A stretch of DNA of 48,095 bases. It comes from Candidatus Saccharimonadota bacterium. Lineage in GTDB: Bacteria; Patescibacteriota; Saccharimonadia; Saccharimonadales; UBA4665. The translations under genes and the position numbers were made by a program. The stretch's first letter is position 1, and each line of letters begins with the position of its first letter. The notes below the pieces were generated by a model, which ran no database searches, was not told the origin of the DNA, and saw only the letters and a list, made by a program, of their open reading frames with translations. Of the stretch, positions 1-48,095 are shown piece after piece. The stretch covers positions 1 to 48,095 of the forward strand of contig DAIPYY010000001.1 of assembly GCA_036782475.1 (NCBI GenBank), in the 5' to 3' direction.

Positions 1-1
1 G

Positions 2-397
2 TATCTGGAGCGTGTCGACCTCAGTGACAAGCGTGACGTCCGGCTCGACCAGCTTTCCGGCGGCCAGCAGCAGAAAATTCAGCTCGGCATCACCATCATG
101 AACGAGCCGGAGCTTCTCATTCTCGACGAACCGACCAAGGGCTTCGACCCGGTCAACCGCCGCCTGCTTATGAGTATCATCGAGGAACACCAGCGTGCCG
201 GTACGAGCGTCATCTTCGTCACCCACCAGATGGAGGAAGTCGAGCGACTATGCGACCGCATCATCCTGCTCAAAAACGGCAAAGCCGAGGCATACGGCAG
301 GATCAGCGACATCAAGAAAAAGTACGGCGGCGCGAGCCTCGACGATATTTTCGTGCGTATCTACGGCGAAGAAAACGAGGAGGCATCCCATGCATAA
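2..397 (+). CDS. ABC transporter ATP-binding protein, C-terminal part (5' end outside window)
   Basis: Frame open from base 2. It reads DQLSGGQQQKIQLG (ABC signature), LLILDEPT (Walker B) and VTHQ (H-loop). The stop overlaps the next start (ATGCATAA). Confidence 0.9.
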   Translation, partial: YLERVDLSDKRDVRLDQLSGGQQQKIQLGITIMNEPELLILDEPTKGFDPVNRRLLMSIIEEHQRAGTSVIFVTHQMEEVERLCDRIILLKNGKAEAYGRISDIKKKYGGASLDDIFVRIYGEENEEASHA

Positions 398-1601
398 TCT
401 CGGCACCGTCTTCCGCTTCGAAGTCATGCGCACGCTCAAGAAGAAGAGTTTTTGGGTCATGGCATTCGCTTTTCCGCTGCTTATCGGGGCCATCCTGGCC
501 ATCGTGTTCTTCTCGAACAAAACGACGACCGAACTTGCCGATAAAACCAAGGAGCAGCAATTCTCCATCGGTATCACCGATCCATCGGGTATGATCAAGC
601 CCGAGCTGCTCACCGCCTACAAGATCAAAGTGATACCCGACAAGGACACCGGTATTGCCAAAGTGGAAGGACAAACGCTCGATGCGTATTTCTACATCCC
701 GGCCGATCTCACCAAGCACTCCGTCGAGATCTATGCCAAAGATGTCGGACTCTTCAACAACAGCCGGTACCAGGGCGTTGCGACCGCCCTGCTCCAAGCA
801 TCGGTGGCCGGCACGGTAGATCCGAGCGTCGCCGCGGTGCTGCAAAACCAGGTCAAGTACCAGTCGACCACCTACAAAGACGGTCAGCAATTCGACGGGT
901 TCAAGCAGGTCATCGCACCGGGCATCTTCCTGGTACTGTTTTACCTGCTCATCGCATTTTTCGGCAACCAAATGCTGACCAGTACCACCGAAGAGAAAGA
1001 AAATCGTGTGATCGAGATGATTCTGACCACCATCGAAGCGCGCACGCTCATCATCGGCAAACTCCTTTCGCTCATCGTGCTTGCCGCCATCCAGATGGTG
1101 CTCATCCTCATCCCCATTGTCATCGCGTACGTGTTCGCCAGGTCTCAGCTATCGCTGCCGAACATCGATTTCAGTAGCATCCCACTCAATCCGGCCCGGG
1201 TTGCGATCGGTTTCGGCCTGTTCGTGAGCAGCTTCCTGTTCTTTACTGGCATTCTGACCGGCATTGGTGCGGCGGTGCCGACCGCCAAAGAGGCCGGCGG
1301 ATTCCTCGGTGTTGTCATGGTCGCAATCTTCGGCCCGCTCTATGCTGTCACCTTGTTCGTTTCCAGCCCGAACGCCCCGCTCGTCACATTCCTCAGCTAC
1401 TTCCCGCTGACCGCACCGATACCGCTGATGCTCCGTAACGCCGTCGGTAATATCAGCTATCCGGCTGCTATCTTGGGTATCGCTATTTTGTCAGTTTGTG
1501 CCGTCATCGCGCTCGGGGTAGCGGTCCGCCTCTTCCGCTACGGCGCGCTCGAGTACAACAACCGCCTCAACCCCCTCACCCTCTTCCGCCGCAAACGATA
1601 G
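390..1601 (+). CDS. ABC-2 type transporter permease
   Basis: ATG at 390 overlaps the upstream stop. N-terminal TM helix, about 200-aa external loop, then about 5 C-terminal TM helices (ABC-2/NatB-like layout). The track ORF start at 195 lies inside the ATPase gene. Confidence 0.8.
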   Translation: MHNLGTVFRFEVMRTLKKKSFWVMAFAFPLLIGAILAIVFFSNKTTTELADKTKEQQFSIGITDPSGMIKPELLTAYKIKVIPDKDTGIAKVEGQTLDAYFYIPADLTKHSVEIYAKDVGLFNNSRYQGVATALLQASVAGTVDPSVAAVLQNQVKYQSTTYKDGQQFDGFKQVIAPGIFLVLFYLLIAFFGNQMLTSTTEEKENRVIEMILTTIEARTLIIGKLLSLIVLAAIQMVLILIPIVIAYVFARSQLSLPNIDFSSIPLNPARVAIGFGLFVSSFLFFTGILTGIGAAVPTAKEAGGFLGVVMVAIFGPLYAVTLFVSSPNAPLVTFLSYFPLTAPIPLMLRNAVGNISYPAAILGIAILSVCAVIALGVAVRLFRYGALEYNNRLNPLTLFRRKR

Positions 1602-1685
1602 CTGGCACCGGCCTTTTTGGACAGTTAAATCGGGGAGACAGTCCTCCTGAGAATAGTCAAATCATGTGATAATTTATTAGTGTTG

Positions 1686-2993
1686 TTATTTTGACAATAT
1701 ACTACGGAGGGCGTCTTTGGCGGTGCCAAGTTCGTCCCAGGGGTTTTCGCCGTTTACCCGCTCGATAGTCTTTTCATGGCCCTTGCCAAGCAATAGCACA
1801 GTGTCATCGGGCGATAAAGCACGGCTGAGTGCGAAGTCGATCGCCTGCGCGCGGTCGTGCACGAGGAAGAGATTTTCACCCCGCTTTTTCCCGGCTTTTT
1901 CCGCGCCGGCGGCGAGATCTTCGAGGATGGCCAGGCCGTCACAATCACGGTCATCTTCCTCTGTTATCACCACCTCGTCGGCGTACTCGGCGGCGAGTCT
2001 GCCCTGCACCGCCCGCTTCGCTTCGTCGCGGCGTCCGGCCGAGCCGAACATGACGATGAGTTTGCCCTGCACCATGGGCCGTATGTCCTTGAAGAGTTTT
2101 TCGAAACTATCCGGTGTGTGAGCGTAATCGATGATAACGCCGAACGGCTGGCCTTCGTCCACCGTCACCATGCGCCCCTCGACGCTCCGGAGCGACACGA
2201 TTCCCTGCTCTATCTGCTCTTTCGTGAGTCCCAGCGTCCGGCCGACGCATACCGCGGCGAGGGTGTTATACACGTTGAAACTCCCGGCGAGCGGGCTGGA
2301 AATGCGGTACGTCACATCGCTCGAGACGGCGCGGTAGCTGATGCCCTGCGGGGTCAGTTCGATATTTTCCGCCCGGATATCGCCGTTCTCTATGCCGTAG
2401 AGTACCGGGTTGCTTGTGGTGGTGGCATAGTCCTGACCGACGGTGTCATCGGCGTTCGCGATACCGACCTGGAGGCCCGCCGCGTTCTGCTCAGTCAGCT
2501 CAAAAAGTCGTCGTTTCGCCGCGACGTAGCGCTCGAACGTTTTGTGATAATCAAGATGCTCATGCGTCACGTTCGTCAGCACTGCTATGCTGTACGGCAC
2601 ACCCCACGTACGGTGCTGCACCAGCGCCTGCGACGTTGTCTCGAGCACCAGCCAGTCCATACCCTGGCTTTTCATCCACTTGAGCCGCTGCATCAGTTCG
2701 CGCACCGGCACGTTGGTGTAGTGGTGCATCTGCTGCTTGATATCGTTCCCGACACCGTATGCCACCGTCGTCATCAGTCCGGCGTTATACCCTGCTTCGA
2801 CCAGCATGTGGTGGATAAGATAGGTGGTGGTGGTTTTGCCGTTCGTCCCCGTCACGCCGATGACGTTCATACCGCGCCCCGGAAATCCGTAGAGCATGTT
2901 CCAAAACACCGCCTCGACGAGATGCCCCGCCGGCTCAATCCGGCGGAACAGCCCCCGCGGGATCACCGCCTTCACGATTTTGCGTATAGTCAT
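1686..2993 (-). CDS. murE: Mur ligase, UDP-MurNAc-tripeptide synthetase (MurE-like) with short N-terminal domain
   Basis: GVTGTNGKTTT P-loop, LVLETTSQAL, LTNVTHEHLDYH, IIDYAHTPDS and FGSAGRRDEAKR follow the MurE motif order. The position of the DNPR motif reads EEDDR. Confidence 0.8.
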   Translation of the reverse strand: MTIRKIVKAVIPRGLFRRIEPAGHLVEAVFWNMLYGFPGRGMNVIGVTGTNGKTTTTYLIHHMLVEAGYNAGLMTTVAYGVGNDIKQQMHHYTNVPVRELMQRLKWMKSQGMDWLVLETTSQALVQHRTWGVPYSIAVLTNVTHEHLDYHKTFERYVAAKRRLFELTEQNAAGLQVGIANADDTVGQDYATTTSNPVLYGIENGDIRAENIELTPQGISYRAVSSDVTYRISSPLAGSFNVYNTLAAVCVGRTLGLTKEQIEQGIVSLRSVEGRMVTVDEGQPFGVIIDYAHTPDSFEKLFKDIRPMVQGKLIVMFGSAGRRDEAKRAVQGRLAAEYADEVVITEEDDRDCDGLAILEDLAAGAEKAGKKRGENLFLVHDRAQAIDFALSRALSPDDTVLLLGKGHEKTIERVNGENPWDELGTAKDALRSILSK

Positions 2994-2999
2994 GCTTGT

Positions 3000-3005
3000 A
3001 GTATA
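3000..3005 (-). promoter_or_regulatory. -10 box TATACT, 6 nt upstream of the murE ATG (leaderless-type)
   Basis: mRNA strand reads cggTATACTacaagcATG. Confidence 0.4.
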
Positions 3006-3049
3006 CCGTCAGGATCGGCTCAGACGAAAGATAGATACCCTGCACCGGA

Positions 3050-4867
3050 TTATTTGACGGTTTCTATGACTTGCTTTGCGGCGGCATCGGAGAGTAGACG
3101 AATCTTTTGACCTTTGTGCAGACGGCGCGCCTCATCCCATGTCAGCTCGTTATGATCGAGGGTCTGGTCGGTAAATTTCCATATCTCAGGGGTTGTTGGG
3201 GTGGCAGCGCCATTCACGGCGTCAAGCTGCTCACGGGCGATCCACCACACCGTGCTGAAATCCTCACCATTTTCACGGGCTTCGTGGCGATCAGCGTATG
3301 AGGTCATGCGAACGAAGTCGCCCTTTTTGTCGGCCTCCGCGCCTTTGAGTCTGGTTTGGACCTGCGGCTGTACAGGGATTTCCCCGTCGTCGCCATCATC
3401 AGTATCGTCTGGGTTTCCAGGAGTCTGCTCTCCTCCGGGAGTTTGCCCTCCACCAGGGGTCTGTGTCGCCGAGACACTAGGAGTCGGTGTCGGTTGCGAC
3501 TCGACCGTCCCGGAGCCGCCTGCGCATTTTGCGAGGCCAAAAAGCGCCGCCACCGCCAAGCCCCCTGCAACGAACCCTGCCAAGAATACCCTGCCCCGTC
3601 CGTTCGGTTCGACGTCCTTCGCCGTACGCGTCTTATTGTTGTCGTCTCCACCGCCGCTGCCGGCCGCCACTACCGGCACGACCGGCGGAACGGTATTTTC
3701 CGGTTTGGAAGGATCATCTCTTTTGGGCTTGGGCACAGGCACGATAGGCGGAGCTTTTTTACCAGGAGCGCCCTGTTCTGCAGCCAGCTTTGCCCCATAT
3801 GCGCGCATAGCAGAGGCTAAATCGGCGGCAGGATTTTTTGCAGTCTGCCGTGGGTAGAGGATGTCGCTGAACATATCGAATGCCGCGGTTATCGCTGCAT
3901 CGTTCCATCCCCACTTTTCCATTTGCGCGAGGAATTCGTCGAGCAAGTCGCTTTGGTTTTTCGCAAACTCGTTATCTTCCTGGGAACGCTGGATACTGGC
4001 CGCCCACGCCGCCAGGACAGCCTCGCCGGCGAGCTTCGGCATCTTGCCATAGTCCGCACCCTCAAGGTCTGCAATATGAGATGTCTCTGCCGTTTTAGCC
4101 GTGGGTAACGCAGTCTCGGATACTACCGGTGACATCCTGAATATACTCTCTGGGAGGGGGGTTTTAAACGTAGGAACAGGCGCTTCCGCGAGATCCTTCG
4201 GCGGGAAGACGATTTCTACTTTAGGGCTTCCGTCTGCCTTCCGGCCTACGACTGCATGCGGCATGGTACCTGATGGAGATATAGCCGGAGCTTTTGCAAT
4301 CTTTTTTGACGGCAACACAGGGGGAGTACCGGCATCAGCGGTATCGATTTCGACGAGCGGTCCTACGACGCTCTTCCCGAGCGAACGATGGCTGGTTTCA
4401 TATGCCCTGCCTACGCCTTCCTTCGTTTTTTCCCAAAGCTTTTGGGTACCTTGCTTAACAGTGTCTGCGGCATGCCTAAGCGCGGCTTCGGCACGGTCGA
4501 ATGGATTCGGTTTCTTAGGGTCTTCAGGCGGGTGCGACGGCTCACTTGACGACTGGCGAACAGGCATATGCGCCATAGCTTCCGCGTCCCGTACGTTCAT
4601 CTGCATGACGGTCCCGTTCAGTGTCACCACACCGACGGCCAGCGCTGTCTGCCGTTCCGCCGTAAAACGTTCCCCTACAGTAGTAAGTGCCTTGCTTATT
4701 TTCGGCAGGATTCTCTGGGTCTGTTCGCCGATACGGGTAAACAGCGTATTGATGGTACGATCGAACCCGTCGCCCATCCTATCCAGCACATCCGGCCGAT
4801 CTTCTTCTATGACACGTCCTACGCCTATACTGAGACGGCCATCATCTGCTACTTCTCTCATTTCCAA
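3050..4867 (-). CDS. hypothetical bitopic membrane protein (large cytoplasmic N-part, one TM, Pro/Thr/Gly-rich linker, about 110-aa external C-domain)
   Basis: 605-aa ORF. TTG start at 4867 has AGGAG 7 nt upstream (alternative ATG at 4861). Single hydrophobic helix VFLAGFVAGGLAVAALFGLA. No recognisable catalytic motif. Confidence 0.65.
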   Translation of the reverse strand: MEMREVADDGRLSIGVGRVIEEDRPDVLDRMGDGFDRTINTLFTRIGEQTQRILPKISKALTTVGERFTAERQTALAVGVVTLNGTVMQMNVRDAEAMAHMPVRQSSSEPSHPPEDPKKPNPFDRAEAALRHAADTVKQGTQKLWEKTKEGVGRAYETSHRSLGKSVVGPLVEIDTADAGTPPVLPSKKIAKAPAISPSGTMPHAVVGRKADGSPKVEIVFPPKDLAEAPVPTFKTPLPESIFRMSPVVSETALPTAKTAETSHIADLEGADYGKMPKLAGEAVLAAWAASIQRSQEDNEFAKNQSDLLDEFLAQMEKWGWNDAAITAAFDMFSDILYPRQTAKNPAADLASAMRAYGAKLAAEQGAPGKKAPPIVPVPKPKRDDPSKPENTVPPVVPVVAAGSGGGDDNNKTRTAKDVEPNGRGRVFLAGFVAGGLAVAALFGLAKCAGGSGTVESQPTPTPSVSATQTPGGGQTPGGEQTPGNPDDTDDGDDGEIPVQPQVQTRLKGAEADKKGDFVRMTSYADRHEARENGEDFSTVWWIAREQLDAVNGAATPTTPEIWKFTDQTLDHNELTWDEARRLHKGQKIRLLSDAAAKQVIETVK

Positions 4868-4915
4868 GGTGTCGCTCCTAAGCTTACCGTACCATAATAC
4901 TACTTTATTGATAAT

Positions 4916-4945
4916 TTGTCAACTGCTCCCTCTCGTTGCTATACT
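4916..4945 (+). promoter_or_regulatory. promoter TTGTCA-18 nt-TGcTATACT for tsaD (ATG 9 nt after the -10)
   Basis: TTGTCA at 4916-4921 and TATACT at 4940-4945, preceded by TGc. No SD sequence before ATG 4955. Confidence 0.5.
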
Positions 4946-4954
4946 ATTTCCCAT

Positions 4955-6073
4955 ATGATCGTGCTCGGAATCGAATCAAGCTGCGACGAAACGTCCGCCG
5001 CCGTCGTTAGAAACGGTGACACTCTGCTCTCTGTAGTGACGAGCAGCAGTATGGACCTGCACGCCCAGTACGGCGGCGTCGTACCGGAGATAGCCGCCCG
5101 CAGTCACATCGAGTGCATCAACGGTGTTATTTCCCAGTCAATAGAAGAGTCCGGCTGTACTTGGGACGATATCGACGCTATCGCCGTCACCTACGGCGCG
5201 GGGCTGGGCGGCAGCCTGCTTATAGGGGTGATGACCGCCCGCACGCTCGCCATCGTCCACGACAAACCGCTGTATGCTATCAACCACGTCGAGGGCCACG
5301 TCTACGCCAATTTCATTACGCACACCGGTCTGCATCCGGCTCTTGCCGACTACCAGCTTCCCTCCAAACAGCCTATGTTTCCCCTGCTCGCGCTTATCGT
5401 CAGCGGCGGACATAGCCAGCTTGTCCTCTTCCAGGACCACTTCGACTACACCCTGCTCGGCCAGACCCACGACGACGCCATCGGTGAGGCGTTCGACAAA
5501 GTCGCGAAAATGATAGGACTCCCCTACCCTGGCGGCCCCAGCATCGCCGAAAAAGCCCAGTCCGGAAACGTCCACGCTTTCGACTTCCCCAAAGCCAAGC
5601 TGACGCACATCAGCCCCGCCCTGACTGCTCTGCGCGGCTCCGAACAGGGTCCCAGCTATGATTTTTCCTTCTCTGGTCTCAAAACAGCCGTATTACGCGC
5701 GGCGCAGGCTTCCGTAGGTGCCGACCACAGCTTCCCTAGCCGCGACCTTCCCGGACGCCTTTCTGAGCCCCAGAAGGCCGATCTGGCCGCCAGTTTCCAG
5801 CGAGTGGCAGTCGAAACAGTGGTTGACAAAGCCATCGCCGCTTACGAAGAGTTCCAGCCCACTTCGGTCGTTATCGCCGGCGGTATTGCCGCCCGTCCCG
5901 AGCTGCGCCGGCAGCTGGCAGAGCGCCTCCCTATCCCCATCGAATACACCGATCAGCGCCTCTGCTCCGACAATGCCGCCATGATTGCCACCCTCGGCTG
6001 TTTCCACATGAAATACGACCGCCCTACTGCGGATCCCTACTCCCTAGAAATCGCCCCCAACCTCAGCATGTAA
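4955..6073 (+). CDS. tsaD: tRNA N6-adenosine threonylcarbamoyltransferase TsaD (Kae1/Gcp family)
   Basis: MIVLGIESSCDETSAAVV N-terminus, HVEGHV metal motif, GGHSQL and GGIAA motifs. Start taken at ATG 4955, not the track TTG at 4916, which is the -35 box. Confidence 0.92.
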   Translation: MIVLGIESSCDETSAAVVRNGDTLLSVVTSSSMDLHAQYGGVVPEIAARSHIECINGVISQSIEESGCTWDDIDAIAVTYGAGLGGSLLIGVMTARTLAIVHDKPLYAINHVEGHVYANFITHTGLHPALADYQLPSKQPMFPLLALIVSGGHSQLVLFQDHFDYTLLGQTHDDAIGEAFDKVAKMIGLPYPGGPSIAEKAQSGNVHAFDFPKAKLTHISPALTALRGSEQGPSYDFSFSGLKTAVLRAAQASVGADHSFPSRDLPGRLSEPQKADLAASFQRVAVETVVDKAIAAYEEFQPTSVVIAGGIAARPELRRQLAERLPIPIEYTDQRLCSDNAAMIATLGCFHMKYDRPTADPYSLEIAPNLSM

Positions 6074-6877
6074 CATGGCTTGAGGCAACGCCTGTTTGGC
6101 AAGCTCGAGCAGCTCGGCATTTGAATATTTCGTTTGGGGATGGATATCTATCCACTCGCCTTCATTCCAACTGCGGTTCTTATCCCAGGCACAAATTCCT
6201 CTCAACTTCTGGTAAAATGGTACTTCGGCTGACCTCTGTAAGTGGACTACCATGTTATTCGCCACTTCCCTGCTGCGCCTCAGATACCGAGCGTTCCATT
6301 CGCTGATGGTAACATTTTCGAAATCTTTGAGCGCGCCGGTGATAAAATCGCCATGCGAGATGACTATCACATTATTGGCCGGAGGGGTTTCCCGCAGCTC
6401 AAATTCCTCCAAGCGAAGCCGTGTTGCCACCCCCGTTGACATTGACTCGCCTCCCCTGGGGCCCCATTGGTAGGGGTTGAGTTCTTTCAGGTCATGCGAT
6501 GGTCTGTACTCTTCCGGTACACCGTCGACAAAATTCATATGCTCACCCCAGTCTCTCTCGCGCCAAAAACCGCGCACTTCCCACTGCGCGCCAGTAAGTG
6601 CCAAGCAGGCCGCCGTGTGCATTGCACGCGGGATATCAGAGGTGATATAGCGGTCAAATCCGCTCGGGAATTCCCGTTCGAGGAAAATGCCGGTAATTTC
6701 CGTCTGTTCGATCGCCTCTGGGGCCAGTACCGTGAACGAATCATGTTCTTTTTTAAACCAATCAGGGAGAGCGATTCCTTCGTTGCGGTGCGCCGACGAC
6801 GCCGCATTGCGGGCCGACCTGCCATGCCGCACCAGGACCAGATTGAGGGGCAGATCGCCGAAAACTTCCAAGGACAT
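6044..6877 (-). CDS. histidine phosphatase family protein (phosphoglycerate-mutase-like)
   Basis: LVLVRHGRSARN (RHG catalytic motif) and ISHGDF second His motif. Its 3' end overlaps the tsaD 3' end by 30 nt (convergent). Confidence 0.8.
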   Translation of the reverse strand: MSLEVFGDLPLNLVLVRHGRSARNAASSAHRNEGIALPDWFKKEHDSFTVLAPEAIEQTEITGIFLEREFPSGFDRYITSDIPRAMHTAACLALTGAQWEVRGFWRERDWGEHMNFVDGVPEEYRPSHDLKELNPYQWGPRGGESMSTGVATRLRLEEFELRETPPANNVIVISHGDFITGALKDFENVTISEWNARYLRRSREVANNMVVHLQRSAEVPFYQKLRGICAWDKNRSWNEGEWIDIHPQTKYSNAELLELAKQALPQAMLHAEVGGDF

Positions 6878-6981
6878 CCGTTCTCCTCCGTTTATCCAAT
6901 CATAGCAATATGTGCGCCCAAAACCATGAGCGTTTACTGAAAATCGACAGAAGACAATCGCTTTGCCGATACTAACAGAGG

Positions 6982-6990
6982 TGATACAAT
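6982..6990 (+). promoter_or_regulatory. extended -10 TGaTACAAT for valS (ATG 9 nt downstream)
   Basis: gTGaTACAATgatgtggttATG, with no SD. Confidence 0.45.
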
Positions 6991-6999
6991 GATGTGGTT

Positions 7000-9561
7000 A
7001 TGAATCTGCCAAAAGCCTACGAACCAGCCAGTTATGAAGAACGGATGTACCAACTCTGGGAGCAGAGCAGGGCGTTCGAACCAAAGGGGAAGGGAAAACC
7101 CTACACTATCGTCATGCCGCCACCCAATGCCAACGCGAACCTGCACATCGGGTACGCGCTGACGGCTGCACTTGAGGACATCCCAGCACGCTACCACCGG
7201 ATGCGTGGCGCCCGCACGCTGCTGCTGCCAGGAGCGGATCATGCTGGGTTCGAGACACAATCAGTATATGAAAAGCATCTTGCAAAAGAGGGAAAAAGCA
7301 GGTTTGATTTTTCACGTGAAGAACTTTATGGCAATATTTACGACTTTGTGGCGGAAAATCGTGAAAACTTCGGTAAACAGTTCCGTCGGCTCGGTATCAG
7401 CTGCGACTGGAGCCGGTTTGCCTTTACCCTCGATGACAAGATAGTTTCGCAGGCATATAAGACGTTCAAGAAAATGTGGGATGACGGCCTTATCTACAGA
7501 GGTGAACGCCTCGTCAATTACTGCACGTTCCATGGCACGGCCTTCGCGGACATCGAAGTCGCCTACAAAGAGGTAAAAGGCAAGCTCTGGCATCTGCGTT
7601 ACCCCCTCGTCGACGGCAGCGGGGAAGTGATAGTCGCGACGACCCGGCCGGAAACAATGCTCGGTGACACTGCCGTCGCCGTCCACCCTGATGACGAGCG
7701 CTACGGCTCGTTCGTCGGCAAGACCGTACGGCTGCCCCTGACGGGCAGGGAAGTGCCCATCGTGGCCGATGCTTTCGTCGACCTCGAATTCGGCACCGGC
7801 GCCGTGAAAATCACGCCAGCGCACGACATCAACGACTACGACTGCGCCAAACGCCATGACCTGCCGATGAACACGGTCATCGACAACGAGGGCAAGATGA
7901 CCGACGTGCCGGAGCCGTACCGCGGCCTGCCCGTCCTGGATGCCAGGAAAGCGGTGGTAAAAGACCTCGAAGCCGGCGGCTTCCTCGTAAAAACCGAGGA
8001 TCACGTCCATAACGTGGGCCACTGCTACAAGTGCGACACCGTCATCGAGCCGCTGCTGCGCGAGCAATGGTTCGTCGACATGCAGCCGCTCGCCGCAGCA
8101 GGCATAAAGGCGCTGAAAGCCGGCAACATCACGTTCTACCCGGAAAGCAAAGGCGACCAGCTTATCAATTACCTCGAGGGGTTGCGCGACTGGAATATCA
8201 GCCGTCAGATCGCTTGGGGCATTCCCATCCCTGCATTCCAGAATGTCGACGACCCGGACGACTGGATCTACGACGAGCGGGTGAGCGAGCATACCATCGA
8301 AGTCGACGGCAAGACGTACCGCCGCGATCCGGACGTGTTCGACACGTGGTTCAGTAGCAGCAGCTGGCCGTACGCCACGCTTGGACTGGGTACCGATGAT
8401 TTCAAGACGCATTACCCCTTAAGCCTCATGGAAACGGGCGGGGAAATCCTCTACCCGTGGGTGAGCCGTATGCTCATGCTCGGCCTCTATATCGCCGGGG
8501 AGATTCCTTTCGAGAGCGTGTATATCCACGGCTACGTCATGGCTGAGGACGGCTCCAAGATGAGCAAAAGCATCGGCAACGTCGTCGATCCCATGCCCGT
8601 CATCGACCAGTACGGGTCGGACGCGCTCCGCATGGGTATCATCGCCGGACGCTCGCCGGCCGTCAACCGCGGCTACGACCCGCGCCGGGTCGAGGAAGCG
8701 CGGAATTTCTGCAACAAACTCTGGAACATCGCCCGCTACATCGGCGAGAAGTTTGAAAACAATGCCGAAGAAGGCAGGGCACACGCCGTCACGAGCGCCG
8801 ACCACTGGATACTGCGACGCCTGAACGAAACGATTGAGGCCATCGGTAGCCATCTCGACGGCTACCGTTTCGCCGAAGCCTACGAACTGCTCTACCACTT
8901 CGTCTGGGACGACGTGGCCGACTGGTACATCGAAGCGAGCAAGAGTGAGACGAACGTCGCCATGCTCGCACACGTGCTCGATGCCGTACTCAAGATTGCC
9001 CATCCCTTCGCGCCGTTCGTCACCGAAGCCATCTGGCAGACATTGGGCCGCGGCAACGGCTCGCTGCTCTGTACCGAGAAGTGGCCGGAGACGGCGAAGT
9101 TCGACGAGCGCAAGGCCGCTGATTTTGCCGAGCTGCAAGCCATCATCACCGAGTCACGCAACATCGTGAAAACGCTTGGTATCAGGGAAGGGCACCTCTA
9201 CTACACCGCCGTGCCGTTCCTGAAGGATAATGCCGCGCTCATCACCCGCATGGCACATCTCGCCGGCGTCCAAGAAGTCGAGGACGGTACGGGCCTGCAC
9301 CTTACCAGCACGGCATACCGTTGTTGGATCGACGTCGATTTTTCAATGGCAGAAGCGCATTTGGCGCGGCTGGATGCGGAGCGACAAGTGCTGGCAGGCC
9401 GCATCACGCAGCTGGAAGCCCGCCTCGGCAATAAGTCATATGTGGCAAACGCACCGAAAAATATCGTTTCTGAGACACGTAGCGCCCTCCAGGAGGCGTC
9501 GGACGCCCTGACACGTGTCAATGCCGAGTATGACCGCTTCAGCCAACTGAAAGCCTCCTAA
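7000..9561 (+). CDS. valS: valine--tRNA ligase
   Basis: PPPNANANLHIGYAL (HIGH-type), KMSKS, CP1 editing-domain layout and a C-terminal coiled coil. ATG 7000 preferred over the in-frame GTG at 6994. Confidence 0.93.
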   Translation: MNLPKAYEPASYEERMYQLWEQSRAFEPKGKGKPYTIVMPPPNANANLHIGYALTAALEDIPARYHRMRGARTLLLPGADHAGFETQSVYEKHLAKEGKSRFDFSREELYGNIYDFVAENRENFGKQFRRLGISCDWSRFAFTLDDKIVSQAYKTFKKMWDDGLIYRGERLVNYCTFHGTAFADIEVAYKEVKGKLWHLRYPLVDGSGEVIVATTRPETMLGDTAVAVHPDDERYGSFVGKTVRLPLTGREVPIVADAFVDLEFGTGAVKITPAHDINDYDCAKRHDLPMNTVIDNEGKMTDVPEPYRGLPVLDARKAVVKDLEAGGFLVKTEDHVHNVGHCYKCDTVIEPLLREQWFVDMQPLAAAGIKALKAGNITFYPESKGDQLINYLEGLRDWNISRQIAWGIPIPAFQNVDDPDDWIYDERVSEHTIEVDGKTYRRDPDVFDTWFSSSSWPYATLGLGTDDFKTHYPLSLMETGGEILYPWVSRMLMLGLYIAGEIPFESVYIHGYVMAEDGSKMSKSIGNVVDPMPVIDQYGSDALRMGIIAGRSPAVNRGYDPRRVEEARNFCNKLWNIARYIGEKFENNAEEGRAHAVTSADHWILRRLNETIEAIGSHLDGYRFAEAYELLYHFVWDDVADWYIEASKSETNVAMLAHVLDAVLKIAHPFAPFVTEAIWQTLGRGNGSLLCTEKWPETAKFDERKAADFAELQAIITESRNIVKTLGIREGHLYYTAVPFLKDNAALITRMAHLAGVQEVEDGTGLHLTSTAYRCWIDVDFSMAEAHLARLDAERQVLAGRITQLEARLGNKSYVANAPKNIVSETRSALQEASDALTRVNAEYDRFSQLKAS

Positions 9562-9710
9562 GTACCTCTTCTTGATTATCTGCTAATTTCGCTTGATTTA
9601 TACTCATTGCCCTACTGGGCGAGACCGGCAAAGTCAAGCCGTTAAGAAGATGCAGGAACTGAATGCCCGCCGGAATTTAATTCAGGGGTGATACAACAAC
9701 TAAGGGGGGG

Positions 9711-10310
9711 TTATTCCTGGTCGGCAGGGGCGTGCTGGGTGAAGTAATTAATCTCGTTTACAACATCAAGCAATGCCTGGGCGCGGACTTTGTCATCGGG
9801 GATAGCCTGCGCCGCAGCATAGGCCTCTTTGAGGAGCGCCTGGTTGTCGGTGCTCTGGATCATCATCATGGTAGTACGGAATTTCTCTTCAGGACTCTGG
9901 TCGAGGTGGTCGATCAGGGGTCCGAGGTCACCCAACGCCTGCTGTTTGAGCACGAGCAGGTCATCGTCCTGGGACTGGGCAAGTACCGGTTCGCCCGGGG
10001 TTTCGTCGAGCTCATCGGGCTGCGGCTGCATGATGGGCAAGTCGTCCGTAGGAGCGGGATCGACCCCCTCATCACCGAGACCGACGTCTCCGAGCGGGCC
10101 GGACACTGGGCCCGGTTCCGCTGTCGGTACCGCGGAAGCGCCGTCATCAAGTCCGTCCGGTGCCACGGTAGTCGTATCATCTGCCTGTGCCGCCGGCATC
10201 GCCATATCGTCAGACGGTGCCGCTGCGCCGACGATGAACGAGCTTCCCGCGGGTGCGCCTGCCGGCGTCACGTCTGTATTTTGCTGATCGTCTTGACTGC
10301 CAAAAATCAT
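9711..10310 (-). CDS. hypothetical acidic protein (Asp/Pro/Ala-rich N-half, helical C-half)
   Basis: ORF with strong SD (AGGGGGTGGA) directly before ATG 10310. The track start at 10340 is a GTG. Confidence 0.6.
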   Translation of the reverse strand: MIFGSQDDQQNTDVTPAGAPAGSSFIVGAAAPSDDMAMPAAQADDTTTVAPDGLDDGASAVPTAEPGPVSGPLGDVGLGDEGVDPAPTDDLPIMQPQPDELDETPGEPVLAQSQDDDLLVLKQQALGDLGPLIDHLDQSPEEKFRTTMMMIQSTDNQALLKEAYAAAQAIPDDKVRAQALLDVVNEINYFTQHAPADQE

Positions 10311-10357
10311 TCCACCCCCTTGTCCGGTAGCGCCGGACACGTCATTGTTGCCTTATG

Positions 10358-10379
10358 GCACCATTGTAGCAAATGGTGC
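10358..10379. promoter_or_regulatory. perfect 8-bp inverted repeat GCACCATT-N6-AATGGTGC enclosing a -10 box
   Basis: Arms at 10358-10365 and 10372-10379. On the minus strand the centre reads TGcTACAAT, a -10 for the 9711..10310 gene. Confidence 0.4.
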
Positions 10380-10422
10380 AAATAAGCACTAGCGGGAAAC
10401 GTCAGGCACAAATTTCACCCTC

Positions 10423-10431
10423 TGATACAAT
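10423..10431 (+). promoter_or_regulatory. extended -10 TGaTACAAT for argS (ATG 6 nt downstream)
   Basis: cTGaTACAATagaggcATG. Confidence 0.45.
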
Positions 10432-10437
10432 AGAGGC

Positions 10438-12189
10438 ATGAAAACAGCGTTGGAACAGGCGATCGCCGACATTGTGCGGACTCATTACGATATTGAGACA
10501 GCCGTGGAATTGACGCGGCCGGAGGTACAGTTCGGTGACTACGCCACCAACATCGCCCTGCAGCTTGCGGGCAGATTAGGACGGAACCCCCGGGAAATCG
10601 CCGAGGAAATCGCTGCGCGACTCCGCGAAGCCGGCAAGGCCTCGGAAGCCACGGTCGCCGGGGCGGGTTTCATCAATATCCGGCTGTCCGACGTGGCCCT
10701 GCTTGAGCTGGCAAAGGCACAGCCAGCAAAGCCCCGGGAAGGCACGACCGTTGTCATCGAGACGAACAATCCGAATCCTTTCAAGGCCATGCATATCGGT
10801 CATGCCATGAACGCCATCGTCGCCGACACCATCGCCAACCTGCTCCAAGCAAGCGGCGCACATACGTACCGCGTCAGTTATCACGGCGATGTCGGGCTGC
10901 ATGTCGGCAAAAGCATGTGGGCGCTGCTGCGTTACGTAGACGGCGACGCATCAAAGTTGGACGTCGTACCGGCCGGTGAGCGCAATGAGTTCATGAGCCG
11001 GATGTACGCCGAAGGTTCACAGGCGTACAAAGATGATGAAACGGCCAAGGCTGAGATCGCTGAGCTCGCAAAGCAGTCATTCACTCGCGAGGACCCGCTC
11101 TACGCCAGCGTCTATGAGACCGTGTTCGCCTGGAGCTTCATGGAAATCGACGGCAACATGCGCCGGCTCGGCAACCAGCCGGTCGAACGGAAGTTCCTCG
11201 AAAGTGACGCAGATATGCGCGGGGTCAAGATTGTCCGGGACAACGTGCCAACAGTATTTCAGGAAAGTAACGGCGCCCTCGTTTTCAAGGGGTCAGAACA
11301 TGGTACGTTTGACAATGCGTTCGTCTCGTCGAACGGGCAGGGGCTCTACGCCGCACGCGACCTGGGACTGATCCAGCTCAAGAACGAGCAGTATCATCCG
11401 GACAAAAGCTACATTATCACCGCCGAAGAGCAACGCGACTACTTCAAGGGTGTACTCGCCGCGGCCGGGCTGTGTTTTCCGGAGTTCAAAGACGTTACCG
11501 TCAATATCCCGACGGGCATGGTGAAACTGTCGACGGGCAAAATGAGCTCGCGCGACGGCGGCGTCATCACCATCTCCTGGCTGTTTGACCAGGTGGCCGA
11601 GGCTATCCGCGCACGGGGCGGGGAAGCGACCGAAGACATTATGGCCGGCGCCCTGCGATATGCGTTCCTGAAAGTCCGCGTCGGCGGCGATATCATCTTC
11701 GACATCAACGAATCAGTCAGCATCCAGGGTAATAGCGGTCCCTACCTGCAATACGCCCACGCACGGGCCAGGAGCATCTTGAGTAAAGCTCAAGATGCGG
11801 CAGCCGTGCACAGCACGGCCGCGAGCGAGAAGCGAGCGGGGGAGGAGCAGGCCGATACGAGTGGAAGCGACATATCACCTGCGGAAGGGGCAAAGCCCCT
11901 CCTATTTGATGGAGGAGAAGCCCAAACTCTTCACCCCGACGAGCGCCTCCTTCTCCGTAAACTCACCGAATACAACGCGGCGATCGAAAAGGCCATAGAC
12001 GAGCTGCTGCCCCACTACATCTGTACCTACCTCTACGAGCTCGCTCAGGAATTCAATCGGTTCTACGAAAAAAACCGCGTCATCGGCGACGAACGGCAAG
12101 ACCTACGCCTCTGGCTGGTCGAGGCCTACGCCGATACGCTCCGGAGTGGCCTTACTCTCCTTGGCATCCACGCCCCGGACAGGATGTAG
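10438..12189 (+). CDS. argS: arginine--tRNA ligase
   Basis: NPNPFKAMHIGHAMN (HIGH), class I core, and C-terminal DALR anticodon-binding domain (YICTYLYELAQEFNRFYE). A low-complexity insertion lies before the DALR domain. Confidence 0.9.
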   Translation: MKTALEQAIADIVRTHYDIETAVELTRPEVQFGDYATNIALQLAGRLGRNPREIAEEIAARLREAGKASEATVAGAGFINIRLSDVALLELAKAQPAKPREGTTVVIETNNPNPFKAMHIGHAMNAIVADTIANLLQASGAHTYRVSYHGDVGLHVGKSMWALLRYVDGDASKLDVVPAGERNEFMSRMYAEGSQAYKDDETAKAEIAELAKQSFTREDPLYASVYETVFAWSFMEIDGNMRRLGNQPVERKFLESDADMRGVKIVRDNVPTVFQESNGALVFKGSEHGTFDNAFVSSNGQGLYAARDLGLIQLKNEQYHPDKSYIITAEEQRDYFKGVLAAAGLCFPEFKDVTVNIPTGMVKLSTGKMSSRDGGVITISWLFDQVAEAIRARGGEATEDIMAGALRYAFLKVRVGGDIIFDINESVSIQGNSGPYLQYAHARARSILSKAQDAAAVHSTAASEKRAGEEQADTSGSDISPAEGAKPLLFDGGEAQTLHPDERLLLRKLTEYNAAIEKAIDELLPHYICTYLYELAQEFNRFYEKNRVIGDERQDLRLWLVEAYADTLRSGLTLLGIHAPDRM

Positions 12190-12310
12190 TTTTTCCTAAA
12201 GAATAGTTGGCGCTTTTCGGGAACGAGTAAGAATTTTCACACCGTTCCTTTTTGCTTTGTTTTATGATGCCTCTTGTAGCAAGTGTCATTAACAAGAAAG
12301 GGAACAAATC

Positions 12311-12532
12311 ATGAAATTCAATAGTGTCGACTGGGTAGCCTACGTACTAGTATTGATCGGGGCACTGAACTGGGGGCTGGTAGGAGCATTTGATTTTAAT
12401 CTCGTCGAAACACTGTTCGGTGATATGACCGCGCTGGCACGCATCGTGTACGGCCTCGTGGGTCTTTCCGCGTTGTATCTCGTCGTTACGGTAGGCAAGC
12501 TGACGAAATCCAATGGCTTATTAGACCGCTAG
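12311..12532 (+). CDS. DUF378 family small membrane protein
   Basis: 73 aa with two TM helices, the characteristic GALNWGLVG motif, and SD AAGAAAGGGA upstream. Confidence 0.8.
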   Translation: MKFNSVDWVAYVLVLIGALNWGLVGAFDFNLVETLFGDMTALARIVYGLVGLSALYLVVTVGKLTKSNGLLDR

Positions 12533-12643
12533 GTCCTCCTTACCCCAAATCTACTCCTGGGATCCTGCAATCCACTGAGAGTCTTGTCACATAGCTTCGG
12601 CGGCTGTATAGTTGGACTCATCAACGGGTGGAGGAGGACTGAT

Positions 12644-13342
12644 ATGAGACTTCACGACCTACACACCACGGCAGCCGAAGCAGTCGCGCCGTACTTCCCG
12701 ATTGAAGAGCCCGAGGCGACCAGGAGGAGGCTCAGCGAGCAGGAAGAAACGCTCCGCAAAAACGTACGCGGGATACTACGATCGGCCGCCAGGGAAGGCA
12801 TGGAGATTGAGACAAAAACCATTCCGCCGAACCTGTCGACAGAGGGGATAGGGGTGGTCAAAAAAATGCTGGCCATAGAGTTTGAGGCGACCGAAAGCTT
12901 TCAATTATTCGCAGGGAACGACCCGGATGACCTGGGCCGGGAGCTATTTGTGACTCAGACGATAGTATTTGGCACGCACGATCTTTTGGTACACGGCGGT
13001 GTGACCAGGCCCGTCCGGTCGCTCGACATCCTCACCGGTTTCATGGTGCGCGATTGGGCGACAAAAGACATCATAGACAATCATCCACTGAATGACACGG
13101 CCGTCCTCGAGAGACTGAGTCCGCGGTACCCGGTTTTCACCAACAATGAGCGATTCATGACAGGCGGTATCGCCAATCAGCTATACCCACCGCTGCTATC
13201 GGTCACCGACGAGATGGAATACGCCGCGGCGAATAGATTTCGAGGTGGCGAAGGGTGGAGCGAAGTGCTTGAAGGAATGCTCTGTGCCGTCGACCAAGCG
13301 TCGGCTGTTATCACTGGCAAATCCACCTTGAGCCTACTGTAA
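12644..13342 (+). CDS. hypothetical protein
   Basis: ATG 12644 is preceded by GGAGGAGG with 6-nt spacing. The track ORF begins 60 nt earlier at a non-ATG codon. No recognisable motifs. Confidence 0.6.
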   Translation: MRLHDLHTTAAEAVAPYFPIEEPEATRRRLSEQEETLRKNVRGILRSAAREGMEIETKTIPPNLSTEGIGVVKKMLAIEFEATESFQLFAGNDPDDLGRELFVTQTIVFGTHDLLVHGGVTRPVRSLDILTGFMVRDWATKDIIDNHPLNDTAVLERLSPRYPVFTNNERFMTGGIANQLYPPLLSVTDEMEYAAANRFRGGEGWSEVLEGMLCAVDQASAVITGKSTLSLL

Positions 13343-13470
13343 GGATTAGATATTCTGGACGCCCCCTCGGGGAGCAAGCTCCCGTTTCTTTTATCCGCTT
13401 CGCGAACCTACGACTACGCACGCTTGCAGCGTGCTGTCGTAGAACCGACTCCGTCCGGAGATAACCAAAT

Positions 13471-13498
13471 AAAAAAGGCTGGCAAGCCAACCTTTTTT
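13471..13498. terminator. bidirectional intrinsic terminator (A6-hairpin-T6)
   Basis: AAAAAAGGCTGGC-AA-GCCAACCTTTTTT. Lies after the + strand CDS and directly after the minus-strand tRNA-Arg. Confidence 0.55.
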
Positions 13499-13501
13499 AT
13501 T

Positions 13502-13578
13502 TGGTACACCTGGCAGGATTCGAACCTACGACCTTTGGCTCCGCAAGCCAACGCTCTATCCAGCTGAGCTACAGGTGC
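13502..13578 (-). tRNA. tRNA-Arg (anticodon GCG by manual fold), CCA encoded
   Basis: 77-nt cloverleaf: acceptor GCACCTG/CAGGTGT, D-arm GCTCAGCTGGATAGAGC, anticodon stem TTGGC/GCCAA with loop TTGCGGA, T-arm GTAGGTTCGAATCCTGC. Overall it resembles bacterial tRNA-Arg. Confidence 0.85.
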
Positions 13579-13721
13579 ATAACTGCGGTAACGAGACAAA
13601 ACCGATGGTTTTTTCTCGTCGCGCCGGCAAAAAGACGTGACTTTTTGTCGGGCTGCTCTTTTTTCCTTAGGGAAAAGAACGCAACAGAGGTAGATTGTAG
13701 CAGCTTTTGGTCTACTTGTCT

Positions 13722-13744
13722 ACTCCTGGCGGAGAGGGAGGGAT
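13722..13744 (-). repeat. 23-nt direct-repeat copy of the tRNA-Ser(CGA) 3' end (orphan copy)
   Basis: ACTCCTGGCGGAGAGGGAGGGAT is identical to 13841-13863. It covers half the T-loop, the 3' T-stem, the 3' acceptor strand, CCA and 5 nt of flank. Confidence 0.85.
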
Positions 13745-13840
13745 GGTCGCTGTCGCGACGCTTCGCCCGAACCCCTTTCGGGTTCAAACCCTCGCTTCTC
13801 TGACGAGCAGCCAGCAATCCGCCTGAAAGGCGTATTGCCA

Positions 13841-13863
13841 ACTCCTGGCGGAGAGGGAGGGAT
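13841..13863 (-). repeat. 23-nt direct-repeat copy (within and just 3' of tRNA-Ser(CGA))
   Basis: Identical to 13722-13744. The two copies lie 119 bp apart. Confidence 0.85.
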
Positions 13864-13936
13864 TCGAACCCTCGATGCCGTTGCCGACATACTGCATTTC
13901 GAGTGCAGCGCACTAGACCAACTATGCGACCTCTCC
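13846..13936 (-). tRNA. tRNA-Ser (anticodon CGA), class II with long variable arm, CCA encoded
   Basis: GGAGAGG...CTGCA-CTCGAAA-TGCAG anticodon arm, long variable arm TATGTCGGCAACGGCATC, T-arm GAGGGTTCGAATCCCTC, 3' end CCTCTCCGCCA. Confidence 0.9.
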
Positions 13937-13946
13937 TCGGTTGTCT

Positions 13947-13955
13947 ATTGTAACA
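13947..13955 (-). promoter_or_regulatory. extended -10 TGtTACAAT, 10 nt upstream of tRNA-Ser(CGA)
   Basis: Minus strand reads cTGtTACAATagacaaccga followed by GGAGAGG. Confidence 0.45.
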
Positions 13956-14221
13956 GATTGCAACATGGAGAGATATAGCACATACCGTGTGCGAAATAGC
14001 ACGCCGAAATTGTATGCTGCATTACAGATAACTGTGGTACAAATTGCTACGATGTGTCTGTACCAGAGGAGGGATAGATGGTACCGCGAAAGCACTACGA
14101 ACCAATCATCATCGAGGATGCGTTTATGAACGCCGACCTCAGTGAGAACGAACGCTAAGGAGCAGGACAAGCCACCGGCGGAAGAATCTACGGGGCAGGC
14201 TACCTGTGGGTACAGCGGAAA

Positions 14222-14230
14222 TGCTATGCT
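14222..14230 (+). promoter_or_regulatory. extended -10 TGcTATGCT, 7 nt upstream of ATG 14238
   Basis: aTGcTATGCTatatagcATG. Embedded in the palindrome ATGCTATATAGCAT. Confidence 0.35.
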
Positions 14231-14237
14231 ATATAGC

Positions 14238-15836
14238 ATGTTTCGGAAGCGTTTTGCGGCCATTAGCCGGTGGGTAGAACACCATCAGACTATCCTCACT
14301 GCAACCGTGGGGTCGGCCATCGTGGCCGTATGGACGGTGCTCAGGCATATCACGAACGGCATCAATTTCGATGTTGTCGGACAAATCGGGGTGGCAGCGC
14401 AGTGGACGCACGGACTGCACGGCGGCGCGGTATTCGGTGCCACTAATTATCTACTCAAAATGCCGCTCTACGCCCTTATGAATGCCACCGACTGGATACC
14501 GCCGGTGGTGCGTATCCTCCTCCTCGCACTCATCTGCAGCGCAGGCGCCTACTTACTCATCTACTTCATACTACGAAAGATCGCGCGGCTGTACAGGGTA
14601 AAGAACTTCATGCTACTGAACCTCGGCATGTTGTGGCTCGCGGTCATTATGGGGCGTGTTTTTTGGGTGGATTATGCCAATTCACGCAACCTCGAAGTGG
14701 CCGGAGGACTGGCCGTGCTGTACCTGGTGTTCCATCTCTGGGAAAAGGGGACTACTTGGCGGCGATCTATCGGCGTCGTCGGCCTAGCGACGCTGGTATT
14801 TTTCGCCGATCCACTGCAACTTTATATCATCGGCGTGGGTATGGGTGCCGCCGCGGTCGTGTTTGCGCTGCGACGAAACGGCGATGAAAGGCGACGGGCA
14901 ATGTTCTCCGGAGGAATACTCGTGGTGAGCGCAGTGCTTTCGCGCATTTTGGCATGGCTTTCAACAGTGATATTGCCGGTGAGCTACCTAGAGCCGCCTA
15001 AGACTTCTCCGACCCTCGGAGTAGACACGTTGACGGCCATTATTCAAAACTCCGCCACAAGCACGCTGCGCATCTTCGATATCAATGTGTTTTCGAAGGC
15101 ACTCAGCGTCAACAGCCTCCGGCAACTGGGCGGGATGCTGCTACTCGGATTGGCAGTGTATATCCTGATTCGCTACCGAAGGGCGGCGCCAAAACAACCC
15201 GTCCGGGTGTTGGTATGGCTGATCATATGGAACTACGCGGTGTATGCGGCAAGCGGCAACGCCCTGATGGCGATGACCGAACGGTATCTCGTCATGGTGC
15301 CGTTGCTCGTCGTTCTGCTGCTCGGGCTGTACGGCGATGTGCTGCAACCCGTATCGCTGCGTCGTCTTGCACCGCTGTGGCTCGCGGTGATTGTGCTGAG
15401 CGGCAGCTTGCTCGCCGGAGCGATCGTACTGCAATGGCCGAATCGCTACCATCTCGACCAGCCGATGTTCAAGCTGGCAGATTTCGCCCGTACAGAGCGC
15501 TATGACTTCATCGTCACGTCGCGCGGACTGGCTATCCCTGGCAATTACTACGCCGGGTATGAGACGACGGTTGTGCCGACCATGTGTGTCGACGATACGC
15601 ATATTGTGGCGACGAATCTTTTTTATGACCAGGCGGGCTACGCCGGCAAGCTGGGACGGACAGACGGCACCGTGGCGGTCGTGTTGCCCGACGAAGGAGT
15701 GATATCCGACCCGTTTCACTGTACCAGTACCGTAATCCTCACCCAGCTCGGTACACCAGACAGGGAAACAGCCTTGCCGGGGGTCGGTACGGTATACGAA
15801 TACGCCGGCGATACGAAAAGCCTGCGCAGTCTCTAG
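14238..15836 (+). CDS. polytopic membrane protein with GT-C-like glycosyltransferase architecture (about 11 TM plus a C-terminal soluble domain)
   Basis: Long ORF with many hydrophobic helices and an external C-terminal domain of about 110 aa. Function is inferred from architecture only. Start uncertain (14142, 14226 or 14238); 14238 fits the leaderless pattern. Confidence 0.55.
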   Translation: MFRKRFAAISRWVEHHQTILTATVGSAIVAVWTVLRHITNGINFDVVGQIGVAAQWTHGLHGGAVFGATNYLLKMPLYALMNATDWIPPVVRILLLALICSAGAYLLIYFILRKIARLYRVKNFMLLNLGMLWLAVIMGRVFWVDYANSRNLEVAGGLAVLYLVFHLWEKGTTWRRSIGVVGLATLVFFADPLQLYIIGVGMGAAAVVFALRRNGDERRRAMFSGGILVVSAVLSRILAWLSTVILPVSYLEPPKTSPTLGVDTLTAIIQNSATSTLRIFDINVFSKALSVNSLRQLGGMLLLGLAVYILIRYRRAAPKQPVRVLVWLIIWNYAVYAASGNALMAMTERYLVMVPLLVVLLLGLYGDVLQPVSLRRLAPLWLAVIVLSGSLLAGAIVLQWPNRYHLDQPMFKLADFARTERYDFIVTSRGLAIPGNYYAGYETTVVPTMCVDDTHIVATNLFYDQAGYAGKLGRTDGTVAVVLPDEGVISDPFHCTSTVILTQLGTPDRETALPGVGTVYEYAGDTKSLRSL

Positions 15837-17365
15837 GATTTTTTAGCGGGCAGCGTGTAGCGGCGGCCGAGGTACTTCGCGTACGACGAATCGCCCGACT
15901 CGCAGATTTCCATCGTCGGACAAACGTTGGAGTCATGCTGGGCATACGCAAAGAAGGCAGCGGCTTTTTGCGCCTCTTCGTCCGCGGAGAGATTCGCTGG
16001 ACGACCGGCGATAGGATAGCCGATGTATTTGACAAGAGGTATCGCCGTCATATCACGGTAAGTCTGCTGGTAGTATTTCAACGCCATCGTCATCAATTCG
16101 CCAGTCGCATGGTGGTCGCTATGGTCGCCGAGCACATCGGCGGAAGCATCCCCGAGAGTACGGATCTGAATCGGCTGATAGACCGCGATGAATTGCGACA
16201 ACATTTTTAGCAGCGTCTGTTTAGTATACGTCGCCTTCCCATCGATCGAAGTGAGTTCCAGGGCGGAGTTGTTGAGCAATTTCTTGAGGCTGACATCGCC
16301 GGTCGAGGGAAAGCCCTCCCCGTCGAGATTACCGTCGGGCAGGCGCAGGAAAATGACGGCGGCGGTCGGGACGCCGTCCGGCGAAGCATAGACCCGTACC
16401 GGCTGGCCCGCCGGCAGCTTCACGGTGCGAGTCTGCCATTCGCCCTCGTCACCAAGCATCACGCCATACGCGGCACGAATGCCCGCTTCGCGTTCTTCGG
16501 TGTACTCCATGCCCCAGCCATGGTCTGCGGCGGTCAAGTATACCGTGCGTACGCACGTGCCGGCATCGATTGAGGCCTGCGTATCGGGATTGATGAACGC
16601 CAGATCATCATCAGCGTGCGCCACCACTTGAAGTACGGTCCGCCCCTTACAGTTCGCCGCAGACAAGCCGTCCACCTGGAGTGGCTGTGGTCGGGGGCCG
16701 TTCGCGGCGGCATCCGCCCGTCCCTGCCCATGGGCGATCGCACGCTGTAGCGTCGATACGACCCATCCCCCCATAACCAGGGCGAATAAAATAAGCAAAC
16801 ATAGCAGCACCACGCGCAAAGAGTGCTGGCGCTCGGCGTCCCGTGTCGTCTCGGGAATTATCGGGGGCACAGTGGAAACGGAGGAAGTTTTTCTATCAAA
16901 ACGGAGCAGGATACTCGGGTGTTCCGTTGGCACTTTACGCTGCTGCGGGTTGAAAATACGGGTTTTATAAAGGTAAAAATTCCAGATAGTCGTGATGAGC
17001 AGGGCAATGGTGCGCGTTATCGTCGGCGCCAGCCACGGCTCCAGCAGCCGGGTGACCACCACAGTAAACCCAAGGTTGAAGAGTACGAGCAGCCCGACCG
17101 CGATCGCCTGGCTCAGCACGATACGATGGTGCATACGCCGGTCGCGGAACGCAAAAAGCTTCTGCAGGAAAAAAGAGACAACCAGTCCGATGAGAAATGA
17201 TATCGCCACGGCCTCCGTGGGAGTCGCTCCCCAACGCTGCGCGACCACGATGATGACCAGTTCAAGCAGGTACACCGTGCCGCCGACCGCCAGATAGCGG
17301 AAAGATCGCTTCTCATAGAGGCGACGGACACGAGCAAACAGCGATCGGTTTTTTTTCTTTGCCAT
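15833..17365 (-). CDS. GtrA-like membrane domain fused to a PIG-L/LmbE-family deacetylase domain
   Basis: N-terminal 4-TM GtrA-like segment (YLAVGGTVYLLELVIIV...FLQKLFAFRDRR), an extra TM, then VLQVVAHADDDLAFINP and DHSDHHATG (PIG-L zinc-site motifs). Confidence 0.75.
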   Translation of the reverse strand: MAKKKNRSLFARVRRLYEKRSFRYLAVGGTVYLLELVIIVVAQRWGATPTEAVAISFLIGLVVSFFLQKLFAFRDRRMHHRIVLSQAIAVGLLVLFNLGFTVVVTRLLEPWLAPTITRTIALLITTIWNFYLYKTRIFNPQQRKVPTEHPSILLRFDRKTSSVSTVPPIIPETTRDAERQHSLRVVLLCLLILFALVMGGWVVSTLQRAIAHGQGRADAAANGPRPQPLQVDGLSAANCKGRTVLQVVAHADDDLAFINPDTQASIDAGTCVRTVYLTAADHGWGMEYTEEREAGIRAAYGVMLGDEGEWQTRTVKLPAGQPVRVYASPDGVPTAAVIFLRLPDGNLDGEGFPSTGDVSLKKLLNNSALELTSIDGKATYTKQTLLKMLSQFIAVYQPIQIRTLGDASADVLGDHSDHHATGELMTMALKYYQQTYRDMTAIPLVKYIGYPIAGRPANLSADEEAQKAAAFFAYAQHDSNVCPTMEICESGDSSYAKYLGRRYTLPAKKS

Positions 17366-17373
17366 ATACTTCT

Positions 17374-17382
17374 AGTATACCA
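17374..17382 (-). promoter_or_regulatory. extended -10 TGgTATACT, 8 nt upstream of ATG 17365
   Basis: Minus strand reads TGgTATACTagaagtatATG. Confidence 0.45.
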
Positions 17383-17385
17383 AGG

Positions 17386-17811
17386 TTAGGCGTCCGTACG
17401 GCGGCGCGCTCGGATATGGGCATAGACGGTGCCGCCGACCGCCGCGGTGACGACCGGAATCCATAGGTTACCCGGACCGGTGTTGGCAAGTTCTCCTGTG
17501 GTAGTTGATGAAGTGCCGTTCGTCGCGGTGGTGCCGGTGCCCGTCGAGGTCTGAGAGGATGTCGACGTGGAGGTACTGGAAGTACTTGAGGTACTCGAAT
17601 TGCCGGAGGTACTACTGCCACTGTCTTTGCTCTTGTCCGATTCTGCTTTTTGCGACTGGGTGGTTTTTGAGGTGGTAGAAGTAGTGGTGTCCTTGTCGCC
17701 TCGCCAGAAAATAATCCATAGCACCAGCCATATGAGTGCAACGATGATGATAACTCCGATAACCCAGCCTATGATGCGGCGGATCAGCGATGGTTTTTCC
17801 TGCTCGTACAT
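17386..17811 (-). CDS. small Ser/Thr-rich surface protein with a LANTG cell-wall sorting signal
   Basis: N-terminal signal-anchor helix, about 70 aa of S/T-rich sequence, then LANTG (17476-17490), a hydrophobic segment and an RARRR tail. SD AGAGGAG upstream. Confidence 0.8.
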   Translation of the reverse strand: MYEQEKPSLIRRIIGWVIGVIIIVALIWLVLWIIFWRGDKDTTTSTTSKTTQSQKAESDKSKDSGSSTSGNSSTSSTSSTSTSTSSQTSTGTGTTATNGTSSTTTGELANTGPGNLWIPVVTAAVGGTVYAHIRARRRTDA

Positions 17812-17844
17812 GACATTCGACTCCTCTATACTCTTATAAGGAGT

Positions 17845-17853
17845 ACTATACCA
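17845..17853 (-). promoter_or_regulatory. extended -10 TGgTATAGT for the LANTG protein gene (about 27-nt leader with SD)
   Basis: Minus strand reads gTGgTATAGTactccttataagagtatAGAGGAGtcgaatgtcATG. Confidence 0.45.
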
Positions 17854-17884
17854 CTTTTCTATCTATAAATACAAATAAATGGCG

Positions 17885-18634
17885 TTAGAACTTGAGCCGA
17901 CTCATAAAACGGTCAACGGCATCGCCCTGTCGCTGCTGCATCGGCAGGACTGACCCCAGGATGTTGGTGGCTTCTTCTTCCCGGTCGGGCGGCAGGTTGA
18001 TCGTAATGAGGGGCATGAACCGCTTCAGGGGAAGCAACAGGATGCTGCGGGTCGTGGGGCTGTCCGCAGTAATGGAAAAGCCCTGGAAGTCAGCGAAATC
18101 ATACCACTTATTGCCGACTTGTACGCCCTGTACGCTGAGGCTATAGCGCTGAACGCGCGGCGGGCGGGCACTGAAAAATGCCAGCCCGATAATGGCAAGC
18201 AGTACGATGACCGAAGTAATGATATCTCGGTTTATGAAGTACACGACAGCTGCGATGACAACGGCCGCCACCACCGCCAACCCGTACCACCCGGAGCTTT
18301 TCGCATGGTGGGCGAACTCTTCCGCCTCCCAACTCAAGGTATCGGTGGACGCGGAGGCAATCTGCGGTGAGAGGCCGGCGGGCTCGGGGCGATACCATGC
18401 ATTCGCATCAGTATTGGCTGCAGGGGCCGGTGAAGGCGTCTGTGTAATGGGAGTCGTCGGTGCGGGCTGAGATGCGGGTGGAGTGGACGGCTCGGGAGAA
18501 GACTGCACGGGTGCGGGCGGCTGCTCGGGAACAGGAAGCGTCGCGGCAGATTCGGTAGAGGGAGGGGCAGTGGCAGGCGGCACGTGGCCATTGCCAAGCG
18601 GCACAATCACTTCTCCTGGCTGATGGTCTTGCAT
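17885..18634 (-). CDS. hypothetical membrane protein (Pro-rich N-part, two TM helices, C-terminal beta-rich domain)
   Basis: The ORF is open to TTG at 18679. ATG 18634 lies 7 nt after TACAAT (18642-18647). TM pair WYGLAVVAAVVIAAVVYFI and ITSVIVLLAIIGLAFF. Confidence 0.6.
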   Translation of the reverse strand: MQDHQPGEVIVPLGNGHVPPATAPPSTESAATLPVPEQPPAPVQSSPEPSTPPASQPAPTTPITQTPSPAPAANTDANAWYRPEPAGLSPQIASASTDTLSWEAEEFAHHAKSSGWYGLAVVAAVVIAAVVYFINRDIITSVIVLLAIIGLAFFSARPPRVQRYSLSVQGVQVGNKWYDFADFQGFSITADSPTTRSILLLPLKRFMPLITINLPPDREEEATNILGSVLPMQQRQGDAVDRFMSRLKF

Positions 18635-18641
18635 AAGCATA

Positions 18642-18647
18642 ATTGTA
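18642..18647 (-). promoter_or_regulatory. -10 box TACAAT, 7 nt upstream of ATG 18634
   Basis: Minus strand reads TACAATtatgcttATG. Confidence 0.3.
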
Positions 18648-18684
18648 CTACATACGATTAAGCTTATATAGCCTAGCAACCTCT

Positions 18685-19035
18685 TTATGTGGTAATTTGA
18701 TACTCTTCCATTGGTCTAATTGACCTTCGACCAGCTAAGCACTCTTTAATGAGGTACTCTTCACCGGTAGATTTCAAAATATAGAGCCAATCATAAGCAT
18801 TACTTTTAGTCTTTTTGACTACATACCCAGTCGAGTTTGAGTGTATACGACGAAGTTCAACTTCTTTGCCTCCTGAGAATCTGACCTGTACCCGGTGGAT
18901 CGCTTGTGTATCATCGACAAGAATATCATATGCTGCAGATTCGGTAACTGGCAAGGCAACATCATAGCCAAGTCTTGTGAATGTAGCGATTGCTGCCGTG
19001 ACCGCAATATCGCCTTTACGCTGAGTATCCCGCAT
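18685..19035 (-). CDS. small PD-(D/E)XK-type endonuclease-like protein (free-standing)
   Basis: 116 aa. KGDIAVTAAIATFTRLGYDVALPVTESAAYDILVD...VQVR... resembles the small PD-(D/E)XK endonucleases associated with group I introns. Clearly AT-richer than its neighbours. Confidence 0.6.
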   Translation of the reverse strand: MRDTQRKGDIAVTAAIATFTRLGYDVALPVTESAAYDILVDDTQAIHRVQVRFSGGKEVELRRIHSNSTGYVVKKTKSNAYDWLYILKSTGEEYLIKECLAGRRSIRPMEEYQITT

Positions 19036-19041
19036 AGCAGC

Positions 19042-19049
19042 AGTATACA
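19042..19049 (-). promoter_or_regulatory. -10 TATACT abutted by TG, 6 nt upstream of ATG 19035
   Basis: Minus strand reads gTGTATACTgctgctATG. Confidence 0.4.
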
Positions 19050-19075
19050 CGGTACTACATACCGTTAGCAAACTA

Positions 19076-19084
19076 TGCTATACT
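19076..19084 (+). promoter_or_regulatory. extended -10 TGcTATACT, 10 nt upstream of tRNA-Ser(TGA)
   Basis: aTGcTATACTcgtgtctgtt followed by GGAGAG. Confidence 0.5.
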
Positions 19085-19094
19085 CGTGTCTGTT

Positions 19095-19184
19095 GGAGAG
19101 ATGTCCGAGTGGTTTAAGGAGCCTGTCTTGAAAACAGGTGTGCCCGCAAGGGTACCGTGGGTTCGAATCCCTCTCTCTCCGCCA
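19095..19184 (+). tRNA. tRNA-Ser (anticodon TGA), CCA encoded
   Basis: GGAGAGATGTCCGAGTGG..., anticodon arm CCTGT-CTTGAAA-ACAGG, long variable arm, T-arm GTGGGTTCGAATCCC, 3' end CTCTCCGCCA. Confidence 0.92.
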
Positions 19185-19385
19185 AACCAGAAAACAACTT
19201 GTACTGTATATTCGCTACGAGGGAGTTATCTGGTAAAATACCTTAGTCCCGCCACGGACCAGGAGCCAAAATCACAATCCAAGGAGCGAAGCGACTGAAT
19301 GTGATTTTGAGAGGAGAAGTCTAGTTTTAAGCCGAAGCTTTTGCCGCCTGTCGGCAAAACGAGGCAAAAACTAACACTTCGACGA

Positions 19386-19478
19386 GGAGAGGTACCCAAG
19401 TGGCTGAAGGGGACGGTTTGCTAAATCGTTAGAGGGGCGTGAGTCCCTGCGAGGGTTCGAATCCCTCTCTCTCCGCCA
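19386..19478 (+). tRNA. tRNA-Ser (anticodon GCT), CCA encoded
   Basis: GGAGAGGTACCCAAGTGG..., anticodon arm ACGGT-TTGCTAA-ATCGT, long variable arm, T-arm GAGGGTTCGAATCCCTC, 3' end CTCTCCGCCA. Confidence 0.92.
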
Positions 19479-19483
19479 GAAAA

Positions 19484-19516
19484 ATGCCATCTACCGTAAG
19501 GTGGGTGGCATTTTTC
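19484..19516 (+). terminator. intrinsic terminator after the tRNA-Ser pair
   Basis: ATGCCATCTACC-GTAA-GGTGGGTGGCAT (G:U pairs allowed) followed by TTTTT. Confidence 0.6.
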
Positions 19517-19663
19517 TGTTGGTGAGACAGGCGACTTCAGAGCCCGTAATTTTGCGAAGCAAAATAGGGTTCGGCGGAGCGAATGGTAGAAAAGAAAGCG
19601 AACCGGAGGTTCATTTTCTTTTCGGAATGAGCGGAGGAGGCGAAGCCGATATCCCTCCCTCCG

Positions 19664-21316
19664 CTACTTACCCTTATGCAGCGACGCGAGAATCGCCGGC
19701 GCAGCTTTCACGAGATCGTAGGGGTTACGCCCGGCGGTAATCCCCTCCACGGCGCGCTCAAGTCCGGCCCGCTGTGCCGTCCATGCGATACGCTTATTAA
19801 CTTCCCGTACAGCCTCTTTGACATTCGCAGCGTGCACGCCCACTCTCTCTGCCAGACTCATCAATTCACGGGCGTCTTTGGGCTCATCAATATTGAATGG
19901 CGGCAAAATGTCAGTCAGCTCACGGGCACGGGCGCGAAATGCCGAGTTGGTATCCGCCATCTTCAGCATGTTTTGCTCACCTATGGCGTCGAATAAGAAT
20001 CTCTGGTATCCGTCATCGGCCGCGACGAATCGATGGGCGAGATACGATCCTTTGTAGTGATTCGTTTCAAATGCTCGTTTTGCGATTGCCCGCACGCGGT
20101 CGGCCTCCACCCCACCTGCTGCCTTGTCGCAGCGATAGAGCGCTTCAATCTCGGACGGATCGAGACGACCGCTCGCACGGTAAGCCACACCAAGCAGCAC
20201 ACTTGGCGTCGGGGTATCGATATCCGTCTCTTTCATCTGGCGCACCGCCTGGAGGTACTGTGTCAGCGCAAACTCCTGGATGCGCGTTTGGTCTTCGGGC
20301 CGGGTGTTTCTACCGATGGATCGCGCCAACGTATCGTAGTAGTATGTCAGCTCAGCGAATGCTTGTGATTTATCGCTGCTCATCATGAAGAGCTCATCCA
20401 CGAACCGACCCGCCCGCTCCATCGTACGGTCGGCCGATGCCGTGCCGAGCGCCCACGTGCTATCAGCGATGGTAATCACCGCCGATCCGTTCTCGCCGAC
20501 TGTCGTAAAGATATTCCATGCATGGCCGCTCTTCTCCCTTAGATCAGTGACGAGCGGATTATCCCGTTTATCTCCATACCCGTCACCGTCCACTCCCATA
20601 TCGATGATACAGTAGGTGTTCGCCAGCATCGTGTCTTCTGCCTGCAGGCTTTTCAGCGCATCAAACACAGCTTTAACATTCGCGGCAATATTGCGACACA
20701 CCCCGTTGCCGGCCCAGCCCGGATCCCCCCGATGCTGCAGCCCCTCCCGGAGCAAATCAAAACTAGCCGTCCGGTCCGCCCTGGTAAGACTTCTTGCCCC
20801 CAGGTCTTCCGATGAATATTTCGATACGGACCGTACGAATTCGGTACTAAACTTCACCGCCTGTTCGGGCGTAAGGTGGTGGAGCGAGGTGATACCGAGT
20901 TCCGCCGCCAGTTTTTGGCCGTCTGCGTGCCGCGTCACATACTCTTCGGCCGTCTCAAACGTGCGTTGCTGCCACAGCGCCCGGTTTTTTGTCGCCTGCC
21001 ACGTAGGGGACTGATATGTTTTCTCCGTAAACTTGCGAATGTTGGCCGGTACTTCGCGCACCAGGCCACCCGGCTGTACGTCGGGCGTAAAGTGTTCCAG
21101 GGACGTTAATGATACTTTCTGCGCCGGGACAATTTCCATCAGCACCAGTGGACGATGGTGGATTTTTTCAGCGTGCGTCGCGACTTCCGTCGAAAGAGGA
21201 ACGCCGCCGATAGCGATGAGCACCGCCGTATCCGGCTTCGCGGGGGTATCGTAGCCGTTTTCACCACTGTTCGTGGGCGGAGCGGCGATAGAAGTTTCGT
21301 GGCGTGGTATAGGCAT
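19664..21316 (-). CDS. hypothetical protein with a transglutaminase/papain-like Cys-His-Asp signature
   Basis: Start set at ATG 21316, because the track ORF extension runs into comF. Motif order GNGVCRNIA ... KSGHAWNIF ... IADSTW fits the transglutaminase-like cysteine peptidase core. No signal peptide or TM helix. Confidence 0.55.
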   Translation of the reverse strand: MPIPRHETSIAAPPTNSGENGYDTPAKPDTAVLIAIGGVPLSTEVATHAEKIHHRPLVLMEIVPAQKVSLTSLEHFTPDVQPGGLVREVPANIRKFTEKTYQSPTWQATKNRALWQQRTFETAEEYVTRHADGQKLAAELGITSLHHLTPEQAVKFSTEFVRSVSKYSSEDLGARSLTRADRTASFDLLREGLQHRGDPGWAGNGVCRNIAANVKAVFDALKSLQAEDTMLANTYCIIDMGVDGDGYGDKRDNPLVTDLREKSGHAWNIFTTVGENGSAVITIADSTWALGTASADRTMERAGRFVDELFMMSSDKSQAFAELTYYYDTLARSIGRNTRPEDQTRIQEFALTQYLQAVRQMKETDIDTPTPSVLLGVAYRASGRLDPSEIEALYRCDKAAGGVEADRVRAIAKRAFETNHYKGSYLAHRFVAADDGYQRFLFDAIGEQNMLKMADTNSAFRARARELTDILPPFNIDEPKDARELMSLAERVGVHAANVKEAVREVNKRIAWTAQRAGLERAVEGITAGRNPYDLVKAAPAILASLHKGK

Positions 21317-21389
21317 ACGTTTGTTTGTGTTTGATATACAAGTACATAATAGCACAGAATTGCTAAAAATGCAATAGATTGGCGTAGAT

Positions 21390-22064
21390 TTAGCTCGGCT
21401 GGGCGAAGACGAGGGCGTCAACCTGCTTGGCGCCTGCTTCGCGGAGCGCGCGGGCCGCTGACTCAAGCGTTGCGCCGGTGGTGCAGACATCGTCGATCAG
21501 GACGATATGCGCCCCTTTAATCTTGTCCGAGTAACGCACCCGGAACGCGCCATCAAGATGACGCAGGCGTGCGGCGCGGCTTGCACCGACTTGGTGGGCC
21601 TGGCCAAGCCTGACAAGCGGGCAGGCACTTGTACGGCCGCTTAAGCGAGACAGCTCGCGTGCTAATACGACAGCTTGGTCATAGCCACGCTCTCGCACCC
21701 GCGTCGTCGCCGTCGGCACCGGCACCAATAGTACTTCAGTACCGAAATAGACAAGCTGCGGCCGCATTAGTACCGCTATTTCCATGAGTCCGCGGCGGGC
21801 TCGTTCATACTTCGCATGCCATAGCAACGTTTTTGCCGATGCCTCATAGCGGACCACGGCAGCGACCCGTCGCAACGGTGTCTGCCGGCGGCACGACCGG
21901 CATACGTCATATTGCAGGGTCCGCGTCCGACAGCGGTAGCAACACGGCGGAACCTTCGGAAGGCTGTCGGTGCATGTCCCGCATAACAAACGATTATCCT
22001 CCGCCCCGCAATCGATGCAGCAGAACGGAGCATATAGGCTGACGAATCGATCCAAAATGCTCAT
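21390..22064 (-). CDS. comF: ComF family protein (competence-associated phosphoribosyltransferase-like)
   Basis: N-terminal Cys clusters CIDCG...CGTC...CCYRC...CRSC and a C-terminal PRTase motif VLIDDVCTTGATL. Start at ATG 22064. Confidence 0.85.
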   Translation of the reverse strand: MSILDRFVSLYAPFCCIDCGAEDNRLLCGTCTDSLPKVPPCCYRCRTRTLQYDVCRSCRRQTPLRRVAAVVRYEASAKTLLWHAKYERARRGLMEIAVLMRPQLVYFGTEVLLVPVPTATTRVRERGYDQAVVLARELSRLSGRTSACPLVRLGQAHQVGASRAARLRHLDGAFRVRYSDKIKGAHIVLIDDVCTTGATLESAARALREAGAKQVDALVFAQPS

Positions 22065-22100
22065 GTTGTATTTTTTTCGTTGTAAATAAGTATTGGTCGG

Positions 22101-22130
22101 TTGCAGGTACACCGTTATCTCAGCTATACT
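22101..22130 (+). promoter_or_regulatory. promoter TTGCAG-18 nt-TATACT for the Hsp20 gene (about 60-nt leader with SD GGAGGG)
   Basis: TTGCAG at 22101-22106 and TATACT at 22125-22130. Confidence 0.5.
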
Positions 22131-22195
22131 GATTTTAACACAAAAAGGCAACTACGAAGTATTTAACCCCTAAGTAGGGCGGAGGGTAACAACTT

Positions 22196-22681
22196 ATGGC
22201 GCGACGAAACCGCGATGATGATTTATTACTGGAAGAAGATGAACTGACTGCTGCGTTCTTGGGCGATGACACACCCATGGCGCCAGCCGATAGCGGTGCG
22301 GCTCCGGCAAACGGCGCTGCAGCCGAAGAAGAGTGGAGCGAAGAAGAAGCCGTACTGCCCGGGCAATTGGCGGTCGACGTGTACGAAACTCGCGAGAAAC
22401 TGGTCGTCAAGGCACGTACTGCCGGCGTCAACAAGAGTGATCTCGATGTCAGCATTGCCGACAATACACTGACGATCCGCGGCACGCTTTCCTCGGGTGA
22501 CGATGACGAAGTCGAGAACTACTTCATGCAGGAGTGCTACTGGGGCGAATTCAGCCGCAGCATCGCTTTGCCGCTTCCCGTCAAAGAGGAAGAAATCGAA
22601 GCAGTCCTGAAGGACGGCGTCCTGACCATCAGCTTCAGCAAGGTCAAGCAAGACACTGTCAAGAAAATCCAGGTTGTATAA
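22196..22681 (+). CDS. Hsp20/alpha-crystallin family small heat-shock protein
   Basis: LAVDVYETREKLVVKARTAGVNKSDLDVSI...GEFSRSIALPLPV...AVLKDGVLTISFSK matches the alpha-crystallin domain pattern. Confidence 0.9.
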   Translation: MARRNRDDDLLLEEDELTAAFLGDDTPMAPADSGAAPANGAAAEEEWSEEEAVLPGQLAVDVYETREKLVVKARTAGVNKSDLDVSIADNTLTIRGTLSSGDDDEVENYFMQECYWGEFSRSIALPLPVKEEEIEAVLKDGVLTISFSKVKQDTVKKIQVV

Positions 22682-22701
22682 CCTAGATACTCCCAAGACA
22701 A

Positions 22702-22735
22702 ATAATCCCCGCTTTCCGCGGGGATTATTTTAGTT
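22702..22735 (+). terminator. intrinsic terminator of the Hsp20 gene
   Basis: ATAATCCCCGC-TTTCC-GCGGGGATTAT followed by a T-rich tract. Confidence 0.65.
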
Positions 22736-22759
22736 TCCGCCTACTAGGTACGTCAGCAT

Positions 22760-22790
22760 ACAAAAACACCCGCTCCAAGGAGCGGGTGTT
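22760..22790 (-). terminator. intrinsic terminator of the pilin gene array
   Basis: Perfect 11-bp stem ACACCCGCTCC-AA-GGAGCGGGTGT. On the minus strand it is followed by TTTTTGT. Confidence 0.7.
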
Positions 22791-22810
22791 TGCAAACGGA
22801 ACCTTGTCGC

Positions 22811-23233
22811 TTATGCCGCGATAGTGCTTGTTTTGTTGAGCACGAAGTGAACGATGACCTGTGCCAGCGCCACGATAACGAGGCCGATAAGCGCGTAGAT
22901 GATGGTGTTTTTCGCGTTCGTGATCTTGCCGCTCTCGCCACCGGAGGTGATGTATTTGGCACCGCCCCAGATAATCATGATGACGGCGATCACACCGACT
23001 ACTACGGAGATGATGTTCACGATAAGGGTAATGATGTCGGTCAGGTTGTCACCTGTCGAAGTGTCACCCGGGGTACAATCACCGCTTAAGTCGCCATCGA
23101 GGTTAGTTCCTTGCGATAGACAGTCGGTAATGCTCGATTGAGCGTATACCGGTGCCGAAAGGGCAAGGGGAACTCCAACGACCGCCAGAGCGACTAAAAG
23201 GCCGGCGGCAATTCTTTTTATCTTTGCTATCAT
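22811..23233 (-). CDS. T4SS pilin, VirB2/TrbC-like (paralogue 1, candidate major pilin)
   Basis: Signal peptide ending PVYA/QS, Cys pair (DC...DC), two hydrophobic helices flanking the loop AKYITSGGESGKITNAKN. Own promoter, SD and terminator. Confidence 0.8.
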   Translation of the reverse strand: MIAKIKRIAAGLLVALAVVGVPLALSAPVYAQSSITDCLSQGTNLDGDLSGDCTPGDTSTGDNLTDIITLIVNIISVVVGVIAVIMIIWGGAKYITSGGESGKITNAKNTIIYALIGLVIVALAQVIVHFVLNKTSTIAA

Positions 23234-23269
23234 ATCAGTTCATTTCCTTTCTTATTGCTTTACGTTTAG

Positions 23270-23297
23270 TGTATATCACGTTTGGGGCATTTTTCAA
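23270..23297 (-). promoter_or_regulatory. promoter TTGAAA-16 nt-TGaTATACA in front of pilin paralogue 1
   Basis: Minus strand reads TTGAAAaatgccccaaacgTGaTATACA, then a leader of about 30 nt with AAGGAAA. Confidence 0.55.
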
Positions 23298-23313
23298 CTA
23301 TAAACCCTCTCTT

Positions 23314-23745
23314 TTACCCGAGCGGCACGAGGCGGACTATAGAAGTTTTCTCTTTTGGAGTAGCAGCCTCCTTCGTCACTTTGAGCACATTACGCACGAG
23401 GAATTGTGCAAGGGCTACGATAACGAGACCGATGACGGCATAGATCAGGGCATTTTTTGCGGTCGTGACTTTGTTGGTATCACCGCCGGACGTGATGTAC
23501 TTCGCACCAGCGAAGATTATCATGATCACGGCCAGCAGACCGACAATGATACTGAGCACGTTGATGACCGACCGTATGACACTGGTAAGATCACCGCCGC
23601 CGTTGTCGTCGCAGTTCGTTCCGCTGCCGACAGCCTCGCAGACCGTTTCTTTGGTGGTCGCGGCACTTGCTGTCGCGGGCGTCGCGACGATTGCCGTCAG
23701 GGGGACAATGATGCTGAGCGTAAGTATGAGAAACCATTTTTTCAT
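23314..23745 (-). CDS. T4SS pilin, VirB2/TrbC-like (paralogue 2)
   Basis: Signal peptide ending ATASA/AT, Cys pair (VCEAVGSGTNC), helix-loop-helix with AKYITSGGDTNKVTTAKN. Starts 1 nt after the upstream stop, with SD AGGGGG inside the upstream gene. Confidence 0.8.
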   Translation of the reverse strand: MKKWFLILTLSIIVPLTAIVATPATASAATTKETVCEAVGSGTNCDDNGGGDLTSVIRSVINVLSIIVGLLAVIMIIFAGAKYITSGGDTNKVTTAKNALIYAVIGLVIVALAQFLVRNVLKVTKEAATPKEKTSIVRLVPLG

Positions 23746-23746
23746 A

Positions 23747-24154
23747 TTATAAAAACCCCCTTATGATCGCTACTATTATGACATCTGCAAGCGCGATAAT
23801 CACAAGGCCGACGAGCGCTCCAATGAGCGCATTACGCGCACCGACCGCCTTTTGGGTGTCACCGCCGGAAGTGATATACCGCATTCCCGAGACGATGATG
23901 ATAAAGACGGCGGCGATACCCGCTATAAGCGCGATAAGCTGAGTAACTCTGATAAGTATTCCGTCGCTTCCTGTAAGTGGGTTTGCTTCCGGGTCAGTAG
24001 TTTCACAGGTAGGTGAATCAGTGGCTTTACCAGTGCATGCTTCTTCGAGTATGTTAGTCTCAGCCGCAAATACCGGCTGTGTGAGGGTGAATGGCGCAGC
24101 AAGTCCACTGAGCATGAGCAGGGAAATCACCATTAGCATAATCTTCCGAATCAT
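23747..24154 (-). CDS. T4SS pilin, VirB2/TrbC-like (paralogue 3)
   Basis: Start at ATG 24154 (TGATG overlap with the upstream stop). Signal peptide ending PVFA/AE, Cys pair (ACTGKATDSPTC), loop MRYITSGGDTQKAVGARN. Confidence 0.8.
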   Translation of the reverse strand: MIRKIMLMVISLLMLSGLAAPFTLTQPVFAAETNILEEACTGKATDSPTCETTDPEANPLTGSDGILIRVTQLIALIAGIAAVFIIIVSGMRYITSGGDTQKAVGARNALIGALVGLVIIALADVIIVAIIRGFL

Positions 24155-24471
24155 CAGGATACTCCCTGGATAGCAAAGGTGACAATAGCGACTGCCGATA
24201 CCGAGACTATTAGCCCGATTGCGGCATACAAGATGCCCTGGCGGGCTTCCGCCATCTTTTGCGGCTCGCCGTTCGCGGTGATATACCGGAAACCGTTGAT
24301 GACGATCATCAGCAGGGCAATTGCAGCAGCAAGTCCGAACGCGATGGTCAAGCCATTGCGCCACAACATTTTCGCGCGGTCGCCCGGATCCATATTCGGC
24401 AAGGGAGAGAGGTCTATCTGCGGCGTGGTTGCCGCCACCTTGAGCAGGAAGGCGTGAAGTTGTGTCATCAT
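24154..24471 (-). CDS. VirB2/TrbC-like pilin paralogue 4 (short, no classical signal peptide, no Cys pair)
   Basis: 105 aa with two hydrophobic helices flanking FRYITANGEPQKMAEARQ. ATGA overlap with the upstream gene and TGATG overlap with the downstream gene. Confidence 0.7.
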   Translation of the reverse strand: MMTQLHAFLLKVAATTPQIDLSPLPNMDPGDRAKMLWRNGLTIAFGLAAAIALLMIVINGFRYITANGEPQKMAEARQGILYAAIGLIVSVSAVAIVTFAIQGVS

Positions 24472-25244
24472 GATGTCAAAGCCTTTCCGAGGAAGACAAC
24501 GACTCCCCTTGCTACAAGCGCAACTGCCAGCGCAATAAGCGCATTGATAATCGTACTCTGGGCGCGCTTCGTTATATCGGGCGTACCTTGGCTCGTGATG
24601 TACTGTATGCCTCCTGTCACGATGAATGCGATGGCGATATAGGCAGTGACAATGAGAAGGTCATCGACAATGGCAAGTGCGACCGCCGGGATTACGCCTA
24701 CGTTACCCCCCGAGGGTAGCAACGGTAGGTCCTGGCTGACATTACAAGTCTGAGGGTTGATTTGATTCTGCGGAATATATGCATACCATGTTTTGAGGCC
24801 AAGGAATTGGCGCTGACAGCTCACGCCGCTCGTCTGTACGACATTATATGGGGTCATAAACTGTACGAACGAGCCGAGCAACAGGAATGCCACAAGCCCC
24901 ACCAGCGCCTGCGTGATGGTACGTTTGCCCTTGGCGACCTTTTGCGGATCGCCGGCCGAAGAGCCATATTGTATGGCACCCCATATGATACCACCGACAA
25001 CAGCAACTCCTGCAACTATGGCAAGGAGTCGTATGAGCGGGTTGACATACTTTGCGACGGCGCATGACGTTGCATCACCTTGCGACCCCGTCGGGCAGCA
25101 GACTCTGCCCTGCTTATCACTCGTAAGCGGCGTTTGGCCGGCAGGACATGCCGCACTCGCGACCGGCGGGAACGCCATAGTGACCGTCAAGAACAAGCCG
25201 ACTGATACAAACAGAAGCGCGATACACGAAAGCAATCGTTTCAT
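24468..25244 (-). CDS. tandem double-module VirB2/TrbC-like pilin
   Basis: Signal peptide ending VASA/AC. Module 1 loop is IQYGSSAGDPQKVAKGKR and module 2 loop is IQYITSQGTPDITKRAQS. Each loop sits between two hydrophobic helices and each module follows a Cys-containing external segment. Confidence 0.75.
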   Translation of the reverse strand: MKRLLSCIALLFVSVGLFLTVTMAFPPVASAACPAGQTPLTSDKQGRVCCPTGSQGDATSCAVAKYVNPLIRLLAIVAGVAVVGGIIWGAIQYGSSAGDPQKVAKGKRTITQALVGLVAFLLLGSFVQFMTPYNVVQTSGVSCQRQFLGLKTWYAYIPQNQINPQTCNVSQDLPLLPSGGNVGVIPAVALAIVDDLLIVTAYIAIAFIVTGGIQYITSQGTPDITKRAQSTIINALIALAVALVARGVVVFLGKALTS

Positions 25245-25252
25245 TAAGCATA

Positions 25253-25258
25253 ACTATA
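25253..25258 (-). promoter_or_regulatory. -10 box TATAGT, 8 nt upstream of the tandem-pilin ATG
   Basis: Minus strand reads acagTATAGTtatgcttaATG. Confidence 0.35.
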
Positions 25259-25316
25259 CTGTTTTGTTATTGTTCAATCAAGTATCAAAGAGCTTGTTTC
25301 CTCTTGGTAAATCGAG

Positions 25317-26510
25317 TTATTCGATTCGCTCAAGACCGCCAAGCCATTTCGACCGCGACCAATCGCAAATGACAATATTAGGGTTGTAGCTCAACGTTGC
25401 TTGCTGCGAATCCTCGACCATGGGAGGAGTAATATTTTGCATCATATCCCAGTCCATGAATCCATCAAGCCCATCTTTTCGTTGACTCACATGGAAAAAT
25501 TGCACAAGTGAAAATTTGCCACTCTCAGGAGCAATCTGTCCTGATGGGTTATAGTATGCTTCGCTTACTCCTGCTTCCGGCGCATACACCGCCATGGTCA
25601 GCACGCTATTTCTTTTCTCATCGGAGTTTTTTTGCTGGTCGCGAGCAGCTGCAAATACATATAACGCACCGTCGGGATTGTTTATAGGATCGTATTCGGC
25701 ACATTTTGCATCACCGCCCCTTGAAGTTATCCATTCATAGTCGTACGCGAGCGGCTTTTGTCCGCCCCAGTCCGGATGGTATGAATTAATAATAATCGTA
25801 GGATCGGCCACGTTGTCCCGCATCCACTCTTCACGAGTGCCGATACCCCAGAAGGGATCTTGCGCGTATTCGTAAACCCCTTTTGGCCGCACGTCGAGCA
25901 TAGAAATGACTTTGCGTGCATTCGTACGATCACCGTTTTGGTAGAGTAGCTTCGCCGTTTTTTGTAACATAGACAAACGGATCATTAACATCTGGGGGTC
26001 ATCGACGGATGTTGCCATCCAAGGGGCATAGCCTGCTTCGAGCGTTTCTACGATTTGCTCCCTCAGTTTTGCGTTTGAAACTTTGGAACCTTCGACCAGA
26101 TCATGCGTGATGCCCTGTAAGAACTGTGATTTAGTCTCTGGATCCTGTCCTATGAATTTCTTTTCGCTCATCTTTTTGGCCTTTGCGTACTTCGGGGGCA
26201 CCTCATAGCTCGACTGCGGGGCCTGCTCTGAAGGGGTGGCACTGGACGAGGGACTGGATTCGGTCGCGGTGGGTGTAGGTGTCTCCGAGGCGGGCGGAGT
26301 GGTAGGATCAAGCGTAGAAGAAACGGGAGTCGGAGTTGTGTCGGCGGGATTGATTTCACCGGGAGCGGTAGCGCAGCCGGACAGGGCAAAGGCCCCGACC
26401 GCAGTTATCGCGACGGCTTTTCGGGACATACGTTCATATATACCGACCACTGTCTGTCTTACATAATCAAAAGCTCGCGCGCTTTCTTGATGCAGTGCTG
26501 TCTCGCCCAT
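25317..26510 (-). CDS. putative lipoprotein (Pro/Thr/Ser-rich linker plus about 300-aa globular domain), heads the pilin region
   Basis: Lipobox AFALSGC after a hydrophobic segment. ATG 26510 has a strong SD (GAGGAGGaaacgATG). An internal ATG at 26429 would give a canonical MSRKAVAITAVGAFALSGC signal. Confidence 0.7.
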   Translation of the reverse strand: MGETALHQESARAFDYVRQTVVGIYERMSRKAVAITAVGAFALSGCATAPGEINPADTTPTPVSSTLDPTTPPASETPTPTATESSPSSSATPSEQAPQSSYEVPPKYAKAKKMSEKKFIGQDPETKSQFLQGITHDLVEGSKVSNAKLREQIVETLEAGYAPWMATSVDDPQMLMIRLSMLQKTAKLLYQNGDRTNARKVISMLDVRPKGVYEYAQDPFWGIGTREEWMRDNVADPTIIINSYHPDWGGQKPLAYDYEWITSRGGDAKCAEYDPINNPDGALYVFAAARDQQKNSDEKRNSVLTMAVYAPEAGVSEAYYNPSGQIAPESGKFSLVQFFHVSQRKDGLDGFMDWDMMQNITPPMVEDSQQATLSYNPNIVICDWSRSKWLGGLERIE

Positions 26511-26536
26511 CGTTTCCTCCTCTCAGTTGATGACTA

Positions 26537-26542
26537 ACTATA
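26537..26542 (-). promoter_or_regulatory. -10 box TATAGT upstream of the lipoprotein gene
   Basis: Minus strand reads ttcTATAGTtagtcatcaactGAGAGGAGGaaacgATG. Confidence 0.3.
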
Positions 26543-26575
26543 GAATGAAACTATCCTTGTCTCTTTGCAATATTT

Positions 26576-26591
26576 TGTGACAAAAATCACA
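26576..26591. promoter_or_regulatory. perfect palindrome TGTGA-N6-TCACA (CRP/FNR-type half-sites) in the divergent intergenic region
   Basis: TGTGAcaaaaaTCACA lies between the lipoprotein/pilin unit (minus) and the VirB6-like gene (plus). Confidence 0.4.
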
Positions 26592-26718
26592 CTCAGAGCC
26601 ATGCACGCGACACAAGGCGGATATCAATTTTTGCGCAATTATGACGGTTTCCTGTAGCTTTTACGGTAGTTTTCGTGTTAAATATAACTATAAGCATAGG
26701 CGATACGTCTGAACCATC

Positions 26719-29700
26719 ATGAAACATAAACTGAAACTTTCTTTTTGGGCACTGGGAATCCTCGTCCTCATCATGTCCCAGCTTTTCCTCCTCGCCCCCG
26801 CGCAGAAAGCTTCCGCGCAAAGCCTGACTATTGATAGCCTACGGGATAAGACTCATGCTTTCGCGGTATACACCGTATGGCATAGATGTCTCTCCGAATA
26901 CGATGGGACTAGAGTAACAAATTTGAGGATGAACCTTAATTTCGGTACGAACCAGAAAACGTACATCCTCGGTTTTGCACGATCTGACGGTGACAATAAC
27001 GACGGGACAATAGCATGTTCTGACGCGGCGCGGCTCTGGGCTGCTCTTGCGGGCTACTCGGATGCAGACACCATGATGAAGGATCTCGGTTTTACGGTAA
27101 CGGTGCCTGGCTGTACCAGCGCACCCTGCACGACCGCCGGAGTTACATACTATGAGCTTGGTAAAACAACATCGAAATCATCTCTTCCCGGTAAGGTCGA
27201 GTCCATTTCTAGAGAGAAGGGAATTGCTACGTCTCTCCCCACGTGGGGTAGGTATATTCTTTCGGCCACAGCGGCAGAGGCAAAATGCCAGCCATCAAGC
27301 ACGACGGGGCCGGCAGCCCGCGCCAATCCAACGGTTAGTATTAACGTAGTTGGAGATGATATGGGCACCCTGGTCAGCAAGACATATGATGTCAGCACCT
27401 CCGAAATCGTGCCTGCATACCCGAACATGAGCGGAGGGAATAATGCGAGCTGTAAGTATCTAACCGATGATATTAAGGCCAGTGCCACAAAGTTTAGCAG
27501 TGCCCTTGTCGAAGACCGCATCACCACCGCTATTTCGCTTGCCGAAACTGCCATTTGCGAGCAGTTGCAAATAACAAACGACCGGGAAAAACAGAATTGT
27601 CTCAGTAACTTTGGTTCTTACCTTAAAACCTGTATCGACGACTACTACACCGGTAATCTGACGTCGGGTACTCGCAGCAGGGCAGATCCATTTGACACGG
27701 ATTACGTAGCAACTTGCGTCGAAACCAAAGCAAAAAAAGCAGGCTACAATATCTCTGCAGAAGATATCTCATCCATTCTAGGCGACGCTCAAAATCAAGC
27801 TACACCGAGCACAACCCCTTCGAGCGATTCGGCTACCGATATATGTGACATCCTTGGTGAAGAAGTGCCCATGAAGTGGATGGCATGCGCGGTACTCACT
27901 GCCATGAACGGTATCGTCAACGCCCTCTACGACATGATTCAAAACCTGCTCTACACCCCCATCGACCAAACATTGGCATCGAATCAGTACAATACAAGCA
28001 TCTCGAATTTCCGCATCTTCGGCATGGCTTTTATCTTCATCATCGGACTTATCATGGTGATAGCACAGGCAACAGGATCCGAGATAGTCGACGCATACAC
28101 CGTGCGAAAGGTCCTGCCAAAACTTGGCATTGCTATCATCGGCATTGCTATCGCCGTACCTATCCTCAAGATTCTTATCACCTTCACCAATGACCTCGGT
28201 ATAATGGCGGGCAATTTTATTACCGACATAGCGCCGACAGAGGTCATTAAATCAAATGCAGTAAAAAGTGATGCCGTGGGAGCTCTCGTCGGAACGGGTA
28301 CGCTTGGTATTATTGGCATACTAACCGCCGCAGTCGCACTGGTTGCCCAAGGGCCGGCGGCACTCACTTACATAGTCGTGGCCGTGGTGGCGCTACTCAT
28401 CGCCTTCGTCACGCTAGCCATGCGGCAGCTCGTCATCATCGTGCTTATCCTTTTCGCGCCTATTGCTATAGCCGCTTCCGCACTGCCCGGCACAGAAAAA
28501 CTTTGGAAGTTTTGGCGCGGCACGCTCATCACCACGCTCATGATGTTCCCCATCATCATGATCTTTCTCAAATCCGGTGTTTTCATGGCGTCAATCTTTG
28601 GCAATATCGGCGACCAGCTGAACAACCAAATGTACTACCTCATCGCAGCAGTCATATTTATCGCACCGTATTTTATGCTACCGCTCGCATTCAAGATGGC
28701 CGGTGGCCTCGTCGGCAATATATTTGGCATGGTCAATGACCGCAGCAAAGGCCTCTTCGACCGCATGCGCAATATGCGAGGCAATGCGATGAAGAAAAAC
28801 TGGCAAGGTTTAATGGAGGGGAATAGATACAAAGGGAATACAAGACTTGGCAACTTCATAAACAAGGCCGGAACTACTGCAAACGCATTTAGAACTGGCC
28901 AGGTAGGATACGATATGTCCCAATGGGGATCGCAAGTTAGGAGCGCTCAATCGAGGCAAGACCTTACGGCCGCAGAAGAAGCCCTGCAGAAGAATCCTCA
29001 TATGATGCGTCTCAAGTCCAATGACGACTACATGAGTGCTGCGATTCGCTTCCAAAATGCCGAGCAGCAGAAGGCTTTCCTCATGAACAAAGGCTACAGC
29101 GACACAGAATCAAGCGAAGCGGTTGCAACGATACGTTCTGCACGACGAAGCATGTCAAATGAAGCATTTGAAAATGCTGCCATGTTAGCGCTCCCCGGAA
29201 CCGGCACGTATGCGAAAACTGTGTGGAATGCTCAAACCCAGCAGTTTGAGGGCGGTAAGGCAGAGATGCTTCAGGATATTTTACGTCTTAGCAATGGAGA
29301 TCAAAACCGTGCCGACACCCTGCTTGCTATGATGCGTCAAGGCGCCCAAGGCGCAAGGCGGTTCGATCTTGCTGGCGGTAGCTATGGTGACGATAGAAGC
29401 AGAATGTATGCATTCGCAAGTGGCACAAGGAGCTCGGATGAGGTCAATAAGGAGTCTATCCAGGACTTCATCAAATCAAATGGTGCGGGTGCTATAGCTC
29501 AGGTCCGCGGTAATACGGTCAAACCTTTCGCGGAAGTTATTGCCCAGGATCTCCAAGCGGCTCAGCAGCAATACGGGTTTAATTCTCCTGAATTCCAGAA
29601 GAAGCTCGCCTCCGTTGCTGGCCTATACGATACCATGGGGTCTGCCTCTCCTGAGAATGCTGAAGAATACGCAGACGTGGTTATGTCCTTGCAGTTTGCT

Positions 29701-29898
29701 GGCGGTACACAGGATGTCCAGCAGCTAATCGAAGCCAACAGGGCAAACCCAGACTTTGTTAAAATGCGGCGTGAATATCAGAGTCAATATGCATATCAAG
29801 CAGCCCAAGCGGCTCAGCAACAACCGCCTCCCGCTGGTGGGCCAGGAGGACCTGGTGGACCTCAACCTGGTCAGCCAGGAGGACCTGCTGGACCCTGA
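26719..29898 (+). CDS. VirB6/TrbL-like polytopic T4SS membrane protein with a large Cys-rich ectodomain and a long cytoplasmic tail
   Basis: Signal peptide (..AQKASA/QS), a Cys-rich external domain of about 400 aa, about 7 TM helices (aa about 425-665), then a tail of about 390 aa ending QQQPPPAGGPGGPGGPQPGQPGGPAGP. Confidence 0.65.
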   Translation: MKHKLKLSFWALGILVLIMSQLFLLAPAQKASAQSLTIDSLRDKTHAFAVYTVWHRCLSEYDGTRVTNLRMNLNFGTNQKTYILGFARSDGDNNDGTIACSDAARLWAALAGYSDADTMMKDLGFTVTVPGCTSAPCTTAGVTYYELGKTTSKSSLPGKVESISREKGIATSLPTWGRYILSATAAEAKCQPSSTTGPAARANPTVSINVVGDDMGTLVSKTYDVSTSEIVPAYPNMSGGNNASCKYLTDDIKASATKFSSALVEDRITTAISLAETAICEQLQITNDREKQNCLSNFGSYLKTCIDDYYTGNLTSGTRSRADPFDTDYVATCVETKAKKAGYNISAEDISSILGDAQNQATPSTTPSSDSATDICDILGEEVPMKWMACAVLTAMNGIVNALYDMIQNLLYTPIDQTLASNQYNTSISNFRIFGMAFIFIIGLIMVIAQATGSEIVDAYTVRKVLPKLGIAIIGIAIAVPILKILITFTNDLGIMAGNFITDIAPTEVIKSNAVKSDAVGALVGTGTLGIIGILTAAVALVAQGPAALTYIVVAVVALLIAFVTLAMRQLVIIVLILFAPIAIAASALPGTEKLWKFWRGTLITTLMMFPIIMIFLKSGVFMASIFGNIGDQLNNQMYYLIAAVIFIAPYFMLPLAFKMAGGLVGNIFGMVNDRSKGLFDRMRNMRGNAMKKNWQGLMEGNRYKGNTRLGNFINKAGTTANAFRTGQVGYDMSQWGSQVRSAQSRQDLTAAEEALQKNPHMMRLKSNDDYMSAAIRFQNAEQQKAFLMNKGYSDTESSEAVATIRSARRSMSNEAFENAAMLALPGTGTYAKTVWNAQTQQFEGGKAEMLQDILRLSNGDQNRADTLLAMMRQGAQGARRFDLAGGSYGDDRSRMYAFASGTRSSDEVNKESIQDFIKSNGAGAIAQVRGNTVKPFAEVIAQDLQAAQQQYGFNSPEFQKKLASVAGLYDTMGSASPENAEEYADVVMSLQFAGGTQDVQQLIEANRANPDFVKMRREYQSQYAYQAAQAAQQQPPPAGGPGGPGGPQPGQPGGPAGP

Positions 29899-29910
29899 TC
29901 ATAGATGCCA

Positions 29911-31668
29911 CTATAATCCCACTGCTCGCTGTTCCATTTCAGCAATACCATTGTGAATGCGCTCTACGATAGAAGACTGGGGCGTCTGGCTAAGACCGAC
30001 ATACTCGGGTACACTTTTAGAGCTCTCCTTTGCATCTAGAGCCCGCCTTAACCTTTTAGCAAAGAGATTATTATCGCCGCGAACCGCCTGTCGTCCATTT
30101 ATATTAGAGGTAACATTTTTCTTCAGTAGATTAGTTGTTTCGTATACTTCACCGTCAATAGTAACTACGTAATATGACTTTATATCACCACCCTGCGAAG
30201 TTGATTCTAGTAGCCAACCTTGAGTAGTCTTGCTACTTACGTAATTGATTATCCCATCTTCTGGTGTGTTAAAAATAGGAAGTCCCGTATACTGTTCCAA
30301 TGTAAATTTAGAACGCGTAAATCGTTTAGCTGGCTCAAGGACCTCAATTTCCTGAGTTGGTACTGAGGCCCTCATAGCCTCCAGTGCACTTTGGAAGCGT
30401 TCCATGTCACGCTGGAATAGCTCATCAGCGCTGGGCAGTGCATCAACCTCGGCTAAATTTTTTGCGCGTTTTATGTCCCTAATTCTTCTTTGAGCCTCTT
30501 TTGCCGCCTTAGCCGCATCCTTCTTTTCCTTTTCGGTAAAGTCCCAGTGTGACACGGCCTTTCCGTCGCCCCTCGGCTCATTATCTTCTTCGCCAATAAG
30601 CCCCTGCCGAACAGGGCGAGAAAGTCCCATTGACTGTAATGTGGTTGGCACTACCATACTTACTAGCTGAGCCATCTGCGCTAATTGGGTCTCTGAGAAA
30701 CCATCGCCTGGAGTTGACTCTGCGGGCGCTTGCACCTCTGGCTGCCCAAGCCCTGGAGTGAGAAAGTCAATATTATTTACCCTTTCAGCGGACGGGTCAC
30801 TTGGGTTTCTTTTGATTGCAAAATCTTTGATTTTCATATTGCCAAGCTCGTTTGGATCCTCTGTGGCATTGCCAGTACTCTCGGCTGCAGGGGGAATGGC
30901 GAGACCACCCAAAGTGGCCGCAACTGCCGTGAAGGCGGCATGCCTCTCCTTTGGCGTACCCATGGGGTCAGGGATATCAATGACAAGAGCGCTTCGATCG
31001 TCTTTTTTTCTACCGGCACTTATCAATGCTTGCGCTGCCGCTTCAGCATTAAGCCCATCAGTAGCATTTTTAAGATCTTCGGCCGAGAGAAGTTCGTCGC
31101 CTACATCACCCGTAACGCCGTCAGATACGATGATTATACGATCACCAGGCCTGCATAGAAGTGTACCGACTTGAGTGGCGCTGAGTCCGCCCTTGCCAAC
31201 CCAGTTTGCAAGCGTACTCTCGTGACCCTCATCAGTGCTTATCTGATGAATCGTATTGCCGCTCACCCAATAAACCCTCGAATCGCCAATAGATGCCCAC
31301 GCGGCTGTTATACTGCCGTCTTTCTCTTCGACCGTTCGGACCACTGCCGCGGTTGTTGCACCATCACTGCCAAATTCTTTTTCTACGGATTTAGATGCAA
31401 TTGTTAATACATTCTTGAGCCAACCTGCCGCAGCACTAGCTGGCAGCGCCCAAGGGGCGCGGTCAGCGTTTACGCCGTTTTTTAGAATCTCCGCAGTCAT
31501 CTGTGCCGCTTCCGCTCCGGCTGATAACGATCCGACGCCGTCAAATACGCCGAATAGGCCTTCTTTGGGCATATTAAGTATGACGTCTTGACCTTTGAGG
31601 GCTTGCATCGCTTCACCGGAATTCACAAGAGGAGGGGTTGGCTGGCCGAATTCATGAGAGGCATTCAT
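29911..31668 (-). CDS. PP2C-family Ser/Thr phosphatase domain protein with an uncharacterised C-terminal region of about 330 aa
   Basis: GLFGVFDGVGS, IGDSRVYWV, RIIIVSDGVTGDV and KDDRSALVIDI follow the PP2C motif order. No signal peptide or TM helix. Confidence 0.75.
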   Translation of the reverse strand: MNASHEFGQPTPPLVNSGEAMQALKGQDVILNMPKEGLFGVFDGVGSLSAGAEAAQMTAEILKNGVNADRAPWALPASAAAGWLKNVLTIASKSVEKEFGSDGATTAAVVRTVEEKDGSITAAWASIGDSRVYWVSGNTIHQISTDEGHESTLANWVGKGGLSATQVGTLLCRPGDRIIIVSDGVTGDVGDELLSAEDLKNATDGLNAEAAAQALISAGRKKDDRSALVIDIPDPMGTPKERHAAFTAVAATLGGLAIPPAAESTGNATEDPNELGNMKIKDFAIKRNPSDPSAERVNNIDFLTPGLGQPEVQAPAESTPGDGFSETQLAQMAQLVSMVVPTTLQSMGLSRPVRQGLIGEEDNEPRGDGKAVSHWDFTEKEKKDAAKAAKEAQRRIRDIKRAKNLAEVDALPSADELFQRDMERFQSALEAMRASVPTQEIEVLEPAKRFTRSKFTLEQYTGLPIFNTPEDGIINYVSSKTTQGWLLESTSQGGDIKSYYVVTIDGEVYETTNLLKKNVTSNINGRQAVRGDNNLFAKRLRRALDAKESSKSVPEYVGLSQTPQSSIVERIHNGIAEMEQRAVGL

Positions 31669-31675
31669 GATCTTT

Positions 31676-31683
31676 ATTATACA
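31676..31683 (-). promoter_or_regulatory. -10 TATAAT abutted by TG, 7 nt upstream of the PP2C ATG
   Basis: Minus strand reads agTGTATAATaaagatcATG. Confidence 0.45.
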
Positions 31684-31738
31684 CTACGCTTGTGTTTTTT
31701 GCAATAGTTTTATGTAGTCGTAGTGGTTTTCGCAGCGA

Positions 31739-34564
31739 TTATCTCAAGGCGCCGCGGATGTGTTGGGGTGAGTGGGTGAAGAGAGTGCGGCGGGTGTGAG
31801 TGCGGGAGTGATGACGCAGACGGTGGCCAAGCTCGCGGATGAAGATAAATATGGCGGCAGCGGCAAGAGCGAGCAGCCAATCGACCAGCCCAAGCGGTGC
31901 GGTCCGGAAATAGCTGCTGAGCGGCGTATAGATGATGGCAATCACGCAGACGAGCGAGAGGACCATCGCGCCCCACAAGTGGCGGTTATGCAGCTGGTAA
32001 CGCGTGAAAAGGCCATGCTCGGAACGACGCTGGAGGATATTGGCGAGCTGCGTTAGCACGATGGTGAGATACGTTATGGTCGTAGCGCCCATGTGGAGGA
32101 CGCTGTCGACATCTACATGGCCCGCACCGAGCCCGCGGCGCCAGTAGTAGAGGAGGTAGTTGCCGAAGGCCAGCGTGCCGATGAGCAGGCCCGCCCACAG
32201 CAAGTCGGCGATGCTGCGACGGTTCAGGATATGTTCGTGCAGGTTTCGCGGGCGTTCTTTCATGAGCTCGCCCTCGGGACGGTCGCGGCCGAGCGCGGCG
32301 ATAGGGAACAGCTCGGCGATGAGGTCGATGGCGAGGATTTGCATGACCGACAGCGCGAGCGGTATATGGAACAGGGCGGCGGCCGCAAGGCTGGCAAGGC
32401 TCGTGAAGAGCTCTGCCATATTGCTCGTGAAACAGCTGAGCGTGCCCTTTTGGATATTGCGGAAGATGGTACGGCCGTCCTGGACGGCGCCGACAAGCGT
32501 ATGGAAACTGTCATCGAGCAGGATGATGTCGGCGGACTGCTTAGCGACATCGGTGCCGGTCAGACCCATCGCCACACCGATGTTGGCACGTTTCAGGGCC
32601 GGCGCGTCGTTGATGCCATCACCGGTCACCGCGACGACCAGGCCGGCTTTTTCGGCGAGTTCGACGATGCGGAGTTTGTCCTCGGGCGCGACACGGCTGA
32701 AAATGGTGCCGCCGCGCCGGATGTGGGTGAGGATCTGGGCATCGCTCAGCCCTGGCAGTTCGTCGCCGGCGACGACCACGAGGTCTTCCGGTTTGTTTGC
32801 CAGACGCGCCCTAACGGCGACGGCGCGGGCGGTCACGGCGAAATCACCAGTGATGATGGAGACGTTCATATGAGCGTGATGCGCCGCGTCCATGGCCGCG
32901 GGTACTTCGTCGCGGAGCGGGTCCACCATACTGACGATACCGAGGAATGTCAGGTCGTGCTCGGCCGCTTCGAGATGCTGGTTGCGGGCGTCGAAGCCCC
33001 TCGGCAGCACACGATAGGCGTAAGCGAGGTTGCGTTGGGCAGCAGCAGCGTGCTGTTCGTTATACCCCAGGAAAAACTGGCGGTCACCCTCGCTAAGGGA
33101 CCGGACATGGCCGTGATCCCAGAGCTCGGTCGATTGCTCGAGCACCGTTTCGGGGGCGCCTTTGACGAAGAGGTACAGCTGGCCGCCGACTTCGCGTACC
33201 GAACTCATCCGTTTGCGGGCGCTGTCGAAAGCATACTCTTTGTGCTCGGGAAAGCGGGCGGCGAGCTCCAGTGGTTCGAGACCGGCTTTGCGGGCAAGCG
33301 TGATGAGCGCACCCTCCGTCGGGTCGCCGACCACGTGCCAGGCGGCATGTTCGCTGTCGGGCGGGTTCACGAGCGCGTTGCTGGCAAGCGCGCCTGTCTC
33401 GAAGAAAAGGTGCAGGTCCTTCAGTGCGGCGCCACTGAGGGGCTTACCGTGCCGGTCGCAGATGGCGCCATTGGCTTCGTAGCCGGTGCCGGTTACTTTG
33501 TATTCGGTGCGGCCGGCCAGCACCTGCTCGACGGTCATCTGGTTTTTGGTGAGCGTGCCGGTTTTGTCGGTCAGGATGACATTGGTCGCGCCGAGCGTTT
33601 CGACGGCCGACAGTTTTTTCACGAGCGCACGGACGCGGGCAAGTTTGCCGGCGGCACCGGCAAGAGCGGTGTTGATTTCCGCAGGCAATCCCTGGGGGAT
33701 GATGGAACTGGCGATACCGATCGCGAAGAGGAATGCTTCGCGGTAGGGAAGGCCGATCTTGATGGCGATAGGTAGCAGGATGGCACAGAGTATCACAGTA
33801 CCTTGGGTGACCCTGGTAGCGATATTGGCCATTTCACGCTGCAAGGGGCTCATGAGCTCGGTGGCAGCCTGGCTGAGACGGGCGAGCCGGCCGATCTCCG
33901 TCTGCATGCCGGTGCCGACCACGACAGCGAGGGCTTCACCGGTCGCGACCGTCGTTCCCATGAACACGAGGTTTTGCCGTCCGGACAGCGGCACGTCGGC
34001 ACTGAGGGCATGCTTGAATTTGCGGGTCGGATTGCTTTCGCCCGTCAGTGCGAAGTCGTTCGTCGCCAGTTCTTCTTCGGTAAGTACGCGCAGATCGGCC
34101 GGTACGCTGTCACCGGCTTCGATATGAACGATATCGCCGGGCACTAATTCCGCCGACTCGACTTCCCTGGCAACGCCGGAACGGATGACGCGGGCACGGG
34201 CGATGACGAGTTTTTCGAGTGCTTTGAGGGTTTTTTCAGCTTTGAACTCCTGCAGAAACCCGATGGTGGTGTTGAAGAAAACGAGCACGCCGAGCACGAT
34301 TGCCGCGCGCCGGTCTCCCAGATATAACGAGAGAGCACTACTGGCGAGTAGCAGGATGATCATGGCGTCCCAAAATTGCCGCAGATAGGTAATGGGCCAC
34401 GGCTCGCGCCGCTCCACCACGAGGACGTTCCTGCCGCCTTCAGTGAGACGTCTCGCCGCCTCCTCGTCGCTCAGGCCGTCCCGGGATGACGACAGCGCCG
34501 CCAGGACATCGTCCGGCGACATAAGGTAGTATGCATGCTGTTTGTCAGCGCCCACCGCAGCCAT
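31739..34564 (-). CDS. P-type (P2-like) cation-transporting ATPase
   Basis: Cation_ATPase_N-like start (LSDEEAARRLTEGGRNVL), TGES, DKTGTLT, TGD and GDGINDAPALK, with about 10 TM helices. The TM4 motif reads PQGLP. Confidence 0.9.
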   Translation of the reverse strand: MAAVGADKQHAYYLMSPDDVLAALSSSRDGLSDEEAARRLTEGGRNVLVVERREPWPITYLRQFWDAMIILLLASSALSLYLGDRRAAIVLGVLVFFNTTIGFLQEFKAEKTLKALEKLVIARARVIRSGVAREVESAELVPGDIVHIEAGDSVPADLRVLTEEELATNDFALTGESNPTRKFKHALSADVPLSGRQNLVFMGTTVATGEALAVVVGTGMQTEIGRLARLSQAATELMSPLQREMANIATRVTQGTVILCAILLPIAIKIGLPYREAFLFAIGIASSIIPQGLPAEINTALAGAAGKLARVRALVKKLSAVETLGATNVILTDKTGTLTKNQMTVEQVLAGRTEYKVTGTGYEANGAICDRHGKPLSGAALKDLHLFFETGALASNALVNPPDSEHAAWHVVGDPTEGALITLARKAGLEPLELAARFPEHKEYAFDSARKRMSSVREVGGQLYLFVKGAPETVLEQSTELWDHGHVRSLSEGDRQFFLGYNEQHAAAAQRNLAYAYRVLPRGFDARNQHLEAAEHDLTFLGIVSMVDPLRDEVPAAMDAAHHAHMNVSIITGDFAVTARAVAVRARLANKPEDLVVVAGDELPGLSDAQILTHIRRGGTIFSRVAPEDKLRIVELAEKAGLVVAVTGDGINDAPALKRANIGVAMGLTGTDVAKQSADIILLDDSFHTLVGAVQDGRTIFRNIQKGTLSCFTSNMAELFTSLASLAAAALFHIPLALSVMQILAIDLIAELFPIAALGRDRPEGELMKERPRNLHEHILNRRSIADLLWAGLLIGTLAFGNYLLYYWRRGLGAGHVDVDSVLHMGATTITYLTIVLTQLANILQRRSEHGLFTRYQLHNRHLWGAMVLSLVCVIAIIYTPLSSYFRTAPLGLVDWLLALAAAAIFIFIRELGHRLRHHSRTHTRRTLFTHSPQHIRGALR

Positions 34565-34572
34565 ATAGTTCT

Positions 34573-34580
34573 AGTATACA
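34573..34580 (-). promoter_or_regulatory. -10 TATACT abutted by TG, 8 nt upstream of the ATPase ATG
   Basis: Minus strand reads gTGTATACTagaactatATG. Confidence 0.45.
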
Positions 34581-34649
34581 CGCCCTTCGGTGGTATGCGT
34601 ATGGGAGTATGGCAGCGTTTTCTATGATTTTTGCTAAATGATATTTTTG

Positions 34650-34658
34650 TGATATAAT
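34650..34658 (+). promoter_or_regulatory. extended -10 TGaTATAAT, 6 nt upstream of ATG 34665
   Basis: tgTGaTATAATatgagcATG. Confidence 0.45.
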
Positions 34659-34664
34659 ATGAGC

Positions 34665-35294
34665 ATGGTACGACCTCATCGGCAAGCAGAATCCGATCCT
34701 AACTCCAGCCAAGACCACCCTTCACCCTACGGCGATATCGTCGAAGCGGTGACAACGGCGAAGTCCAAGCGCGAGATCATCGCCTCTCCCATGGACAAAG
34801 TGACAAGGTCGGTGATGAAAGGAGTGGCCCTGATCCCTCGTTTCGGCCATACTTTTGAGACGGCGGCGTATTCCAGGATAGATCTGCGCCTGAGGCGCCT
34901 CAGGGAGCATGGCATGATAACAGAGGTAGCTCAGGATACGCTCCTCAACTTTTTCGGTCATCCCAACGGTCACTCCATCGCCCGCGAAGATTACGAGAAG
35001 AGCCTGCGGACCATGCATGATCATATCGAAACAGCCGTCTTGAAGGAGCGGGAAAAAGCCCCGGAATCAGATGAGGGACCGCACAAGCAGACGATGAGCG
35101 AGATAGCCTTCGCAGTAGGCCGGTATTCTATGCATATGGCGATGAAATATGAAATTGGCAGTCCAACTGTCATGGCAAAAGGAGCGGGATTCCACACGCT
35201 TATTGAGCAAATGAGGCCGGAAGCACAGACCACGATACAGGCATGCGTCGGGTATGCGCTCCCGTCAGTCTTATATCGGGAACCAAAGATATAA
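34665..35294 (+). CDS. hypothetical protein
   Basis: ORF open from ATG 34659. That ATG abuts the -10 box, so ATG 34665 (MVRPHRQ...) is preferred. No recognisable motifs. Confidence 0.55.
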   Translation: MVRPHRQAESDPNSSQDHPSPYGDIVEAVTTAKSKREIIASPMDKVTRSVMKGVALIPRFGHTFETAAYSRIDLRLRRLREHGMITEVAQDTLLNFFGHPNGHSIAREDYEKSLRTMHDHIETAVLKEREKAPESDEGPHKQTMSEIAFAVGRYSMHMAMKYEIGSPTVMAKGAGFHTLIEQMRPEAQTTIQACVGYALPSVLYREPKI

Positions 35295-35296
35295 CG

Positions 35297-35302
35297 TATA
35301 CT
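35297..35302 (+). promoter_or_regulatory. -10 box TATACT, 7 nt upstream of the polA ATG
   Basis: cgTATACTtataactATG. Confidence 0.4.
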
Positions 35303-35309
35303 TATAACT

Positions 35310-37964
35310 ATGGCAGCGCCGCAGAAATTGGTCGTAATCGACGGAAAATCGGTGTTTTACCGCGGCTACTACGCCATGCCGAATCTCAGCACCAAAGACG
35401 GGCACCCGACCGGTGGGGTATTCGGCTTCGCGACGATGGCGCTCGAAGTCATCAAGCGGCTCAAGCCTGATTACGTCGCCGTAGCCTGGGACAAACCGAA
35501 GACGAACATCCGCTCCCGCCTCGCCATCTACCCTCAGTACAAAGCCGGCCGCAAACCGGCACCGCCTGATTTTTATGAGCAAATACCCGTCCTGCATGAA
35601 GTGCTAGACGCCTTCGGCTGGCCGCTCTACGAGCTGGACGACTATGAAGCGGACGACCTCATGGGTACGTTGGCGAAACAGGCGAGTGAACAGGGCATCG
35701 AGACGCTGCTCGTCACATCCGACATGGATGCGCTGCAGGTCGTCGGACCGCTCACGAAAGTGTTCGCACTGAAAAAGGGCCTGAGCAGTATCGAGCTTTA
35801 CTCGCCCGAGAGTTTCACGGCCAAATACGGGCTGGATGTCAGCCAGTTCCTCGACCTCAAAGCACTCAAGGGCGACAGCAGCGACAATATCCCCGGCGTG
35901 CCGGGTATCGGCGAAAAAACGGCCATCCAGCTGCTTCAGGAGTATGAAACGCTCGACGGCATTTATGACAACATCGTACTCATCAAAGATTCGGTACGGA
36001 AAAAGCTCGAAGCCGGCAAAGAGAGTGCCTATATGAGCAAAAAACTGGGCGCCATCTGGTGCGATGCACCGCTGCCGCTCGACCTTGAGCGCATGGACGG
36101 ACATCATGCGAACCCGGAGCGCATACGGGAACTGTTCGAGCAACTGGAATTCCGCAGCCTGGTCCGCCAGCTCCCCGAAGCCATGCAGGTGCTCGGTGAT
36201 ACCGGTACGTTCCATCCGGCGTTCGCGGGGCACGATCTCGCCGTGCCGAAACTGACGGTCATCGATGATGAGGAGAAGCTACAAGATGTCGCCATCCCTG
36301 AGGGTGCGGAGTGGGTCGTCATGTCGCGCTCGGCGGGGCAGGCCGGGCGGGATCCAGAGCTCGTAATCCTGTCTCCTTCGCCGGATACCGCCTACGCGTT
36401 CGATCTTACGAAAATCAGTGCGGAGAAAGTGGTAGCCACCCTCGGATCACGGGTGACACGGGTCATCGGGTACGACGTGAAGTCGTCACTGAAAACCCTG
36501 CTTGGCATGGGGCTCACGGACCTGCCGGAAGTCGCCCATGACGCGCTCGTCGCGAGTTTCGTCCTGAACAGCCTGCGCCGTGACTTGTCCCTGACCGAAC
36601 TGGCGGGAGACGTCGGGTATGATGGTTCGCCGTTCGAGGACCTGAGCGACGAAGAACTCATCGTCCGTGCACCGGAAATCGTCGGTATCCTGCGTGCGCT
36701 CGCCGCCCAGCAACGTGCCGCGCTCGTGGAAACACCGTCGCTCCAGCGCGTCGCCGAAGACATCGATTACCCGGTAATCCCGGCGTTAGCCCGGATGGAA
36801 TTCCGCGGCATCCAGCTCGACACGGATTATCTGAAGAAGTTCGCCGTCCAGCTCGACGACAGCGTCTCGGACCTGCAGCAGGAAATCTACGGCTATGCCG
36901 ACCAGGAATTTAATATCAGCAGCCCGGTGCAGCTGTCAGATGTACTTTTCGTTACACTCGCGCTGCCGACGCAGGGCATCAAACGGGGTAAGACCGGCTA
37001 CAGCACCGCCGCGAGCGAACTCGACAAGCTGCGTGCCCTGCATCCTATCATCGACCTGATCACCCAATACCGCGAAGTTACGAAGCTTAAAAACACGTAT
37101 GTCGACACCTTGCCGACCCAGGTCGACGGCCATAATCGTATCCATACGACGTTCAACCTCACCATCGCCCAGACCGGTCGCCTCAGCAGCACCGAACCGA
37201 ACCTGCAGAACATTCCCGTGCGCACGGAGCTCGGCAAACACATCCGTACCGCCTTCGTCGCGGGCAAGGGGAAGCGGCTCGTCAGCGCCGACTACAGCCA
37301 GTTCGAACTGCGCCTCGCTGCGGCAATGAGCGGCGACCACGACATGATAGCGGCGTTCAACCGCGGTGCGGACATCCATACGCTGACGGCGGCGGAAGTA
37401 TACGGCCGGCAGCCCGAAGACGTCACGAAACAGATGCGCTCTGCTTCCAAAACGGTCAATTTCGGCGTGCTGTACGGCATGAGCCCGCACGGGCTCAGCG
37501 CCGCGACCGGCATGACATTCACCCAGGCAAGGGAATTCATCGACAAATATTTCGCGCTCCGGAAACCGCTGCTCGGCTACCTGGAAAGCCTGAAAGAAAA
37601 GGCGAAAACGGACGGCTACGTCGAGACGCTCCTGGGCCGCCGACGGCCGATGCCGGATATCCATTCATCGAATTTTGCCGTGCGTTCCGCCGCGGAACGC
37701 GCCGCCATGAATATGCCTATCCAGGGGACCGAAGCTGACCTCATGAAGATCGCCATGGTCACCGTCGATAAAAAGCTTGCCGAAACGGTACCAAGTGCCC
37801 AACAACTGCTGCAGATACACGACTCTATCCTGGTGGAATGCGACGAAGCAGACGCCGAGGCGGTAGCAAAACTGCTCAAAGAAACGATGGAATCGATTTA
37901 CCCGGACCTGCCTGTCGCCCTCGACGTCGACACGAGCATCGGCGGCAACTGGGGCGAGCTGTAA
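35310..37964 (+). CDS. polA: DNA polymerase I (5'-3' exonuclease, degenerate 3'-5' exonuclease-like linker, family A polymerase)
   Basis: 5' nuclease motifs (YKAGR, DDLMGT, GDSSDNIPGVPGIGEKTA). Polymerase motif A (LVSADYSQFELRL), motif B (RSASKTVNFGVLYGMS) and motif C (LQIHDSILVE). Confidence 0.93.
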   Translation: MAAPQKLVVIDGKSVFYRGYYAMPNLSTKDGHPTGGVFGFATMALEVIKRLKPDYVAVAWDKPKTNIRSRLAIYPQYKAGRKPAPPDFYEQIPVLHEVLDAFGWPLYELDDYEADDLMGTLAKQASEQGIETLLVTSDMDALQVVGPLTKVFALKKGLSSIELYSPESFTAKYGLDVSQFLDLKALKGDSSDNIPGVPGIGEKTAIQLLQEYETLDGIYDNIVLIKDSVRKKLEAGKESAYMSKKLGAIWCDAPLPLDLERMDGHHANPERIRELFEQLEFRSLVRQLPEAMQVLGDTGTFHPAFAGHDLAVPKLTVIDDEEKLQDVAIPEGAEWVVMSRSAGQAGRDPELVILSPSPDTAYAFDLTKISAEKVVATLGSRVTRVIGYDVKSSLKTLLGMGLTDLPEVAHDALVASFVLNSLRRDLSLTELAGDVGYDGSPFEDLSDEELIVRAPEIVGILRALAAQQRAALVETPSLQRVAEDIDYPVIPALARMEFRGIQLDTDYLKKFAVQLDDSVSDLQQEIYGYADQEFNISSPVQLSDVLFVTLALPTQGIKRGKTGYSTAASELDKLRALHPIIDLITQYREVTKLKNTYVDTLPTQVDGHNRIHTTFNLTIAQTGRLSSTEPNLQNIPVRTELGKHIRTAFVAGKGKRLVSADYSQFELRLAAAMSGDHDMIAAFNRGADIHTLTAAEVYGRQPEDVTKQMRSASKTVNFGVLYGMSPHGLSAATGMTFTQAREFIDKYFALRKPLLGYLESLKEKAKTDGYVETLLGRRRPMPDIHSSNFAVRSAAERAAMNMPIQGTEADLMKIAMVTVDKKLAETVPSAQQLLQIHDSILVECDEADAEAVAKLLKETMESIYPDLPVALDVDTSIGGNWGEL

Positions 37965-38119
37965 GTTTCGCCGTATATTTTTCACGACTTTTCACGGAAG
38001 GTATTTCTCTCTGTTATTTTGGAACTTGAGTCCGCATGCAGTAAAACCGCTTACTGCCAGTACTGTGTCAGTGGAGTAGGCTAGAATGTGGCAATGGTAA
38101 CCATAACGAAGGGAGGAAA

Positions 38120-38380
38120 ATGGGAGTAGAAGAAGGAACGAACCGGATCATGCAGCTGAGGCAGCTCGCAGCAAACCACGGCGCTATGGACAACGATCCA
38201 TTCATGCCAGGCACCTACCCGGTGGCTGCCATGGAGGACGAAACTACCGATGAACCGGTCCCTGCAAGCATACCGCACCCGATACCAGAGGCGCTTTCGG
38301 AGGTAGCCCCGCCACTGCACACGCGGGTCATCGCCAAGATACGGGAAGCCATCAGACCATACCTGCGCGAAGCCGCCTGA
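38120..38380 (+). CDS. hypothetical small acidic protein
   Basis: 86-aa ORF with a strong SD (GAAGGGAGGaaaATG). Confidence 0.5.
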   Translation: MGVEEGTNRIMQLRQLAANHGAMDNDPFMPGTYPVAAMEDETTDEPVPASIPHPIPEALSEVAPPLHTRVIAKIREAIRPYLREAA

Positions 38381-38450
38381 CCCGTCTGACCAAAAGAATG
38401 CATATAGCACCGTCTACGAGCGTTCTTTTGCGTCAGAATGAAGTCACCGC

Positions 38451-38459
38451 TGCTATACT
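38451..38459 (+). promoter_or_regulatory. extended -10 TGcTATACT, 6 nt upstream of the dut ATG
   Basis: cTGcTATACTagatgtATG. Confidence 0.5.
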
Positions 38460-38465
38460 AGATGT

Positions 38466-38900
38466 ATGCATATTGCAGTGAAACGGCTGTCGGAGAAGGC
38501 GAGCCTGCCGGTGTACCAGACCGAGCATAGTGCCGGCATGGACCTGGCGGCGTGTATCGACGAGCCTGTTGTTATCGCACCGCACGAGCGGGCGGTCATC
38601 TCCACCGGCATCGCCATCGCCCTGCCCGAAGGCTACGAGGCGCAAGTCCGCGGCCGCAGCGGCCTGGCGGCGAAATTCGGCGTCATGCCGGCGAACGGCG
38701 TTGGCACGATTGATGCGGATTACAGAGGTGAAATCGGCGTGATTTTACTGAATACGAGCACCAAACCATTTACTGTGGAGCCCGATATGCGCGTGGCACA
38801 GCTCGTTATCGCGCGGTATGAACGCGCCGAATGGACAGAGGTCGATGATTTGGATGAAACAGCGAGAGGCGCCGGCGGCTTCGGCAGCACGGGGAAGTAG
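38466..38900 (+). CDS. dut: dUTP diphosphatase
   Basis: SAGMDLAA, RGRSGLAAKFGV, GTIDADYRGEIGVILLN and a C-terminal RGAGGFGSTG motif. Confidence 0.93.
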   Translation: MHIAVKRLSEKASLPVYQTEHSAGMDLAACIDEPVVIAPHERAVISTGIAIALPEGYEAQVRGRSGLAAKFGVMPANGVGTIDADYRGEIGVILLNTSTKPFTVEPDMRVAQLVIARYERAEWTEVDDLDETARGAGGFGSTGK

Positions 38901-38902
38901 CT

Positions 38903-39337
38903 ATGGAGCGGGACCTCTATTTCATCGCCGTAAAACTACTACTCCGTGACGGTGATAAGCTGCTCGTGACACACGACATTTTTGGCGACTGGGACCTGCC
39001 CGGCGGCCGCATCCGCATGAATGAATTCGAGACACCCATCTTCGATATTATCGAGCGAAAGGTGCAGGAAGAGCTAGGCACGGCAGTACGGTATACTCTC
39101 GGTAAACCTGTGGTGACATTCCGGGTGGAACGCTTCGAAGCGACTCTCCAAAAGAAGGTGCATATATTCGCTGTCGGATATGAGGCCACCTACCGGGGCG
39201 GTGAGATTATCCTGGGTGAGCACCATGATGATATGAAATGGGTTGATGTAACAACATACGACCCGGCGGCAGATTTTACCGGGGGATGGCTGAAGGGACT
39301 GCAAGAATATTTTGAGAACCTGGAGGGGGATTCGTAA
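38903..39337 (+). CDS. NUDIX hydrolase
   Basis: Nudix box LPGGRIRMNEFETPIFDIIERKVQEELG. Starts 2 nt after the dut stop. Confidence 0.8.
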   Translation: MERDLYFIAVKLLLRDGDKLLVTHDIFGDWDLPGGRIRMNEFETPIFDIIERKVQEELGTAVRYTLGKPVVTFRVERFEATLQKKVHIFAVGYEATYRGGEIILGEHHDDMKWVDVTTYDPAADFTGGWLKGLQEYFENLEGDS

Positions 39338-39766
39338 ATGGCGGAGCAACTATTTCACATCGGCATAAAAGCACTCGTCGTTAACGGCGGCGGGGAAATA
39401 TTGATGCTCAAGGAAGTGTTCCCGGACGGCGGCATGCAGTGGGATGTCCCCGGCGGCCGGATGGATCCGGGCGAGACGTTCCTAGAGACACTCTCGAGGG
39501 AGCTGCGCGAAGAGATCGGAGTCGAAGAATATTTGACGGCGGAACATTTTGCGACAGCGCTCTCCAACAAGCAGATCCGGACAGAACAAGGCCCGGTCGC
39601 GCTGGTGCTCATCGTTTTCAGGGTCACCCTGGCGGATGCGGTCATGCCGCAAGCCCTCGAAAAGGGCGTGGAGTTGAGCTGGCAGCCAATTGACCAGGCG
39701 GCGGAGCTGTTACTCGACAAATATCCGCGCGAATTCGTCGAAAAGATCACGGAGATGGCCGCCTGA
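39338..39766 (+). CDS. NUDIX hydrolase
   Basis: Nudix box VPGGRMDPGETFLETLSRELREEIGV. Starts immediately after the previous stop. Confidence 0.85.
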   Translation: MAEQLFHIGIKALVVNGGGEILMLKEVFPDGGMQWDVPGGRMDPGETFLETLSRELREEIGVEEYLTAEHFATALSNKQIRTEQGPVALVLIVFRVTLADAVMPQALEKGVELSWQPIDQAAELLLDKYPREFVEKITEMAA

Positions 39767-40650
39767 TGTGGAGGCGGTTCGGGGCATATCGGGCAGGGCG
39801 AAAGGTACCGGTCCAGCAGGGAGAGTTGTTCGCACGTGTCGCCCAAACACTGCGCAGCGAGGTGCGTATCCCACGGCGACGCTGGAGGCGACACACCGAC
39901 TTCCAGTACCTGCGCCCGCTTATCGAAGAGGCAAAAAACCGAACGAGGTACGCCGCGCAGCGTGCCGAACCGCAGGCGCTCGCAGCGGCGTGGCTGGAAG
40001 CACTCGTCCTGCAGGCACCGGGAGCGGTCCTGGCACAAGTCCAGATGGACAAGCACAAACATAGCTACCACAACAAGGCCGCACGCGTCATGGAGCTCAT
40101 CGATTTCAACGATTCATACGTCAGCGCGGTGCTCACGGTGCCGCCGGATCATTTGCATACTTTCAACAGTGATCTCAAGCGGCTCATCGACTGGTTCTGT
40201 GCGCGCGTCGGCGCGTGGACATTCACTGACAAGCAGTTCGAGGCGATCACGCACGGCCTGAGCCGGGAAATCGCCGTTTACCACGCGGCGAGGGCTGCTG
40301 GGTTCCAGGTGGTAATGACCACGCGTACCGAAGATGCCCTCGGTATTGACATGCACATCACCGACCCGGCGACCAGCCGGCGCGTCCATATCGACACCAA
40401 AACCAACTCGGCATTCCACTACCGCCTCATAGAGCTGCTCAGAGAAGGACGTCTCACCCAGGCGGACATCGACTTGGCGGAACGGCGGGGCTACACCGCT
40501 GTCATGAATGGGCACGGCGACGAGCGGGTGCGCGTGGTACTCTGGCGGATCGACCATGGCACACTGGGAACGATCGAGGATTTTGCCTTTGAGCGTACCG
40601 ACAGGCTCATAGCAGAACTTGTCGCGATACTCCGGGAGTACGGCGAGTAG
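39766..40650 (+). CDS. hypothetical protein (possible PD-(D/E)XK-like core in the C-half)
   Basis: TGATG overlap with the upstream NUDIX stop. The C-half has E...LGIDMHI...VHIDTKT, resembling a D...(D/E)xK nuclease motif. The true start may be internal. Confidence 0.5.
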   Translation: MWRRFGAYRAGRKVPVQQGELFARVAQTLRSEVRIPRRRWRRHTDFQYLRPLIEEAKNRTRYAAQRAEPQALAAAWLEALVLQAPGAVLAQVQMDKHKHSYHNKAARVMELIDFNDSYVSAVLTVPPDHLHTFNSDLKRLIDWFCARVGAWTFTDKQFEAITHGLSREIAVYHAARAAGFQVVMTTRTEDALGIDMHITDPATSRRVHIDTKTNSAFHYRLIELLREGRLTQADIDLAERRGYTAVMNGHGDERVRVVLWRIDHGTLGTIEDFAFERTDRLIAELVAILREYGE

Positions 40651-40712
40651 AGCACTTGCCGCGAAAACTGGGTAGCCCGGTGGCAAAAACCAGCCAATAA
40701 GCGTAAGGAGAA

Positions 40713-40721
40713 TGCTATACT
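40713..40721 (+). promoter_or_regulatory. extended -10 TGcTATACT, 9 nt upstream of the PrgI-like gene ATG
   Basis: aaTGcTATACTactaggagaATG. Confidence 0.5.
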
Positions 40722-40730
40722 ACTAGGAGA

Positions 40731-41840
40731 ATGGCTACCTATAAAGTACTACAGGATATTGAGGCAGAGGACAAGCTCGTCGGTCCGTTTACTTTGTGGC
40801 AGTTCATCTATCTGTTCGTGGCGGGCGCTTGCGGCTACCTGAGCTTCATCTCAATCGCAAAGAATGTGCCGATTTTCCTTATCCTTCTCCTGCCGGTTAC
40901 CTTGTTTGCGGGCTTCTTAGCCATCCCCTGGGGGAGTGACCAGCCGACAGAGATATGGGCACTTGCGAAACTGCGGTTTTTCCTGAAGCCGCGGCGACGT
41001 ATCTGGAACCAGGACGGCATGACTGAACTCGTCAGTATTACGGTGCCGAAGACGATCGAACGGCAGCTGACGAACGGGCTCAATCAGCATGAAGTCCATA
41101 GCAGGCTGAACGCCCTCGCAAGTACGCTCGACAGCCGTGGATGGGCGGTCAAGAATATTAATGTCAATTTATCCGCTTTGCCCACAGCCACGATGCAGCC
41201 GTCCGACCGCCTCGTCGATGTCGGGTCAATACCCCAAGAAGTGATAGCGGTGGATGTACGCCCGGGAGACGATATCTTGGATGAGACTGCCAATACGGTC
41301 GCTCATAATTTCGACGCGATGATCGACGAAAGAACCTCCCAGAAGCGGCAAAAACTGGTTGATTTCATGAACAACCCCTTGCCGGAATCGCCGTCAGCCG
41401 TCCCCGCGGCTGCACCGCTGCCGGCAGTATCTGCCGCACAGCCTGTTTCGGCGCCCGCTCAAGCGGCCCAGTGGTTTGCTCCGCCTCCTACTGCCGCTGC
41501 TCCATTTGCTGCCCCCATCATGTCGCCTGCCGCACCGCAGCCCGTCATGAGCATGGCAGTTCCGCAGGCGGTGGAGCCGACCGCCGCCGAAGAGGCGCTT
41601 GTCGCTCAGCTGAAAGCAAAAAACGAGCAACAGGAAAGCGCCTACACGCACCTGCAAAGTATCAAGACACCGGAAGAGCTGGAGGCGGAAGCGGCAGCCC
41701 AGCAAGTTGCTCCCCCAGAGACGCCGCCGCGTATGACATCAGAGAAGCAGGCTGCTATAATGAACCTATCACGAGACGACAATAAAAGTATTGCAACGCT
41801 CGAGAAAGAAGCGAATGAAGTGGTAATTTCGCTTCATTAG
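40731..41840 (+). CDS. PrgI/VirB3-like T4SS membrane protein with a long Ala/Pro-rich C-terminal extension
   Basis: N-terminus YKVLQDIEAEDKLVGPFTLWQFIYLFVAG plus two TM helices is the PrgI-family pattern found directly upstream of VirB4 in Gram-positive-type T4SS. About 250 extra residues follow. Confidence 0.7.
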   Translation: MATYKVLQDIEAEDKLVGPFTLWQFIYLFVAGACGYLSFISIAKNVPIFLILLLPVTLFAGFLAIPWGSDQPTEIWALAKLRFFLKPRRRIWNQDGMTELVSITVPKTIERQLTNGLNQHEVHSRLNALASTLDSRGWAVKNINVNLSALPTATMQPSDRLVDVGSIPQEVIAVDVRPGDDILDETANTVAHNFDAMIDERTSQKRQKLVDFMNNPLPESPSAVPAAAPLPAVSAAQPVSAPAQAAQWFAPPPTAAAPFAAPIMSPAAPQPVMSMAVPQAVEPTAAEEALVAQLKAKNEQQESAYTHLQSIKTPEELEAEAAAQQVAPPETPPRMTSEKQAAIMNLSRDDNKSIATLEKEANEVVISLH

Positions 41841-41866
41841 AGAGCGAACGAACAGGGTGGCATAAT

Positions 41867-42802
41867 ATGAATCCAAACCAACAATATCAACAACCAACTC
41901 AGCCACAACCCCAGTATGTACCACCAGCTGGCATGCCGGCAGCACAGCCGCAGTACGCCGCTACAGCACAGCCTATGCCAATCAATACCATACCGCCCGC
42001 TCCCTTGCAGGCCGTCAGTGCCGCGCCGGGTCAGCAGGCTCCGCCCGCCGGAGCTGGGGCAATAGCACCCAAGACAAATCCCAACAGCACGCAGAACACG
42101 CTTCTCATATCTGAAATTCGCGACGGTGTCGTCATCATGAGCGACGGCAGCTTCCGGGCGGTCGTCATGGTCAAAAGCATCAACTTTGACCTGATGAGCC
42201 CGCAGGAGCAAGAAAGCATCGAATACGGGTACCAGGGGTTCCTGAACTCGTTGTATTTCCCGATTCAGATTTTCCTGCGGTCGGAAAAAGTCGATTTACA
42301 GCCCTACATCGAGCGCCTCGACAAAATCCGCACCGAACACGACAACATGCTGCTCGCCATGCTGATGGAAGATTACATCAACTACATCGACCAGCTGGCA
42401 CTCCAGACCAACATCATGGACAAGAAGTTTTACATCGTGATACCGTATTTCCCGACCGCCAACCCAGAGATGGCGACGACCCAGAACAAGAATTTCTTTA
42501 AAGGGCTCGTCGAGATGTTCAGTAAGCAGGAAAACCATATTGTCATCAATGAGGCGGACCTGGAAAAAGCCAAGGCCGAGCTGCGCAACCGTGTCCAAGC
42601 GGTGTTGGGAGGGCTGCAGCAATGTTCCATCCAGGGGCTGCCGCTTGACACCCAGGAGCTCATCGAGCTGTACTATGACACCTACAACCCGGATACCGCC
42701 ACCAGGCAACAGCTCAAGAATTTCAATGATTTGACCGCTGACATCGTCACGAAAGGCGAGGGCATGGCACAACAGGCACATCTGCAAAGGGAGTTACAGT
42801 AA
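41867..42802 (+). CDS. stand-alone VirB4 N-terminal-domain-like protein with a Gln/Pro-rich N-terminus
   Basis: No P-loop. The segment order parallels the N-domain of the next gene: FRAVVMVKSINFDLMS with ARTYYVYGYPRQVFTG, FPIQIFLRSEKVDLQPYIERL with IDISIYVYPVESQLVLDNL, and KKFYIVIPYF with FFRFGLYFTIYA. The TAATG overlap couples it to VirB4. Confidence 0.55.
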   Translation: MNPNQQYQQPTQPQPQYVPPAGMPAAQPQYAATAQPMPINTIPPAPLQAVSAAPGQQAPPAGAGAIAPKTNPNSTQNTLLISEIRDGVVIMSDGSFRAVVMVKSINFDLMSPQEQESIEYGYQGFLNSLYFPIQIFLRSEKVDLQPYIERLDKIRTEHDNMLLAMLMEDYINYIDQLALQTNIMDKKFYIVIPYFPTANPEMATTQNKNFFKGLVEMFSKQENHIVINEADLEKAKAELRNRVQAVLGGLQQCSIQGLPLDTQELIELYYDTYNPDTATRQQLKNFNDLTADIVTKGEGMAQQAHLQRELQ

Positions 42803-44715
42803 TGGCAAAACAAAAGATCGATCCCGTCCTCTTGGCGCAGCAACAGCGGGCCCGCGAGCAGGCTGAAGTAGCCGAAGCATTCCGCAAAGGCGTGACGGCG
42901 CTCCGCGATTTTATCGCCCCCAGCAGTATTGAGTTCTTCGGCAGCTATTTCCAGCTTGGCACGCGCCTGGCCCGAACCTACTATGTCTACGGCTACCCCC
43001 GACAGGTGTTTACCGGCTGGCTCAGCGGACTCGTCAACCTCGATGAAATCATAGATATATCGATTTACGTCTATCCTGTCGAGAGCCAGCTTGTGCTCGA
43101 TAACTTACGCAAGAAAGTCACCCAGCTCGAAGCGGGCCTCCAGATCGACGCAGAAAAGGGCCGGGTACGCGATCCGAGCAAGCAGGCTGCCATCCTCGAC
43201 GCCGAGGAAATGCGGGACAAACTCCAGGTGGGCGAGGAGCGGTTCTTCCGTTTCGGACTGTATTTCACCATCTACGCCAACTCACAGGATGAGCTTGAGT
43301 TCATCAGCCATAAAGTGGAAAGTATGCTCGGCCAGCAGCTTGTCTACAGCAAAGCCGCGACCAGCCAACAGGAACAGGGACTCAACAGCGTCGCACCGCA
43401 GATGGTCGACCAGCTTCAAATCCGGCGTAACATGTCGACAGGCGCCATCAGCACGAGCTTCCCGATCACTTCGGCCGATCTTACCCAGGATAATGGCATC
43501 CTTTACGGCATCAACATGCATAATAGCGGATTGGTCATTTTCGACCGGTTCACACTCGAGAACGGCAACTCGGTCGTCTTCGCGAAATCCGGCGCCGGCA
43601 AATCATTCACCGTAAAACTTGAAGCATTGCGCAGCCTGATGTTCGGCACGGAAATCATCATCATCGACCCAGAGAATGAGTATGAACGCATGTGCGACGC
43701 TGTCGGCGGAGCGTATGTCCGGCTCAGCCTCAATTCTTCGACACGCATCAACCCGTTTGACCTGCCGAAAGTCGTTGACGTCGAAGAGGCCGACAACGCC
43801 CTTCGCTCCAGCCTGATCACACTGCACGGACTGCTCCGCCTCATCATGGGCGGCGCACAGGCGCAGCTCGTCGGCGGCAACACCACGATTATGCCGGCGC
43901 TCAGCCCGTCGGAAGAAGCCGACCTCGACGCGGCACTCATCACGACATACGAGAAAGCGGGTATCACCCAAGATCCTCTGACTCATACCGGAATCCCACC
44001 TACTATAACCGACCTCTATGATACGCTGCTACACATGGGTGGTAATGGGCCGCAGCTGGCCCAGCGGCTACGCAAGTATACTAGCGGCACGTTCGCCGGC
44101 ATATTCAGCCAGCAGAGCAACATCGACATCAACAACCCGATGGTCGTCTTCAACGTCCGCGATCTCGAGGACGAACTGCGGCCGGTCGCGATGTACATCG
44201 TATTGAATTACATCTGGAACAAGACGAAGAGTGACCAAAAACGCCGCATCCTCATCGTTGACGAGGCATGGCAGCTCATGAAGTACGAAGACAGCGCTAA
44301 CTTCCTTTTCAGCCTCGCCAAGCGCGCACGTAAATACAATCTCGGTATTACGACTATCACGCAAGATGTCGAGGATTTCATGGGATCGCGCATGGGCCGT
44401 GCTATCGTCGCCAATGCCAGTATGCAGATACTCCTCAAACAGAGCCCGAGCGCCATCGACGTTCTTGCCGACGTGTTCAAACTGACAAGCGAGGAGAAAA
44501 AGCGTCTTGGACAATTCCCAGTAGGACAAGGCCTGTTTTTCGCCGGCCAAAACCATGTCCACATCCAGGTCGTCGCCAGCCCCACCGAAACGGGACTCAT
44601 CACCACCAATCCGACGCAAGTACAGGCTATCAAGCAAGGCGACCTAAACCAGCCCCAGGGAACCATCGACCTTCAAAACCAACTCTACCCCGGGAGTATG
44701 AATAACTTGTCGTAA
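42802..44715 (+). CDS. virB4: T4SS VirB4-family ATPase (Gram-positive PrgJ/TcpF type)
   Basis: Walker A AKSGAGKSF (about 43582-43608), IIIDPENEY, Walker B RILIVDEAWQL, ITTITQDVEDF. Confidence 0.88.
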   Translation: MAKQKIDPVLLAQQQRAREQAEVAEAFRKGVTALRDFIAPSSIEFFGSYFQLGTRLARTYYVYGYPRQVFTGWLSGLVNLDEIIDISIYVYPVESQLVLDNLRKKVTQLEAGLQIDAEKGRVRDPSKQAAILDAEEMRDKLQVGEERFFRFGLYFTIYANSQDELEFISHKVESMLGQQLVYSKAATSQQEQGLNSVAPQMVDQLQIRRNMSTGAISTSFPITSADLTQDNGILYGINMHNSGLVIFDRFTLENGNSVVFAKSGAGKSFTVKLEALRSLMFGTEIIIIDPENEYERMCDAVGGAYVRLSLNSSTRINPFDLPKVVDVEEADNALRSSLITLHGLLRLIMGGAQAQLVGGNTTIMPALSPSEEADLDAALITTYEKAGITQDPLTHTGIPPTITDLYDTLLHMGGNGPQLAQRLRKYTSGTFAGIFSQQSNIDINNPMVVFNVRDLEDELRPVAMYIVLNYIWNKTKSDQKRRILIVDEAWQLMKYEDSANFLFSLAKRARKYNLGITTITQDVEDFMGSRMGRAIVANASMQILLKQSPSAIDVLADVFKLTSEEKKRLGQFPVGQGLFFAGQNHVHIQVVASPTETGLITTNPTQVQAIKQGDLNQPQGTIDLQNQLYPGSMNNLS

Positions 44716-44724
44716 GGACCATTC

Positions 44725-47700
44725 ATGGCATCGTCACAAACACTCATTCCTACGGGAGAAAATCAATACGACGACGAAGATATGGAGCGCCTGAGGCGCC
44801 AGGAACGTGGTGTCACAGCCGCGGAAGACGGCGCTCCGACCGATGCTGTCGATATGAGCGGCATTGACCCGACCGCTGACCCCGACTATGTCGCACCTGC
44901 CGGAAAAGCTGGCGGCACTGCTGCCGGCGCCCCTAACTCCGCCTCAAACCTCGAACAAACAGCCCTTGGCAACCAGCCGGGCCTCGACGCGGAAGACGGT
45001 TTTTATACGGGAGGTGGAGGAAAGGGCAGAAAGCGCCGAAAATTCTGGACCAGACGACGGGCAATGGCGGGCGGCACTATCGCTGGATTTTTTGTAGGCG
45101 GGGGTATTCTCCTGTCGCCGTTCGTGATGGGTCCGCTTGAGTTCATCCATTTTGCACAGAGCCTTTCGGGCCCACACTTCGGTATATCCGAGCGTGCCAG
45201 CACACGAAATATAACCCGGTTCTATAAATTTATAACCGGGAGGGGCACAAGCACCTGTACCGCAAAAAACTGTCTCGTCCAAGATGGCGGCAAAGGAGAC
45301 ACACGCCTGAATTTCCTCGAGAGAAAATACAATAAAGTTATTTTCAAGAACATCGAGAGTAAGGGCTTCAAGATGTGGACCGATTCGAGGACGCAAACTT
45401 TTAAGGGATGGCGTATTGATACGTCCTCTAAAAATTCGCCGTTCAAGGGCATGAATGAGTCGATGATCGAAGATGCCCTGAAAGCATACGGCGTTAAAAA
45501 AGCAGATATTAAAAAAGTGGGCGGCACCGGGGGGTACTGGATAAAAAACGAGGCGCTGTTTAAGCGCGGCCAGACAAGGCTTGTAATGGCGATGTTGCAA
45601 GAGTCCGGCTATAGCAAAGTAGGATCGTGGATTAGGGCACGGCAACTCTGTAAATTCGCCGGCTGTGGTTTCCACCCCCTGAAAATATTGGACGAAAAAC
45701 TCAATGACAAACTCGACAAGGGACTCAAAAAACTGAAAGAAGAGTATGAAAAAAGCCGCAGGGCCAGTATCACCGGCACTGAAGCGTCAGGGGCGACTAT
45801 CGATACCACCAACACGGAGGAGCAAACAACCGGCGAGGACGGAGAACGCACCAACCAGTCTGTCGATGAATCCCTGAAGACCACGAAAACCACGACATCG
45901 CCGACGGCAATCAGTGATTTCATGAAATCTTTTGCCGCTCGTCCTTCCACGAAGATAAGTGCCAATGTTCTTGATGTTGTCGGTTATGCGTGTCTCGCCG
46001 CCAATATATATAAGGCTGCCGGCGATATCAACTTCGACCAAACTGTTATGCCGGCAATTAGGTTGGCAACGGAGCAAATCGCGACAGGCTCCCAAATAGA
46101 AGCAAGCAGCCTCATAGATGGTACCTTTAATTCAACAAGTCTTGAGCTTGCACATGAATACCTCGAGGCAAAGGATTCTTCTGGCAAAACAACAAGCTGG
46201 AGCGATGCTGCAAATATCCGCCAAAACAACGGTCTTAGCGGCGGGACGGATATTTCCTCGGATAAAAAAGAAATCTTATCGAACCCGGGCAAAGGCCCAT
46301 CCTGGCTTGAGTGGACCGAACCGATGGTAGACTTTTGCAGCAATCAAGCCATACAAGCTACTATGGGGGTACTTAGTATTGGGATAGGAGTGTTGAGTGG
46401 TGGTATGGTATCTACGATCGTGGGGGCTGTCGTTGGGTATTTTGCCGCCCCGGCAGCCCTAAATTTAATCGCGCAGAGTGTGGCAGGTAATGCTCTCGAT
46501 ATTGCCGGAGTAAAAGGAATCGAGATGGGTCAGTACGCTGATTTTGGGGCATTCTTTGGTGCTAATCTCGCAAGGCAGATGCGTGGAGGTAGGATCCTCA
46601 GCAGCGCAAGCGCGCTCAAACTTGCGCAAGATAATATGGATACCAAAAACGAAGAATTCGCATCGCAAAGTATCGCCTATAAACTCTTCAATGCATATGA
46701 CAGCAAATCGCTCATCTCGCGGGTCGTCGATACCCAGTCTACCTATGCGACCGAAAACATTGCGTCGACGATTAATAACTTCCTGGGTATCGGTACGAGC
46801 ACATTATCAACCATCGGCGGACTTTTCTCGAAAAAATCGAGCGCAGCAACTACTATGTACGATTATGGCATCCCGATGGTTGGATTCAGCCTCGAAGAGC
46901 AGGAAAACCCCCTTACGGAAAACCCGTATGAGAACGCAGCAATCGTAGGTGCCTTCCTCGACACTCCTGCCAGTAGCAGCCTCAAGGATCGTGCGCTGCG
47001 TTGTAACGGTGTAGAGTTCTACAAAGACGATCAATTTGGCTGGAGCATACGTAGCATCGCCGATCCGAACGCGGGCGCCGAGAATAATGTATTTCAAAAA
47101 TATGTCACCGGACATCTTGATAGTGACTGCGGTACCGATCCGGTCATCGCCGCCGCTGATTCGGATGCTACCGTTGCGACGGGAACGGGGTACGTAGCAG
47201 CAGCGGAAGATGACATGTGGACGCGCATGCGGAAGTTCATCGACGACCTCAGTGAGTTTGAGTCATACACGTGTCTTATGGCCGATGATGAAACCTCATG
47301 CGATAACAGCGGCTTCGGAGCTACTACTGCCGCCAGCAGTAGCACGGTCAATACCGACGACCTATACAAGGACTCAACCTCTATAAGTTGCGACACTCGC
47401 ACGAAAGATCTAGGAACACAAGAGGTCCAGCATGAAAGCAGTACATTTAAAATCAGGGTCTGCGGGATAAAAGAAATACCCAGTTCTGGACAGGAAAGCA
47501 CCAAAGGAAACCAGTACTACATCGAAGGCGCCGATGGCATGACAATCGTCAACTCAAGAGTATCGACGATCTTTATGAACCTGGCAGAGGATGCGACTGC
47601 GAATAATACTAAACTTTCAAGTAGCTCAAGTTTCCGCATGCACTCACATCAGCAAGATTTATGGAACGCCAATCCCGACCCGGAAGCAGTGGGGCCCCCG

Positions 47701-47925
47701 GGAAAAAGCAATCACGAAGTAGGAATAGCGGTGGACTTCAATACGGGTGGGTCGAAAAAATCAGGCGCATCATGCGACGCGAGGGCGACAAGTAGCTCAG
47801 CCATGTGGAAGTACCTCAACGGCTCATCGGGAGAGCCGGGCGCACAGAAATTCGGAATATACCAGTACGCCGTCGAGCCGTGGCATTGGGATGCATCCCC
47901 GACACGCTGTAAGGAGCCTTTGTGA
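44725..47925 (+). CDS. large membrane-anchored protein with a C-terminal M15 (VanY-type, LAS fold) D-Ala-D-Ala peptidase domain; candidate T4SS cell-wall hydrolase
   Basis: TM helix near aa 115-140 and a central TM cluster near aa 545-590. C-terminus has SSFRMHSHQQDLW, SNHEVGIAVDF (47707-47739) and EPWHWD (47875-47892), the SxxR / SxHxxGxAxD / ExxH zinc-peptidase pattern. Confidence 0.75.
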   Translation: MASSQTLIPTGENQYDDEDMERLRRQERGVTAAEDGAPTDAVDMSGIDPTADPDYVAPAGKAGGTAAGAPNSASNLEQTALGNQPGLDAEDGFYTGGGGKGRKRRKFWTRRRAMAGGTIAGFFVGGGILLSPFVMGPLEFIHFAQSLSGPHFGISERASTRNITRFYKFITGRGTSTCTAKNCLVQDGGKGDTRLNFLERKYNKVIFKNIESKGFKMWTDSRTQTFKGWRIDTSSKNSPFKGMNESMIEDALKAYGVKKADIKKVGGTGGYWIKNEALFKRGQTRLVMAMLQESGYSKVGSWIRARQLCKFAGCGFHPLKILDEKLNDKLDKGLKKLKEEYEKSRRASITGTEASGATIDTTNTEEQTTGEDGERTNQSVDESLKTTKTTTSPTAISDFMKSFAARPSTKISANVLDVVGYACLAANIYKAAGDINFDQTVMPAIRLATEQIATGSQIEASSLIDGTFNSTSLELAHEYLEAKDSSGKTTSWSDAANIRQNNGLSGGTDISSDKKEILSNPGKGPSWLEWTEPMVDFCSNQAIQATMGVLSIGIGVLSGGMVSTIVGAVVGYFAAPAALNLIAQSVAGNALDIAGVKGIEMGQYADFGAFFGANLARQMRGGRILSSASALKLAQDNMDTKNEEFASQSIAYKLFNAYDSKSLISRVVDTQSTYATENIASTINNFLGIGTSTLSTIGGLFSKKSSAATTMYDYGIPMVGFSLEEQENPLTENPYENAAIVGAFLDTPASSSLKDRALRCNGVEFYKDDQFGWSIRSIADPNAGAENNVFQKYVTGHLDSDCGTDPVIAAADSDATVATGTGYVAAAEDDMWTRMRKFIDDLSEFESYTCLMADDETSCDNSGFGATTAASSSTVNTDDLYKDSTSISCDTRTKDLGTQEVQHESSTFKIRVCGIKEIPSSGQESTKGNQYYIEGADGMTIVNSRVSTIFMNLAEDATANNTKLSSSSSFRMHSHQQDLWNANPDPEAVGPPGKSNHEVGIAVDFNTGGSKKSGASCDARATSSSAMWKYLNGSSGEPGAQKFGIYQYAVEPWHWDASPTRCKEPL

Positions 47926-48095
47926 TGAGATTTAGTCGGACGACAAGGTGGTCACGCAGACACTCTGCTTTACTGGCGTATAGTATCCTTATTTCGTTTA
48001 TACTGGTAGTTTCTTCGAGTCCGGCAGTGCAAGCTGCCCTAAGTGACGAGCAAAAAGCTGTATTCAAAAGGGAAATCGGTGCATTTGATGTAGAC
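47925..48095 (+). CDS. secreted hypothetical protein, N-terminal part (3' end outside window)
   Basis: ATG 47925 overlaps the previous stop (TGATG). Translation MRFSRTTRWSRRHSALLAYSILISFILVVSSSPAVQA/ALSDEQ... is a typical signal peptide. Not in the ORF track because no stop is reached. Confidence 0.6.
   Translation, partial: MRFSRTTRWSRRHSALLAYSILISFILVVSSSPAVQAALSDEQKAVFKREIGAFDVD

Follow-up and report, generated by a model that had tools for sequence, protein, structure and literature searches.

The window analysed here (a stretch of 48,095 nucleotides of Saccharimonadales DNA) very probably carries the chromosomal T4SS of Saccharibacteria, which is derived from the MPF_FATA type, most likely serves host contact and in this clade has a housekeeping block lodged within it. 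The system as such has already been published, and the only unusual point is the interruption of the usual single cluster by 10.8 kb of housekeeping genes. Two groups of T4SS genes were identified. In locus 1 (22811-29898), five genes for VirB2-type pilins are joined by one for an orphan lipoprotein and one for a large, putatively VirB6-like membrane protein with multiple TM passes. Locus 2 (40731-48095) encodes PrgI/VirB3, a TrsD-like protein, VirB4 and a wall hydrolase of the M15 family, and ends in the first part of an M23 peptidase gene. All parts that the first-pass annotation had assigned to the two loci are present at these coordinates, and so are its spacer of about 11 kb of core genes (P-type ATPase, polA, dut, NUDIX; 10.8 kb as found) and its core-gene flanks, namely comF-hsp20 on the left and, beyond the window, recF-dnaN-dnaA on the right. 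The features are the following:

21390-22151, (-): comF-like phosphoribosyltransferase gene (Pfam Pribosyltran); conserved left flank, outside the machine
22196-22681, (+): hsp20 (Pfam HSP20, E = 3.5e-18); left flank, conserved; transcribed towards the pilin array
22811-23233, (-): VirB2-like pilin 1 (PF18895, E = 7.1e-16; TrbC, E = 2.1e-7); signal peptide and two hydrophobic helices
23314-23745, (-): VirB2-like pilin 2 (PF18895, E = 3.5e-15; NF045849, E = 2.2e-8)
23747-24160, (-): VirB2-like pilin 3 (PF18895, E = 3.7e-9)
24154-24471, (-): VirB2-like pilin 4 (PF18895, E = 1.7e-13); 105 aa, two TM helices
24468-25244, (-): pilin 5 (PF18895, E = 1.3e-9 over two stretches); tandem fusion of two pilin modules
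25317-26510, (-): orphan lipoprotein; lipobox LSGC, Pro/Thr/Ser linker, domain of ~270 aa
26719-29898, (+): large multi-pass membrane protein, 1059 aa; 'extended VirB6' architecture, divergent from the pilin array
29899-40730: interrupting spacer, outside the machine, with genes at 29911-40650 (Pfam): PP2C (-), P-type ATPase (-), hypothetical protein of 211 aa, polA, 86-aa ORF, dut, two NUDIX genes, hypothetical protein of 294 aa
40731-41840, (+): PrgI/VirB3-like membrane protein (PF12666, E = 1.2e-8, 35.8 bits against a cut-off of 27)
41867-42802, (+): TrsD-like protein (NF041427 TrsD, E = 1.1e-6); N-terminal VirB4 module as its own gene
42802-44715, (+): VirB4 ATPase of the MPF_FATA / CD1110 type (NF045971, 353.6 bits against a cut-off of 325)
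44725-47925, (+): membrane-anchored wall hydrolase, 1066 aa; C-terminal M15 (VanY) domain (PF02557, E = 7.2e-10, residues 942-1055)
47925-48095, (+): start of an M23 peptidase gene, first 57 codons (signal peptide) of a 444-aa product, cut by the window end

All five (-) strand pilin ORFs match the Pfam family T4SS_pilin (PF18895) above the gathering score, with E-values from 7e-16 to 4e-9. Four of them show a signal-like segment followed by two hydrophobic helices; in the topology reading, pilin 4 has the two helices only, with no signal-like hydrophobic segment at its N-terminus. Pilin 1 additionally matches the Mbov_0395 pilin-like family (NF045849) slightly under the cut-off (E = 1.3e-8). 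Translation of pilin 3 probably begins with the ATG at 24160 rather than the GTG at 24364, because a signal-peptide-like N-terminus appears only when the protein is read from the internal ATG. The hydrophobic helices of pilin 5 form two hairpins. Pilin 4 directly precedes pilin 5 in 30 of 32 species, and the last member of the array is pilin-5-like in 28 of the 32. The lipoprotein next to the array is an accessory gene rather than a conserved part: it has no family match in Pfam, NCBIfam or PHROGs, a search of 5.8 billion proteins led to only three homologues (60-100% identical), and it was found neither on a related 1.07-Mb contig nor at any of 80 species loci. Its AF2 model (pLDDT 36) was unusable. 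The large membrane protein consists of a signal peptide, an ectodomain of ~400 aa with conserved Cys, 6-7 TM segments (431-658) and a variable tail of ~400 aa. It gave no significant match in the Pfam profile search and matched the CD3337/EF1877 mobilome membrane protein family (NF046089) far under the cut-off (E = 1.2e-6), its orthologues bear a weak precomputed match to TrbL_3 (PF19590), and Foldseek placed TrwI/VirB6 chains at ranks 2-6, none of them significant. It also occupies the slot of SEML1_0013, annotated as TrbL/VirB6-like, and the product may tentatively be called VirB6-like. No VirB8-like part was found among the identified parts of the cluster.

In locus 2, the PrgI/VirB3-like protein has two TM helices at 22-65 and a long Ala/Pro-rich C-terminal extension, and the 80-nt gap upstream of its gene reads as an extended -10-like motif (TGcTATACT) with an AGGAGA ribosome-binding site. 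The stop of the following TrsD-like gene overlaps the virB4 start (TAATG). VirB4 spans positions 176-733 of the 752 in the NF045971 profile, so that the first ~175 are missing, and it retains intact Walker motifs (Walker A AKSGAGKS at 261, Walker B ILIVDE at 483) along with matches to Pfam P-loop_TraG (E = 7.7e-29) and PDB 4AG5 (E = 1.2e-48). The TrsD-like protein covers only positions 11-116 of the CD1110 profile and 99-284 of VirB4_plasma, which are the stretches missing from the VirB4 gene; in relatives it is precomputed as TraC-like (PF26593). Since this coverage is collinear and non-overlapping, and since a natural fusion of 898 aa (P0252) carries the TrsD module followed by VirB4, the sequences indicate that VirB4 is encoded in two pieces, a TrsD-like N-terminal module and the core. 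What had been taken for a paralogue of the VirB4 N-terminal domain is VirB4's own split-off module. The M15 hydrolase has a TM segment at 117-135 and the motifs SxHxxGxAxD at 995 and ExxH at 1051, and occupies the slot of SEML1_0007, with an identity of only 21-31% even among close relatives. Finally, the last ORF, previously noted as a secreted protein, does have a signal peptide, but it is a truncated M23 peptidase gene, complete with its Peptidase_M23 domain on contig L002 of the same organism (3968-5302).

Homology of these parts to the conjugation genes of Gram-positive elements would also suit an integrative conjugative element, or the decaying remnant of one, with relaxase, coupling protein and integrase outside the window; we regard this as extremely unlikely. 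As the first-pass annotation had stated for the 48 kb, no relaxase, coupling-ATPase or integrase family matched among the window ORFs scanned, nor did any among the genes called in the next 7.4 kb, and the absence therefore covers ~55 kb. The same annotation had proposed looking for such genes just downstream of 48095, where L002 instead carries the M23 peptidase, a 474-aa unknown protein, recF, dnaN, dnaA and rnpA. Nor is any relaxase, coupling-protein or integrase family listed for the genes called at five context loci from the split clade. Synteny with relatives and att-bounded variable presence had been put forward as further checks. In 57 other Saccharimonadales species, judged from loci reaching far enough on each side, the same genes occupy this core position, flanked by comF-hsp20 and recF-dnaN-dnaA and contiguous rather than split, and no repeats were found flanking the spacer. 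Specifically, the comF flank is present in 19 related loci and the hsp20 flank in 32 (median hsp20 identity 78%, adjoining pilin 1 every time), and recF/dnaN/dnaA lie within 10 kb downstream in 64 of 80 loci. VirB4 is 82-91% identical to the window copy across 80 species and is more conserved than DnaA (59-77%). The median identities to the window are 85% for VirB4, 69% for TrsD, 68% for DnaA, 42% for PrgI, 36-48% for the pilins, 30% for the VirB6-like protein and 25% for M15. With core genes downstream, a fixed position, no repeats and a VirB4 that is more conserved than DnaA and has intact Walker motifs, the reading as a conjugative element was rejected for the window and its flanks. A coupling-protein homologue may be located elsewhere in the genome, outside the 48 kb; VirD4 homologues are reported to lie far from virB4 in many Patescibacteria, S. 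epibionticum among them, where such a homologue is non-essential (sections on T4SS in Quinonero-Coronel et al., 2025; PMC12102498).

The split described earlier is thus real in this window, but it is a derived rearrangement private to one small clade and not a property of the T4SS, which is one contiguous cluster in the 57 other species. The block was not found at this position in any of them; it is present in relatives whose VirB4 is about 90% identical or more (~90-92%), and on the related 1.07-Mb contig the gap is ~13.1 kb. The hypothetical protein of 294 aa is confined to the split clade, and its gene immediately precedes prgI in every case. The two loci would then be halves of one ancestral cluster, the Saccharibacteria/Patescibacteria chromosomal T4SS, between whose VirB6-like gene and prgI a housekeeping block (10.8 kb here, ~13 kb in the relative) became lodged in this clade. 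That each locus works independently, the first as a pilin/adhesin system with a membrane protein of its own and the second as a VirB4 secretion system, is very unlikely. The distance of 10.8 kb, the separate transcription units (pilins on the (-) strand, prgI-virB4 on the (+) strand with an apparent -10 element of its own) and one other species (L039) broken independently at the same junction speak for this, whereas the VirB2 pilins of known T4SSs depend on VirB4 and VirB6 for assembly, as in MPF_T and MPF_F systems, and the halves are adjacent in the 57 species and in S. epibionticum, where both are essential.

A T4SS region in Saccharibacteria was noted in TM7x (McLean et al., 2020; PMC7427843), and that of Candidatus Southlakia epibionticum ML1, of another genus than the window's, comprises SEML1_0006-0019 and is essential by Tn-seq (Wang et al., 2023; PMC10633639). 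In order, SEML1_0004-0021 run through recF, exported proteins, a lysozyme, a 1113-aa M15 protein, VirB4, a 293-aa protein and PrgI, followed by the giants SEML1_0011 and 0013 flanking the NTF2-like 0012, six pilins, Hsp20 and ComF (0020 and 0021), and nearly all are essential by Tn-seq. Gene kinds, order and both flanks (ComF-Hsp20; recF-dnaN-dnaA) are the same in the window: both have a pilin array, a giant VirB6-like protein, PrgI, a ~300-aa protein, VirB4, a giant with C-terminal M15 and then a second wall hydrolase, with neither relaxase nor coupling protein in the cluster. They differ in that the S. epibionticum cluster is contiguous, whereas 10.8 kb separate the VirB6-like gene from prgI in the window, and in having six pilins against five, two giant membrane proteins and the NTF2-like protein against one giant and the unrelated orphan lipoprotein, and a lysozyme/CHAP protein against the M23 peptidase. 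Patescibacteria T4SSs, surveyed in the sections of PMC12102498 cited above and the subject of a 2025 review in FEMS Microbiol Rev (PMC12857230), likewise have an MPF_FATA-affine VirB4, homologues of TrsD, PrgI/VirB3 and VirB6, 2-11 arrayed VirB2 pilins, no relaxase and a chromosomal position near dnaA. Within those sections of the survey no essential difference from the window appears and an interruption by the polA block is not mentioned; all T4SS genes of the window fit its '20 CDS of virB4' range. With this literature already in print, the earlier description of the parts list as 'largely uncharacterised' no longer holds.

Concerning other T4SSs, the nearest plasmid VirB4s (at most 38% identical) come from Bacillota and Actinomycetota, and this, together with the same gene order on a Pontibacillus replicon, supports an MPF_FATA ancestry. 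Compared with the Gram-positive conjugative systems of that type (CTn2/CD1110, pGO1 Trs, pCF10 Prg and the Mycoplasma ICE Mbov_0395/0397), the window has a VirB4 scoring above the cut-off of the CD1110 family, with partners resembling TrsD and PrgI. It likewise has a large wall hydrolase and a membrane protein of the multi-pass kind, and its pilins match the Mycoplasma ICE pilin-like family at E ~1e-8. Those systems are mobile, with relaxase and coupling ATPase, whereas the locus in the window belongs to the chromosomal core, is fixed in place and shows neither of the two. In Pontibacillus sp. ALD_SL1 (898-kb replicon NZ_CP062975.1, 351.8-361.4 kb) the order is that of the window, with genes for two pilin-like proteins, a multi-pass membrane protein of 779 aa, a two-TM protein of 116 aa, a TrsD-like protein (274 aa, 115.9 bits to the window's), a VirB4 36.8% identical to ours and a wall peptidase of 1050 aa; the annotation shows no relaxase within 10 kb, and the replicon is typed non-mobilizable. 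It differs in its Bacillota host, two pilins instead of five, an M23-type hydrolase, a multi-pass protein with no detectable sequence similarity to the window's, and flagellar and chemotaxis genes as flanks, where the window cluster has oriC. The rvh T4SS of Rickettsiales is also non-conjugative and chromosomal in a reduced-genome, host-dependent bacterium, with genes scattered over several islands and components duplicated (an exception to clustering in the T4SS sections of PMC12102498), but as a diderm MPF_T system it has VirB7/9/10 and VirD4, and it is not a close homologue of the window's system, which it resembles in lifestyle and layout alone.

The machine very probably derives from Gram-positive conjugation machinery of the MPF_FATA type, and for its working we propose a mechanism in which pilus assembly, substrate and transport direction are inferred. 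PrgI/VirB3 would anchor the two-piece VirB4 ATPase (TrsD-like N-module and core) at the cytoplasmic membrane, and the large VirB6-like protein would form the membrane platform. The five pilins would be inserted into the membrane via the Sec pathway and pulled out of it by the ATPase into a short pilus or tube, and the M15 hydrolase and the M23 hydrolase after it would open the cell wall. A machine importing host DNA or nucleotides, like ComB (Helicobacter) or Ced (Sulfolobales), would need no relaxase; the conserved neighbour comF, the position of polA, dut and NUDIX immediately before prgI and in the same orientation in this clade, the natural competence of Saccharibacteria and weak VirB4 matches to CedB and CedD, far under the cut-offs, are compatible with it. 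Such uptake nevertheless seems unlikely. In S. epibionticum comEC deletion abolishes competence but not viability, whereas the T4SS is essential (PMC12857230), so its essential role is not ComEC-dependent uptake; comF is non-essential there, the absence of the polA block from this position in 57 species makes the polA linkage accidental at the order level, and the Ced matches reflect the shared P-loop only. The earlier proposal of a domesticated, non-conjugative machine in an epibiotic reduced-genome bacterium is supported by the downstream genes and the fixed position, and the organism does belong to Saccharimonadales. Given the vertical inheritance, the oriC-adjacent site and the lack of a nearby relaxase or coupling ATPase, the machine most likely serves contact between the bacterium and its host, by exchange of proteins or small molecules or by attachment, and not conjugation.

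ORF and Pfam evidence led to two gene groups parted by core genes, as the first-pass annotation had listed them, in a stretch of ~55% G+C. The features are as follows:

Left 22 kb of the window: core genes (ABC-2 permease, Mur ligase, TsaD, ValRS, ArgRS, a GtrA/PIG-L protein, a ComF-like phosphoribosyltransferase) and four tRNAs
22811-25244, minus strand: five pilin ORFs, all above the gathering score of PF18895 (T4SS_pilin; E-values 7e-16 to 4e-9)
Locus 1: lipoprotein gene, lipobox LSGC
Locus 1: giant membrane protein of 1059 aa, with a signal peptide, a ~400-aa ectodomain with conserved cysteines, 6 or 7 membrane helices and a ~400-aa variable tail
Spacer between locus 1 and locus 2: PP2C phosphatase, P-type ATPase, polA, dut, two NUDIX genes and three unknowns
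From 40731, locus 2: PrgI/VirB3, a 311-aa protein, VirB4, a 1066-aa M15 protein and the 57-codon start of a secreted protein
44725-47925: the 1066-aa M15 giant itself, with a C-terminal VanY/M15 domain and an intact SxHxxGxAxD...ExxH signature

The PrgI/VirB3 gene, whose PF12666 match exceeds the gathering score, lies directly 5' of the TrsD-like gene and virB4. Contigs of the same organism were located by exact match to the M15 protein, and one of them (L002) runs past the window end, carrying a 444-aa M23 peptidase, a 474-aa unknown, recF, dnaN and dnaA on the opposite strand, and rnpA. The protein at the window end is thus secreted, as had been noted, and more exactly represents the first 57 codons of the 444-aa M23 peptidase gene. 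Since recF-dnaN-dnaA lie 2.8 kb from the window end, the cluster extends up to the region of the replication origin. The same three genes stand beside the cluster in 64 of 80 species loci, a fixed chromosomal position that is vertically inherited. In all 64 loci reaching these genes, the prgI-to-M23 operon (window 40731-48095; L002 6743-10583) faces them on the other strand and, if oriC lies beside dnaA, would be transcribed head-on to replication. GC skew over the window was not decisive for replication direction, and promoter and terminator scans gave no useful excess over shuffled expectation.

Concerning mobility, no relaxase (MOB) family was detected in the scanned window ORFs or in 7.4 kb beyond, and VirB4 is the only T4SS-type ATPase match among the scanned window ORFs, with no VirD4/TcpA-type coupling ATPase. 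Precomputed Pfam matches of the contexts on six comparison loci (L001, L002, L084-L087) hold neither relaxase nor coupling-ATPase families. No integrase family was found among the scanned window ORFs or on L002 beyond the window. The VirB7/VirB9/VirB10 core complex and VirB11 of the diderm MPF_T type gave no Pfam or NCBIfam match in the ORFs scanned in the region. An integrative conjugative element, which a relaxase, a coupling protein and an integrase just past 48095 would have indicated, is refuted for this region: they were looked for on L002, which there holds the M23 gene, the unknown, recF-dnaN-dnaA and rnpA, the presence of the cluster is not variable, as it occupies the same site in 57 species, and no bounding repeats were found in the window.

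Window proteins were compared by tblastn with 80 loci from a scan of species-representative genomes, titled almost all as Saccharibacteria, Saccharimonadales or Patescibacteria (VirB4 82-91% identical). Among loci extending far enough, a single contiguous cluster is present in 57 species, in the order comF(-), hsp20(+), five to eight pilins(-), giant(+), prgI, TrsD-like, virB4, wall hydrolases, recF(-), dnaN(-), dnaA(-). The earlier description of a system split into two loci is hence true of the window but is not a property of the system; judged by gene order, the split is a derived, local rearrangement. L004 (VirB4 91%) is the only representative with the P-type ATPase/polA block directly 5' of prgI, like the window. 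Further close relatives (VirB4 about 90-92%; together, the split clade) are interrupted likewise with small content differences, one carrying a MazE/PIN pair and PEP-utilising enzyme fragments, and a 1.07-Mb contig (Ga0498945_000020) shows both halves and the outer flanks as in the window, with a gap of about 13.1 kb. A search for repeats on either side of the 10.8-kb block, direct or inverted, gave only short chance matches. In a different species (L039, 1-10000) rnpA, yidC, jag, glycosyltransferase and ABC-transporter genes lie upstream of prgI, and neither pilins nor a giant membrane protein are encoded within 10 kb; this is an independent second break at the giant/prgI junction. The cluster has been cut there at least twice, and therefore the two halves behave as separable units; that they also function independently of each other is unlikely, because they adjoin in 57 species.

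Elsewhere (L008-L080) the giant-prgI slot is often filled by unrelated soluble ORFs of 130-770 aa, many of them basic (about half with pI 8.8 or higher; in 13 of 22 the final 30 residues carry a net charge of at least +3) and sharing no common family across the other species, so the junction is a generally variable spot. Some may not be real genes, and accessory parts specific to a lineage or candidate substrates are other possible readings. We also considered them as detached C-terminal tails of short VirB6-like proteins, which was ruled out, since long giants have slot ORFs too.

In the spacer, a 294-aa cytoplasmic protein without family match (39766-40650) is found only in the split clade (60-74% identical), its gene being always last or next-to-last before prgI; it may belong to the T4SS or to the polA block. 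The PP2C gene (29911-31668) encodes its domain at residues 38-231, followed by ~350 residues without family match; it runs convergently towards the gene of the giant, with 12 bp between its end and the giant's stop, and is replaced at that position by an unrelated 383-aa gene in one related genome. Jackhmmer searches with the lipoprotein and the 294-aa, PP2C and 211-aa proteins against all ORFs of the fetched loci showed no relatives outside the split clade. PHROGs matched only the PP2C phosphatase (two families of unknown function) and none of the other five queried proteins. The P-type cation ATPase gene (31739-34564; product 75-79% identical within the split clade) has 62% G+C, compared with 55% for the window and ~50-51% for the PP2C, giant and M15 genes, which may reflect foreign origin or simply different constraints.

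Identity to the window proteins differs steeply along the cluster.

Amino acid identity to the window's proteins (median across 80 species; range within the split clade where available)
VirB4: 85%; split clade 90-92%
Hsp20: 78%
TrsD: 69%
DnaA: 68%
DnaN: 60%; split clade 78-80%
RecF: 56%
PrgI: 42%
Pilins: 36-48%; split clade 46-59%
VirB6-like giant: 30%; split clade 49%
M15 giant: 25%; split clade 22-31%

VirB4 is additionally matched at 88-100% identity by more than 120 cluster representatives, the named ones almost all Saccharimonadales, Saccharimonadia or Saccharibacteria. By these figures few proteins in these genomes are as constrained as the cytoplasmic motor, while the exposed parts evolve very fast. 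VirB4 thus surpasses DnaA in conservation while the M15 hydrolase, the VirB6-like protein and the pilins diverge very fast even among close relatives, a pattern expected of host-facing parts, and the gradient suits a machine facing a host surface and not a decaying remnant.

Of the five pilins, the first lies just over the TrbC/VirB2 gathering score and the second just under it, and four match the Mycoplasma-ICE "Mbov_0395 pilin-like" family (E-value about 1e-8, just short of the cut-off). Four show a signal-like segment and two hydrophobic helices, pilin 4 consists of two helices alone, and pilin 5 of two pilin modules fused in tandem. Positionally orthologous arrays exist in 32 species. The best-hit order from pil1 to pil5 is non-decreasing in 24 of the 32 with complete arrays, and the short pilin 4, without signal peptide, stands directly before pilin 5, beside the giant, in 30. 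The array is therefore composed of positional orthologues and not of recent duplicates, which suggests distinct roles, e.g., major and minor subunits, rather than antigenic variation alone.

VirB4 (637 aa) passes the NF045971 cut-off (353.6 bits against 325), by which it is assignable to MPF_FATA affinity, and covers 176-733 of the 752-position CD1110 profile; it matches Pfam P-loop_TraG (E-value 8e-29) and PDB 4AG5 (E-value 1.2e-48), and its P-loop is intact (Walker A at 261, Walker B at 483). The preceding 311-aa protein matches NF041427 TrsD under the curated cut-off (E-value 1.1e-6) and is collinear with VirB4 profiles, aligning solely to N-terminal positions (11-116 of CD1110, 99-284 of VirB4_plasma), with VirB4 taking positions 292-890 of VirB4_plasma. 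The two genes overlap by one base (TAATG). BLASTP between the two proteins showed no similarity, consistent with complementary modules and not with duplication. An exhaustive HMMER search returned 2439 relatives, among them a natural fusion of 898 aa, in which the first ~230 residues are TrsD-like and the rest is a CD1110-type VirB4 that aligns to VirB4_plasma in one stretch. Because of the complementary profile coverage and this fusion, the TrsD-like protein is the N-terminal module of VirB4 on a separate polypeptide, and not the paralogue that the first-pass annotation had proposed. A 2025 survey cites remote TrsD/VirB4 homology, which agrees with this reading (PMC12102498). The TrsD-like protein had no match in PDB, nor anything significant in Pfam hmmscan at E-values up to 10, where a weak precomputed TraC-like match was not reproduced.

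The giant membrane protein is likely a putative VirB6, on its architecture and gene slot. It has a weak match to NF046089 (NCBIfam mobilome membrane protein; E-value 1.2e-6), below the cut-off. Its orthologues show weak precomputed TrbL_3 matches, which Pfam hmmscan of the giant and three orthologues at E-values up to 10 did not reproduce, giving nothing significant. The AF2 model is mediocre (pLDDT 56.7), and Foldseek placed DotA at rank 1 and TrwI/VirB6 chains at ranks 2-6 with E-values of 1-3, none of them significant. A 16-sequence VirB6-like profile run against PDB sequences matched a huntingtin fusion, spuriously, through a Gln/Pro-rich region. Ahead of the giant, a 208-bp divergent intergenic region adjoins the lipoprotein gene. 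Among 5.8 billion proteins the lipoprotein has just three homologues (60-100% identity), which makes it an orphan; neither the related 1.07-Mb contig nor any of the 80 species loci carries its gene, and its AF2 model (pLDDT 36) was too poor for judging whether it might be a VirB8/NTF2-like part.

Even close relatives differ in their wall hydrolases, which form a mosaic module. Within the split clade the M15 giant reaches only 22-31% identity, against 78-80% for DnaN, and the second hydrolase is an M23 peptidase in the window organism (L002 3968-5302) versus a Phage_lysozyme2 protein in relatives (L085 14982-16358, L087 15246-16424).

The closest plasmid-borne VirB4s, from Bacillota and Actinomycetota, are at most 38% identical. 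The best match lies on an 898-kb Pontibacillus sp. replicon typed as non-mobilizable (NZ_CP062975.1; L088 5477-15030), where a cluster has the same gene order as the window: pilin-like genes, a multi-pass protein (779 aa), a VirB3-like two-helix protein (116 aa), a TrsD-like protein that scores 115.9 bits against its window counterpart, VirB4 and a giant wall peptidase (1050 aa). One of its two pilin-like genes passes the NCBIfam "Mbov_0395 pilin-like" cut-off, and no relaxase is annotated nearby. It has been suggested in the literature that VirB2 is absent from Gram-positive T4SSs and that the pilins of Patescibacteria were co-opted; a full gene order including pilins in Bacillota is relevant to the choice between co-option and inheritance.

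The window's system is a real feature and a member of an already known, recently much-discussed kind. Synteny with SEML1_0003-0021 of Southlakia epibionticum extends to each gene and to the flanks; there, Tn-seq in co-culture scores almost every cluster gene as essential, and the authors of that study pointed to the pilins and recognised neither a relaxase nor a coupling protein (PMC10633639). S. epibionticum does have a lone VirD4 homologue, distal to the cluster. This conserved region had been reported in TM7x and other Saccharibacteria in 2020 (PMC7427843). The 2025 survey, covering 2,474 Patescibacterial virB4 genes, places them next to MPF_FATA, catalogues TrsD, PrgI, VirB6 and pilin arrays, and describes relaxases as nearly absent and dnaA as close by (PMC12102498). 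A 2025 review regards the system as an essential, possibly pilus-forming monoderm T4SS and speculates on an epibiont-host conduit (PMC12857230). The initial proposal of a domesticated, non-conjugative epibiont machine was borne out by the lack of DNA-processing genes and the fixed oriC-side position, and it coincides with the current published view. This analysis shows the parts, how conserved they are and that the region has no DNA-processing genes; essentiality for epibiotic growth is documented in the literature, by Tn-seq, for S. epibionticum alone, which is another organism.

In the best-supported model, PrgI would anchor the two-piece VirB4 and the giant membrane protein would form the platform. 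The pilins would be inserted through Sec and then extracted into a short filament or tube, and the M15 and M23 enzymes would breach the wall. The machine would serve host contact or exchange and not conjugation; we infer its substrate and direction of transport. A role as a DNA-uptake machine is unlikely, because competence in S. epibionticum is ComEC-dependent and dispensable while the T4SS is essential (PMC12857230). Alternatively, the T4SS with its pilus could serve to import nucleotides or DNA from the host cell. In the split clade its energising operon, prgI-trsD-virB4, immediately follows polA-dut-NUDIX in the same orientation, which might couple the expression of import to that of nucleotide sanitation or repair beside oriC; the linkage to polA, however, is limited to one small clade and looks accidental, and we consider this idea very improbable.

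For the contact or exchange machine, the window's own additions are modest: the tolerated cut, the conservation contrast, TrsD as a VirB4 module and the Bacillota gene order. They concern a system that, in a case already in print, is the first T4SS reported to be essential to its own carrier, and that, as a monoderm T4SS, has pilin genes.

Follow-up and report, generated by a model that had tools for sequence, protein, structure and literature searches.

A fixed, ordered set of six VirB2-like pilin modules in a five-gene operon of a Candidatus Saccharibacteria chromosome

The array at positions 22811-25244 of the window (the whole 48,095-nt stretch of DNA analysed, part of a Candidatus Saccharibacteria chromosome on which a Gram-positive-type type IV secretion system, T4SS, is also encoded) is a five-gene, six-module VirB2-like pilin operon of the kind that almost all Saccharibacteria possess alongside their T4SS. 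Sequence comparison across related loci shows distinct subunits that form a fixed and ordered set rather than a variable repertoire. Saccharibacteria are very small epibionts of other bacteria, and the pilin array is the feature that separates their T4SS from other Gram-positive T4SSs. We think it probable, though far from certain, that this is the pilin operon of a chromosomal MPF-FATA-like T4SS whose products build a heteromeric structure, in which A-D are minor and E/F major-type subunits, for contact with or conduit to the host. The array itself is no discovery, as Saccharibacterial arrays were published between 2018 and 2025: they were first reported by McLean 2018 (10.1101/258137), pilin subunits inside the T4SS cluster of Southlakia epibionticum were found to be essential by Wang 2023 (PMC10633639), Quinonero-Coronel 2025 catalogued 441 arrays of 2-11 pilins each (PMC12102498), and a 2025 FEMS review described six divergent VirB2-like pilins (PMC12857230). 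The first three of these overtake the novelty that a preliminary description of this DNA had implied for a multi-pilin array. In the published accounts of Saccharibacterial arrays we found no report of positional orthology, module fusions or operon signals. The function of the Saccharibacterial T4SS has been called ‘completely unknown’ (PMC11665869), although the one species examined needs the system to live as an epibiont. A constant set of A-B-C-D and E/F, marked by fusions and encoded in an operon that sets stoichiometry, would replace ‘many pilins, maybe variation’ with a testable model of minor subunits and a major shaft.

The genes and modules of the array are as follows.

24468-25244, minus strand: gene 1 (P5), 258 aa, tandem pilin of modules A + B (PF18895, two matched stretches)
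24849-25058, minus strand: module A hairpin of P5, residues 63-132 (own core HMM)
24483-24692, minus strand: module B hairpin of P5, residues 185-254 (own core HMM)
24154-24471, minus strand: gene 2 (P4), 105 aa, module C (PF18895, 50.9 bits)
23747-24154, minus strand: gene 3 (P3), 135 aa, module D (PF18895, 37.0 bits)
23314-23745, minus strand: gene 4 (P2), 143 aa, module E, putative major-type pilin (PF18895, 56.3 bits)
22811-23233, minus strand: gene 5 (P1), 140 aa, module F, candidate major pilin (PF18895, 58.5 bits; PF04956, 31.5 bits)

The minus-strand open reading frames lie where the preliminary description had placed five adjacent genes with six pilin modules, and its further statement that each open reading frame has two hydrophobic helices around a basic loop is borne out by hydropathy, by AF2 hairpins in P1 and P5 and by the presence of all six quoted loops verbatim in the translations. 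From N to C terminus, P5 comprises a putative signal peptide of Sec type (…PPVASA↓A), a four-Cys ectodomain, hairpin A, a linker of ~52 aa that carries a Cys pair and a GLKTWYAYIP motif, and hairpin B; among ~57 near full-length homologs the Cys residues and the linker motif are invariant. A putative signal peptide and a Cys-pair ectodomain precede the hairpin in P3 (…PVFA↓A), in P2 (…ATASA↓A), which adds a 21-aa C-terminal tail, and in P1 (…PVYA↓Q), whose ectodomain is acidic and whose hairpin, VVGVIAVIMIIWGGAKYITSGGESGKITNAKNTIIYALIGLVIVALAQ, is strongly conserved in the alignment. By inspection of the sequence, Sec-type leaders with AxA-like sites are present in these four proteins, whereas in P4 no Sec signal peptide can be recognised and the protein consists of a short N-terminal segment, a conserved (I/L)DxSxLP motif and the hairpin; its module C orthologs in other loci (91-116 aa) share this atypical, short N-terminal pattern. 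For P3, the upstream GTG of a 205-aa mechanical open reading frame was rejected as the start in favour of the ATG of MIRKIML. Loops between the helices hold 1-4 Lys/Arg, mostly 3-4, as judged from hydropathy segments and translations. AF2 predicts one helical hairpin in P1 (helices 64-96 and 101-139) and two in P5 (58-95/100-130 and 185-217/222-257) with moderate confidence (pLDDT ~69).

Profile searches place the array proteins in the VirB2/TrbC superfamily of T4SS pilins, the identity that the preliminary description had suggested. All five score above the Pfam gathering cut-off of PF18895 (T4SS_pilin, 26.6 bits), at 37.0-58.5 bits and E-values of 3.7e-9 to 7e-16, with P5 at 38.4 bits; against PF04956 (TrbC/VirB2, cut-off 27.9 bits) P1 lies above the threshold and P2 just under it, at 26.9 bits, and the Pfam search listed no PF04956 match for P3, P4 or P5. 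P1 has 1339 homologs, several of which are named ‘pilin’ by NCBI. Pairwise identity among the array paralogs is 17-45%, the upper value being that of P2 and P1, which indicates ancient divergence. The AF2 models of P1 and P5 gave no Foldseek match in the PDB at E<=0.001, only non-specific hairpins, and phmmer and profile searches of PDB sequences returned nothing relevant; because the solved VirB2/TraA pilins were not matched significantly, homology rests on the Pfam profiles. Hairpins of this kind carry too little signal for Foldseek and PDB searches. The family resemblance extends to overall design, as VirB2, TrbC and TraA of the T-pilus, RP4 and F-pilus are likewise small, with two long hydrophobic helices, a short basic loop and a leader peptide, which four of the window proteins also appear to carry; homology to them is at profile level (PF04956, P1), and VirB3, VirB4 and VirB6 homologs are encoded alongside in both cases. 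The width of conjugative pili is about 8-9 nm, and F and T pili are extracellular helical filaments with bound phospholipid.

A different view of such small signal-peptide proteins is that they are T4SS or Sec substrates, secreted to act on the host; a TM7x transcriptome preprint labels the homologous, neighbouring small genes ‘six putative effector genes’, and four of the five genes here appear to encode Sec signal peptides. Every module is nevertheless dominated by two hydrophobic helices of ~30 residues and matches pilin profiles, features which argue for integral membrane or polymer subunits and not for soluble effectors, and the cores are under strong purifying selection. We consider an effector role very improbable.

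The window and the related loci also tie the array to a T4SS, as the following genes illustrate.

26719-29898, plus strand: polytopic VirB6-like membrane protein of the T4SS, 1059 aa, encoded ~1.5 kb upstream of the array and transcribed divergently from it
40731-41840, plus strand: PrgI/VirB3-like gene (Pfam PrgI)
41867-42802, plus strand: TrsD-like gene (NCBIfam TrsD, sub-threshold)
42802-44715, plus strand: VirB4-like ATPase (Pfam P-loop_TraG/AAA_10)
44725-47925, plus strand: 1066-aa protein with a VanY domain, putative cell-wall hydrolase (Pfam VanY)

The VirB6-like protein is 44% identical to a protein annotated PF19590 TrbL_3 in a related locus (L001) and has a sub-threshold NCBIfam match to CD3337/EF1877. 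Among 72 related loci, genes on the opposite strand upstream of the array encode VirB6-like proteins in 56, PrgI in 47, TrsD in 43 and VirB4 in 42, the PrgI, TrsD and VirB4-like matches being counted within a 10-kb flank upstream of the array. The VirB6-like neighbour, the T4SS core in the window and this synteny together show that the array belongs to a T4SS, as the preliminary description had assumed. That description had also named the scenario in which it would fall, namely small membrane proteins of a generic kind with no relation to the T4SS. A helical hairpin is uninformative as a structure, the Foldseek hits were indeed non-specific, and there are weak sub-threshold matches to DctQ, Cyt_bd_oxida_II and similar families, but five proteins above the PF18895 threshold, one of them also above that of TrbC, and a synteny with VirB6-like, PrgI, TrsD and VirB4 genes kept in dozens of genomes speak otherwise. 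Since the proteins match pilin profiles of the VirB2/TrbC superfamily, this scenario is not what we found, and we regard it as barely conceivable.

The array is of the same class as those of S. epibionticum ML1 (SEML1_0006-0019), the small signal-peptide array of TM7x and the VirB2 arrays of Quinonero-Coronel, with which it shares the class of organism, the PF18895/PF04956 family, a chromosomal T4SS context (VirB6-like, PrgI, TrsD and VirB4) and six divergent VirB2-like modules; the published within-array identity has a mean of 25% and a maximum of 54%, compared with 17-45% here. The window differs in being a new genome, in joining A and B in one gene and so having five genes instead of six, and in its split T4SS locus, where the PrgI/VirB3, TrsD, VirB4 and VanY-domain genes lie ~15 kb from the array. 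The 397-aa lipoprotein gene between the VirB6-like gene and the array is likewise lineage-specific. Gram-negative conjugative T4SSs have one major pilin and an unrelated minor subunit, VirB5, whereas the window has six paralogous modules and no VirB5, comes from a monoderm, and yielded no recognised relaxase or coupling protein among the open reading frames scanned.

A further comparison is that among the related loci, the array homologs coming from Ca. Saccharibacteria/Saccharimonadales metagenome-assembled genomes. The set comprises 72 loci, with 40 fully bounded arrays and 45 six-module loci for positional best matches; it is biased towards the window architecture because it was seeded with the A-B linker motif, and the S. 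epibionticum ML1 genome lies outside it. Exactly six modules in the fixed order A-B-C-D-E-F were found in 35 of the 40 bounded arrays. The best match of a module falls at the same position in 45/45 loci for each of A, B and C, in 39/45 for D, in 44/45 for F and in 32/45 for E, the remaining 13 best matches of E going to F. By this sequence measure the six modules are positional orthologs whose order is kept across species-level genomes. The gene order of the window matches that of L001, L002, L071 and L072, and the best species-representative match to P5 has 49% identity. A single gene holds both A and B in the window lineage and in 17 of the 45 six-module loci, and the other 28 loci have them as separate genes; B and C are fused in two genomes (L030 and L034). 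Cross-locus conservation is highest for module F, dN/dS, where it could be calculated, lies well under 1, and in the arrays of 7-9 modules that were examined all extra copies are of E/F type, with A-D in single copy.

This constancy bears on the suggestion of surface variation for host recognition in the preliminary description, and on the related idea of a variation repertoire, in which the modules would be interchangeable alternative pilins for adaptation to host strains or evasion of recognition, as proposed for the VirB2 paralogs of Bartonella and Anaplasma and raised for Patescibacteria by Quinonero-Coronel 2025 (PMC12102498). Anaplasma, Bartonella and Rickettsia likewise are host-dependent bacteria with tandem divergent VirB2-like genes beside a T4SS, and their arrays are regarded, in the work as cited in PMC12102498, as variable repertoires for antigenic variation. 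Some divergence of the expected kind is visible here: relative to the closest relative, ectodomains (56-81% identity) diverge faster than cores (77-97%), modules D, E and F (60-73%) are less conserved than A+B and C (85%), and E/F-type genes have reached 3-5 copies in L039, L058 and L069. However, order, number and orthology are conserved in the loci compared, with duplication in E/F-type genes only, and no long repeats, inverted repeats able to drive recombination or invertible elements were found. The conserved A+B and B+C fusions argue for co-assembly of the modules and not for alternatives, the tight and overlapping packing behind one promoter-like site argues for co-expression, and pilin subunits are reported to be essential in S. 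epibionticum (PMC10633639). A variation repertoire is therefore not borne out and appears decidedly unlikely; A-D were in single copy in the expanded arrays examined, and the copy-number variability that the preliminary description had thought worth examining is confined to lineage-specific duplication in the E/F class.

Signals in and around the operon add to the picture of a co-expressed set, and three of them can be located in the window.

25253-25281, minus strand: promoter-like site TTGATT-17-TATAGT, ending 8 nt before the gene 1 ATG
23234-23313, minus strand: E/F spacer of 80 nt that contains a strong Shine-Dalgarno site (GAAAGGA, 23245-23251)
22762-22789, minus strand: hairpin ACACCCGCTCCTTGGAGCGGGTGT with a T run behind it, resembling an intrinsic terminator, downstream of gene 5

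Genes 1 and 2 overlap by ATGA, genes 2 and 3 by TGATG, and genes 3 and 4 are 1 nt apart, so that the extreme packing noted in the preliminary description holds from A to E and not for P2 and P1, which are 80 nt apart. The same contrast recurs elsewhere: across the 45 loci the median distance from E to F is 74 nt, with 93% of them at 40 nt or more, compared with medians of -4 to 6 nt at the other junctions. Because the promoter-like site lies 8 nt from the ATG and no Shine-Dalgarno sequence was found between the two, the transcript of the operon is probably leaderless or nearly so. A TTGnnn-17-TATAGT site ~8 nt before the gene A ATG recurs in many related loci, TAnnnT is found 4-12 nt upstream of gene A in 32/45, and an SD-like 5-mer precedes gene A in 2% of loci, and an SD-core 5-mer precedes F in 93%. 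A separate promoter for F finds no support, since shuffled sequence gives sigma-70-like matches as good as those in the E-F spacer.

Of the three ideas put forward in the preliminary description, that of major and minor pilins in a heteropolymeric fibre is the best fit to the comparative data. From Shine-Dalgarno strength, the spacer, conservation and the pattern of duplication, we infer that the single-copy modules A, B, C and D act as minor subunits, A and B being joined in one polypeptide in the window lineage, and that E and F, which are close relatives of each other, act as subunits of major type. In this proposed mechanism, each module would reside in the membrane with both termini outside and the basic loop in the cytoplasm, cleavable Sec signal peptides being used by four of the five genes. 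The T4SS (VirB4, VirB3/PrgI and the VirB6-like protein) would extract the modules and assemble a heteromeric tube, of which F, and probably also E, would polymerise into the shaft and A-D would form a defined complex at one end, as a tip or nucleation layer. Stoichiometry could be set by the operon itself, through the promoter-like site at the gene A ATG, the abutting genes A-E, and the spacer and strong ribosome-binding site boosting F. As a homologous array is essential in S. epibionticum, the structure most likely, by analogy, forms a contact or conduit with the host bacterium. Analogous to this division of labour are the type IV pili and type II secretion pseudopili (GspG with GspH-I-J-K), which combine an abundant shaft subunit with fixed, single-copy paralogous minors in a conserved operon order, and whose minor subunits are believed to make up a complex for the tip or for priming. 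The likeness is one of analogy and not of membership, type IV pilins having one N-terminal helix, a globular head and PilB/PilC assembly, a fold and machine unrelated to those of the window pilins.

It is also conceivable, although we think it unlikely, that the modules stay at the envelope and form a membrane- and wall-spanning stalk or channel with no extracellular filament. A fixed stoichiometric set of distinct subunits would suit such a defined complex, and P1, P2, P4 and P5 match, over nearly the full model length, the pilin-like family Mbov_0395/MMCAP2_0565 of Mycoplasma ICEs (NF045849), a VirB2-like hairpin of an MPF-FATA-type T4SS in a monoderm; at 26.6-34.4 bits, below the curated cut-off of 40, they are not members of that family, whose gene lies on a mobile element with conjugation genes. 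The Mycoplasma systems belong to wall-less bacteria, which are not known to have pili. As a rule, Gram-positive T4SSs are without pili (PMC12102498, PMC12857230). Pointing outward instead are C- and D-type pilins with 330-490 aa ectodomains behind classical signal peptides in L058, and one subunit, F, is both highly conserved and preceded by a strong translation signal, which suggests a polymer. Cryo-ET of the Saccharibacterium Mycosynbacter amalyticus has, furthermore, revealed a tube or lance of 8.6-9.0 nm width and 61-70 nm length, with a barbed tip, which rises from the inner membrane and has no assigned protein (PMC11880426).

Within the heteromeric model that we prefer, we tentatively raise a more specific version, which is itself doubtful. 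A-D, possibly with E, would form a hetero-oligomeric cap or nucleation layer that acts as a host-recognition surface in place of VirB5, and F would polymerise beneath it into the ~9-nm lance or conduit of M. amalyticus, exchanging material with the host. The A+B and B+C fusions would then record the neighbourhood of A-D in the cap, on which C and D can bear large ectodomains. If correct, no earlier case would exist of a monoderm T4SS that forms a pilus, or of a T4SS pilus whose tip complex is built from several paralogs. Module F is a candidate for filament purification or labelling, and C and D are candidates for host recognition. A five-member A-B-C-D-E layer, if it exists, would agree with the symmetry of conjugative pili, which is five-fold.

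The pilin array occupies 22811-25244 of the window as five consecutive minus-strand genes, which carry six helix-loop-helix modules, here called A to F.

Pilin genes of the array, in transcription order.
24468-25244, minus strand, P5, 258 aa, modules A and B
24154-24471, minus strand, P4, 105 aa, module C
23747-24154, minus strand, P3, 135 aa, module D
23314-23745, minus strand, P2, 143 aa, module E
22811-23233, minus strand, P1, 140 aa, module F

The six loop sequences listed in the preliminary description were all found in the translations, and the five-gene, six-module array that it proposed is real and far beyond chance. Its picture of extreme gene packing holds for an ATGA overlap between P5 and P4, a TGATG overlap between P4 and P3 and a 1-nt gap between P3 and P2, but P2 and P1 are 80 nt apart. 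The P5 start was placed at the upstream ATG at 25244, backed by a 258-aa version of the protein (P0241) and by homologue alignment; the public gene call P0001 (236 aa) begins at Met23, and the signal peptide is lost. The ATG of MIRKIML is taken as the start of P3, the upstream GTG of a 205-aa mechanical ORF being a wrong start. A Sec-type signal peptide followed by a short ectodomain with cysteine pairs is present in P1, P2, P3 and P5, while P4 is without a Sec-type leader.

Membership of the VirB2/TrbC group, likewise suggested beforehand, was borne out by profile searches, in which all five proteins exceed the Pfam gathering score of PF18895 (T4SS_pilin; E 3.7e-9 to 7e-16). P5 contains two such matches and P1 also lies above the gathering score of PF04956 (TrbC/VirB2). 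Each module comprises one long helical hairpin, as judged from hydropathy and AlphaFold2 (pLDDT ~69), and the named homologues of P5 and P1, on which the taxonomic assignment is based, are from Candidatus Saccharibacteria or Saccharimonadales. Foldseek comparison of the P5 and P1 models with the Protein Data Bank returned generic helical hairpins alone, none of them significant, a search that is uninformative for folds of this kind, and phmmer and profile searches of PDB sequences gave no relevant match. We consider the array proteins, with high confidence, to be VirB2/TrbC-superfamily pilins of a Saccharibacterial T4SS, and disfavour their interpretation either as membrane proteins unrelated to such a system or as secreted effectors. 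A tblastn search with P1 found no match among 72,556 plasmids, so that this pilin type is unseen on catalogued plasmids at tblastn sensitivity. The NCBIfam model NF045849, built on the Mycoplasma ICE ‘Mbov_0395 family pilin-like conjugal transfer protein’, scores 26.6-34.4 bits against P1, P2, P4 and P5 (cutoff 40). These sub-threshold scores hint that VirB2-like proteins may be present in some MPF-FATA systems, which are said to be without VirB2-like pilins (PMC12102498).

Pilin arrays have been reported from Saccharibacteria before. A 2018 preprint by McLean et al. (10.1101/258137) found 4-6 small, syntenic signal-peptide proteins with VirB2-like homology across the group, and Wang et al. 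(2023, PMC10633639) reported that the pilin subunits of Southlakia epibionticum are essential. In the catalogue of Quinonero-Coronel et al. (2025, PMC12102498), 441 arrays contain 2-11 pilin genes each, at 25% identity on average, and its authors suggested adaptation to different host strains. A 2025 review (PMC12857230) counts six VirB2-like pilins, conserved in structure and divergent in sequence, and raises a possible pilus conduit. In the literature that we located there is no report of positional orthology, of A-D invariance as against E/F duplicability, of A+B or B+C fusions, or of operon signals; these are modest additions that open no new category.

We gathered 72 related loci, a set seeded with the A-B linker motif and hence biased towards A-B-linked architecture, and searched each for modules with a hairpin-core HMM. 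Of the 40 loci with the array delimited on both sides, by the VirB6-like gene and by Hsp20 downstream, 35 have exactly six modules, carried on five genes in 13 loci, as in the window, and on six in 22. The modules always follow one another in the same order: A (large), B, C (~100 aa), D (~130 aa), E, F (~140 aa). The best hit in another genome was recorded for every module of the six-module loci (45 in all): A, B and C each found the same position in 45/45 cases, F in 44/45 and D in 39/45; E did so in 32/45, the remaining 13 falling on F. Within the array of the window the modules share just 17-45% identity, and are therefore old paralogues. A and B form a single gene in 17 of the 45 six-module loci and are separate in the other 28. 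In two independent MAGs it is instead B and C that are fused (L030:10311-11117 and L034:10332-11006), a second ‘Rosetta-stone’ fusion in the same array.

Such a fixed, ordered and positionally orthologous set, with fusions of neighbouring genes, argues for the co-assembly of distinct subunits over a repertoire of alternative pilins. The latter reading, in which the paralogues serve variation, is plausible only for the E/F class. In the expanded arrays examined, L039 (nine modules), L058 (eight) and L069 (seven), A, B, C and D remain single-copy and the extra copies are solely of E/F type. At the other extreme, L012 has five modules with one E/F-type copy. We found no long direct or inverted repeats in the array that could serve gene conversion or phase variation, the repeat search yielding nothing beyond weak paralogue similarity (74% over 164 nt) and short matches at chance level. 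The surface variation that had been envisaged is thus not upheld for A-D, as module order, number and positional orthology are largely fixed, A-D are single-copy in the expanded arrays examined and long repeats are lacking. Compared with L071, the closest relative, identity is 85% for A+B and for C, 60% for D, 68% for E and 73% for F, with hairpin cores 77-97% and ectodomains 56-81% identical. Where dN/dS could be calculated its value is well below 1, dS being saturated or undefined in most segments. Qualitatively, the ectodomains evolve faster than the cores, under purifying selection overall.

We propose, with moderate confidence, the following as the most likely model. Modules A-D would act as minor subunits forming a defined end complex, while E and F would be the polymerising, major-type subunits. 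Of the earlier idea of major and minor pilins in a heteropolymeric fibre, the distinct subunit set finds support in the comparisons and the fusions, whereas the filament itself is something that we infer. A channel or stalk that does not form a filament is a less probable alternative. Conjugative pili are about 8-9 nm wide. The tube or lance of Mycosynbacter amalyticus, 8.6-9.0 nm wide and 61-70 nm long with a barbed tip and no published protein assignment (PMC11880426), matches them in width, and in our own reading could possibly be the physical correlate of the pilin array.

The operon signals fit a low, coupled expression of A-E with boosted translation of F. A promoter-like TTGATT-17-TATAGT (25253-25281, minus strand) ends 8 nt before the gene A ATG without a Shine-Dalgarno (SD) sequence, and TTGnnn-17-TATAGT recurs at the same distance in many loci (L002, L004-L007, L010, L022, L032, L035, L037, L048 and L049); just 2% of loci have an SD-like 5-mer ahead of gene A. 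Since the motif lies so close to the ATG and no SD is present, the operon mRNA may have little or no leader, and leaderless expression in Saccharibacteria could be of genome-wide interest. Median gaps are -4 to 6 nt at the A>B, B>C, C>D and D>E junctions. The E>F spacer is conserved (median 74 nt; 40 nt or longer in 93% of loci) and ends in a strong GAAAGG(A/T) SD in 93% of loci. A promoter of its own for F was considered; because sigma-70-like matches in the spacer score no better than shuffled sequence (7.5 against 7.6, of 12), we favour translational control through the conserved SD. F is followed by a terminator-like hairpin and, between genomes, is the most conserved module.

Most loci encode module C (24154-24471, minus strand, in the window) without a Sec-type leader, and genes at this position specify a short amphipathic N terminus followed by a conserved (I/L)DxSxLP(N/K) motif. 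In the Candidatus Saccharimonas sp. MAG L058, the C- and D-type modules form the C terminus of 430- and 586-aa proteins (L058:2699-3991 and L058:3988-5748), with ectodomains of 330-490 aa after classical signal peptides. Because these ectodomains stand behind signal peptides, the pilin N terminus should face outward. They are Cys-rich, carry repeated GW(A)xD(P/A)D-like motifs and have no match in Pfam or NCBIfam; the two proteins are candidate host-binding tip subunits.

The window is chromosomal (ArgRS, PolA, dUTPase, a P-type ATPase and four tRNAs) and holds a Gram-positive-type T4SS. Next to the array is the gene for a VirB6-like membrane protein of 1059 aa, and genes for PrgI/VirB3-like, TrsD-like and VirB4-like proteins and a 1066-aa VanY-domain protein lie 15 kb from the array. 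This split locus (26719-47925) is shared within the clade by L001, L004, L005 and L072, with PP2C phosphatase, P-type ATPase, PolA, dUTPase and NUDIX genes intervening, whereas L002 and most other relatives have all T4SS genes within ~10 kb of the array. Across the 72 loci, VirB6-like (56), PrgI (47), TrsD (43) and VirB4 (42) genes occur upstream on the opposite strand. The 1066-aa protein (44725-47925, plus strand), directly after VirB4, has a C-terminal VanY (D-Ala-D-Ala carboxypeptidase) domain and weak homologues after VirB4 in 7 related loci, and may be a putative cell-wall hydrolase of the T4SS, a functional analogue of VirB1. The interval separating the VirB6-like gene from the array encodes a predicted 397-aa lipoprotein (25317-26510, minus strand; lipobox LSGC, Pro/Thr/Ser-rich linker) without matches in Pfam or NCBIfam, an apparent lineage-specific insertion since tblastn found it in 0/72 related loci. 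A 294-aa protein is also without a match in Pfam and NCBIfam. Downstream of the array, convergent Hsp20 and ComF-like phosphoribosyltransferase genes (21390-22681) have counterparts in 53 and 42 of the 72 loci, respectively, a synteny that is possibly functional, through a pilin chaperone or a link to DNA uptake.

Follow-up and report, generated by a model that had tools for sequence, protein, structure and literature searches.

The open reading frame (ORF) at 24468..25244 (stop codon included) on the minus strand of the 48,095-nt stretch of Candidatus Saccharimonadota DNA analyzed here (hereafter, the window) is a real gene under strong purifying selection that encodes two different VirB2-like pilins in a single chain. 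Its product is pilin 1, with its signal peptide, Cys-rich outer segment and hairpin, joined via a C-terminal tail to pilin 2, and the fused gene replaces both of the separate pilin genes. Judged by its sequences and gene order, the surrounding array is the Saccharibacteria six-pilin array of the type found in Southlakia epibionticum ML1 (Se ML1), with modules 1 and 2 in one ORF. We consider it probable, though well short of certain, that this is a selectively maintained fusion of pilins 1 and 2 within the six-pilin array of a chromosomal, monoderm-type Saccharibacteria type IV secretion system (T4SS), and that its product acts as a covalent heterodimer.

The ORF specifies 258 aa from an ATG start and is uninterrupted under translation table 11. 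Pfam family PF18895 (T4SS_pilin) matches the protein in two separate stretches (38.4 bits; cut-off 26.6), and the two halves align with each other as sequences (BLASTP, 31% identity over 61 aa, E = 1e-6) and as module profiles built from 29 homologues (hhalign, probability 98.3%, E = 2.3e-14), which gives the internal similarity foreseen in the original prediction formal significance. Hydropathy places a signal peptide at residues 1–31 (25152..25244, minus strand), which begins MKR..., continues with a hydrophobic core, ends at ...VASA/A and is conserved in homologues. Homologues also back the 258-aa start; the database gene call P0001 (236 aa) begins at Met23 and loses the signal peptide.

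The pilin-1 outer N-terminal segment (residues 32–64; 25053..25151, minus strand) carries four Cys residues (C33, C49, C50 and C61). The last three are kept in at least 90% of sequences, 42 of 65 fused homologues have four Cys in this segment, and AlphaFold2 (AF2) models the segment as a beta-hairpin with pLDDT ~90. Module 1, the pilin-1 hairpin (residues 65–133; 24846..25052, minus strand; Pfam stretch 74–128), consists of a helix, the loop SSAGDPQKVAKGKR and a second helix. The inter-module segment (residues 134–183; 24696..24845, minus strand) runs C143...FLGLKTWYAYIP...C167 and is the counterpart of the pilin-2 outer N-terminal domain, its Cys pair being found around a W[YF]xY motif in 64 of the 65 fused homologues. 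The pilin-2 part of the protein consists of an outer domain with a C...FLGLKxWYAYLP...C motif and then a hairpin, module 2 (residues 184–258; 24471..24695, minus strand), which the internal alignment delimits as a helix, the loop TSQGTPDITKR and a helix.

Four hydrophobic helices (residues ~65–94, 109–133, 180–216 and 230–258) emerge from hydropathy, separated by K/R-rich loops with 4 and 2 K/R residues, and AF2 agrees in predicting four long helices. The model of the mature protein, made with a 64-sequence alignment, reached a pLDDT of 83.8 and a pTM of 0.64. The original prediction of a four-helix protein with two complete VirB2-like modules behind one signal peptide, each with Cys in its outer segment and, after that, two helices joined by a basic loop, is upheld by these data. 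What characterizes PF18895, a secreted N-terminus and a two-helix hairpin with a short basic loop, is found twice per chain, and the gene lies in the family's usual setting, a pilin array near T4SS genes (VirB6-like, PrgI/VirB3 and VirB4).

After Sec insertion and signal-peptide cleavage, the chain, predicted at 227 aa, would be arranged with its N-terminus outside, followed by hairpin 1, the outer domain, hairpin 2 and an outside C-terminus, with both basic loops in the cytoplasm, so that each hairpin would be oriented as in a VirB2 pilin. Because the second helix of pilin 1 would run from inside to outside, it could assume the task of exporting the outer domain of pilin 2. In many split relatives that domain is preceded by only a 10–16-residue non-canonical presequence, and comparison of junctions between fused and split loci shows that this presequence is missing from the fused forms. 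The product would be a covalent 1:1 heterodimer, which suggests that pilins 1 and 2 work next to each other in fixed 1:1 pairs.

The outward course of that helix also resembles a signal peptide, as would be expected if the protein were a polyprotein precursor from which a cut by a signal peptidase or another protease in the spacer before Cys143 released ordinary pilins 1 and 2, making the fusion a biogenesis device only. From a conserved 'PGG' tail to the first Cys of the linker, the spacer is of variable length, has a high content of S, G, T, N and P and shows the lowest model confidence (pLDDT 58–69), and small residues occupy positions -1 and -3 before the Cys in some homologues. However, a consistent AxA-type site is absent, R or Q stands at -1 in many homologues, and the putative site lies 10–25 residues past the hydrophobic helix, a long way for signal peptidase I. 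The 4- to 8-module poly-pilins of the family, described below, have short, diverse linkers, which also argues against a precursor, and we regard this explanation as unlikely.

The remaining pilins follow the fused gene on the minus strand. Pilin 3 (24154..24471; 105 aa; PF18895, 50.9 bits), which has neither a canonical signal peptide nor Cys, overlaps the fused-gene stop by 4 nt at its start, and the median gap between pilins 2 and 3 across 41 loci is likewise -4 nt. Pilin 4 (23747..24154; PF18895, 35.7 bits) comprises ~135 aa from an internal Met (MIRKIML...) and has a signal peptide and a Cys pair; the mechanically listed 205-aa ORF of this pilin is over-extended, the orthologue in locus L065 having 136 aa. 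Pilin 5 (23314..23745; 143 aa; PF18895, 56.3 bits) scores 26.9 bits against the TrbC/VirB2 family (PF04956), slightly below the cut-off of 27.9, which pilin 6 (22811..23233; 140 aa; PF18895, 58.5 bits), the most VirB2-like member, exceeds with 31.5 bits; the fused protein has no PF04956 match at E ≤ 0.1. Pilins 5 and 6 are separated by an 80-nt gap, and the median at this junction in the 41 loci is 72 nt, versus about -4 nt at the other junctions.

Divergent from the array, on the plus strand, lies a gene for a 1059-aa VirB6-like polytopic membrane protein (26719..29898), with homologues beside the array in almost every related locus. A Pfam search with this protein gave no match; for SEML1_0013, which occupies the same position in Se ML1, the best structural match is a TrbL/VirB6 protein. 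Further along the plus strand are a PrgI (VirB3-like) protein (40731..41840; PF12666), syntenic with T4SS genes of related loci, a conserved 311-aa T4SS-associated protein (41867..42802) found between PrgI and VirB4 wherever a related locus reaches that far, and a VirB4-like ATPase (42802..44715; PF19044 TraG P-loop and PF12846 AAA_10) identified by its domains and synteny. The next gene encodes a protein of 1066 aa whose C-terminal domain is a VanY peptidase (44725..47925; PF02557), a candidate cell-wall hydrolase of the T4SS, linked to it only by its place directly after VirB4. Upstream of the array, a 397-aa lipoprotein has no Pfam match and no homologue in 62 related loci, and we did not assign it to the T4SS for these reasons.

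The closest characterized counterpart is the array of Se ML1, whose six PF18895 genes SEML1_0014–0019 encode proteins of 132, 185, 103, 126, 127 and 138 aa and were all scored essential for epibiotic growth by Tn-seq (Wang et al. 2023, PMC10633639). The two arrays, from the same phylum-level lineage, are built of the same protein family, agree in the order and size pattern of their six modules, and are flanked alike, by a divergent VirB6-like gene on the upstream side and, downstream, an Hsp20 gene on the opposite strand. They differ in that SEML1_0014 and SEML1_0015 are separate genes whereas their counterparts form one ORF in the window, that PrgI and VirB4 lie ~10.8 to ~15 kb away in the window, behind housekeeping genes, and that the array in the window has the lipoprotein gene as an insertion on its upstream side.

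Resemblance to the VirB2/TrbC/TraA pilins (PF04956) of diderm T4SSs extends to the signal peptide, the hydrophobic two-helix hairpin, the short basic loop and the presence of VirB3-, VirB4- and VirB6-like genes in the same locus. The known VirB2 pilins have one hairpin each and assemble, with bound lipid, into homopolymers, whereas the fused protein has two different hairpins and four helices per chain, and the host is a monoderm. Our searches did not tie the fused protein to a solved pilin: profile and single-sequence searches of PDB sequences returned nothing relevant, and in Foldseek comparisons of both AF2 models with the PDB no match reached E ≤ 0.001, the structures returned being long-helix proteins of a generic kind (F-BAR, talin and others); simple helical hairpins are poorly discriminated.

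The hairpins might instead stay in the membrane and form a ring or platform of the translocon, with no extracellular pilus, six of them in the arrangement 2+1+1+1+1 here, with joined hairpins fixing the composition of the ring much as fused hairpin c-subunits fix ring stoichiometry in V/A-type ATPases. A fixed set of six essential paralogues with collinear fusions is compatible with such a structure, monoderm T4SSs otherwise lack VirB2 pilins (PMC12102498, PMC12857230), and SEML1_0018 has an ECOD match to ATP synthase subunit c (Wang et al., Table S2, PMC10633639). Against a ring, pilins 5 and 6 match the TrbC/VirB2 family, and the disulfide-capable outer domains suggest surface exposure. We think this explanation improbable.

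To which pilins the two modules correspond is evident from loci in which the genes are split. There, gene 1 scores 72 bits with the module 1 HMM and 34.5 with that of module 2, and gene 2 scores 95 bits with the module 2 HMM and 37.7 with that of module 1; the matching model was the better one for each gene in 36 of 36 split loci. The motif of the fused protein's "linker" likewise belongs to gene 2, which opens with it in split loci. Among 62 species-level loci, 17 carry the fusion, and the fused loci have five genes and six modules, with no separate copy of pilin 1 or 2. As these profile scores indicate, modules 1 and 2 are old paralogues united by gene fusion.

The original prediction had taken the protein to be an internal duplication, which would have produced a new four-helix pilin with a special tip, initiator or adaptor role and no equivalent in ordinary arrays. 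The presence of two homologous modules in one ORF fits this account, and true internal duplications do occur elsewhere in PF18895, for example in P0127, which has four near-identical modules. In the window protein, however, the modules share only 31% identity, each is orthologous to a different separate gene, and the total in fused loci stays at six, so that no new component was added. The module count and the positional HMM scores refute the duplication, and we consider this explanation very improbable. The fused protein may nevertheless act as a fibre initiator, tip or adaptor.

Nor is the architecture without counterpart. Locus L027 has a fusion of pilins 2 and 3, and other fusions appeared in the retrieved protein clusters (42 of type 2-3 and 4 of type 2-3-4), while poly-pilins of 4 to 8 modules are common among uncharacterized PF18895 proteins of other Patescibacteria. 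Poly-pilins such as P0127 (4 modules), P0128 (6) and P0230 (8) resemble the window protein in having one signal peptide and tandem hairpins and in lying inside pilin arrays. These contain near-identical repeats, pointing to recent internal amplification; the modules of the window protein, in contrast, are not each other's closest relatives and are two anciently diverged positional paralogues. We rejected gene calling with UGA as a sense codon as a source of false multi-module proteins, since the ORFs were called with standard stop codons and table 11 leaves the hexa-module ORFs of loci L063 and L064 open. A second apparent double pilin (226 aa) in locus L009 was not counted, because its sequence suggests that a frameshift has merged pilins 3 and 4. 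The literature that we found on PF18895, T4SS_pilin, Saccharibacteria VirB2 and Patescibacteria T4SS pilins describes the array and makes no mention of fused pilins or multi-hairpin architecture.

Although L009 shows that a frameshift can mimic a fusion and most Saccharibacteria have split gene pairs, six of them in frame within 0–21 nt, we reject a missed stop or frameshift from sequencing or assembly, the outcome that would have undone the original prediction, as having a negligible chance of being correct, because independent species-level genomes, 17 in all, carry the same fusion, as do 66 protein clusters of differing origin, the fused forms lack the pilin-2 presequence, and the closest relative has an ORF of identical length at saturated synonymous divergence with dN/dS ~0.05. 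Constraint in this comparison extends over both modules and the linker, and the fused architecture is common to all 66 retrieved clusters of homologues. In the split loci, genes 1 and 2 are tightly coupled, with gaps of -59 to +21 nt, and all three stop codons and all frames are represented.

Trees built from pilins 3–6 cluster the fused loci together. At most one split locus (L056) fell within the fused group in 86% of 200 bootstrap replicates, and strict monophyly was recovered in ~25% of replicates with Kimura distances (45 of 200 in one run and 57 of 200 in another), a weak value because L056 usually joins the group; in a neighbor-joining tree from BLOSUM distances the fused loci were strictly monophyletic. 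Given the poor bootstrap support for strict monophyly, we limit our claim to a likely single origin of the fusion, as these trees suggest. The clade may also have arisen through two fusions, or through a single fusion and a single fission.

Returning to the heterodimer, we propose that it is part of a larger assembly. By "Rosetta stone" logic, under which fusion of two proteins in one lineage hints at their interaction in lineages that keep them apart, the collinear 2+3 and 2+3+4 fusions of other lineages, taken with the reported essentiality of the Southlakia genes, would make the six paralogues non-redundant subunits. We infer a single hetero-oligomeric pilin assembly with the neighbor order 1-2-3(-4), in which the paralogues would not be interchangeable variants. 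Its resemblance to VirB2, the closest in the array, and the conserved ~70-nt gap that separates it from pilin 5 would make pilin 6 the best candidate for the bulk subunit, which would leave pilins 1 and 2 as subunits of a minor, initiating or base kind. Type IV pili and type II secretion systems offer a parallel in their minor-pilin priming complexes, where a fibre is started or capped by several non-identical pilin-like subunits, each with a fixed role; like the V/A-type ATPase c-subunits, these belong to unrelated families, and the likeness is a functional analogy only. To our knowledge, no conjugative pilus is hetero-oligomeric in this way, all being homopolymers. That six distinct pilins with fixed 1:1 stoichiometry and neighbor order build a hetero-oligomeric VirB2-like pilus, stalk or ring, with the order readable from the natural fusions, is a tentative proposal, to which we give somewhat less than even credence.

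Several considerations bear on how far these arguments reach. A T4SS pilus has not been seen in any member of the Patescibacteria, and what this T4SS does has been called completely unknown (PMC11665869), so "pilin assembly" is argued here from membership of the family alone. Where the two products merely tolerate a tether, joining adjacent genes can be almost neutral, and read-through of neighbors yields fusions collinear with gene order, as all those seen here are, regardless of physical contact. The Tn-seq essentiality of the Se ML1 pilins could also in part reflect polar effects.

Arrays of VirB2 paralogues in Bartonella and Anaplasma have been cited as an analogy for Patescibacteria (Quinonero-Coronel et al. 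2025, PMC12102498). They too have several tandem virB2-like genes per T4SS locus, but theirs are interpreted as antigenic or host-range variants, whereas in the Saccharibacteria array the positions are orthologous across species, purifying selection is strong and neighbors can be fused, a combination that fits distinct subunits rather than variants. Positional orthology and purifying selection thus argue against the published suggestion of antigenic or host-range variation for this array.

Multi-hairpin VirB2-like proteins of 2 to 8 modules turn out to be common in Patescibacteria. The T4SS is reported to be essential for epibiotic life in the one Saccharibacterium tested (PMC10633639). Any explanation of why a monoderm T4SS needs six different VirB2-like pilins is constrained by the fusions: that of pilins 1 and 2 suggests that the two act at 1:1, in the same membrane orientation and probably adjacent, and the 2+3 fusions suggest that pilin 2 also pairs with pilin 3. 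As covalent sub-complexes, the fused proteins could ease expression, structure prediction and cryo-EM of this assembly.

The fused pilin gene (24468-25244, minus strand) opens with ATG, runs uninterrupted for 258 codons and encodes a PF18895 member by Pfam threshold, anatomy and genomic context, while falling below the PF04956 threshold of the Pfam HMM. The original prediction of two modules behind one signal peptide (residues 1-31, beginning MKR and ending VASA|A by hydropathy) was borne out well beyond chance: the N- and C-terminal halves share 31% identity over 61 residues (BLASTP, E=1e-6), and module-1 and module-2 profiles built from 29 homologues aligned with an hhalign probability of 98.3% (E=2.3e-14). 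Hydropathy also recovered the expected order of Cys-containing outer segment, helix, basic loop and helix in each module, with four hydrophobic helices at ~65-94, 109-133, 180-216 and 230-258, two basic intra-module loops (SSAGDPQKVAKGKR and TSQGTPDITKR), four Cys in the N-terminal outer segment and two between the modules. AlphaFold2 likewise predicted four long helices, with pLDDT 70.8 and pTM 0.51 for the full-length protein (29-sequence alignment) and pLDDT 83.8 and pTM 0.64 for the mature protein (64-sequence alignment); in the latter model the N-terminal segment forms a small beta-hairpin and confidence is lowest in the inter-module segment. At 236 aa, the database gene call for this pilin (P0001) begins at Met23 and lacks the signal peptide.

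The fused ORF heads a minus-strand run of five adjacent PF18895 genes, followed by pilin 3 (24154-24471, 105 aa), pilin 4 (23747-24154, ~135 aa), pilin 5 (23314-23745, 143 aa) and pilin 6 (22811-23233, 140 aa). For pilin 4 the mechanical 205-aa ORF (23747-24364) is over-extended, the true start being an internal Met at 24154. Pilins 5 and 6 also match TrbC/VirB2 (PF04956), pilin 6 with 31.5 bits against a cut-off of 27.9 and pilin 5 just short of it at 26.9. Downstream of the array lies an Hsp20 gene on the opposite strand, and upstream, divergently, a gene for a 1059-aa polytopic VirB6-like protein (26719-29898, plus strand). Between the VirB6-like gene and the array lies a 397-aa predicted lipoprotein (25317-26510, minus strand; lipobox ...ALSGC, then a Thr/Pro-rich linker) with no Pfam match and no homologue among the 62 related loci; in the closest relative, L065, it is absent and the VirB6-like gene directly adjoins the array. 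The stretch at 40.7-47.9 kb encodes a PrgI/VirB3-like protein, a conserved protein of 311 aa, a VirB4-like ATPase and a large protein with a VanY domain. Related loci have the VirB6-like, PrgI, 311-aa and VirB4 genes directly consecutive; in the window these T4SS genes (26719-47925) are split: ~10.8 kb of DNA with housekeeping functions (PP2C phosphatase, P-type ATPase, PolA, dUTPase and two NUDIX genes) separates PrgI from the VirB6-like gene. The other window genes are housekeeping (aminoacyl-tRNA synthetases, PolA, dUTPase, P-type ATPase, tRNAs), indicating that the window is chromosomal DNA. All named homologues of the fused protein come from Candidatus Saccharibacteria/Saccharimonadales, and its anatomy and genomic context assign it to the six-pilin array of Saccharibacteria.

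A word-indexed search returned full-length homologues in ~57 clusters; these are 255-285 aa long and 41-85% identical, and they cover the query almost completely. Single-module proteins covering half the query were among the lower-ranked matches. Invariant residues of the homologue alignment fall in both modules and in the inter-module segment (C143, F147, W153 and Y156; motif FLGLKxWYAYLP). We then scanned one genome per GTDB species, which yielded 62 loci; their ORFs, called with standard stop codons, were searched with four HMMs, one for each module, one for the inter-module segment and one for the N-terminus. Whether the fusion is conserved or split in orthologous loci, as the original prediction asked, has a double answer: 17 loci (L001-L015, L017, L020) carry the fused gene with four single pilins after it (~100, 130, 140 and 140 aa), giving six modules in five genes, and ~38 carry six separate pilin genes. 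Split gene 1 was matched best by the module-1 HMM (median 72 vs 34.5 bits) and split gene 2 by the module-2 HMM (95 vs 37.7 bits), each in 36/36 loci. The inter-module motif stands at the N-terminus of split gene 2, again in 36/36 loci, so the apparent linker is pilin 2's own N-terminal outer domain. None of the 17 fused loci has a separate pilin 1 or 2 beside the fused gene. On this sequence evidence the fused protein arose by joining two old paralogues, pilin 1 and pilin 2; the internal duplication of one gene that had been proposed is ruled out, since the two modules are orthologous to different genes and the module totals agree with that orthology.

The gaps between split genes 1 and 2 range from -59 to +21 nt, with three stop codons and three relative frames all represented, and these boundaries are genuine operon junctions. 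In six split loci the start of gene 2 lies in frame, 0-21 nt past the gene 1 stop, so that one lost stop codon could yield the fusion. L065 has an 85% identical fused protein in a matching five-gene array; dN/dS between the two fused genes is ~0.05, with synonymous sites near saturation, and module 1, linker and module 2 are each constrained. Conservation (17 loci and 66 database proteins of the 1-2 type) and purifying selection rule out an assembly or sequencing artefact. Two contigs of one MAG, CAZGGJ01, each carry a fused 1+2 gene (L010 and L014; 294 and 293 aa), which could reflect a second locus in the genome or a bin of mixed origin.

A tree built from pilins 3-6 only, and thus independent of the fused gene, grouped all 15 fused loci that could be used into a single clade lying within the split loci. 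Bootstrapping with another distance measure than the tree's was less clean: two runs recovered strict monophyly in 45/200 and 57/200 replicates; the split locus L056 was the sole intruder in 126/200 replicates, and 86% had at most one intruder. Judging from these relationships, the fusion most likely arose once and was kept through deep divergence (proteins down to ~40% identity), with a later split, or another fusion event, near the L056 lineage as the less likely course. Of the split loci, L056 is nearest to the fused group; its pilin 2 (10336-11250) is an aberrant 304-aa protein that carries a signal peptide of its own and a ~170-aa Cys-rich insertion ahead of the WYKYL motif.

From topology rules and VirB2 biogenesis, the signal peptide of the fused protein would be cleaved, leaving the Cys-rich N-terminal segment outside; hairpin 1 would cross the membrane, its basic loop facing the cytoplasm; the pilin-2 outer domain, whose Cys pair is conserved in 64/65 fused homologues, would lie outside, followed by hairpin 2 and an external C-terminus. 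Helix 2 of pilin 1 would run from inside to outside, an orientation that could carry the outer domain of pilin 2 across the membrane like any extracytoplasmic loop. Pilins 1, 4, 5 and 6 have normal signal peptides; split pilin 2 has one in some lineages and, in many relatives, only a 10-16-residue uncharged non-canonical presequence, so the fusion looks like an alternative way to export this domain. In the split loci inspected, the short pilin-2 stub (e.g., L019 10280-10648) frequently ends ...FAAxC before the conserved Cys, and pilin 3 of the window (24154-24471) has a likewise short non-canonical N-terminus. Cleavage before Cys143 into separate pilins, which would make the fused protein a processed precursor, seems unlikely: helix 2 of pilin 1 is oriented like a signal peptide, and the spacer ahead of Cys143 varies and was modelled with low confidence, but the putative site lacks a consistent cleavage motif and lies far from helix 2.

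Whereas characterised VirB2 pilins have one hairpin per chain, the fused protein has two, and it is not alone. An exhaustive search with a profile, run over 1.84 billion representatives (E<=1e-3), found 34,529 PF18895-type family members, many with several matched stretches. Position-specific HMMs classified 261 proteins from two homology searches as 66 1-2 fusions, 42 2-3 fusions, 4 2-3-4 fusions, 87 single pilin 2 and 39 single pilin 1, the rest being 4- to 8-module proteins of more distant lineages. Pilins 2 and 3 share one ORF at L027 (10311-11117, plus strand), where pilin 1 is separate, and other 2-3 fusions include P0058, P0130 and ~40 more proteins. Poly-pilins (P0127, P0128, P0135, P0151, P0208, P0230) carry 4 to 8 tandem PF18895 hairpins behind a single signal peptide; the modules of P0127 (4), P0128 (6) and P0230 (8) are near-identical, indicating true internal amplification. 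The hexa-module ORFs P0128 and P0135 (L063 1777-3435; L064 76-1743) are open under table 11 and lie in arrays alongside single pilins. P0208 has an extra C-terminal Cys-rich domain of ~230 aa. Multi-hairpin proteins thus recur in the family, and tandem hairpins are topologically easy because each starts and ends outside the cell. A seeming second double pilin (L009 10657-11337, 226 aa) was rejected as a frameshift, probably an assembly error: helix 2 of pilin 3 is replaced by an out-of-frame Arg/Gly/His-rich stretch running into the pilin 4 signal peptide. Foldseek (E<=0.001) and PDB profile searches gave no match to solved pilins, simple helical hairpins being poorly discriminated by them.

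The T4SS cluster of Southlakia epibionticum ML1 (SEML1_0006-0019) is essential for host-dependent growth and includes six consecutive PF18895 genes, SEML1_0014-0019 (132, 185, 103, 126, 127 and 138 aa), each scored essential; the run is preceded by divergent VirB6-like SEML1_0013 and followed by Hsp20 SEML1_0020 on the opposite strand (Wang et al. 2023, PMC10633639). This synteny matches that of the window. Quinonero-Coronel et al. (2025, PMC12102498) counted 441 Patescibacterial VirB2 arrays, each with 2-11 genes, and, drawing a parallel with Bartonella and Anaplasma, suggested a role in antigenic or host-range variation. The pilin array is therefore already known; neither these papers nor a 2024 perspective (PMC11665869) mention pilins with more than one module, and the 1+2, 2+3 and 2+3+4 fusions and poly-pilins are undescribed in the literature searched on Patescibacteria T4SS pilins.

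We propose that the six pilins fit better as non-redundant subunits of one hetero-oligomeric assembly than as interchangeable variants, given the collinear 2+3 and 2+3+4 fusions, the close translational coupling from gene 1 through gene 5, positional orthology and essentiality in S. epibionticum ML1. A fused protein that does the jobs of both pilins would enforce 1:1 stoichiometry and proximity. Fusions of adjacent genes are, however, collinear by construction and might tether neighbours neutrally, without meaning for contact, so the argument from neighbour order is suggestive, not proof. A membrane-embedded ring or platform of PF18895 proteins, instead of a pilus, is a less probable alternative; no T4SS pilus has been observed in Patescibacteria. 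Within the gene array, pilin 6 stands apart: the gap between pilins 5 and 6 has a median of 72 nt (interquartile range 63-86) and is ~60-90 nt in all 41 loci examined, against medians of -4 to +7 nt at other array junctions. In the window this gap (23234-23313) holds a sigma-70-like site (TTGAAA-18-TACACT, 23297..23268, minus strand) that may be an internal promoter raising pilin 6 expression. Because pilin 6 is the most VirB2-like member and has this conserved gap and promoter-like site, we speculate that it is the best candidate for the bulk subunit, with pilins 1-2 as candidate minor, initiating or base subunits, which would accord in spirit with the original suggestion of a fibre initiator, tip or adaptor.

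The fusion is silent on what the T4SS does, a role called completely unknown in the 2024 perspective (PMC11665869). It does turn the question of why there are six pilins into specific, testable predictions on pairing and stoichiometry, and the fused pilins offer natural covalent sub-complexes for structural work.

What the first reader, a model, noticed from the sequence alone, without database searches (positions are those of the whole stretch)
26719..29898. Giant VirB6/TrbL-like protein with a Cys-rich ectodomain and a Pro/Gly-rich tail
The architecture is a signal peptide, an external domain of about 400 aa with at least 12 Cys, about 7 TM helices, a cytoplasmic region of about 390 aa, and a terminal QQQPPPAGGPGGPGGPQPGQPGGPAGP. 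This resembles extended VirB6/TcpH-type channel subunits, but the ectodomain has no motif I can recognise. The gene is divergent from the pilin/lipoprotein unit across a palindrome-bearing spacer.
Basis: partly seen in the sequence, partly recalled or inferred. Interest (0 to 1): 0.6.

Follow-up and report, generated by a model that had tools for sequence, protein, structure and literature searches.

The report
Extended VirB6 subunit, Saccharibacteria T4SS
This 1059-residue gene encodes the oversized VirB6-type membrane subunit of the chromosomal type IV secretion machine that ultrasmall Saccharibacteria carry. It is a known kind of protein, and its outer and inner domains vary far more between relatives than any other part of the machine.

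Summary
ORF 26719-29898 (+) encodes 1059 aa: a signal peptide, a 390-aa ectodomain holding all 12 Cys, about 7 hydrophobic helices, a 360-aa Cys-free C-terminal region and a Pro/Gly tail.

The VirB6/TrbL reading is supported, but only indirectly. The protein itself matches no Pfam TrbL model. Its orthologues do, at the same genomic places. The only high-probability Foldseek hits are R388 TrwI/VirB6.

In about 70 of 80 related loci the gene lies between a divergent VirB2-like pilin operon and PrgI-VirB4. Homologues occur in 277 of 301 genomes sampled from the window's class.

This is the positional equivalent of SEML1_0013 of Southlakia epibionticum ML1, which is published as TrbL/VirB6-like and essential. 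This scan has already met the same kind in at least 85 other genomes. It is therefore a new member of a known kind.

What I add:
- The ectodomain folds confidently (pLDDT 82) but matches nothing in PDB or BFVD, and has only 11 homologues among 1.84 billion representative proteins.
- VirB4 is 89-90% identical between congeners, whereas this protein is 32-37%.
- The N-terminal subdomain and the C-terminal domain are exchanged as cassettes on a conserved core.
- There is no meaningful co-variation with the pilins.

Function is inferred, not shown.

The parts
26719..29898 (+). Gene for the 1059-aa extended VirB6-like protein (the stop codon is 29896-29898)
   Evidence: ORF list. Homologues in 277 of 301 genomes of the class. 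T4SS context.
26719..26817 (+). Signal peptide, residues 1-33 (hydrophobic 5-31, AQKASA/Q)
   Evidence: Hydropathy. The N-terminus is 60-90% identical in close homologues.
26818..27450 (+). Ectodomain N-terminal alpha/beta subdomain, residues 34-244 (6 Cys). This is the exchangeable cassette.
   Evidence: AF2 ectodomain model, pLDDT 82, pTM 0.73. No fold match. P0003 and P0004 differ exactly here.
27451..27813 (+). Ectodomain helical subdomain, residues 245-365 (long helices 245-282 and 288-311; 5 Cys)
   Evidence: AF2 secondary structure. 75% identical to P0002 and 50% to P0005.
27814..27981 (+). Conserved extracellular neck, residues 366-421, with the invariant C376...W387-x2-C390 motif. This is the N-terminal edge of the class-wide conserved region.
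   Evidence: Invariant columns in A1. The motif is in 116 of 131 complete family members, and the 8 of the other 15 that were printed carry shorter-spaced variants. Class-wide matches start at about residue 340-385.
27982..28728 (+). TrbL/VirB6-like hydrophobic core, residues 422-670 (about 7 helices). Invariant residues include R569, P581, P590, W599, P650, P655 and G662.
   Evidence: NF046089 hit at residues 550-649. TrbL hits on orthologues. hhalign against TrwI. Foldseek hits 8rt9_F and 8rtd_L.
28729..28938 (+). Basic, poorly ordered linker, residues 671-740 (N673, G678 and R687 invariant at its start)
   Evidence: pLDDT below 50 at 672-739. Invariant columns.
28939..29817 (+). All-helical, Cys-free C-terminal domain, residues 741-1033 (class 0 of at least three sequence classes)
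   Evidence: AF2 pLDDT mostly 75-90 by 10-residue block, all helices. Classes and hhalign. No Cys in the C-terminal region of 129 of 131 family members.
29818..29895 (+). Disordered Gln/Pro/Gly tail, residues 1034-1059
   Evidence: pLDDT about 33. Tails of orthologues are often P/G/Q/A-rich but are not conserved in sequence.
26511..26718 (.). Divergent spacer with the palindrome TGTGACAAAAATCACA (26576-26591)
   Evidence: Sequence. The palindrome is not conserved in 77 relatives. No promoter-like site was scored in it.
25317..26510 (-). Lineage-specific lipoprotein gene, lying between the pilin operon and the VirB6-like gene
   Evidence: ORF with an LSGC lipobox. No family hit. Absent at this place in L031-L034. 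Unrelated extra genes fill the same slot in 18 of 70 loci.
22811..25244 (-). VirB2-like pilin operon, divergent partner of the gene
   Evidence: PF18895 hits. The same arrangement is seen in relatives.
39766..47925 (+). Second half of the T4SS: o294, PrgI/VirB3-like (40731-41840), o311, VirB4 (42802-44715) and a 1066-aa VanY-domain hydrolase. It is separated from the VirB6-like gene by PP2C, a P-type ATPase, PolA, dUTPase and NUDIX genes.
   Evidence: Pfam. ORFs. In most relatives these genes directly follow the VirB6-like gene.

Best explanation
The gene encodes the extended VirB6-type subunit of the chromosomal, monoderm-type type IV secretion system of a Saccharibacterium (class Saccharimonadia).

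Shown here: it is a secreted-then-anchored polytopic protein. Its hydrophobic core is distantly homologous to TrbL/VirB6. The gene is the first on the VirB3/VirB4 side of the T4SS locus and is divergent from the VirB2-like pilin operon. It is present in nearly every genome of the class.

Inferred by analogy with R388 TrwI and with the essentiality of SEML1_0013: several copies of the core, probably five, form the platform in and just above the cytoplasmic membrane. Pilins are fed into the growing pilus on this platform, and substrates pass through it. The invariant Cys-Trp-Cys neck and the disulfide-rich ectodomain extend the platform through the wall. Its variable N-terminal subdomain is outermost. 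The Cys-free helical C-terminal domain faces the cytoplasm and docks the VirB4/VirB3 motor or the cargo.

The conserved core carries ectodomain and C-terminal modules that are replaced between lineages. This fits surface exposure and lineage-specific partners.
For: Architecture.

Homology of the core:
- NF046089 at E 1.2e-6, found in 5 of 26 homologues.
- Pfam TrbL in 4 of 26 homologues.
- TrbL PF04610 hits the orthologous places found. Examples are G218:C1:291752-292315, G110:C2:12590-13213 and G134:C1:16661-17206. In all, 157 of 301 genomes are hit, 33 of them over the cut-off.
- hhalign against the TrwI family gives P 7.4e-4 over 164 columns, against 0.36 for the reversed control.
- Foldseek probability is 0.80-0.82 only for TrwI/VirB6 chains 8rt9_F and 8rtd_L.
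- Several homologues carry a precomputed TrbL_3 PF19590 hit.

Context: the order Hsp20, pilin array (reverse strand), VirB6-like, PrgI, o311, VirB4, hydrolase is seen in about 70 of 80 loci.

Distribution: 277 of 301 genomes, and 253 of 259 high-quality ones.

Topology:
- Cys density is 2.2 per 100 aa in ectodomains, 0.31 in the core and 0.00 in C-terminal domains.
- The cytoplasmic background is 0.48%.
- Lys and Arg cluster in loops 452-468, 590-601 and after residue 665 (sequence).

Literature:
- SEML1_0013 is 1088 aa, divergent from the six-pilin array, Foldseek TrbL/VirB6 and essential (PMC10633639, Table S1/S2).
- VirB6 homologues occur in Patescibacteria (PMC12102498).
- Extended VirB6 proteins and the R388 pentamer are reviewed in PMC12857230.
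Against: - The protein itself reaches no curated family threshold. Pfam TrbL and TrbL_3 give nothing, and NF046089 scores 27.6 bits against a cut-off of 120.
- The profile-profile probability is only 26%.
- The Foldseek E-values are 0.5-0.8, with TM-scores of 0.37-0.39.
- In R388 only two VirB6 helices are truly in the membrane (PMC12857230), so the 7-TM topology and the cytoplasmic location of the C-terminal domain are predictions.
- Nothing here shows oligomeric state, partners, expression or function.
Confidence: 0.85

Rival explanations
1. The protein is mainly a surface adhesin or host-recognition protein. In this reading the VirB6-like core is just its membrane anchor, and the variable ectodomain binds the host bacterium's envelope and sets host range.
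For: - The ectodomain is the most variable element of the whole locus. Median pairwise similarity is 0, against 0.86 for VirB4.
- It falls into 59 BLAST clusters among 131 proteins, and these are scattered over the core tree.
- The N-terminal subdomain is replaced wholesale between P0003 and P0004, which are otherwise 93% identical.
- This ectodomain type has only 11 homologues among 1.84 billion representatives.
- It is Cys-rich and confidently folded.
Against: - No adhesin, lectin or Ig-like fold or motif was found.
- The core and neck are strongly conserved, and the gene is always embedded in the T4SS operon, so a structural role in the machine is the simpler reading.
- The two roles do not exclude each other.
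Confidence: 0.25
2. The ectodomain replaces the missing VirB5 (pilus tip or nucleator) or other periplasmic T4SS parts by fusion to VirB6.
For: - This system has VirB2-like pilins, and no VirB5 was recognised in the window.
- In R388 a VirB5 pentamer sits directly on VirB6 (PMC12857230).
- The ectodomain contains a long helical hairpin at residues 245-311.
Against: Foldseek of the well-predicted ectodomain finds no VirB5/TraC-like or any other T4SS structure. The best E-value is 1.1 and the TM-score is at most 0.26. There is no sequence match to PDB chains either.
Confidence: 0.12
3. It is a transporter permease unrelated to secretion. KEGG assigns the ML1 homologue K01992, an ABC-2 permease.
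For: It has a polytopic hydrophobic core. The automatic K01992 label on SEML1_0011 and SEML1_0013 appears in the published table.
Against: - There is no ABC-2 or other transporter family hit.
- No ABC ATPase gene lies next to it.
- The T4SS synteny is invariant.
- The TrbL and TrwI signals are specific.
Confidence: 0.03

Closest known systems
SEML1_0013 (and its paralogue SEML1_0011) of Ca. Southlakia epibionticum ML1 (Wang et al. 2023, Cell; PMC10633639)
   Same: - Giant size: 1088 aa against 1059 aa here.
- Divergent from the VirB2-like pilin array and upstream of PrgI/VirB4.
- Recognised as TrbL/VirB6 only by structure.
- A helical, ARM-like C-terminal domain.
- A member of a T4SS without a relaxase or a clear coupling protein.
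- SEML1_0013 was scored essential by Tn-seq.
   Different: - ML1 and most genomes of its family carry two adjacent paralogues. This genome and most of its own family show one.
- Here the locus is split by about 10 kb of housekeeping genes, and a lipoprotein gene lies in the divergent spacer.
- The ectodomain type is restricted to a small clade.
TrwI/VirB6 of plasmid R388 (MPF_T; PDB 8RT9, 8RTD) and Pfam TrbL PF04610
   Same: - A hydrophobic multi-helix core.
- The motif around AP-x-AIAA-x-LPGT-x-K-x-W-x-x-W aligns with TrwI GPLFI-x-AL-x-WQPT-x-RFF-x-x-W.
- These are the best structural hits.
- It is encoded with VirB2, VirB3 and VirB4.
   Different: - TrwI has 342 aa, with no large ectodomain and no C-terminal domain.
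- It belongs to a diderm conjugative system with VirB5 and VirB7-VirB11.
- Sequence similarity to the present protein is below curated thresholds.
Extended VirB6 proteins of MPF_FA/FATA and Rickettsiales systems (Tn916 Orf15, pCW3 TcpH, the CD3337/EF1877 family NF046089; reviewed in PMC12857230)
   Same: - A VirB6-like core with large hydrophilic extensions.
- A monoderm setting for the Gram-positive members.
- A weak but significant hit to NF046089 (E 1.2e-6).
   Different: - Those proteins have 700-900 aa, with extensions that are mostly central or C-terminal.
- A 390-aa disulfide-rich N-terminal ectodomain behind a cleavable signal peptide is not described for them.
- The score is far below the family cut-off.
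- They serve conjugation, whereas this system lacks a relaxase according to the literature.

Membership tests
TrbL/VirB6 superfamily (Pfam PF04610 TrbL, PF19590 TrbL_3) | The protein's own match to the family HMM at or above the curated cut-off | tested here: not met
   There is no TrbL or TrbL_3 hit for the protein at E up to 0.1-1.
TrbL/VirB6 superfamily (Pfam PF04610 TrbL, PF19590 TrbL_3) | A transitive link: clear orthologues match the family HMM at the homologous region | tested here: met
   PF04610 hits 157 of 301 genomes of the class, 33 of them over the cut-off. The hits lie at places that the query protein matches at E 1e-30 to 1e-38. A precomputed TrbL_3 hit is recorded on many homologues.
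TrbL/VirB6 superfamily (Pfam PF04610 TrbL, PF19590 TrbL_3) | Profile-profile and structural similarity to a solved VirB6 (TrwI) | tested here: inconclusive
   hhalign gives P 7.4e-4 and probability 26% over 164 columns, against 0.36 for the reversed control. Foldseek gives probability 0.80-0.82 but E 0.5-0.8 and TM-score 0.37-0.39, from a whole-protein model.
TrbL/VirB6 superfamily (Pfam PF04610 TrbL, PF19590 TrbL_3) | A polytopic core of five or more hydrophobic helices | tested here: met
   About 7 helices between residues 422 and 670.
TrbL/VirB6 superfamily (Pfam PF04610 TrbL, PF19590 TrbL_3) | Encoded with VirB4 and other T4SS genes | tested here: met
   The window holds pilins, PrgI, VirB4 and the hydrolase. 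The order is conserved in about 70 of 80 loci.
TrbL/VirB6 superfamily (Pfam PF04610 TrbL, PF19590 TrbL_3) | It assembles as the central (pentameric) platform and is required for secretion or pilus formation | not testable with these tools
   This needs structure determination or genetics.
Saccharibacterial extended VirB6 (SEML1_0013 type) | Position: divergent from the VirB2-like pilin array, on the PrgI-VirB4 side | tested here: met
   Window, relatives and the ML1 gene table.
Saccharibacterial extended VirB6 (SEML1_0013 type) | Architecture: signal peptide, Cys-rich ectodomain, Cys-Trp-Cys neck, TrbL-like core, then a Cys-free C-terminal domain of about 400 aa | tested here: met
   (131 complete family members).
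Saccharibacterial extended VirB6 (SEML1_0013 type) | Direct sequence homology to SEML1_0013 itself | not tested
CD3337/EF1877 mobilome membrane protein family (NCBIfam NF046089) | A match at or above the curated cut-off (120 bits) | tested here: not met
   The score is 27.6 bits at E 1.2e-6, over residues 550-649 only. 5 of 26 homologues match.
VirB5/TraC-like pilus-tip proteins (considered for the ectodomain) | The fold of the ectodomain resembles VirB5/TraC | tested here: not met
   The ectodomain model (pLDDT 82, pTM 0.73) finds no such match. The best PDB E-value is 1.1.

The most novel reading that the evidence does not exclude
The VirB6-like subunit may be the polymorphic specificity element of an otherwise almost invariant Saccharibacterial T4SS. 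A conserved Cys-Trp-Cys neck and TrbL-like core would carry an outer N-terminal cassette and an inner C-terminal domain that are exchanged by recombination between lineages. This would match the machine to particular host envelopes on the outside and to particular cargo or motor partners on the inside. The ectodomain here would then be an orphan fold that acts as the host-contact module.
Probability: 0.25. Interest if true: 0.6.

Novelty: new member of a known kind. Interest (0 to 1): 0.3.

Why it matters
The Saccharibacterial T4SS is essential for epibiotic growth, yet its function is described in the literature as completely unknown (PMC11665869). Reviews also say it is not known what the extra domains of extended VirB6 proteins do (PMC12857230).

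This gene is an ordinary member of that published family, so the find does not change the picture. The comparative results give a concrete handle:
- VirB4 is about 90% conserved between congeners, while the VirB6-like protein is 32-37% identical.
- Cassette-like replacement affects the outermost subdomain and the C-terminal domain.
- The neck and core stay fixed.

If host specificity or cargo choice of these epibionts resides in the T4SS, this is the subunit in which to look. The domain boundaries given here say where to cut for swaps.

Tried and rejected
- **Direct family assignment.** Pfam and NCBIfam scans of the protein gave only chance hits plus one sub-threshold NF046089 hit. TrbL_3 found nothing in the window's own genome.
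- **Sequence search of PDB**, with the protein and with a 26-sequence profile, gave only low-complexity or coiled-coil noise.
- **tblastn of the core against 72,556 plasmids** gave no match. The protein is therefore not a recent plasmid or ICE import.
- **Second copy.** No paralogue was found in the window's genome, which is 86.5% complete.
- **VirB5-like or adhesin-like fold for the ectodomain.** Rejected for lack of any PDB or BFVD match despite a good model.
The partial rank correlation, controlled for core or VirB4 similarity, is only 0.02-0.08. This is negligible in size, and relatedness inflates such tests.
- **Palindrome as a conserved operator.** TGTGA-N6-TCACA was absent, perfect or near-perfect (most single-base variants), from the 400 bp upstream of the gene in 77 relatives. 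It was also absent from 1.37 Mb of related loci.
- **Lipoprotein as a conserved partner.** It is not conserved. Unrelated genes fill the slot in 18 of 70 loci, on the other strand.
- **ABC-2 permease (KEGG label of the ML1 homologue).** Rejected, with no supporting hit.
  - The fetch from genomes;
  - The genome search, which prevented wider context of the congeners and a direct look for ML1;
  - The look-up of sequencing runs, which left expression and habitat untested.
- **Disulfide pairing** in the models could not be checked, because model coordinates are not exposed.
Full report
**What is there.** The ORF at 26719-29898 (+) is real and encodes 1059 aa.
- a hydrophobic N-terminal signal segment (5-31, then AQKASA/Q);
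- a hydrophilic region of about 390 aa that holds all 12 Cys (positions 57 to 390);
- a hydrophobic block at 426-665;
- a hydrophilic Ala/Gln-rich region without any Cys;
- a terminal 29 residues made of Pro, Gly, Gln and Ala only.

Reading the hydrophobic block with the positive-inside rule gives seven helices. Basic loops lie at 452-468, 590-601 and after 665. The N-terminal domain is therefore outside and the C-terminal region inside. This is a prediction, not a measurement.

**Whose gene it is.** The window carries housekeeping genes: ValRS, ArgRS, PolA, a Mur ligase, TsaD and a P-type ATPase. It also carries two T4SS blocks. The first is the VirB2-like pilins (PF18895) at 22.8-25.2 kb. 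The second is PrgI/VirB3-like, VirB4 and a 1066-aa VanY-domain hydrolase at 40.7-47.9 kb. The genome is an 812-kb, 86.5%-complete assembly. All 80 related loci fetched from GTDB genomes come from Saccharibacteria/Saccharimonadales MAGs, apart from a few short and probably mis-binned contigs.

**Is the core VirB6/TrbL-like?** Direct evidence is weak. There is no Pfam hit, no TrbL_3 hit in the genome, and only a sub-threshold NCBIfam hit to the CD3337/EF1877 mobilome membrane family (E 1.2e-6, residues 550-649). Indirect evidence is consistent and specific:
- Pfam TrbL PF04610 matches 157 of 301 genomes of the class, 33 of them above its curated cut-off. The matched places lie inside the stretches my protein matches at E 1e-30 to 1e-38. 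Examples are G218:C1:291752-292315, G110:C2:12590-13213 and G134:C1:16661-17206.
- I built an 83-sequence core alignment and compared it by hhalign with a 45-sequence TrwI family alignment. TrwI was taken from R388, NC_028464. The result is P 7.4e-4 over 164 columns, pairing the conserved AP.AIAA..LPGT.K.W..W motif with TrwI GPLFI.AL.WQPT.RFF..W. The same alignment reversed gives P 0.36.
- An AlphaFold2 model of the whole protein (mean pLDDT 71.8, with domains mostly at 75-90) gives no significant PDB match. The only hits with Foldseek probability of 0.8 or more are TrwI/VirB6 chains of the R388 T4SS (8rtd_L, 8rt9_F, TM-score 0.37-0.39).

I conclude that the core is a distant member of the TrbL/VirB6 superfamily. 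The protein would not be filed there by any curated threshold on its own.

I mapped the window's T4SS proteins onto ORFs of 82 related loci. This gives one canonical order in about 70 of them: Hsp20, then a pilin array of 5-7 genes on the opposite strand, then the VirB6-like gene, then PrgI, o311, VirB4 and the hydrolase. A gap of 0-2 kb often lies between the VirB6-like gene and PrgI. The gene is thus a fixed T4SS component.

In the window and its nearest relatives (L031, L032, L033, L036) the locus is split. A P-type ATPase and PolA, among other genes, sit between the VirB6-like gene and o294/PrgI.

The lipoprotein gene in the divergent spacer is peculiar to this genome. The nearest relatives have a spacer of only 130-430 nt. 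In 18 of 70 loci an unrelated 300-450-aa gene, sometimes with a lipobox, occupies the slot on the other strand.

**What is already known.** In Southlakia epibionticum ML1 the T4SS is SEML1_0006-0019. SEML1_0013 (3267 bp) lies divergent from the six-pilin array. It was annotated as TrbL/VirB6 by Foldseek (TM-score 0.50) with a helical ARM-like C-terminal part, and was scored essential. SEML1_0011 is a second giant 'T4SS protein' (PMC10633639, Tables S1/S2). Quinonero-Coronel et al. found 480 VirB6 homologues in Patescibacteria, mostly with the MPF_T VirB6 profile (PMC12102498). The 2025 FEMS review describes 'extended VirB6' proteins and says the role of their extra domains is unknown.

My class-wide search agrees with this picture. 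277 of 301 genomes (253 of 259 high-quality) have a homologue. The family that includes oral-type genomes usually has two adjacent copies, while the window's family usually has one. This scan has already reported the same kind in at least 85 other genomes, with the same reading. The finding is therefore a new member of a known kind.

**The ectodomain.** I modelled residues 34-420 alone, with 20 full-length homologues as the alignment. The model has mean pLDDT 82.1 and pTM 0.73. It shows an alpha/beta subdomain (about 34-244), a helical subdomain with two long helices (245-311 and beyond), and the neck helix. Foldseek finds nothing in PDB (best E 1.1, TM-score at most 0.26) or BFVD. In particular it finds no VirB5/TraC-like, adhesin or lectin fold.

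phmmer against 1.84 billion representative proteins finds only 11 homologues. Each matches at the N-terminus, from about residue 35. Nine are proteins of 1040-1150 aa, and the other two are shorter entries of 400 and 642 aa. It is an orphan domain confined to a small clade of this family.

**Family-wide rules from 131 complete proteins.**
- A signal peptide is followed by an ectodomain of 82-526 aa.
- A neck motif, C-x(8-18)-W-x2-C, is present in 116 of 131. All 8 of the other 15 that were printed carry shorter-spaced variants.
- The TrbL-like core follows, then a C-terminal region of 235-558 aa.
- Cys density is 2.2 per 100 aa in ectodomains, 0.31 in cores and 0.00 in C-terminal regions. 129 of 131 C-terminal regions have none.
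- Cytoplasmic proteins of the window have 0.48% Cys.

This partition supports the predicted topology and disulfide bonding outside the cell. The complete absence of Cys inside is stronger than the background predicts and remains unexplained.

**Rates and mosaicism.** Between this genome and its two congeners VirB4 is 89-90% identical and PolA 73-74%. The VirB6-like protein is 32-37% identical over part of its length. Over 61 loci the median normalised similarity is as follows:

| Component | Median similarity |
|---|---|
| VirB4 | 0.86 |
| o311 | 0.61 |
| Pilins | 0.18-0.40 |
| VirB6-like core | 0.32 |
| C-terminal domain | 0.03 |
| Ectodomain | 0 |

The modules do not share one history:
- The query's ectodomain and core are closest to P0002 (62% and 87%). 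Its C-terminal domain is closest to P0003/P0004 (60%) and is essentially unrelated to that of P0002 (29.8% over 94 aa only).
- P0003 and P0004 are 93% identical from the helical subdomain to the end and share their first 11 residues. Their N-terminal subdomains are unrelated.
- Ectodomains fall into 59 BLAST clusters. C-terminal domains fall into three main classes. Classes 0 and 1 are homologous by hhalign (95.5%), while class 2 is not detectably so.
- On a FastTree of the core, class 2 needs at least 7 changes. Several ectodomain clusters recur in distant parts of the tree.

There are caveats. The tree is a quick one, the clusters are single-linkage, some sequences come from short metagenomic contigs, and kin are not independent. 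Cassette exchange is the simplest reading, but it is not proven.

The ectodomain does not co-vary with the pilins beyond shared ancestry (partial rho 0.02-0.08).

**Mechanism (inferred).** By analogy with R388, copies of the core form the central platform on which VirB2-like pilins are assembled and through which substrates pass. The neck and helical subdomain would extend this platform through the wall of a monoderm cell that has no outer-membrane complex. The variable N-terminal subdomain would be the exposed end. The Cys-free helical C-terminal domain would dock VirB4/VirB3 or cargo.

What the system transports is unknown. The literature suggests effector delivery or nutrient or nucleic-acid uptake (PMC11665869; bioRxiv 2026.06.21.733656).

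**Limits.**
- Model coordinates are not exposed, so disulfide pairs and a core-only structural superposition were not checked.

Noticed in passing
window 26576-26591: The perfect TGTGA-N6-TCACA palindrome in the divergent spacer is absent, perfect or near-perfect (most single-base variants), from the 400 bp upstream of the VirB6-like gene in 77 related loci. It is also absent from 1.37 Mb of related sequence. It is therefore not a conserved operator of this T4SS.
   Followed up: partly
window 25317-26510 (-): The lipoprotein gene between the pilin operon and the VirB6-like gene is missing at this place in the nearest syntenic relatives. In 18 of 70 loci an unrelated 300-450-aa gene, several with a lipobox after a long N-terminal extension, occupies the slot on the opposite strand. 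This looks like a variable accessory slot.
   Followed up: partly
window 29911-40650: The T4SS locus is split in this lineage. PP2C, a P-type ATPase, PolA, dUTPase and two NUDIX-like genes separate the VirB6-like gene from o294-PrgI-o311-VirB4. In most Saccharimonadales these T4SS genes are contiguous.
   Followed up: partly
window 42802-44715 and 41867-42802: VirB4 is more conserved than PolA between congeners (89-90% against 73-74%). The unannotated 311-aa protein just upstream of VirB4 is 61-84% identical across the order. It is an unusually constrained unknown T4SS component.
   Followed up: no
residues 671-1059 of the protein (window 28729-29895) and orthologues: The C-terminal regions of 129 of 131 family members contain no cysteine at all. 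The cytoplasmic background in this window is about 0.5%. This depletion is stronger than the compartment alone explains.
   Followed up: partly
other genomes of the class, e.g. G155:C1:669628-670047 and G240:C1:338328-338756: The Pfam TrbL model also hits a separate family of ORFs of about 500-515 aa, far from the main T4SS locus, in many genomes of the two-paralogue family. This may be a third, short VirB6-like gene. None was found in the window's own genome.
   Followed up: no
L077 (CAYWFI010000036.1) 1416-7127; L111 (CAWFIL010000002.1) 8753-12061: L077 has two VirB6-like genes in tandem before PrgI. L111 is a solitary extra copy without T4SS neighbours, in a genome that also has the canonical locus (L103).
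   Followed up: no

What the first reader, a model, noticed from the sequence alone, without database searches (positions are those of the whole stretch)
41867..42802. Stand-alone VirB4 N-terminal-domain paralogue between the VirB3-like gene and VirB4
The 311-aa protein has no nucleotide-binding motifs. After a Gln/Pro-rich head its segment order parallels the N-terminal domain of the adjacent VirB4 (beta-rich block, hydrophobic I/V-x-I/V-x block, FY-rich strand, helical end). It is coupled to virB4 by a TAATG overlap. An extra membrane- or VirB3-interacting VirB4 N-domain encoded separately is not part of the textbook T4SS parts list. It could form mixed assemblies with the ATPase.
Basis: inference. 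Interest (0 to 1): 0.65.

Follow-up and report, generated by a model that had tools for sequence, protein, structure and literature searches.

The report
Detached N-terminal piece of VirB4 (TrsD)
The 311-residue protein is a member of the already described TrsD family, the front end of the VirB4 secretion ATPase encoded as its own gene; the ATPase next door lacks exactly that piece, so this is a split gene and not an extra copy, and it is ordinary for this group of bacteria.

Summary
The ORF (41867-42802, +, 311 aa) is real. It has a Gln/Pro-rich disordered head, no Walker motifs, and a TAATG overlap with the downstream VirB4-like ATPase.

Its relation to VirB4 N-terminal regions is confirmed. 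92 of 98 family members match a full-length VirB4 profile, and the 14 best Foldseek hits of its AF2 model are all TrwK/VirB4 of R388.

It is not an extra paralogue of its neighbour's N-domain. Family members map to positions 1-134 of the 752-position CD1110 VirB4 profile. The 637-aa ATPase maps to positions 176-733 and to PrgJ from residue 221. Profile-profile comparison of the two families gives a probability of 0.3-2.4%.

About 68 clusters of Patescibacteria proteins (860-910 aa) carry both parts fused in the same order. The same break point occurs in Bacillus TrsD/TrsE.

The family is already catalogued as Pfam PF26593 "TraC-like" and NCBIfam TrsD/TraD. A 2025 survey (PMC12102498) names TrsD the most abundant T4SS component in Patescibacteria, remotely homologous to the VirB4 N-terminus, usually next to virB4, and essential in Ca. 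S. epibionticum.

Most likely it rebuilds the VirB4 N-terminal domain in trans. Interest is low.

The parts
40731..41840 (+). PrgI-family (VirB3-like) membrane protein, 369 aa. The N-terminal PrgI domain has hydrophobic segments; a long Ala/Pro-rich C-terminal tail follows.
   Evidence: PF12666 PrgI E 1.2e-8, residues 5-91. Hydrophobic maximum at residues about 20-65. 51-53% identical to PrgI genes in the same position in L005 and L007.
41855..41860 (+). Shine-Dalgarno-like GGGTGG, 6 nt upstream of the ATG of the 311-aa ORF
   Evidence: Sequence read directly.
41867..42802 (+). TrsD-family / Pfam PF26593 'TraC-like' protein, 311 aa: the separately encoded N-terminal segment of VirB4
   Evidence: NF041427 TrsD E 1.1e-6; CD1110 VirB4 profile positions 11-116; VirB4_plasma positions 99-284. 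The identical protein P0001 carries PF26593. Foldseek top hits are TrwK/VirB4.
41867..42082 (+). Gln/Pro/Ala-rich head (residues 1-72), predicted disordered and not conserved in the family
   Evidence: pLDDT 48-58. 64% Q+P+A. Head length across the family is 5-185 residues, median 17.
42083..42736 (+). Folded alpha/beta core (residues about 73-290), homologous to the first about 130-190 positions of full-length VirB4 profiles
   Evidence: pLDDT mostly above 90. 92 of 98 family members match the VirB4_plasma profile and 67 of 98 match CD1110, always at the profile N-terminus.
42788..42793 (+). Shine-Dalgarno-like AGGGAG inside the end of the 311-aa ORF, 8 nt upstream of the virB4 ATG
   Evidence: Sequence read directly.
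42800..42804 (+). TAATG stop/start overlap (possible translational coupling)
   Evidence: Sequence read directly. The junction varies in relatives: a 40-nt gap in L005 and an overlap in L007.
42802..44715 (+). Short (TrsE-type) VirB4 ATPase, 637 aa. It lacks the first N-terminal segment but keeps the second part of the NTD and the ATPase domain.
   Evidence: NF045971 E 2.2e-105, profile positions 176-733 of 752. Aligns to PrgJ residues 221-772. Residues 226-601 match the VirB4 CTD structure 4ag5 at E 1e-48.
43582..43605 (+). Walker A (AKSGAGKS, residues 261-268 of the ATPase)
   Evidence: Motif search.
44248..44265 (+). Walker B (ILIVDE, residues 483-488 of the ATPase)
   Evidence: Motif search.
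44725..47925 (+). 1066-aa protein with a C-terminal VanY/M15 peptidase domain. It is the likely cell-wall hydrolase of the system, in the position of PrgK/VirB1.
   Evidence: PF02557 VanY E 7e-10, residues 942-1055. A VanY protein holds the same position in L005, and PrgK does in pCF10.

Best explanation
The 311-aa protein is a Saccharibacteria member of the TrsD family (Pfam PF26593 'TraC-like'). It corresponds to the first N-terminal segment of a VirB4 ATPase (roughly the first 130-190 profile positions) and is encoded as a separate gene directly upstream of a short, TrsE-type VirB4 that lacks that segment. The two gene products most likely associate, helped by co-translation from overlapping genes. 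Together they would rebuild the complete VirB4 N-terminal domain. In the solved R388 machine that domain is the part VirB3 wraps around and the part that mediates VirB4-VirB4 contacts. The assembled unit would therefore be PrgI/VirB3 + TrsD-like + short VirB4, forming the membrane-associated ATPase base of the chromosomal, monoderm-type T4SS of this organism. Shown here: the homology, the complementarity, the conserved adjacency and the natural fusions. Inferred: physical association and VirB3 binding. The Gln/Pro-rich head is a variable disordered appendage with no assigned role.
For: (1) Complementary profile coverage. The TrsD-like protein covers CD1110 profile 11-116 and VirB4_plasma 99-284. 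The neighbouring ATPase covers CD1110 176-733, VirB4_plasma 292-890 and TIGR00929 247-731. Ten diverse family members all map to the extreme N-terminus: CD1110 1-134, TIGR00929 3-151, A. tumefaciens VirB4 model 3-70.
(2) Family-wide consistency: 93 of 98 members match TrsD, 92 match VirB4_plasma (best E 1e-14), 67 match CD1110 and 23 match TIGR00929.
(3) The short ATPase aligns to unsplit PrgJ (796 aa) only from residue 221. In pCF10, PrgI is followed directly by PrgJ.
(4) Natural fusions. P0219 (898 aa) matches the TrsD-like core at residues 13-228 (E 3e-47) and the ATPase at residues 310-889 (49% identity). About 68 such clusters of 860-910 aa carry PF26593 plus the ATPase domains. The fusion model aligns colinearly with whole TrwK chains.
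(5) Structure. The AF2 core has pLDDT above 90, and the top 14 Foldseek PDB hits are all TrwK/VirB4 at probability 1.0.
(6) Conserved synteny PrgI / TraC-like / short VirB4 / hydrolase in L005, L006, L007 and the Pontibacillus plasmid L001. Bacillus TrsD (CD1110 17-171) and TrsE (177-732) share the same break point.
(7) Literature. TrsD is remotely homologous to the VirB4 N-terminus; 1,664 of 2,272 Patescibacteria homologues lie next to virB4; it is essential in Ca. S. epibionticum ML1 (PMC12102498). VirB3 wraps around the VirB4 NTD, and the NTD mediates the VirB4 dimer (PMC9259494).
Against: No direct evidence of physical association was obtained. No multimer prediction was possible, and the single-chain fusion model has pTM 0.48, so the packing of the two parts is not confidently predicted. 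Global RMSD to TrwK is about 21 A. The match to the TrsD NCBIfam model is far below its curated cut-off (28.7 against 200 bits). The window protein's own E-values to VirB4 profiles are modest (2e-5 to 6e-5). The family HMM does not reach significance against PrgJ, TcpF or TrwK sequences. Foldseek did not report which TrwK residues were matched. [quoted passage not shown]
Confidence: 0.75

Rival explanations
1. One reading: an extra, paralogous copy of the VirB4 N-domain. It would coexist with a complete N-domain on the adjacent ATPase and form mixed assemblies with it.
For: The protein does have VirB4-type N-terminal homology. In the AF2 models the TrsD-like part and the first about 170 residues of the ATPase part show a similar order of secondary-structure elements. 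An ancient internal duplication of the VirB4 NTD therefore cannot be excluded.
Against: BLASTP between the two proteins gives E 0.65, and that alignment is not N-domain to N-domain. hhalign gives 2.4% for whole families and 0.3-0.4% for trimmed regions, with score 16 against 13.7 for a reversed control. The ATPase lacks the first about 175 (CD1110) to 290 (VirB4_plasma) profile positions and the first 220 residues of PrgJ, so nothing is duplicated. Fused relatives carry one copy of each part, in order.
Confidence: 0.07
2. An independent accessory factor. TrsD descends from a VirB4 N-terminal segment but now acts on its own, for example as an assembly chaperone, an adaptor for PrgI or pilins, or a sub-stoichiometric regulator. 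In that case it would not simply complete every ATPase subunit's N-domain.
For: Separate genes allow different stoichiometry. In R388 only the six central VirB4 subunits, of twelve, bind VirB3. TrsD homologues in Gracilibacteria are mostly not adjacent to virB4. Family members carry highly variable disordered heads and tails: heads of 5-185 residues and tails of 0-166. No function has been assigned in the literature.
Against: Same-order fusions in about 68 clusters argue for 1:1 action in cis in those lineages. The break point is the same in Bacillus, Pontibacillus, Saccharibacteria and a haloarchaeal plasmid. The genes are tightly adjacent, often overlapping.
Confidence: 0.15
3. An artefact: a frameshifted or pseudogenised full-length virB4, or a mis-assembly.
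For: Adjacent same-strand ORFs overlapping by one base could in principle come from a frameshift.
Against: More than 7,300 homologues of similar length. Relatives have different junctions: a 40-nt gap in L005 and an overlap in L007. Each gene has its own SD-like motif. Stand-alone homologues occur in 431 plasmid records. The ATPase has its own conserved N-terminus in 44 aligned relatives.
Confidence: 0.01

Closest known systems
TrsD of Staphylococcus aureus pGO1 / TraD of pSK41-type plasmids (NCBIfam NF041427; MPF-FATA 'TrsD' profile), with Bacillus cereus/thuringiensis plasmid TrsD
   Same: A small protein without a P-loop, encoded directly upstream of a short VirB4 (TrsE, about 620-670 aa) and downstream of a VirB3-like gene. 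It matches the N-terminus of full-length VirB4 profiles. The break point is the same: Bacillus TrsD covers CD1110 17-171 and TrsE covers 177-732. The window protein and 93 of 98 relatives hit NF041427.
   Different: Very divergent: 28.7 bits against the 200-bit curated cut-off, and about 25% identity to Bacillus TrsD by tblastn. It is chromosomal, in an obligate epibiont, and not on a conjugative plasmid. It carries a 72-residue Gln/Pro-rich disordered head.
Pfam PF26593 'TraC-like' domain, and the Patescibacteria TrsD homologues surveyed by Quinonero-Coronel et al. 2025 (PMC12102498)
   Same: This is the same family. The identical protein P0001 and all 120 listed homologues carry PF26593. The paper reports 2,272 TrsD homologues in Patescibacteria, 1,664 of them next to virB4, and essentiality in Ca. 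S. epibionticum ML1.
   Different: Nothing substantive. In the passages read, the paper does not state that the neighbouring VirB4 lacks the corresponding segment, and it does not mention TrsD-VirB4 fusions.
N-terminal domain of full-length VirB4: TrwK of R388 (residues 15-400; PDB 7o41, 8rtb, 8rtd), PrgJ of pCF10
   Same: The fold of the core matches TrwK chains. The sequence profiles of full-length VirB4 families match at their N-termini.
   Different: In those proteins the segment is covalently part of one about 800-aa chain. Here it is a separate polypeptide covering only the first part of the NTD. No significant direct sequence match to TrwK or PrgJ was found.
VirB3-VirB4 fusion proteins (described in some conjugative systems; cited in PMC12102498)
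   Same: Another case where the gene boundaries of the VirB3/VirB4 inner-membrane ATPase module differ between lineages.
   Different: That is a fusion of two components and this is a fission of one. No VirB3-VirB4 fusions were found in Patescibacteria.

Membership tests
TrsD/TraD family (NCBIfam NF041427) / Pfam PF26593 TraC-like | Significant match to the family profile | tested here: met
   PF26593 is precomputed for the identical protein P0001 and for all 120 listed homologues. NF041427 gives E 1.1e-6 for the window protein, and 93 of 98 relatives match (best E 8.5e-13). Caveat: 28.7 bits is far below NCBIfam's curated 200-bit cut-off, so it is a distant member by that model. My local Pfam copy lacks PF26593.
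TrsD/TraD family (NCBIfam NF041427) / Pfam PF26593 TraC-like | Encoded immediately upstream of a short (TrsE-type) VirB4 ATPase within a monoderm-type T4SS cluster | tested here: met
   TAATG overlap with the 637-aa VirB4. PrgI lies upstream and a hydrolase downstream. The order is the same in L001, L005, L007 and L008.
TrsD/TraD family (NCBIfam NF041427) / Pfam PF26593 TraC-like | Small soluble protein without nucleotide-binding motifs | tested here: met
   No Walker A or B motif and no TM-like segment.
TrsD/TraD family (NCBIfam NF041427) / Pfam PF26593 TraC-like | Required for T4SS function | not testable with these tools
   Literature only: the TrsD homologue of Ca. S. epibionticum ML1 is listed as essential (PMC12102498).
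VirB4 N-terminal domain (homology/fold) | Fold matches the solved VirB4 NTD | tested here: met
   The top 14 Foldseek PDB hits are all TrwK/VirB4 (E 8e-5 to 4e-3, probability 1.0, 152-213 aligned columns). The next hits are noise. The target coordinates of the match were not reported.
VirB4 N-terminal domain (homology/fold) | Sequence-profile match located at the N-terminus of full-length VirB4 families | tested here: met
   CD1110 1-134, VirB4_plasma 95-284, TIGR00929 3-151, PRK13853 3-70.
VirB4 N-terminal domain (homology/fold) | Binds VirB3 and mediates VirB4 oligomer contacts | not testable with these tools
   Known for TrwK (PMC9259494). No multimer prediction or experiment was available here.
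Split (two-gene) VirB4 | The partner ATPase lacks the segment carried by the small protein (complementary, non-overlapping coverage of a full-length profile) | tested here: met
   311-aa protein: CD1110 11-116. 637-aa protein: CD1110 176-733. The 637-aa protein aligns to PrgJ from residue 221. The same holds in Bacillus and Pontibacillus.
Split (two-gene) VirB4 | Fused single-chain versions exist in relatives, in the same order | tested here: met
   P0219 and about 68 clusters of 860-910 aa.
   BLASTP E 0.65. hhalign probability 2.4% for whole families and 0.3-0.4% for trimmed regions, equal to a reversed control. Structural superposition could not be done because no model coordinates were available.

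The most novel reading that the evidence does not exclude
Keeping the first VirB4 N-terminal segment on its own polypeptide may be functional and not neutral. It could let the cell load TrsD onto only a subset of ATPase subunits, for example the VirB3-bound 'central' ring and not the 'outside' subunits seen in R388. It could also gate assembly of the T4SS that is essential in these epibionts, with the variable disordered Gln/Pro head acting as an interaction or regulatory handle. A second possibility is that the VirB4 NTD is an ancient tandem duplication of one alpha/beta module, so that TrsD and the ATPase's first about 170 residues are very distant paralogues after all.
Probability: 0.12. 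Interest if true: 0.5.

Novelty: already known. Interest (0 to 1): 0.2.

Why it matters
For annotation, the gene should be called a TrsD-family / VirB4 N-terminal-segment protein and not "hypothetical". The 637-aa ATPase should be understood as an N-terminally short VirB4 that probably cannot work alone. For T4SS biology, the complementary coverage, the shared break point across Saccharibacteria, Bacillota plasmids and a haloarchaeal plasmid, and the natural fusions in Berkelbacteria-like lineages give a concrete, testable role to a component that the literature lists as of unknown function: completing the VirB3-binding N-domain of VirB4. This is a modest refinement of known facts and not a new kind of system.

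Tried and rejected
(1) The local Pfam scan of the 311-aa protein gave only sub-threshold noise (TraC_F_IV E 0.09), because PF26593 is missing from the local copy.
(2) Sequence searches against PDB chains found nothing relevant, with the single protein or with the 98-sequence profile. TrwK is too distant for sequence methods.
(3) The family HMM against PrgJ, TcpF and TrsE touched PrgJ residues 30-93 at the right place but was not significant (E 0.11 over 13 targets). BLASTP of the 311-aa protein against PrgJ gave E 0.02 at PrgJ 34-92.
(4) The paralogy test against the neighbour's N-terminal region was negative by BLASTP, hhalign on whole families, hhalign on trimmed regions in local and global modes, and a reversed control.
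(5) The AF2 model of the natural fusion was meant to show the two parts packing like the TrwK NTD. pTM was only 0.48 and global RMSD to TrwK about 21 A, so only colinearity can be claimed, not packing.
(6) Model coordinates are not exposed to the Python sandbox. I therefore could not superpose the TrsD core on the ATPase N-terminal region or on TrwK sub-regions.
(7) Literature. Guglielmini 2014 does not discuss TrsD in its main text. The 2025 nomenclature review does not mention TrsD. Wang 2023 does not name VirB4 or TrsD in its main text. The pELF paper's TraD is a VirD4 homologue and is irrelevant. The pNP40 paper has no TrsD equivalent discussed.
(8) The frameshift/pseudogene idea was rejected on conservation.

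Full report
**Observation.** The ORF is present as described: 41867..42802 on the + strand, 311 aa, ATG start. It is preceded by a GGGTGG Shine-Dalgarno-like motif. Its TAA stop overlaps the ATG of the next ORF (42802..44715, 637 aa) in the sequence TAATG, with AGGGAG just upstream.

The 311-aa protein has no Walker A or B motif and no hydrophobic segment. The neighbour carries AKSGAGKS (residue 261) and ILIVDE (residue 483). Residues 1-72 are 43% Gln+Pro (64% with Ala) against 12% in the rest. They are predicted disordered (pLDDT about 50).

Upstream lies a PrgI-family (VirB3-like) membrane protein (PF12666, E 1.2e-8). Downstream of the ATPase lies a 1066-aa protein with a VanY/M15 peptidase domain. 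The wider window is chromosomal housekeeping DNA: Mur ligase, ValRS, ArgRS, a P-type ATPase, PolA and dUTPase.

**Is it VirB4-related?** Yes. NCBIfam profiles of full-length VirB4 families match the 311-aa protein. The CD1110 family matches residues 84-189 to profile positions 11-116 of 752 (E 5.7e-5). The Mycoplasma-ICE VirB4 matches residues 70-282 to positions 99-284 of 894 (E 2.1e-5). The best match is the TrsD/TraD family (NF041427, E 1.1e-6).

These modest E-values hold up across the family. Of 98 diverse relatives, 93 match TrsD, 92 match the Mycoplasma-ICE VirB4 (best E 1e-14), 67 match CD1110 (best 8.6e-9) and 23 match the classical VirB4/CagE model TIGR00929 (best 2.5e-9). In ten members examined individually, the match always sits at the extreme N-terminus of the full-length profiles: CD1110 1-134, TIGR00929 3-151, and the A. 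tumefaciens VirB4 model 3-70.

An AF2 model built from a 98-sequence alignment has a confident alpha/beta core (residues about 75-290, pLDDT mostly above 90). Its 14 best Foldseek hits in the PDB are all TrwK/VirB4 chains of the R388 T4SS (E 8e-5 to 4e-3, probability 1.0). After those, scores drop to noise.

**Is it an extra paralogue of the neighbour's N-domain?** No.
- BLASTP between the two window proteins finds nothing (best E 0.65, and that alignment is not N-domain to N-domain).
- Profile-profile comparison of the TrsD-like family (98 sequences) with the short-ATPase family (44 sequences) gives 2.4% probability.
- Restricting both to the relevant regions gives 0.3-0.4%, with score 16 against 13.7 for a reversed-sequence control.

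More important, the neighbour does not contain the segment in question. It matches CD1110 only from profile position 176, the Mycoplasma-ICE VirB4 from 292, and TIGR00929 from 247. It aligns with the unsplit PrgJ of pCF10 (796 aa) only from PrgJ residue 221. The two window proteins therefore cover a full-length VirB4 profile end to end without overlap. This is a split VirB4, not VirB4 plus a spare N-domain.

In pCF10 the order is PrgI, PrgJ (unsplit), PrgK. Here it is PrgI-like, TrsD-like, short VirB4, hydrolase.

**Natural fusions.** A representative search turned up P0219 (898 aa). Its residues 13-228 match the 311-aa core (37% identity, E 3e-47). After a Pro/Ala-rich linker, its residues 310-889 match the 637-aa ATPase (49% identity, E 0).

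Querying with P0219 returned about 68 distinct clusters of 860-910-aa proteins from Berkelbacteria and other Patescibacteria. They carry PF26593 followed by the P-loop_TraG, DUF87 and AAA_10 domains. Below them in the list come 580-700-aa ATPases without PF26593.

The fusion model aligns colinearly with whole TrwK chains (about 950 alignment columns). Its pTM is only 0.48, so I claim colinearity and not a confirmed packing.

**Conservation and spread.**
- The 311-aa protein has more than 7,300 homologues of 260-340 aa and 2,400 representatives at 50% clustering.
- In two other Saccharimonadia genomes the order PrgI / PF26593 'TraC-like' / about 636-aa VirB4 / large hydrolase recurs. One has a 40-nt gap between the two genes and the other an overlap. 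This excludes a frameshift artefact.
- tblastn finds stand-alone homologues in 431 plasmid records, mostly Bacillus, some annotated TrsD.
- In B. cereus pH308197_73, TrsD covers CD1110 positions 17-171 and the adjacent TrsE covers 177-732. A Pontibacillus megaplasmid has the same four-gene order.
- A Haloarcula plasmid has the domain in the gene directly upstream of a VirB4-like ATPase that starts at CD1110 position 158.

The break point is thus shared across very distant lineages.

**What is already known.** The family is catalogued as Pfam PF26593 'TraC-like', NCBIfam NF041427 'TrsD/TraD family conjugative transfer protein', and the MPF-FATA TrsD profile.

Quinonero-Coronel et al. [quoted passage not shown] They found 2,272 homologues, 1,664 of them associated with virB4. 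They note it is otherwise confined to the pGO1-type subclass, has no assigned function, and is listed as essential in Ca. Southlakia epibionticum ML1.

So the stand-alone gene and its VirB4 homology are known, in exactly this group of organisms. In the passages I read, that paper does not say the partner ATPase lacks the corresponding segment, and it does not mention TrsD-VirB4 fusions. Those two points are small additions from this analysis.

**Mechanism.** In R388, the TrwK/VirB4 N-terminal domain spans residues 15-400. VirB3 wraps around the NTD of the central VirB4 subunits. The central/outside VirB4 dimer interface is made entirely by NTDs (PMC9259494).

From this, plus the complementarity, the fusions, the tight adjacency and the upstream PrgI gene, I infer that the TrsD-like protein associates with the short ATPase to complete its N-terminal domain. 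I also infer that this composite is what PrgI/VirB3 binds at the membrane. The association itself was not tested here.

A weaker alternative (about 0.15) is that the separate polypeptide is used sub-stoichiometrically or as a regulator. It rests mainly on one observation I could not test: the AF2 secondary-structure order of the TrsD part resembles that of the first about 170 residues of the ATPase part.

**Verdict.** This is an ordinary member of a known family, so interest is low.

Noticed in passing
P0219 and P0271-P0339 (proteins from public metagenomes; no window coordinates): About 68 clusters of 860-910-aa Patescibacteria proteins (Berkelbacteria and others) are natural TrsD-VirB4 fusions, with a Pro/Ala-rich linker between the two parts. 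Other Berkelbacteria records in the same hit list have the short 580-640-aa ATPase. The 2025 survey does not mention such fusions in the passages read.
   Followed up: partly
NCBIfam NF042935 (SCO6880 family); hits from P0270 and from L001:4926-6791, L009:5647-7932: TrsD-like members hit SCO6880-family profile positions 238-295. The N-termini of short VirB4 ATPases hit positions 301-475 of the same 477-position profile. This suggests that in Actinobacteria the whole VirB4 N-terminal domain may be a separate protein, which would be a different split point.
   Followed up: no
L009:3980-5650 and L009:5647-7932 (Haloarcula pelagica plasmid): tblastn places a TrsD-like domain at the N-terminus of a 556-aa archaeal hypothetical protein. 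That gene lies directly upstream of, and overlaps, a 761-aa VirB4-like ATPase whose profile match starts at CD1110 position 158. The split arrangement therefore extends to archaeal plasmids.
   Followed up: partly
window 40731-41840: The PrgI/VirB3-like protein is 369 aa, against 117 aa for pCF10 PrgI. After the PrgI domain (residues 5-91) comes a long Ala/Pro-rich tail of about 270 residues. The length is conserved in L005 (376 aa) and L007 (373 aa) at 51-53% identity. The function of the extension is unknown.
   Followed up: partly
window 39766-40650: A 294-aa ORF with no Pfam or NCBIfam match sits just upstream of the PrgI-like gene. It is 69% identical to the 297-aa gene at the equivalent position in L005 (3564-4457), so it is a conserved unknown gene that may belong to the T4SS cluster. 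It has no counterpart in L007.
   Followed up: partly
window 44725-47925: The 1066-aa protein downstream of virB4 has only a C-terminal VanY/M15 peptidase domain (residues 942-1055). It is just 24% identical to its positional counterpart in L005, although the TrsD-like, PrgI and VirB4 genes are 50-75% identical. It appears to be a fast-evolving putative cell-wall hydrolase or effector.
   Followed up: no
model mb2c95f497bc3 (P0219), residues 20-214 versus 339-481; window protein residues 81-259: The TrsD-like part and the first about 170 residues of the ATPase part share a similar order of secondary-structure elements (three strands, helix, strand, two helices, strand, helix, strand). There is no sequence signal for it (hhalign 0.3-0.4%), and no superposition was possible.
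   Followed up: partly
L002:4213-4895 (S. aureus plasmid pSR01, between trsC and trsE): Where trsD is expected, only a 134-aa ORF (4477-4881) is found. It weakly matches the C-terminal half of the TrsD-like family HMM (domain E 0.015), and the PLSDB table lists no gene there. It may be a truncated or frameshifted trsD, or simply a very divergent one.
   Followed up: no
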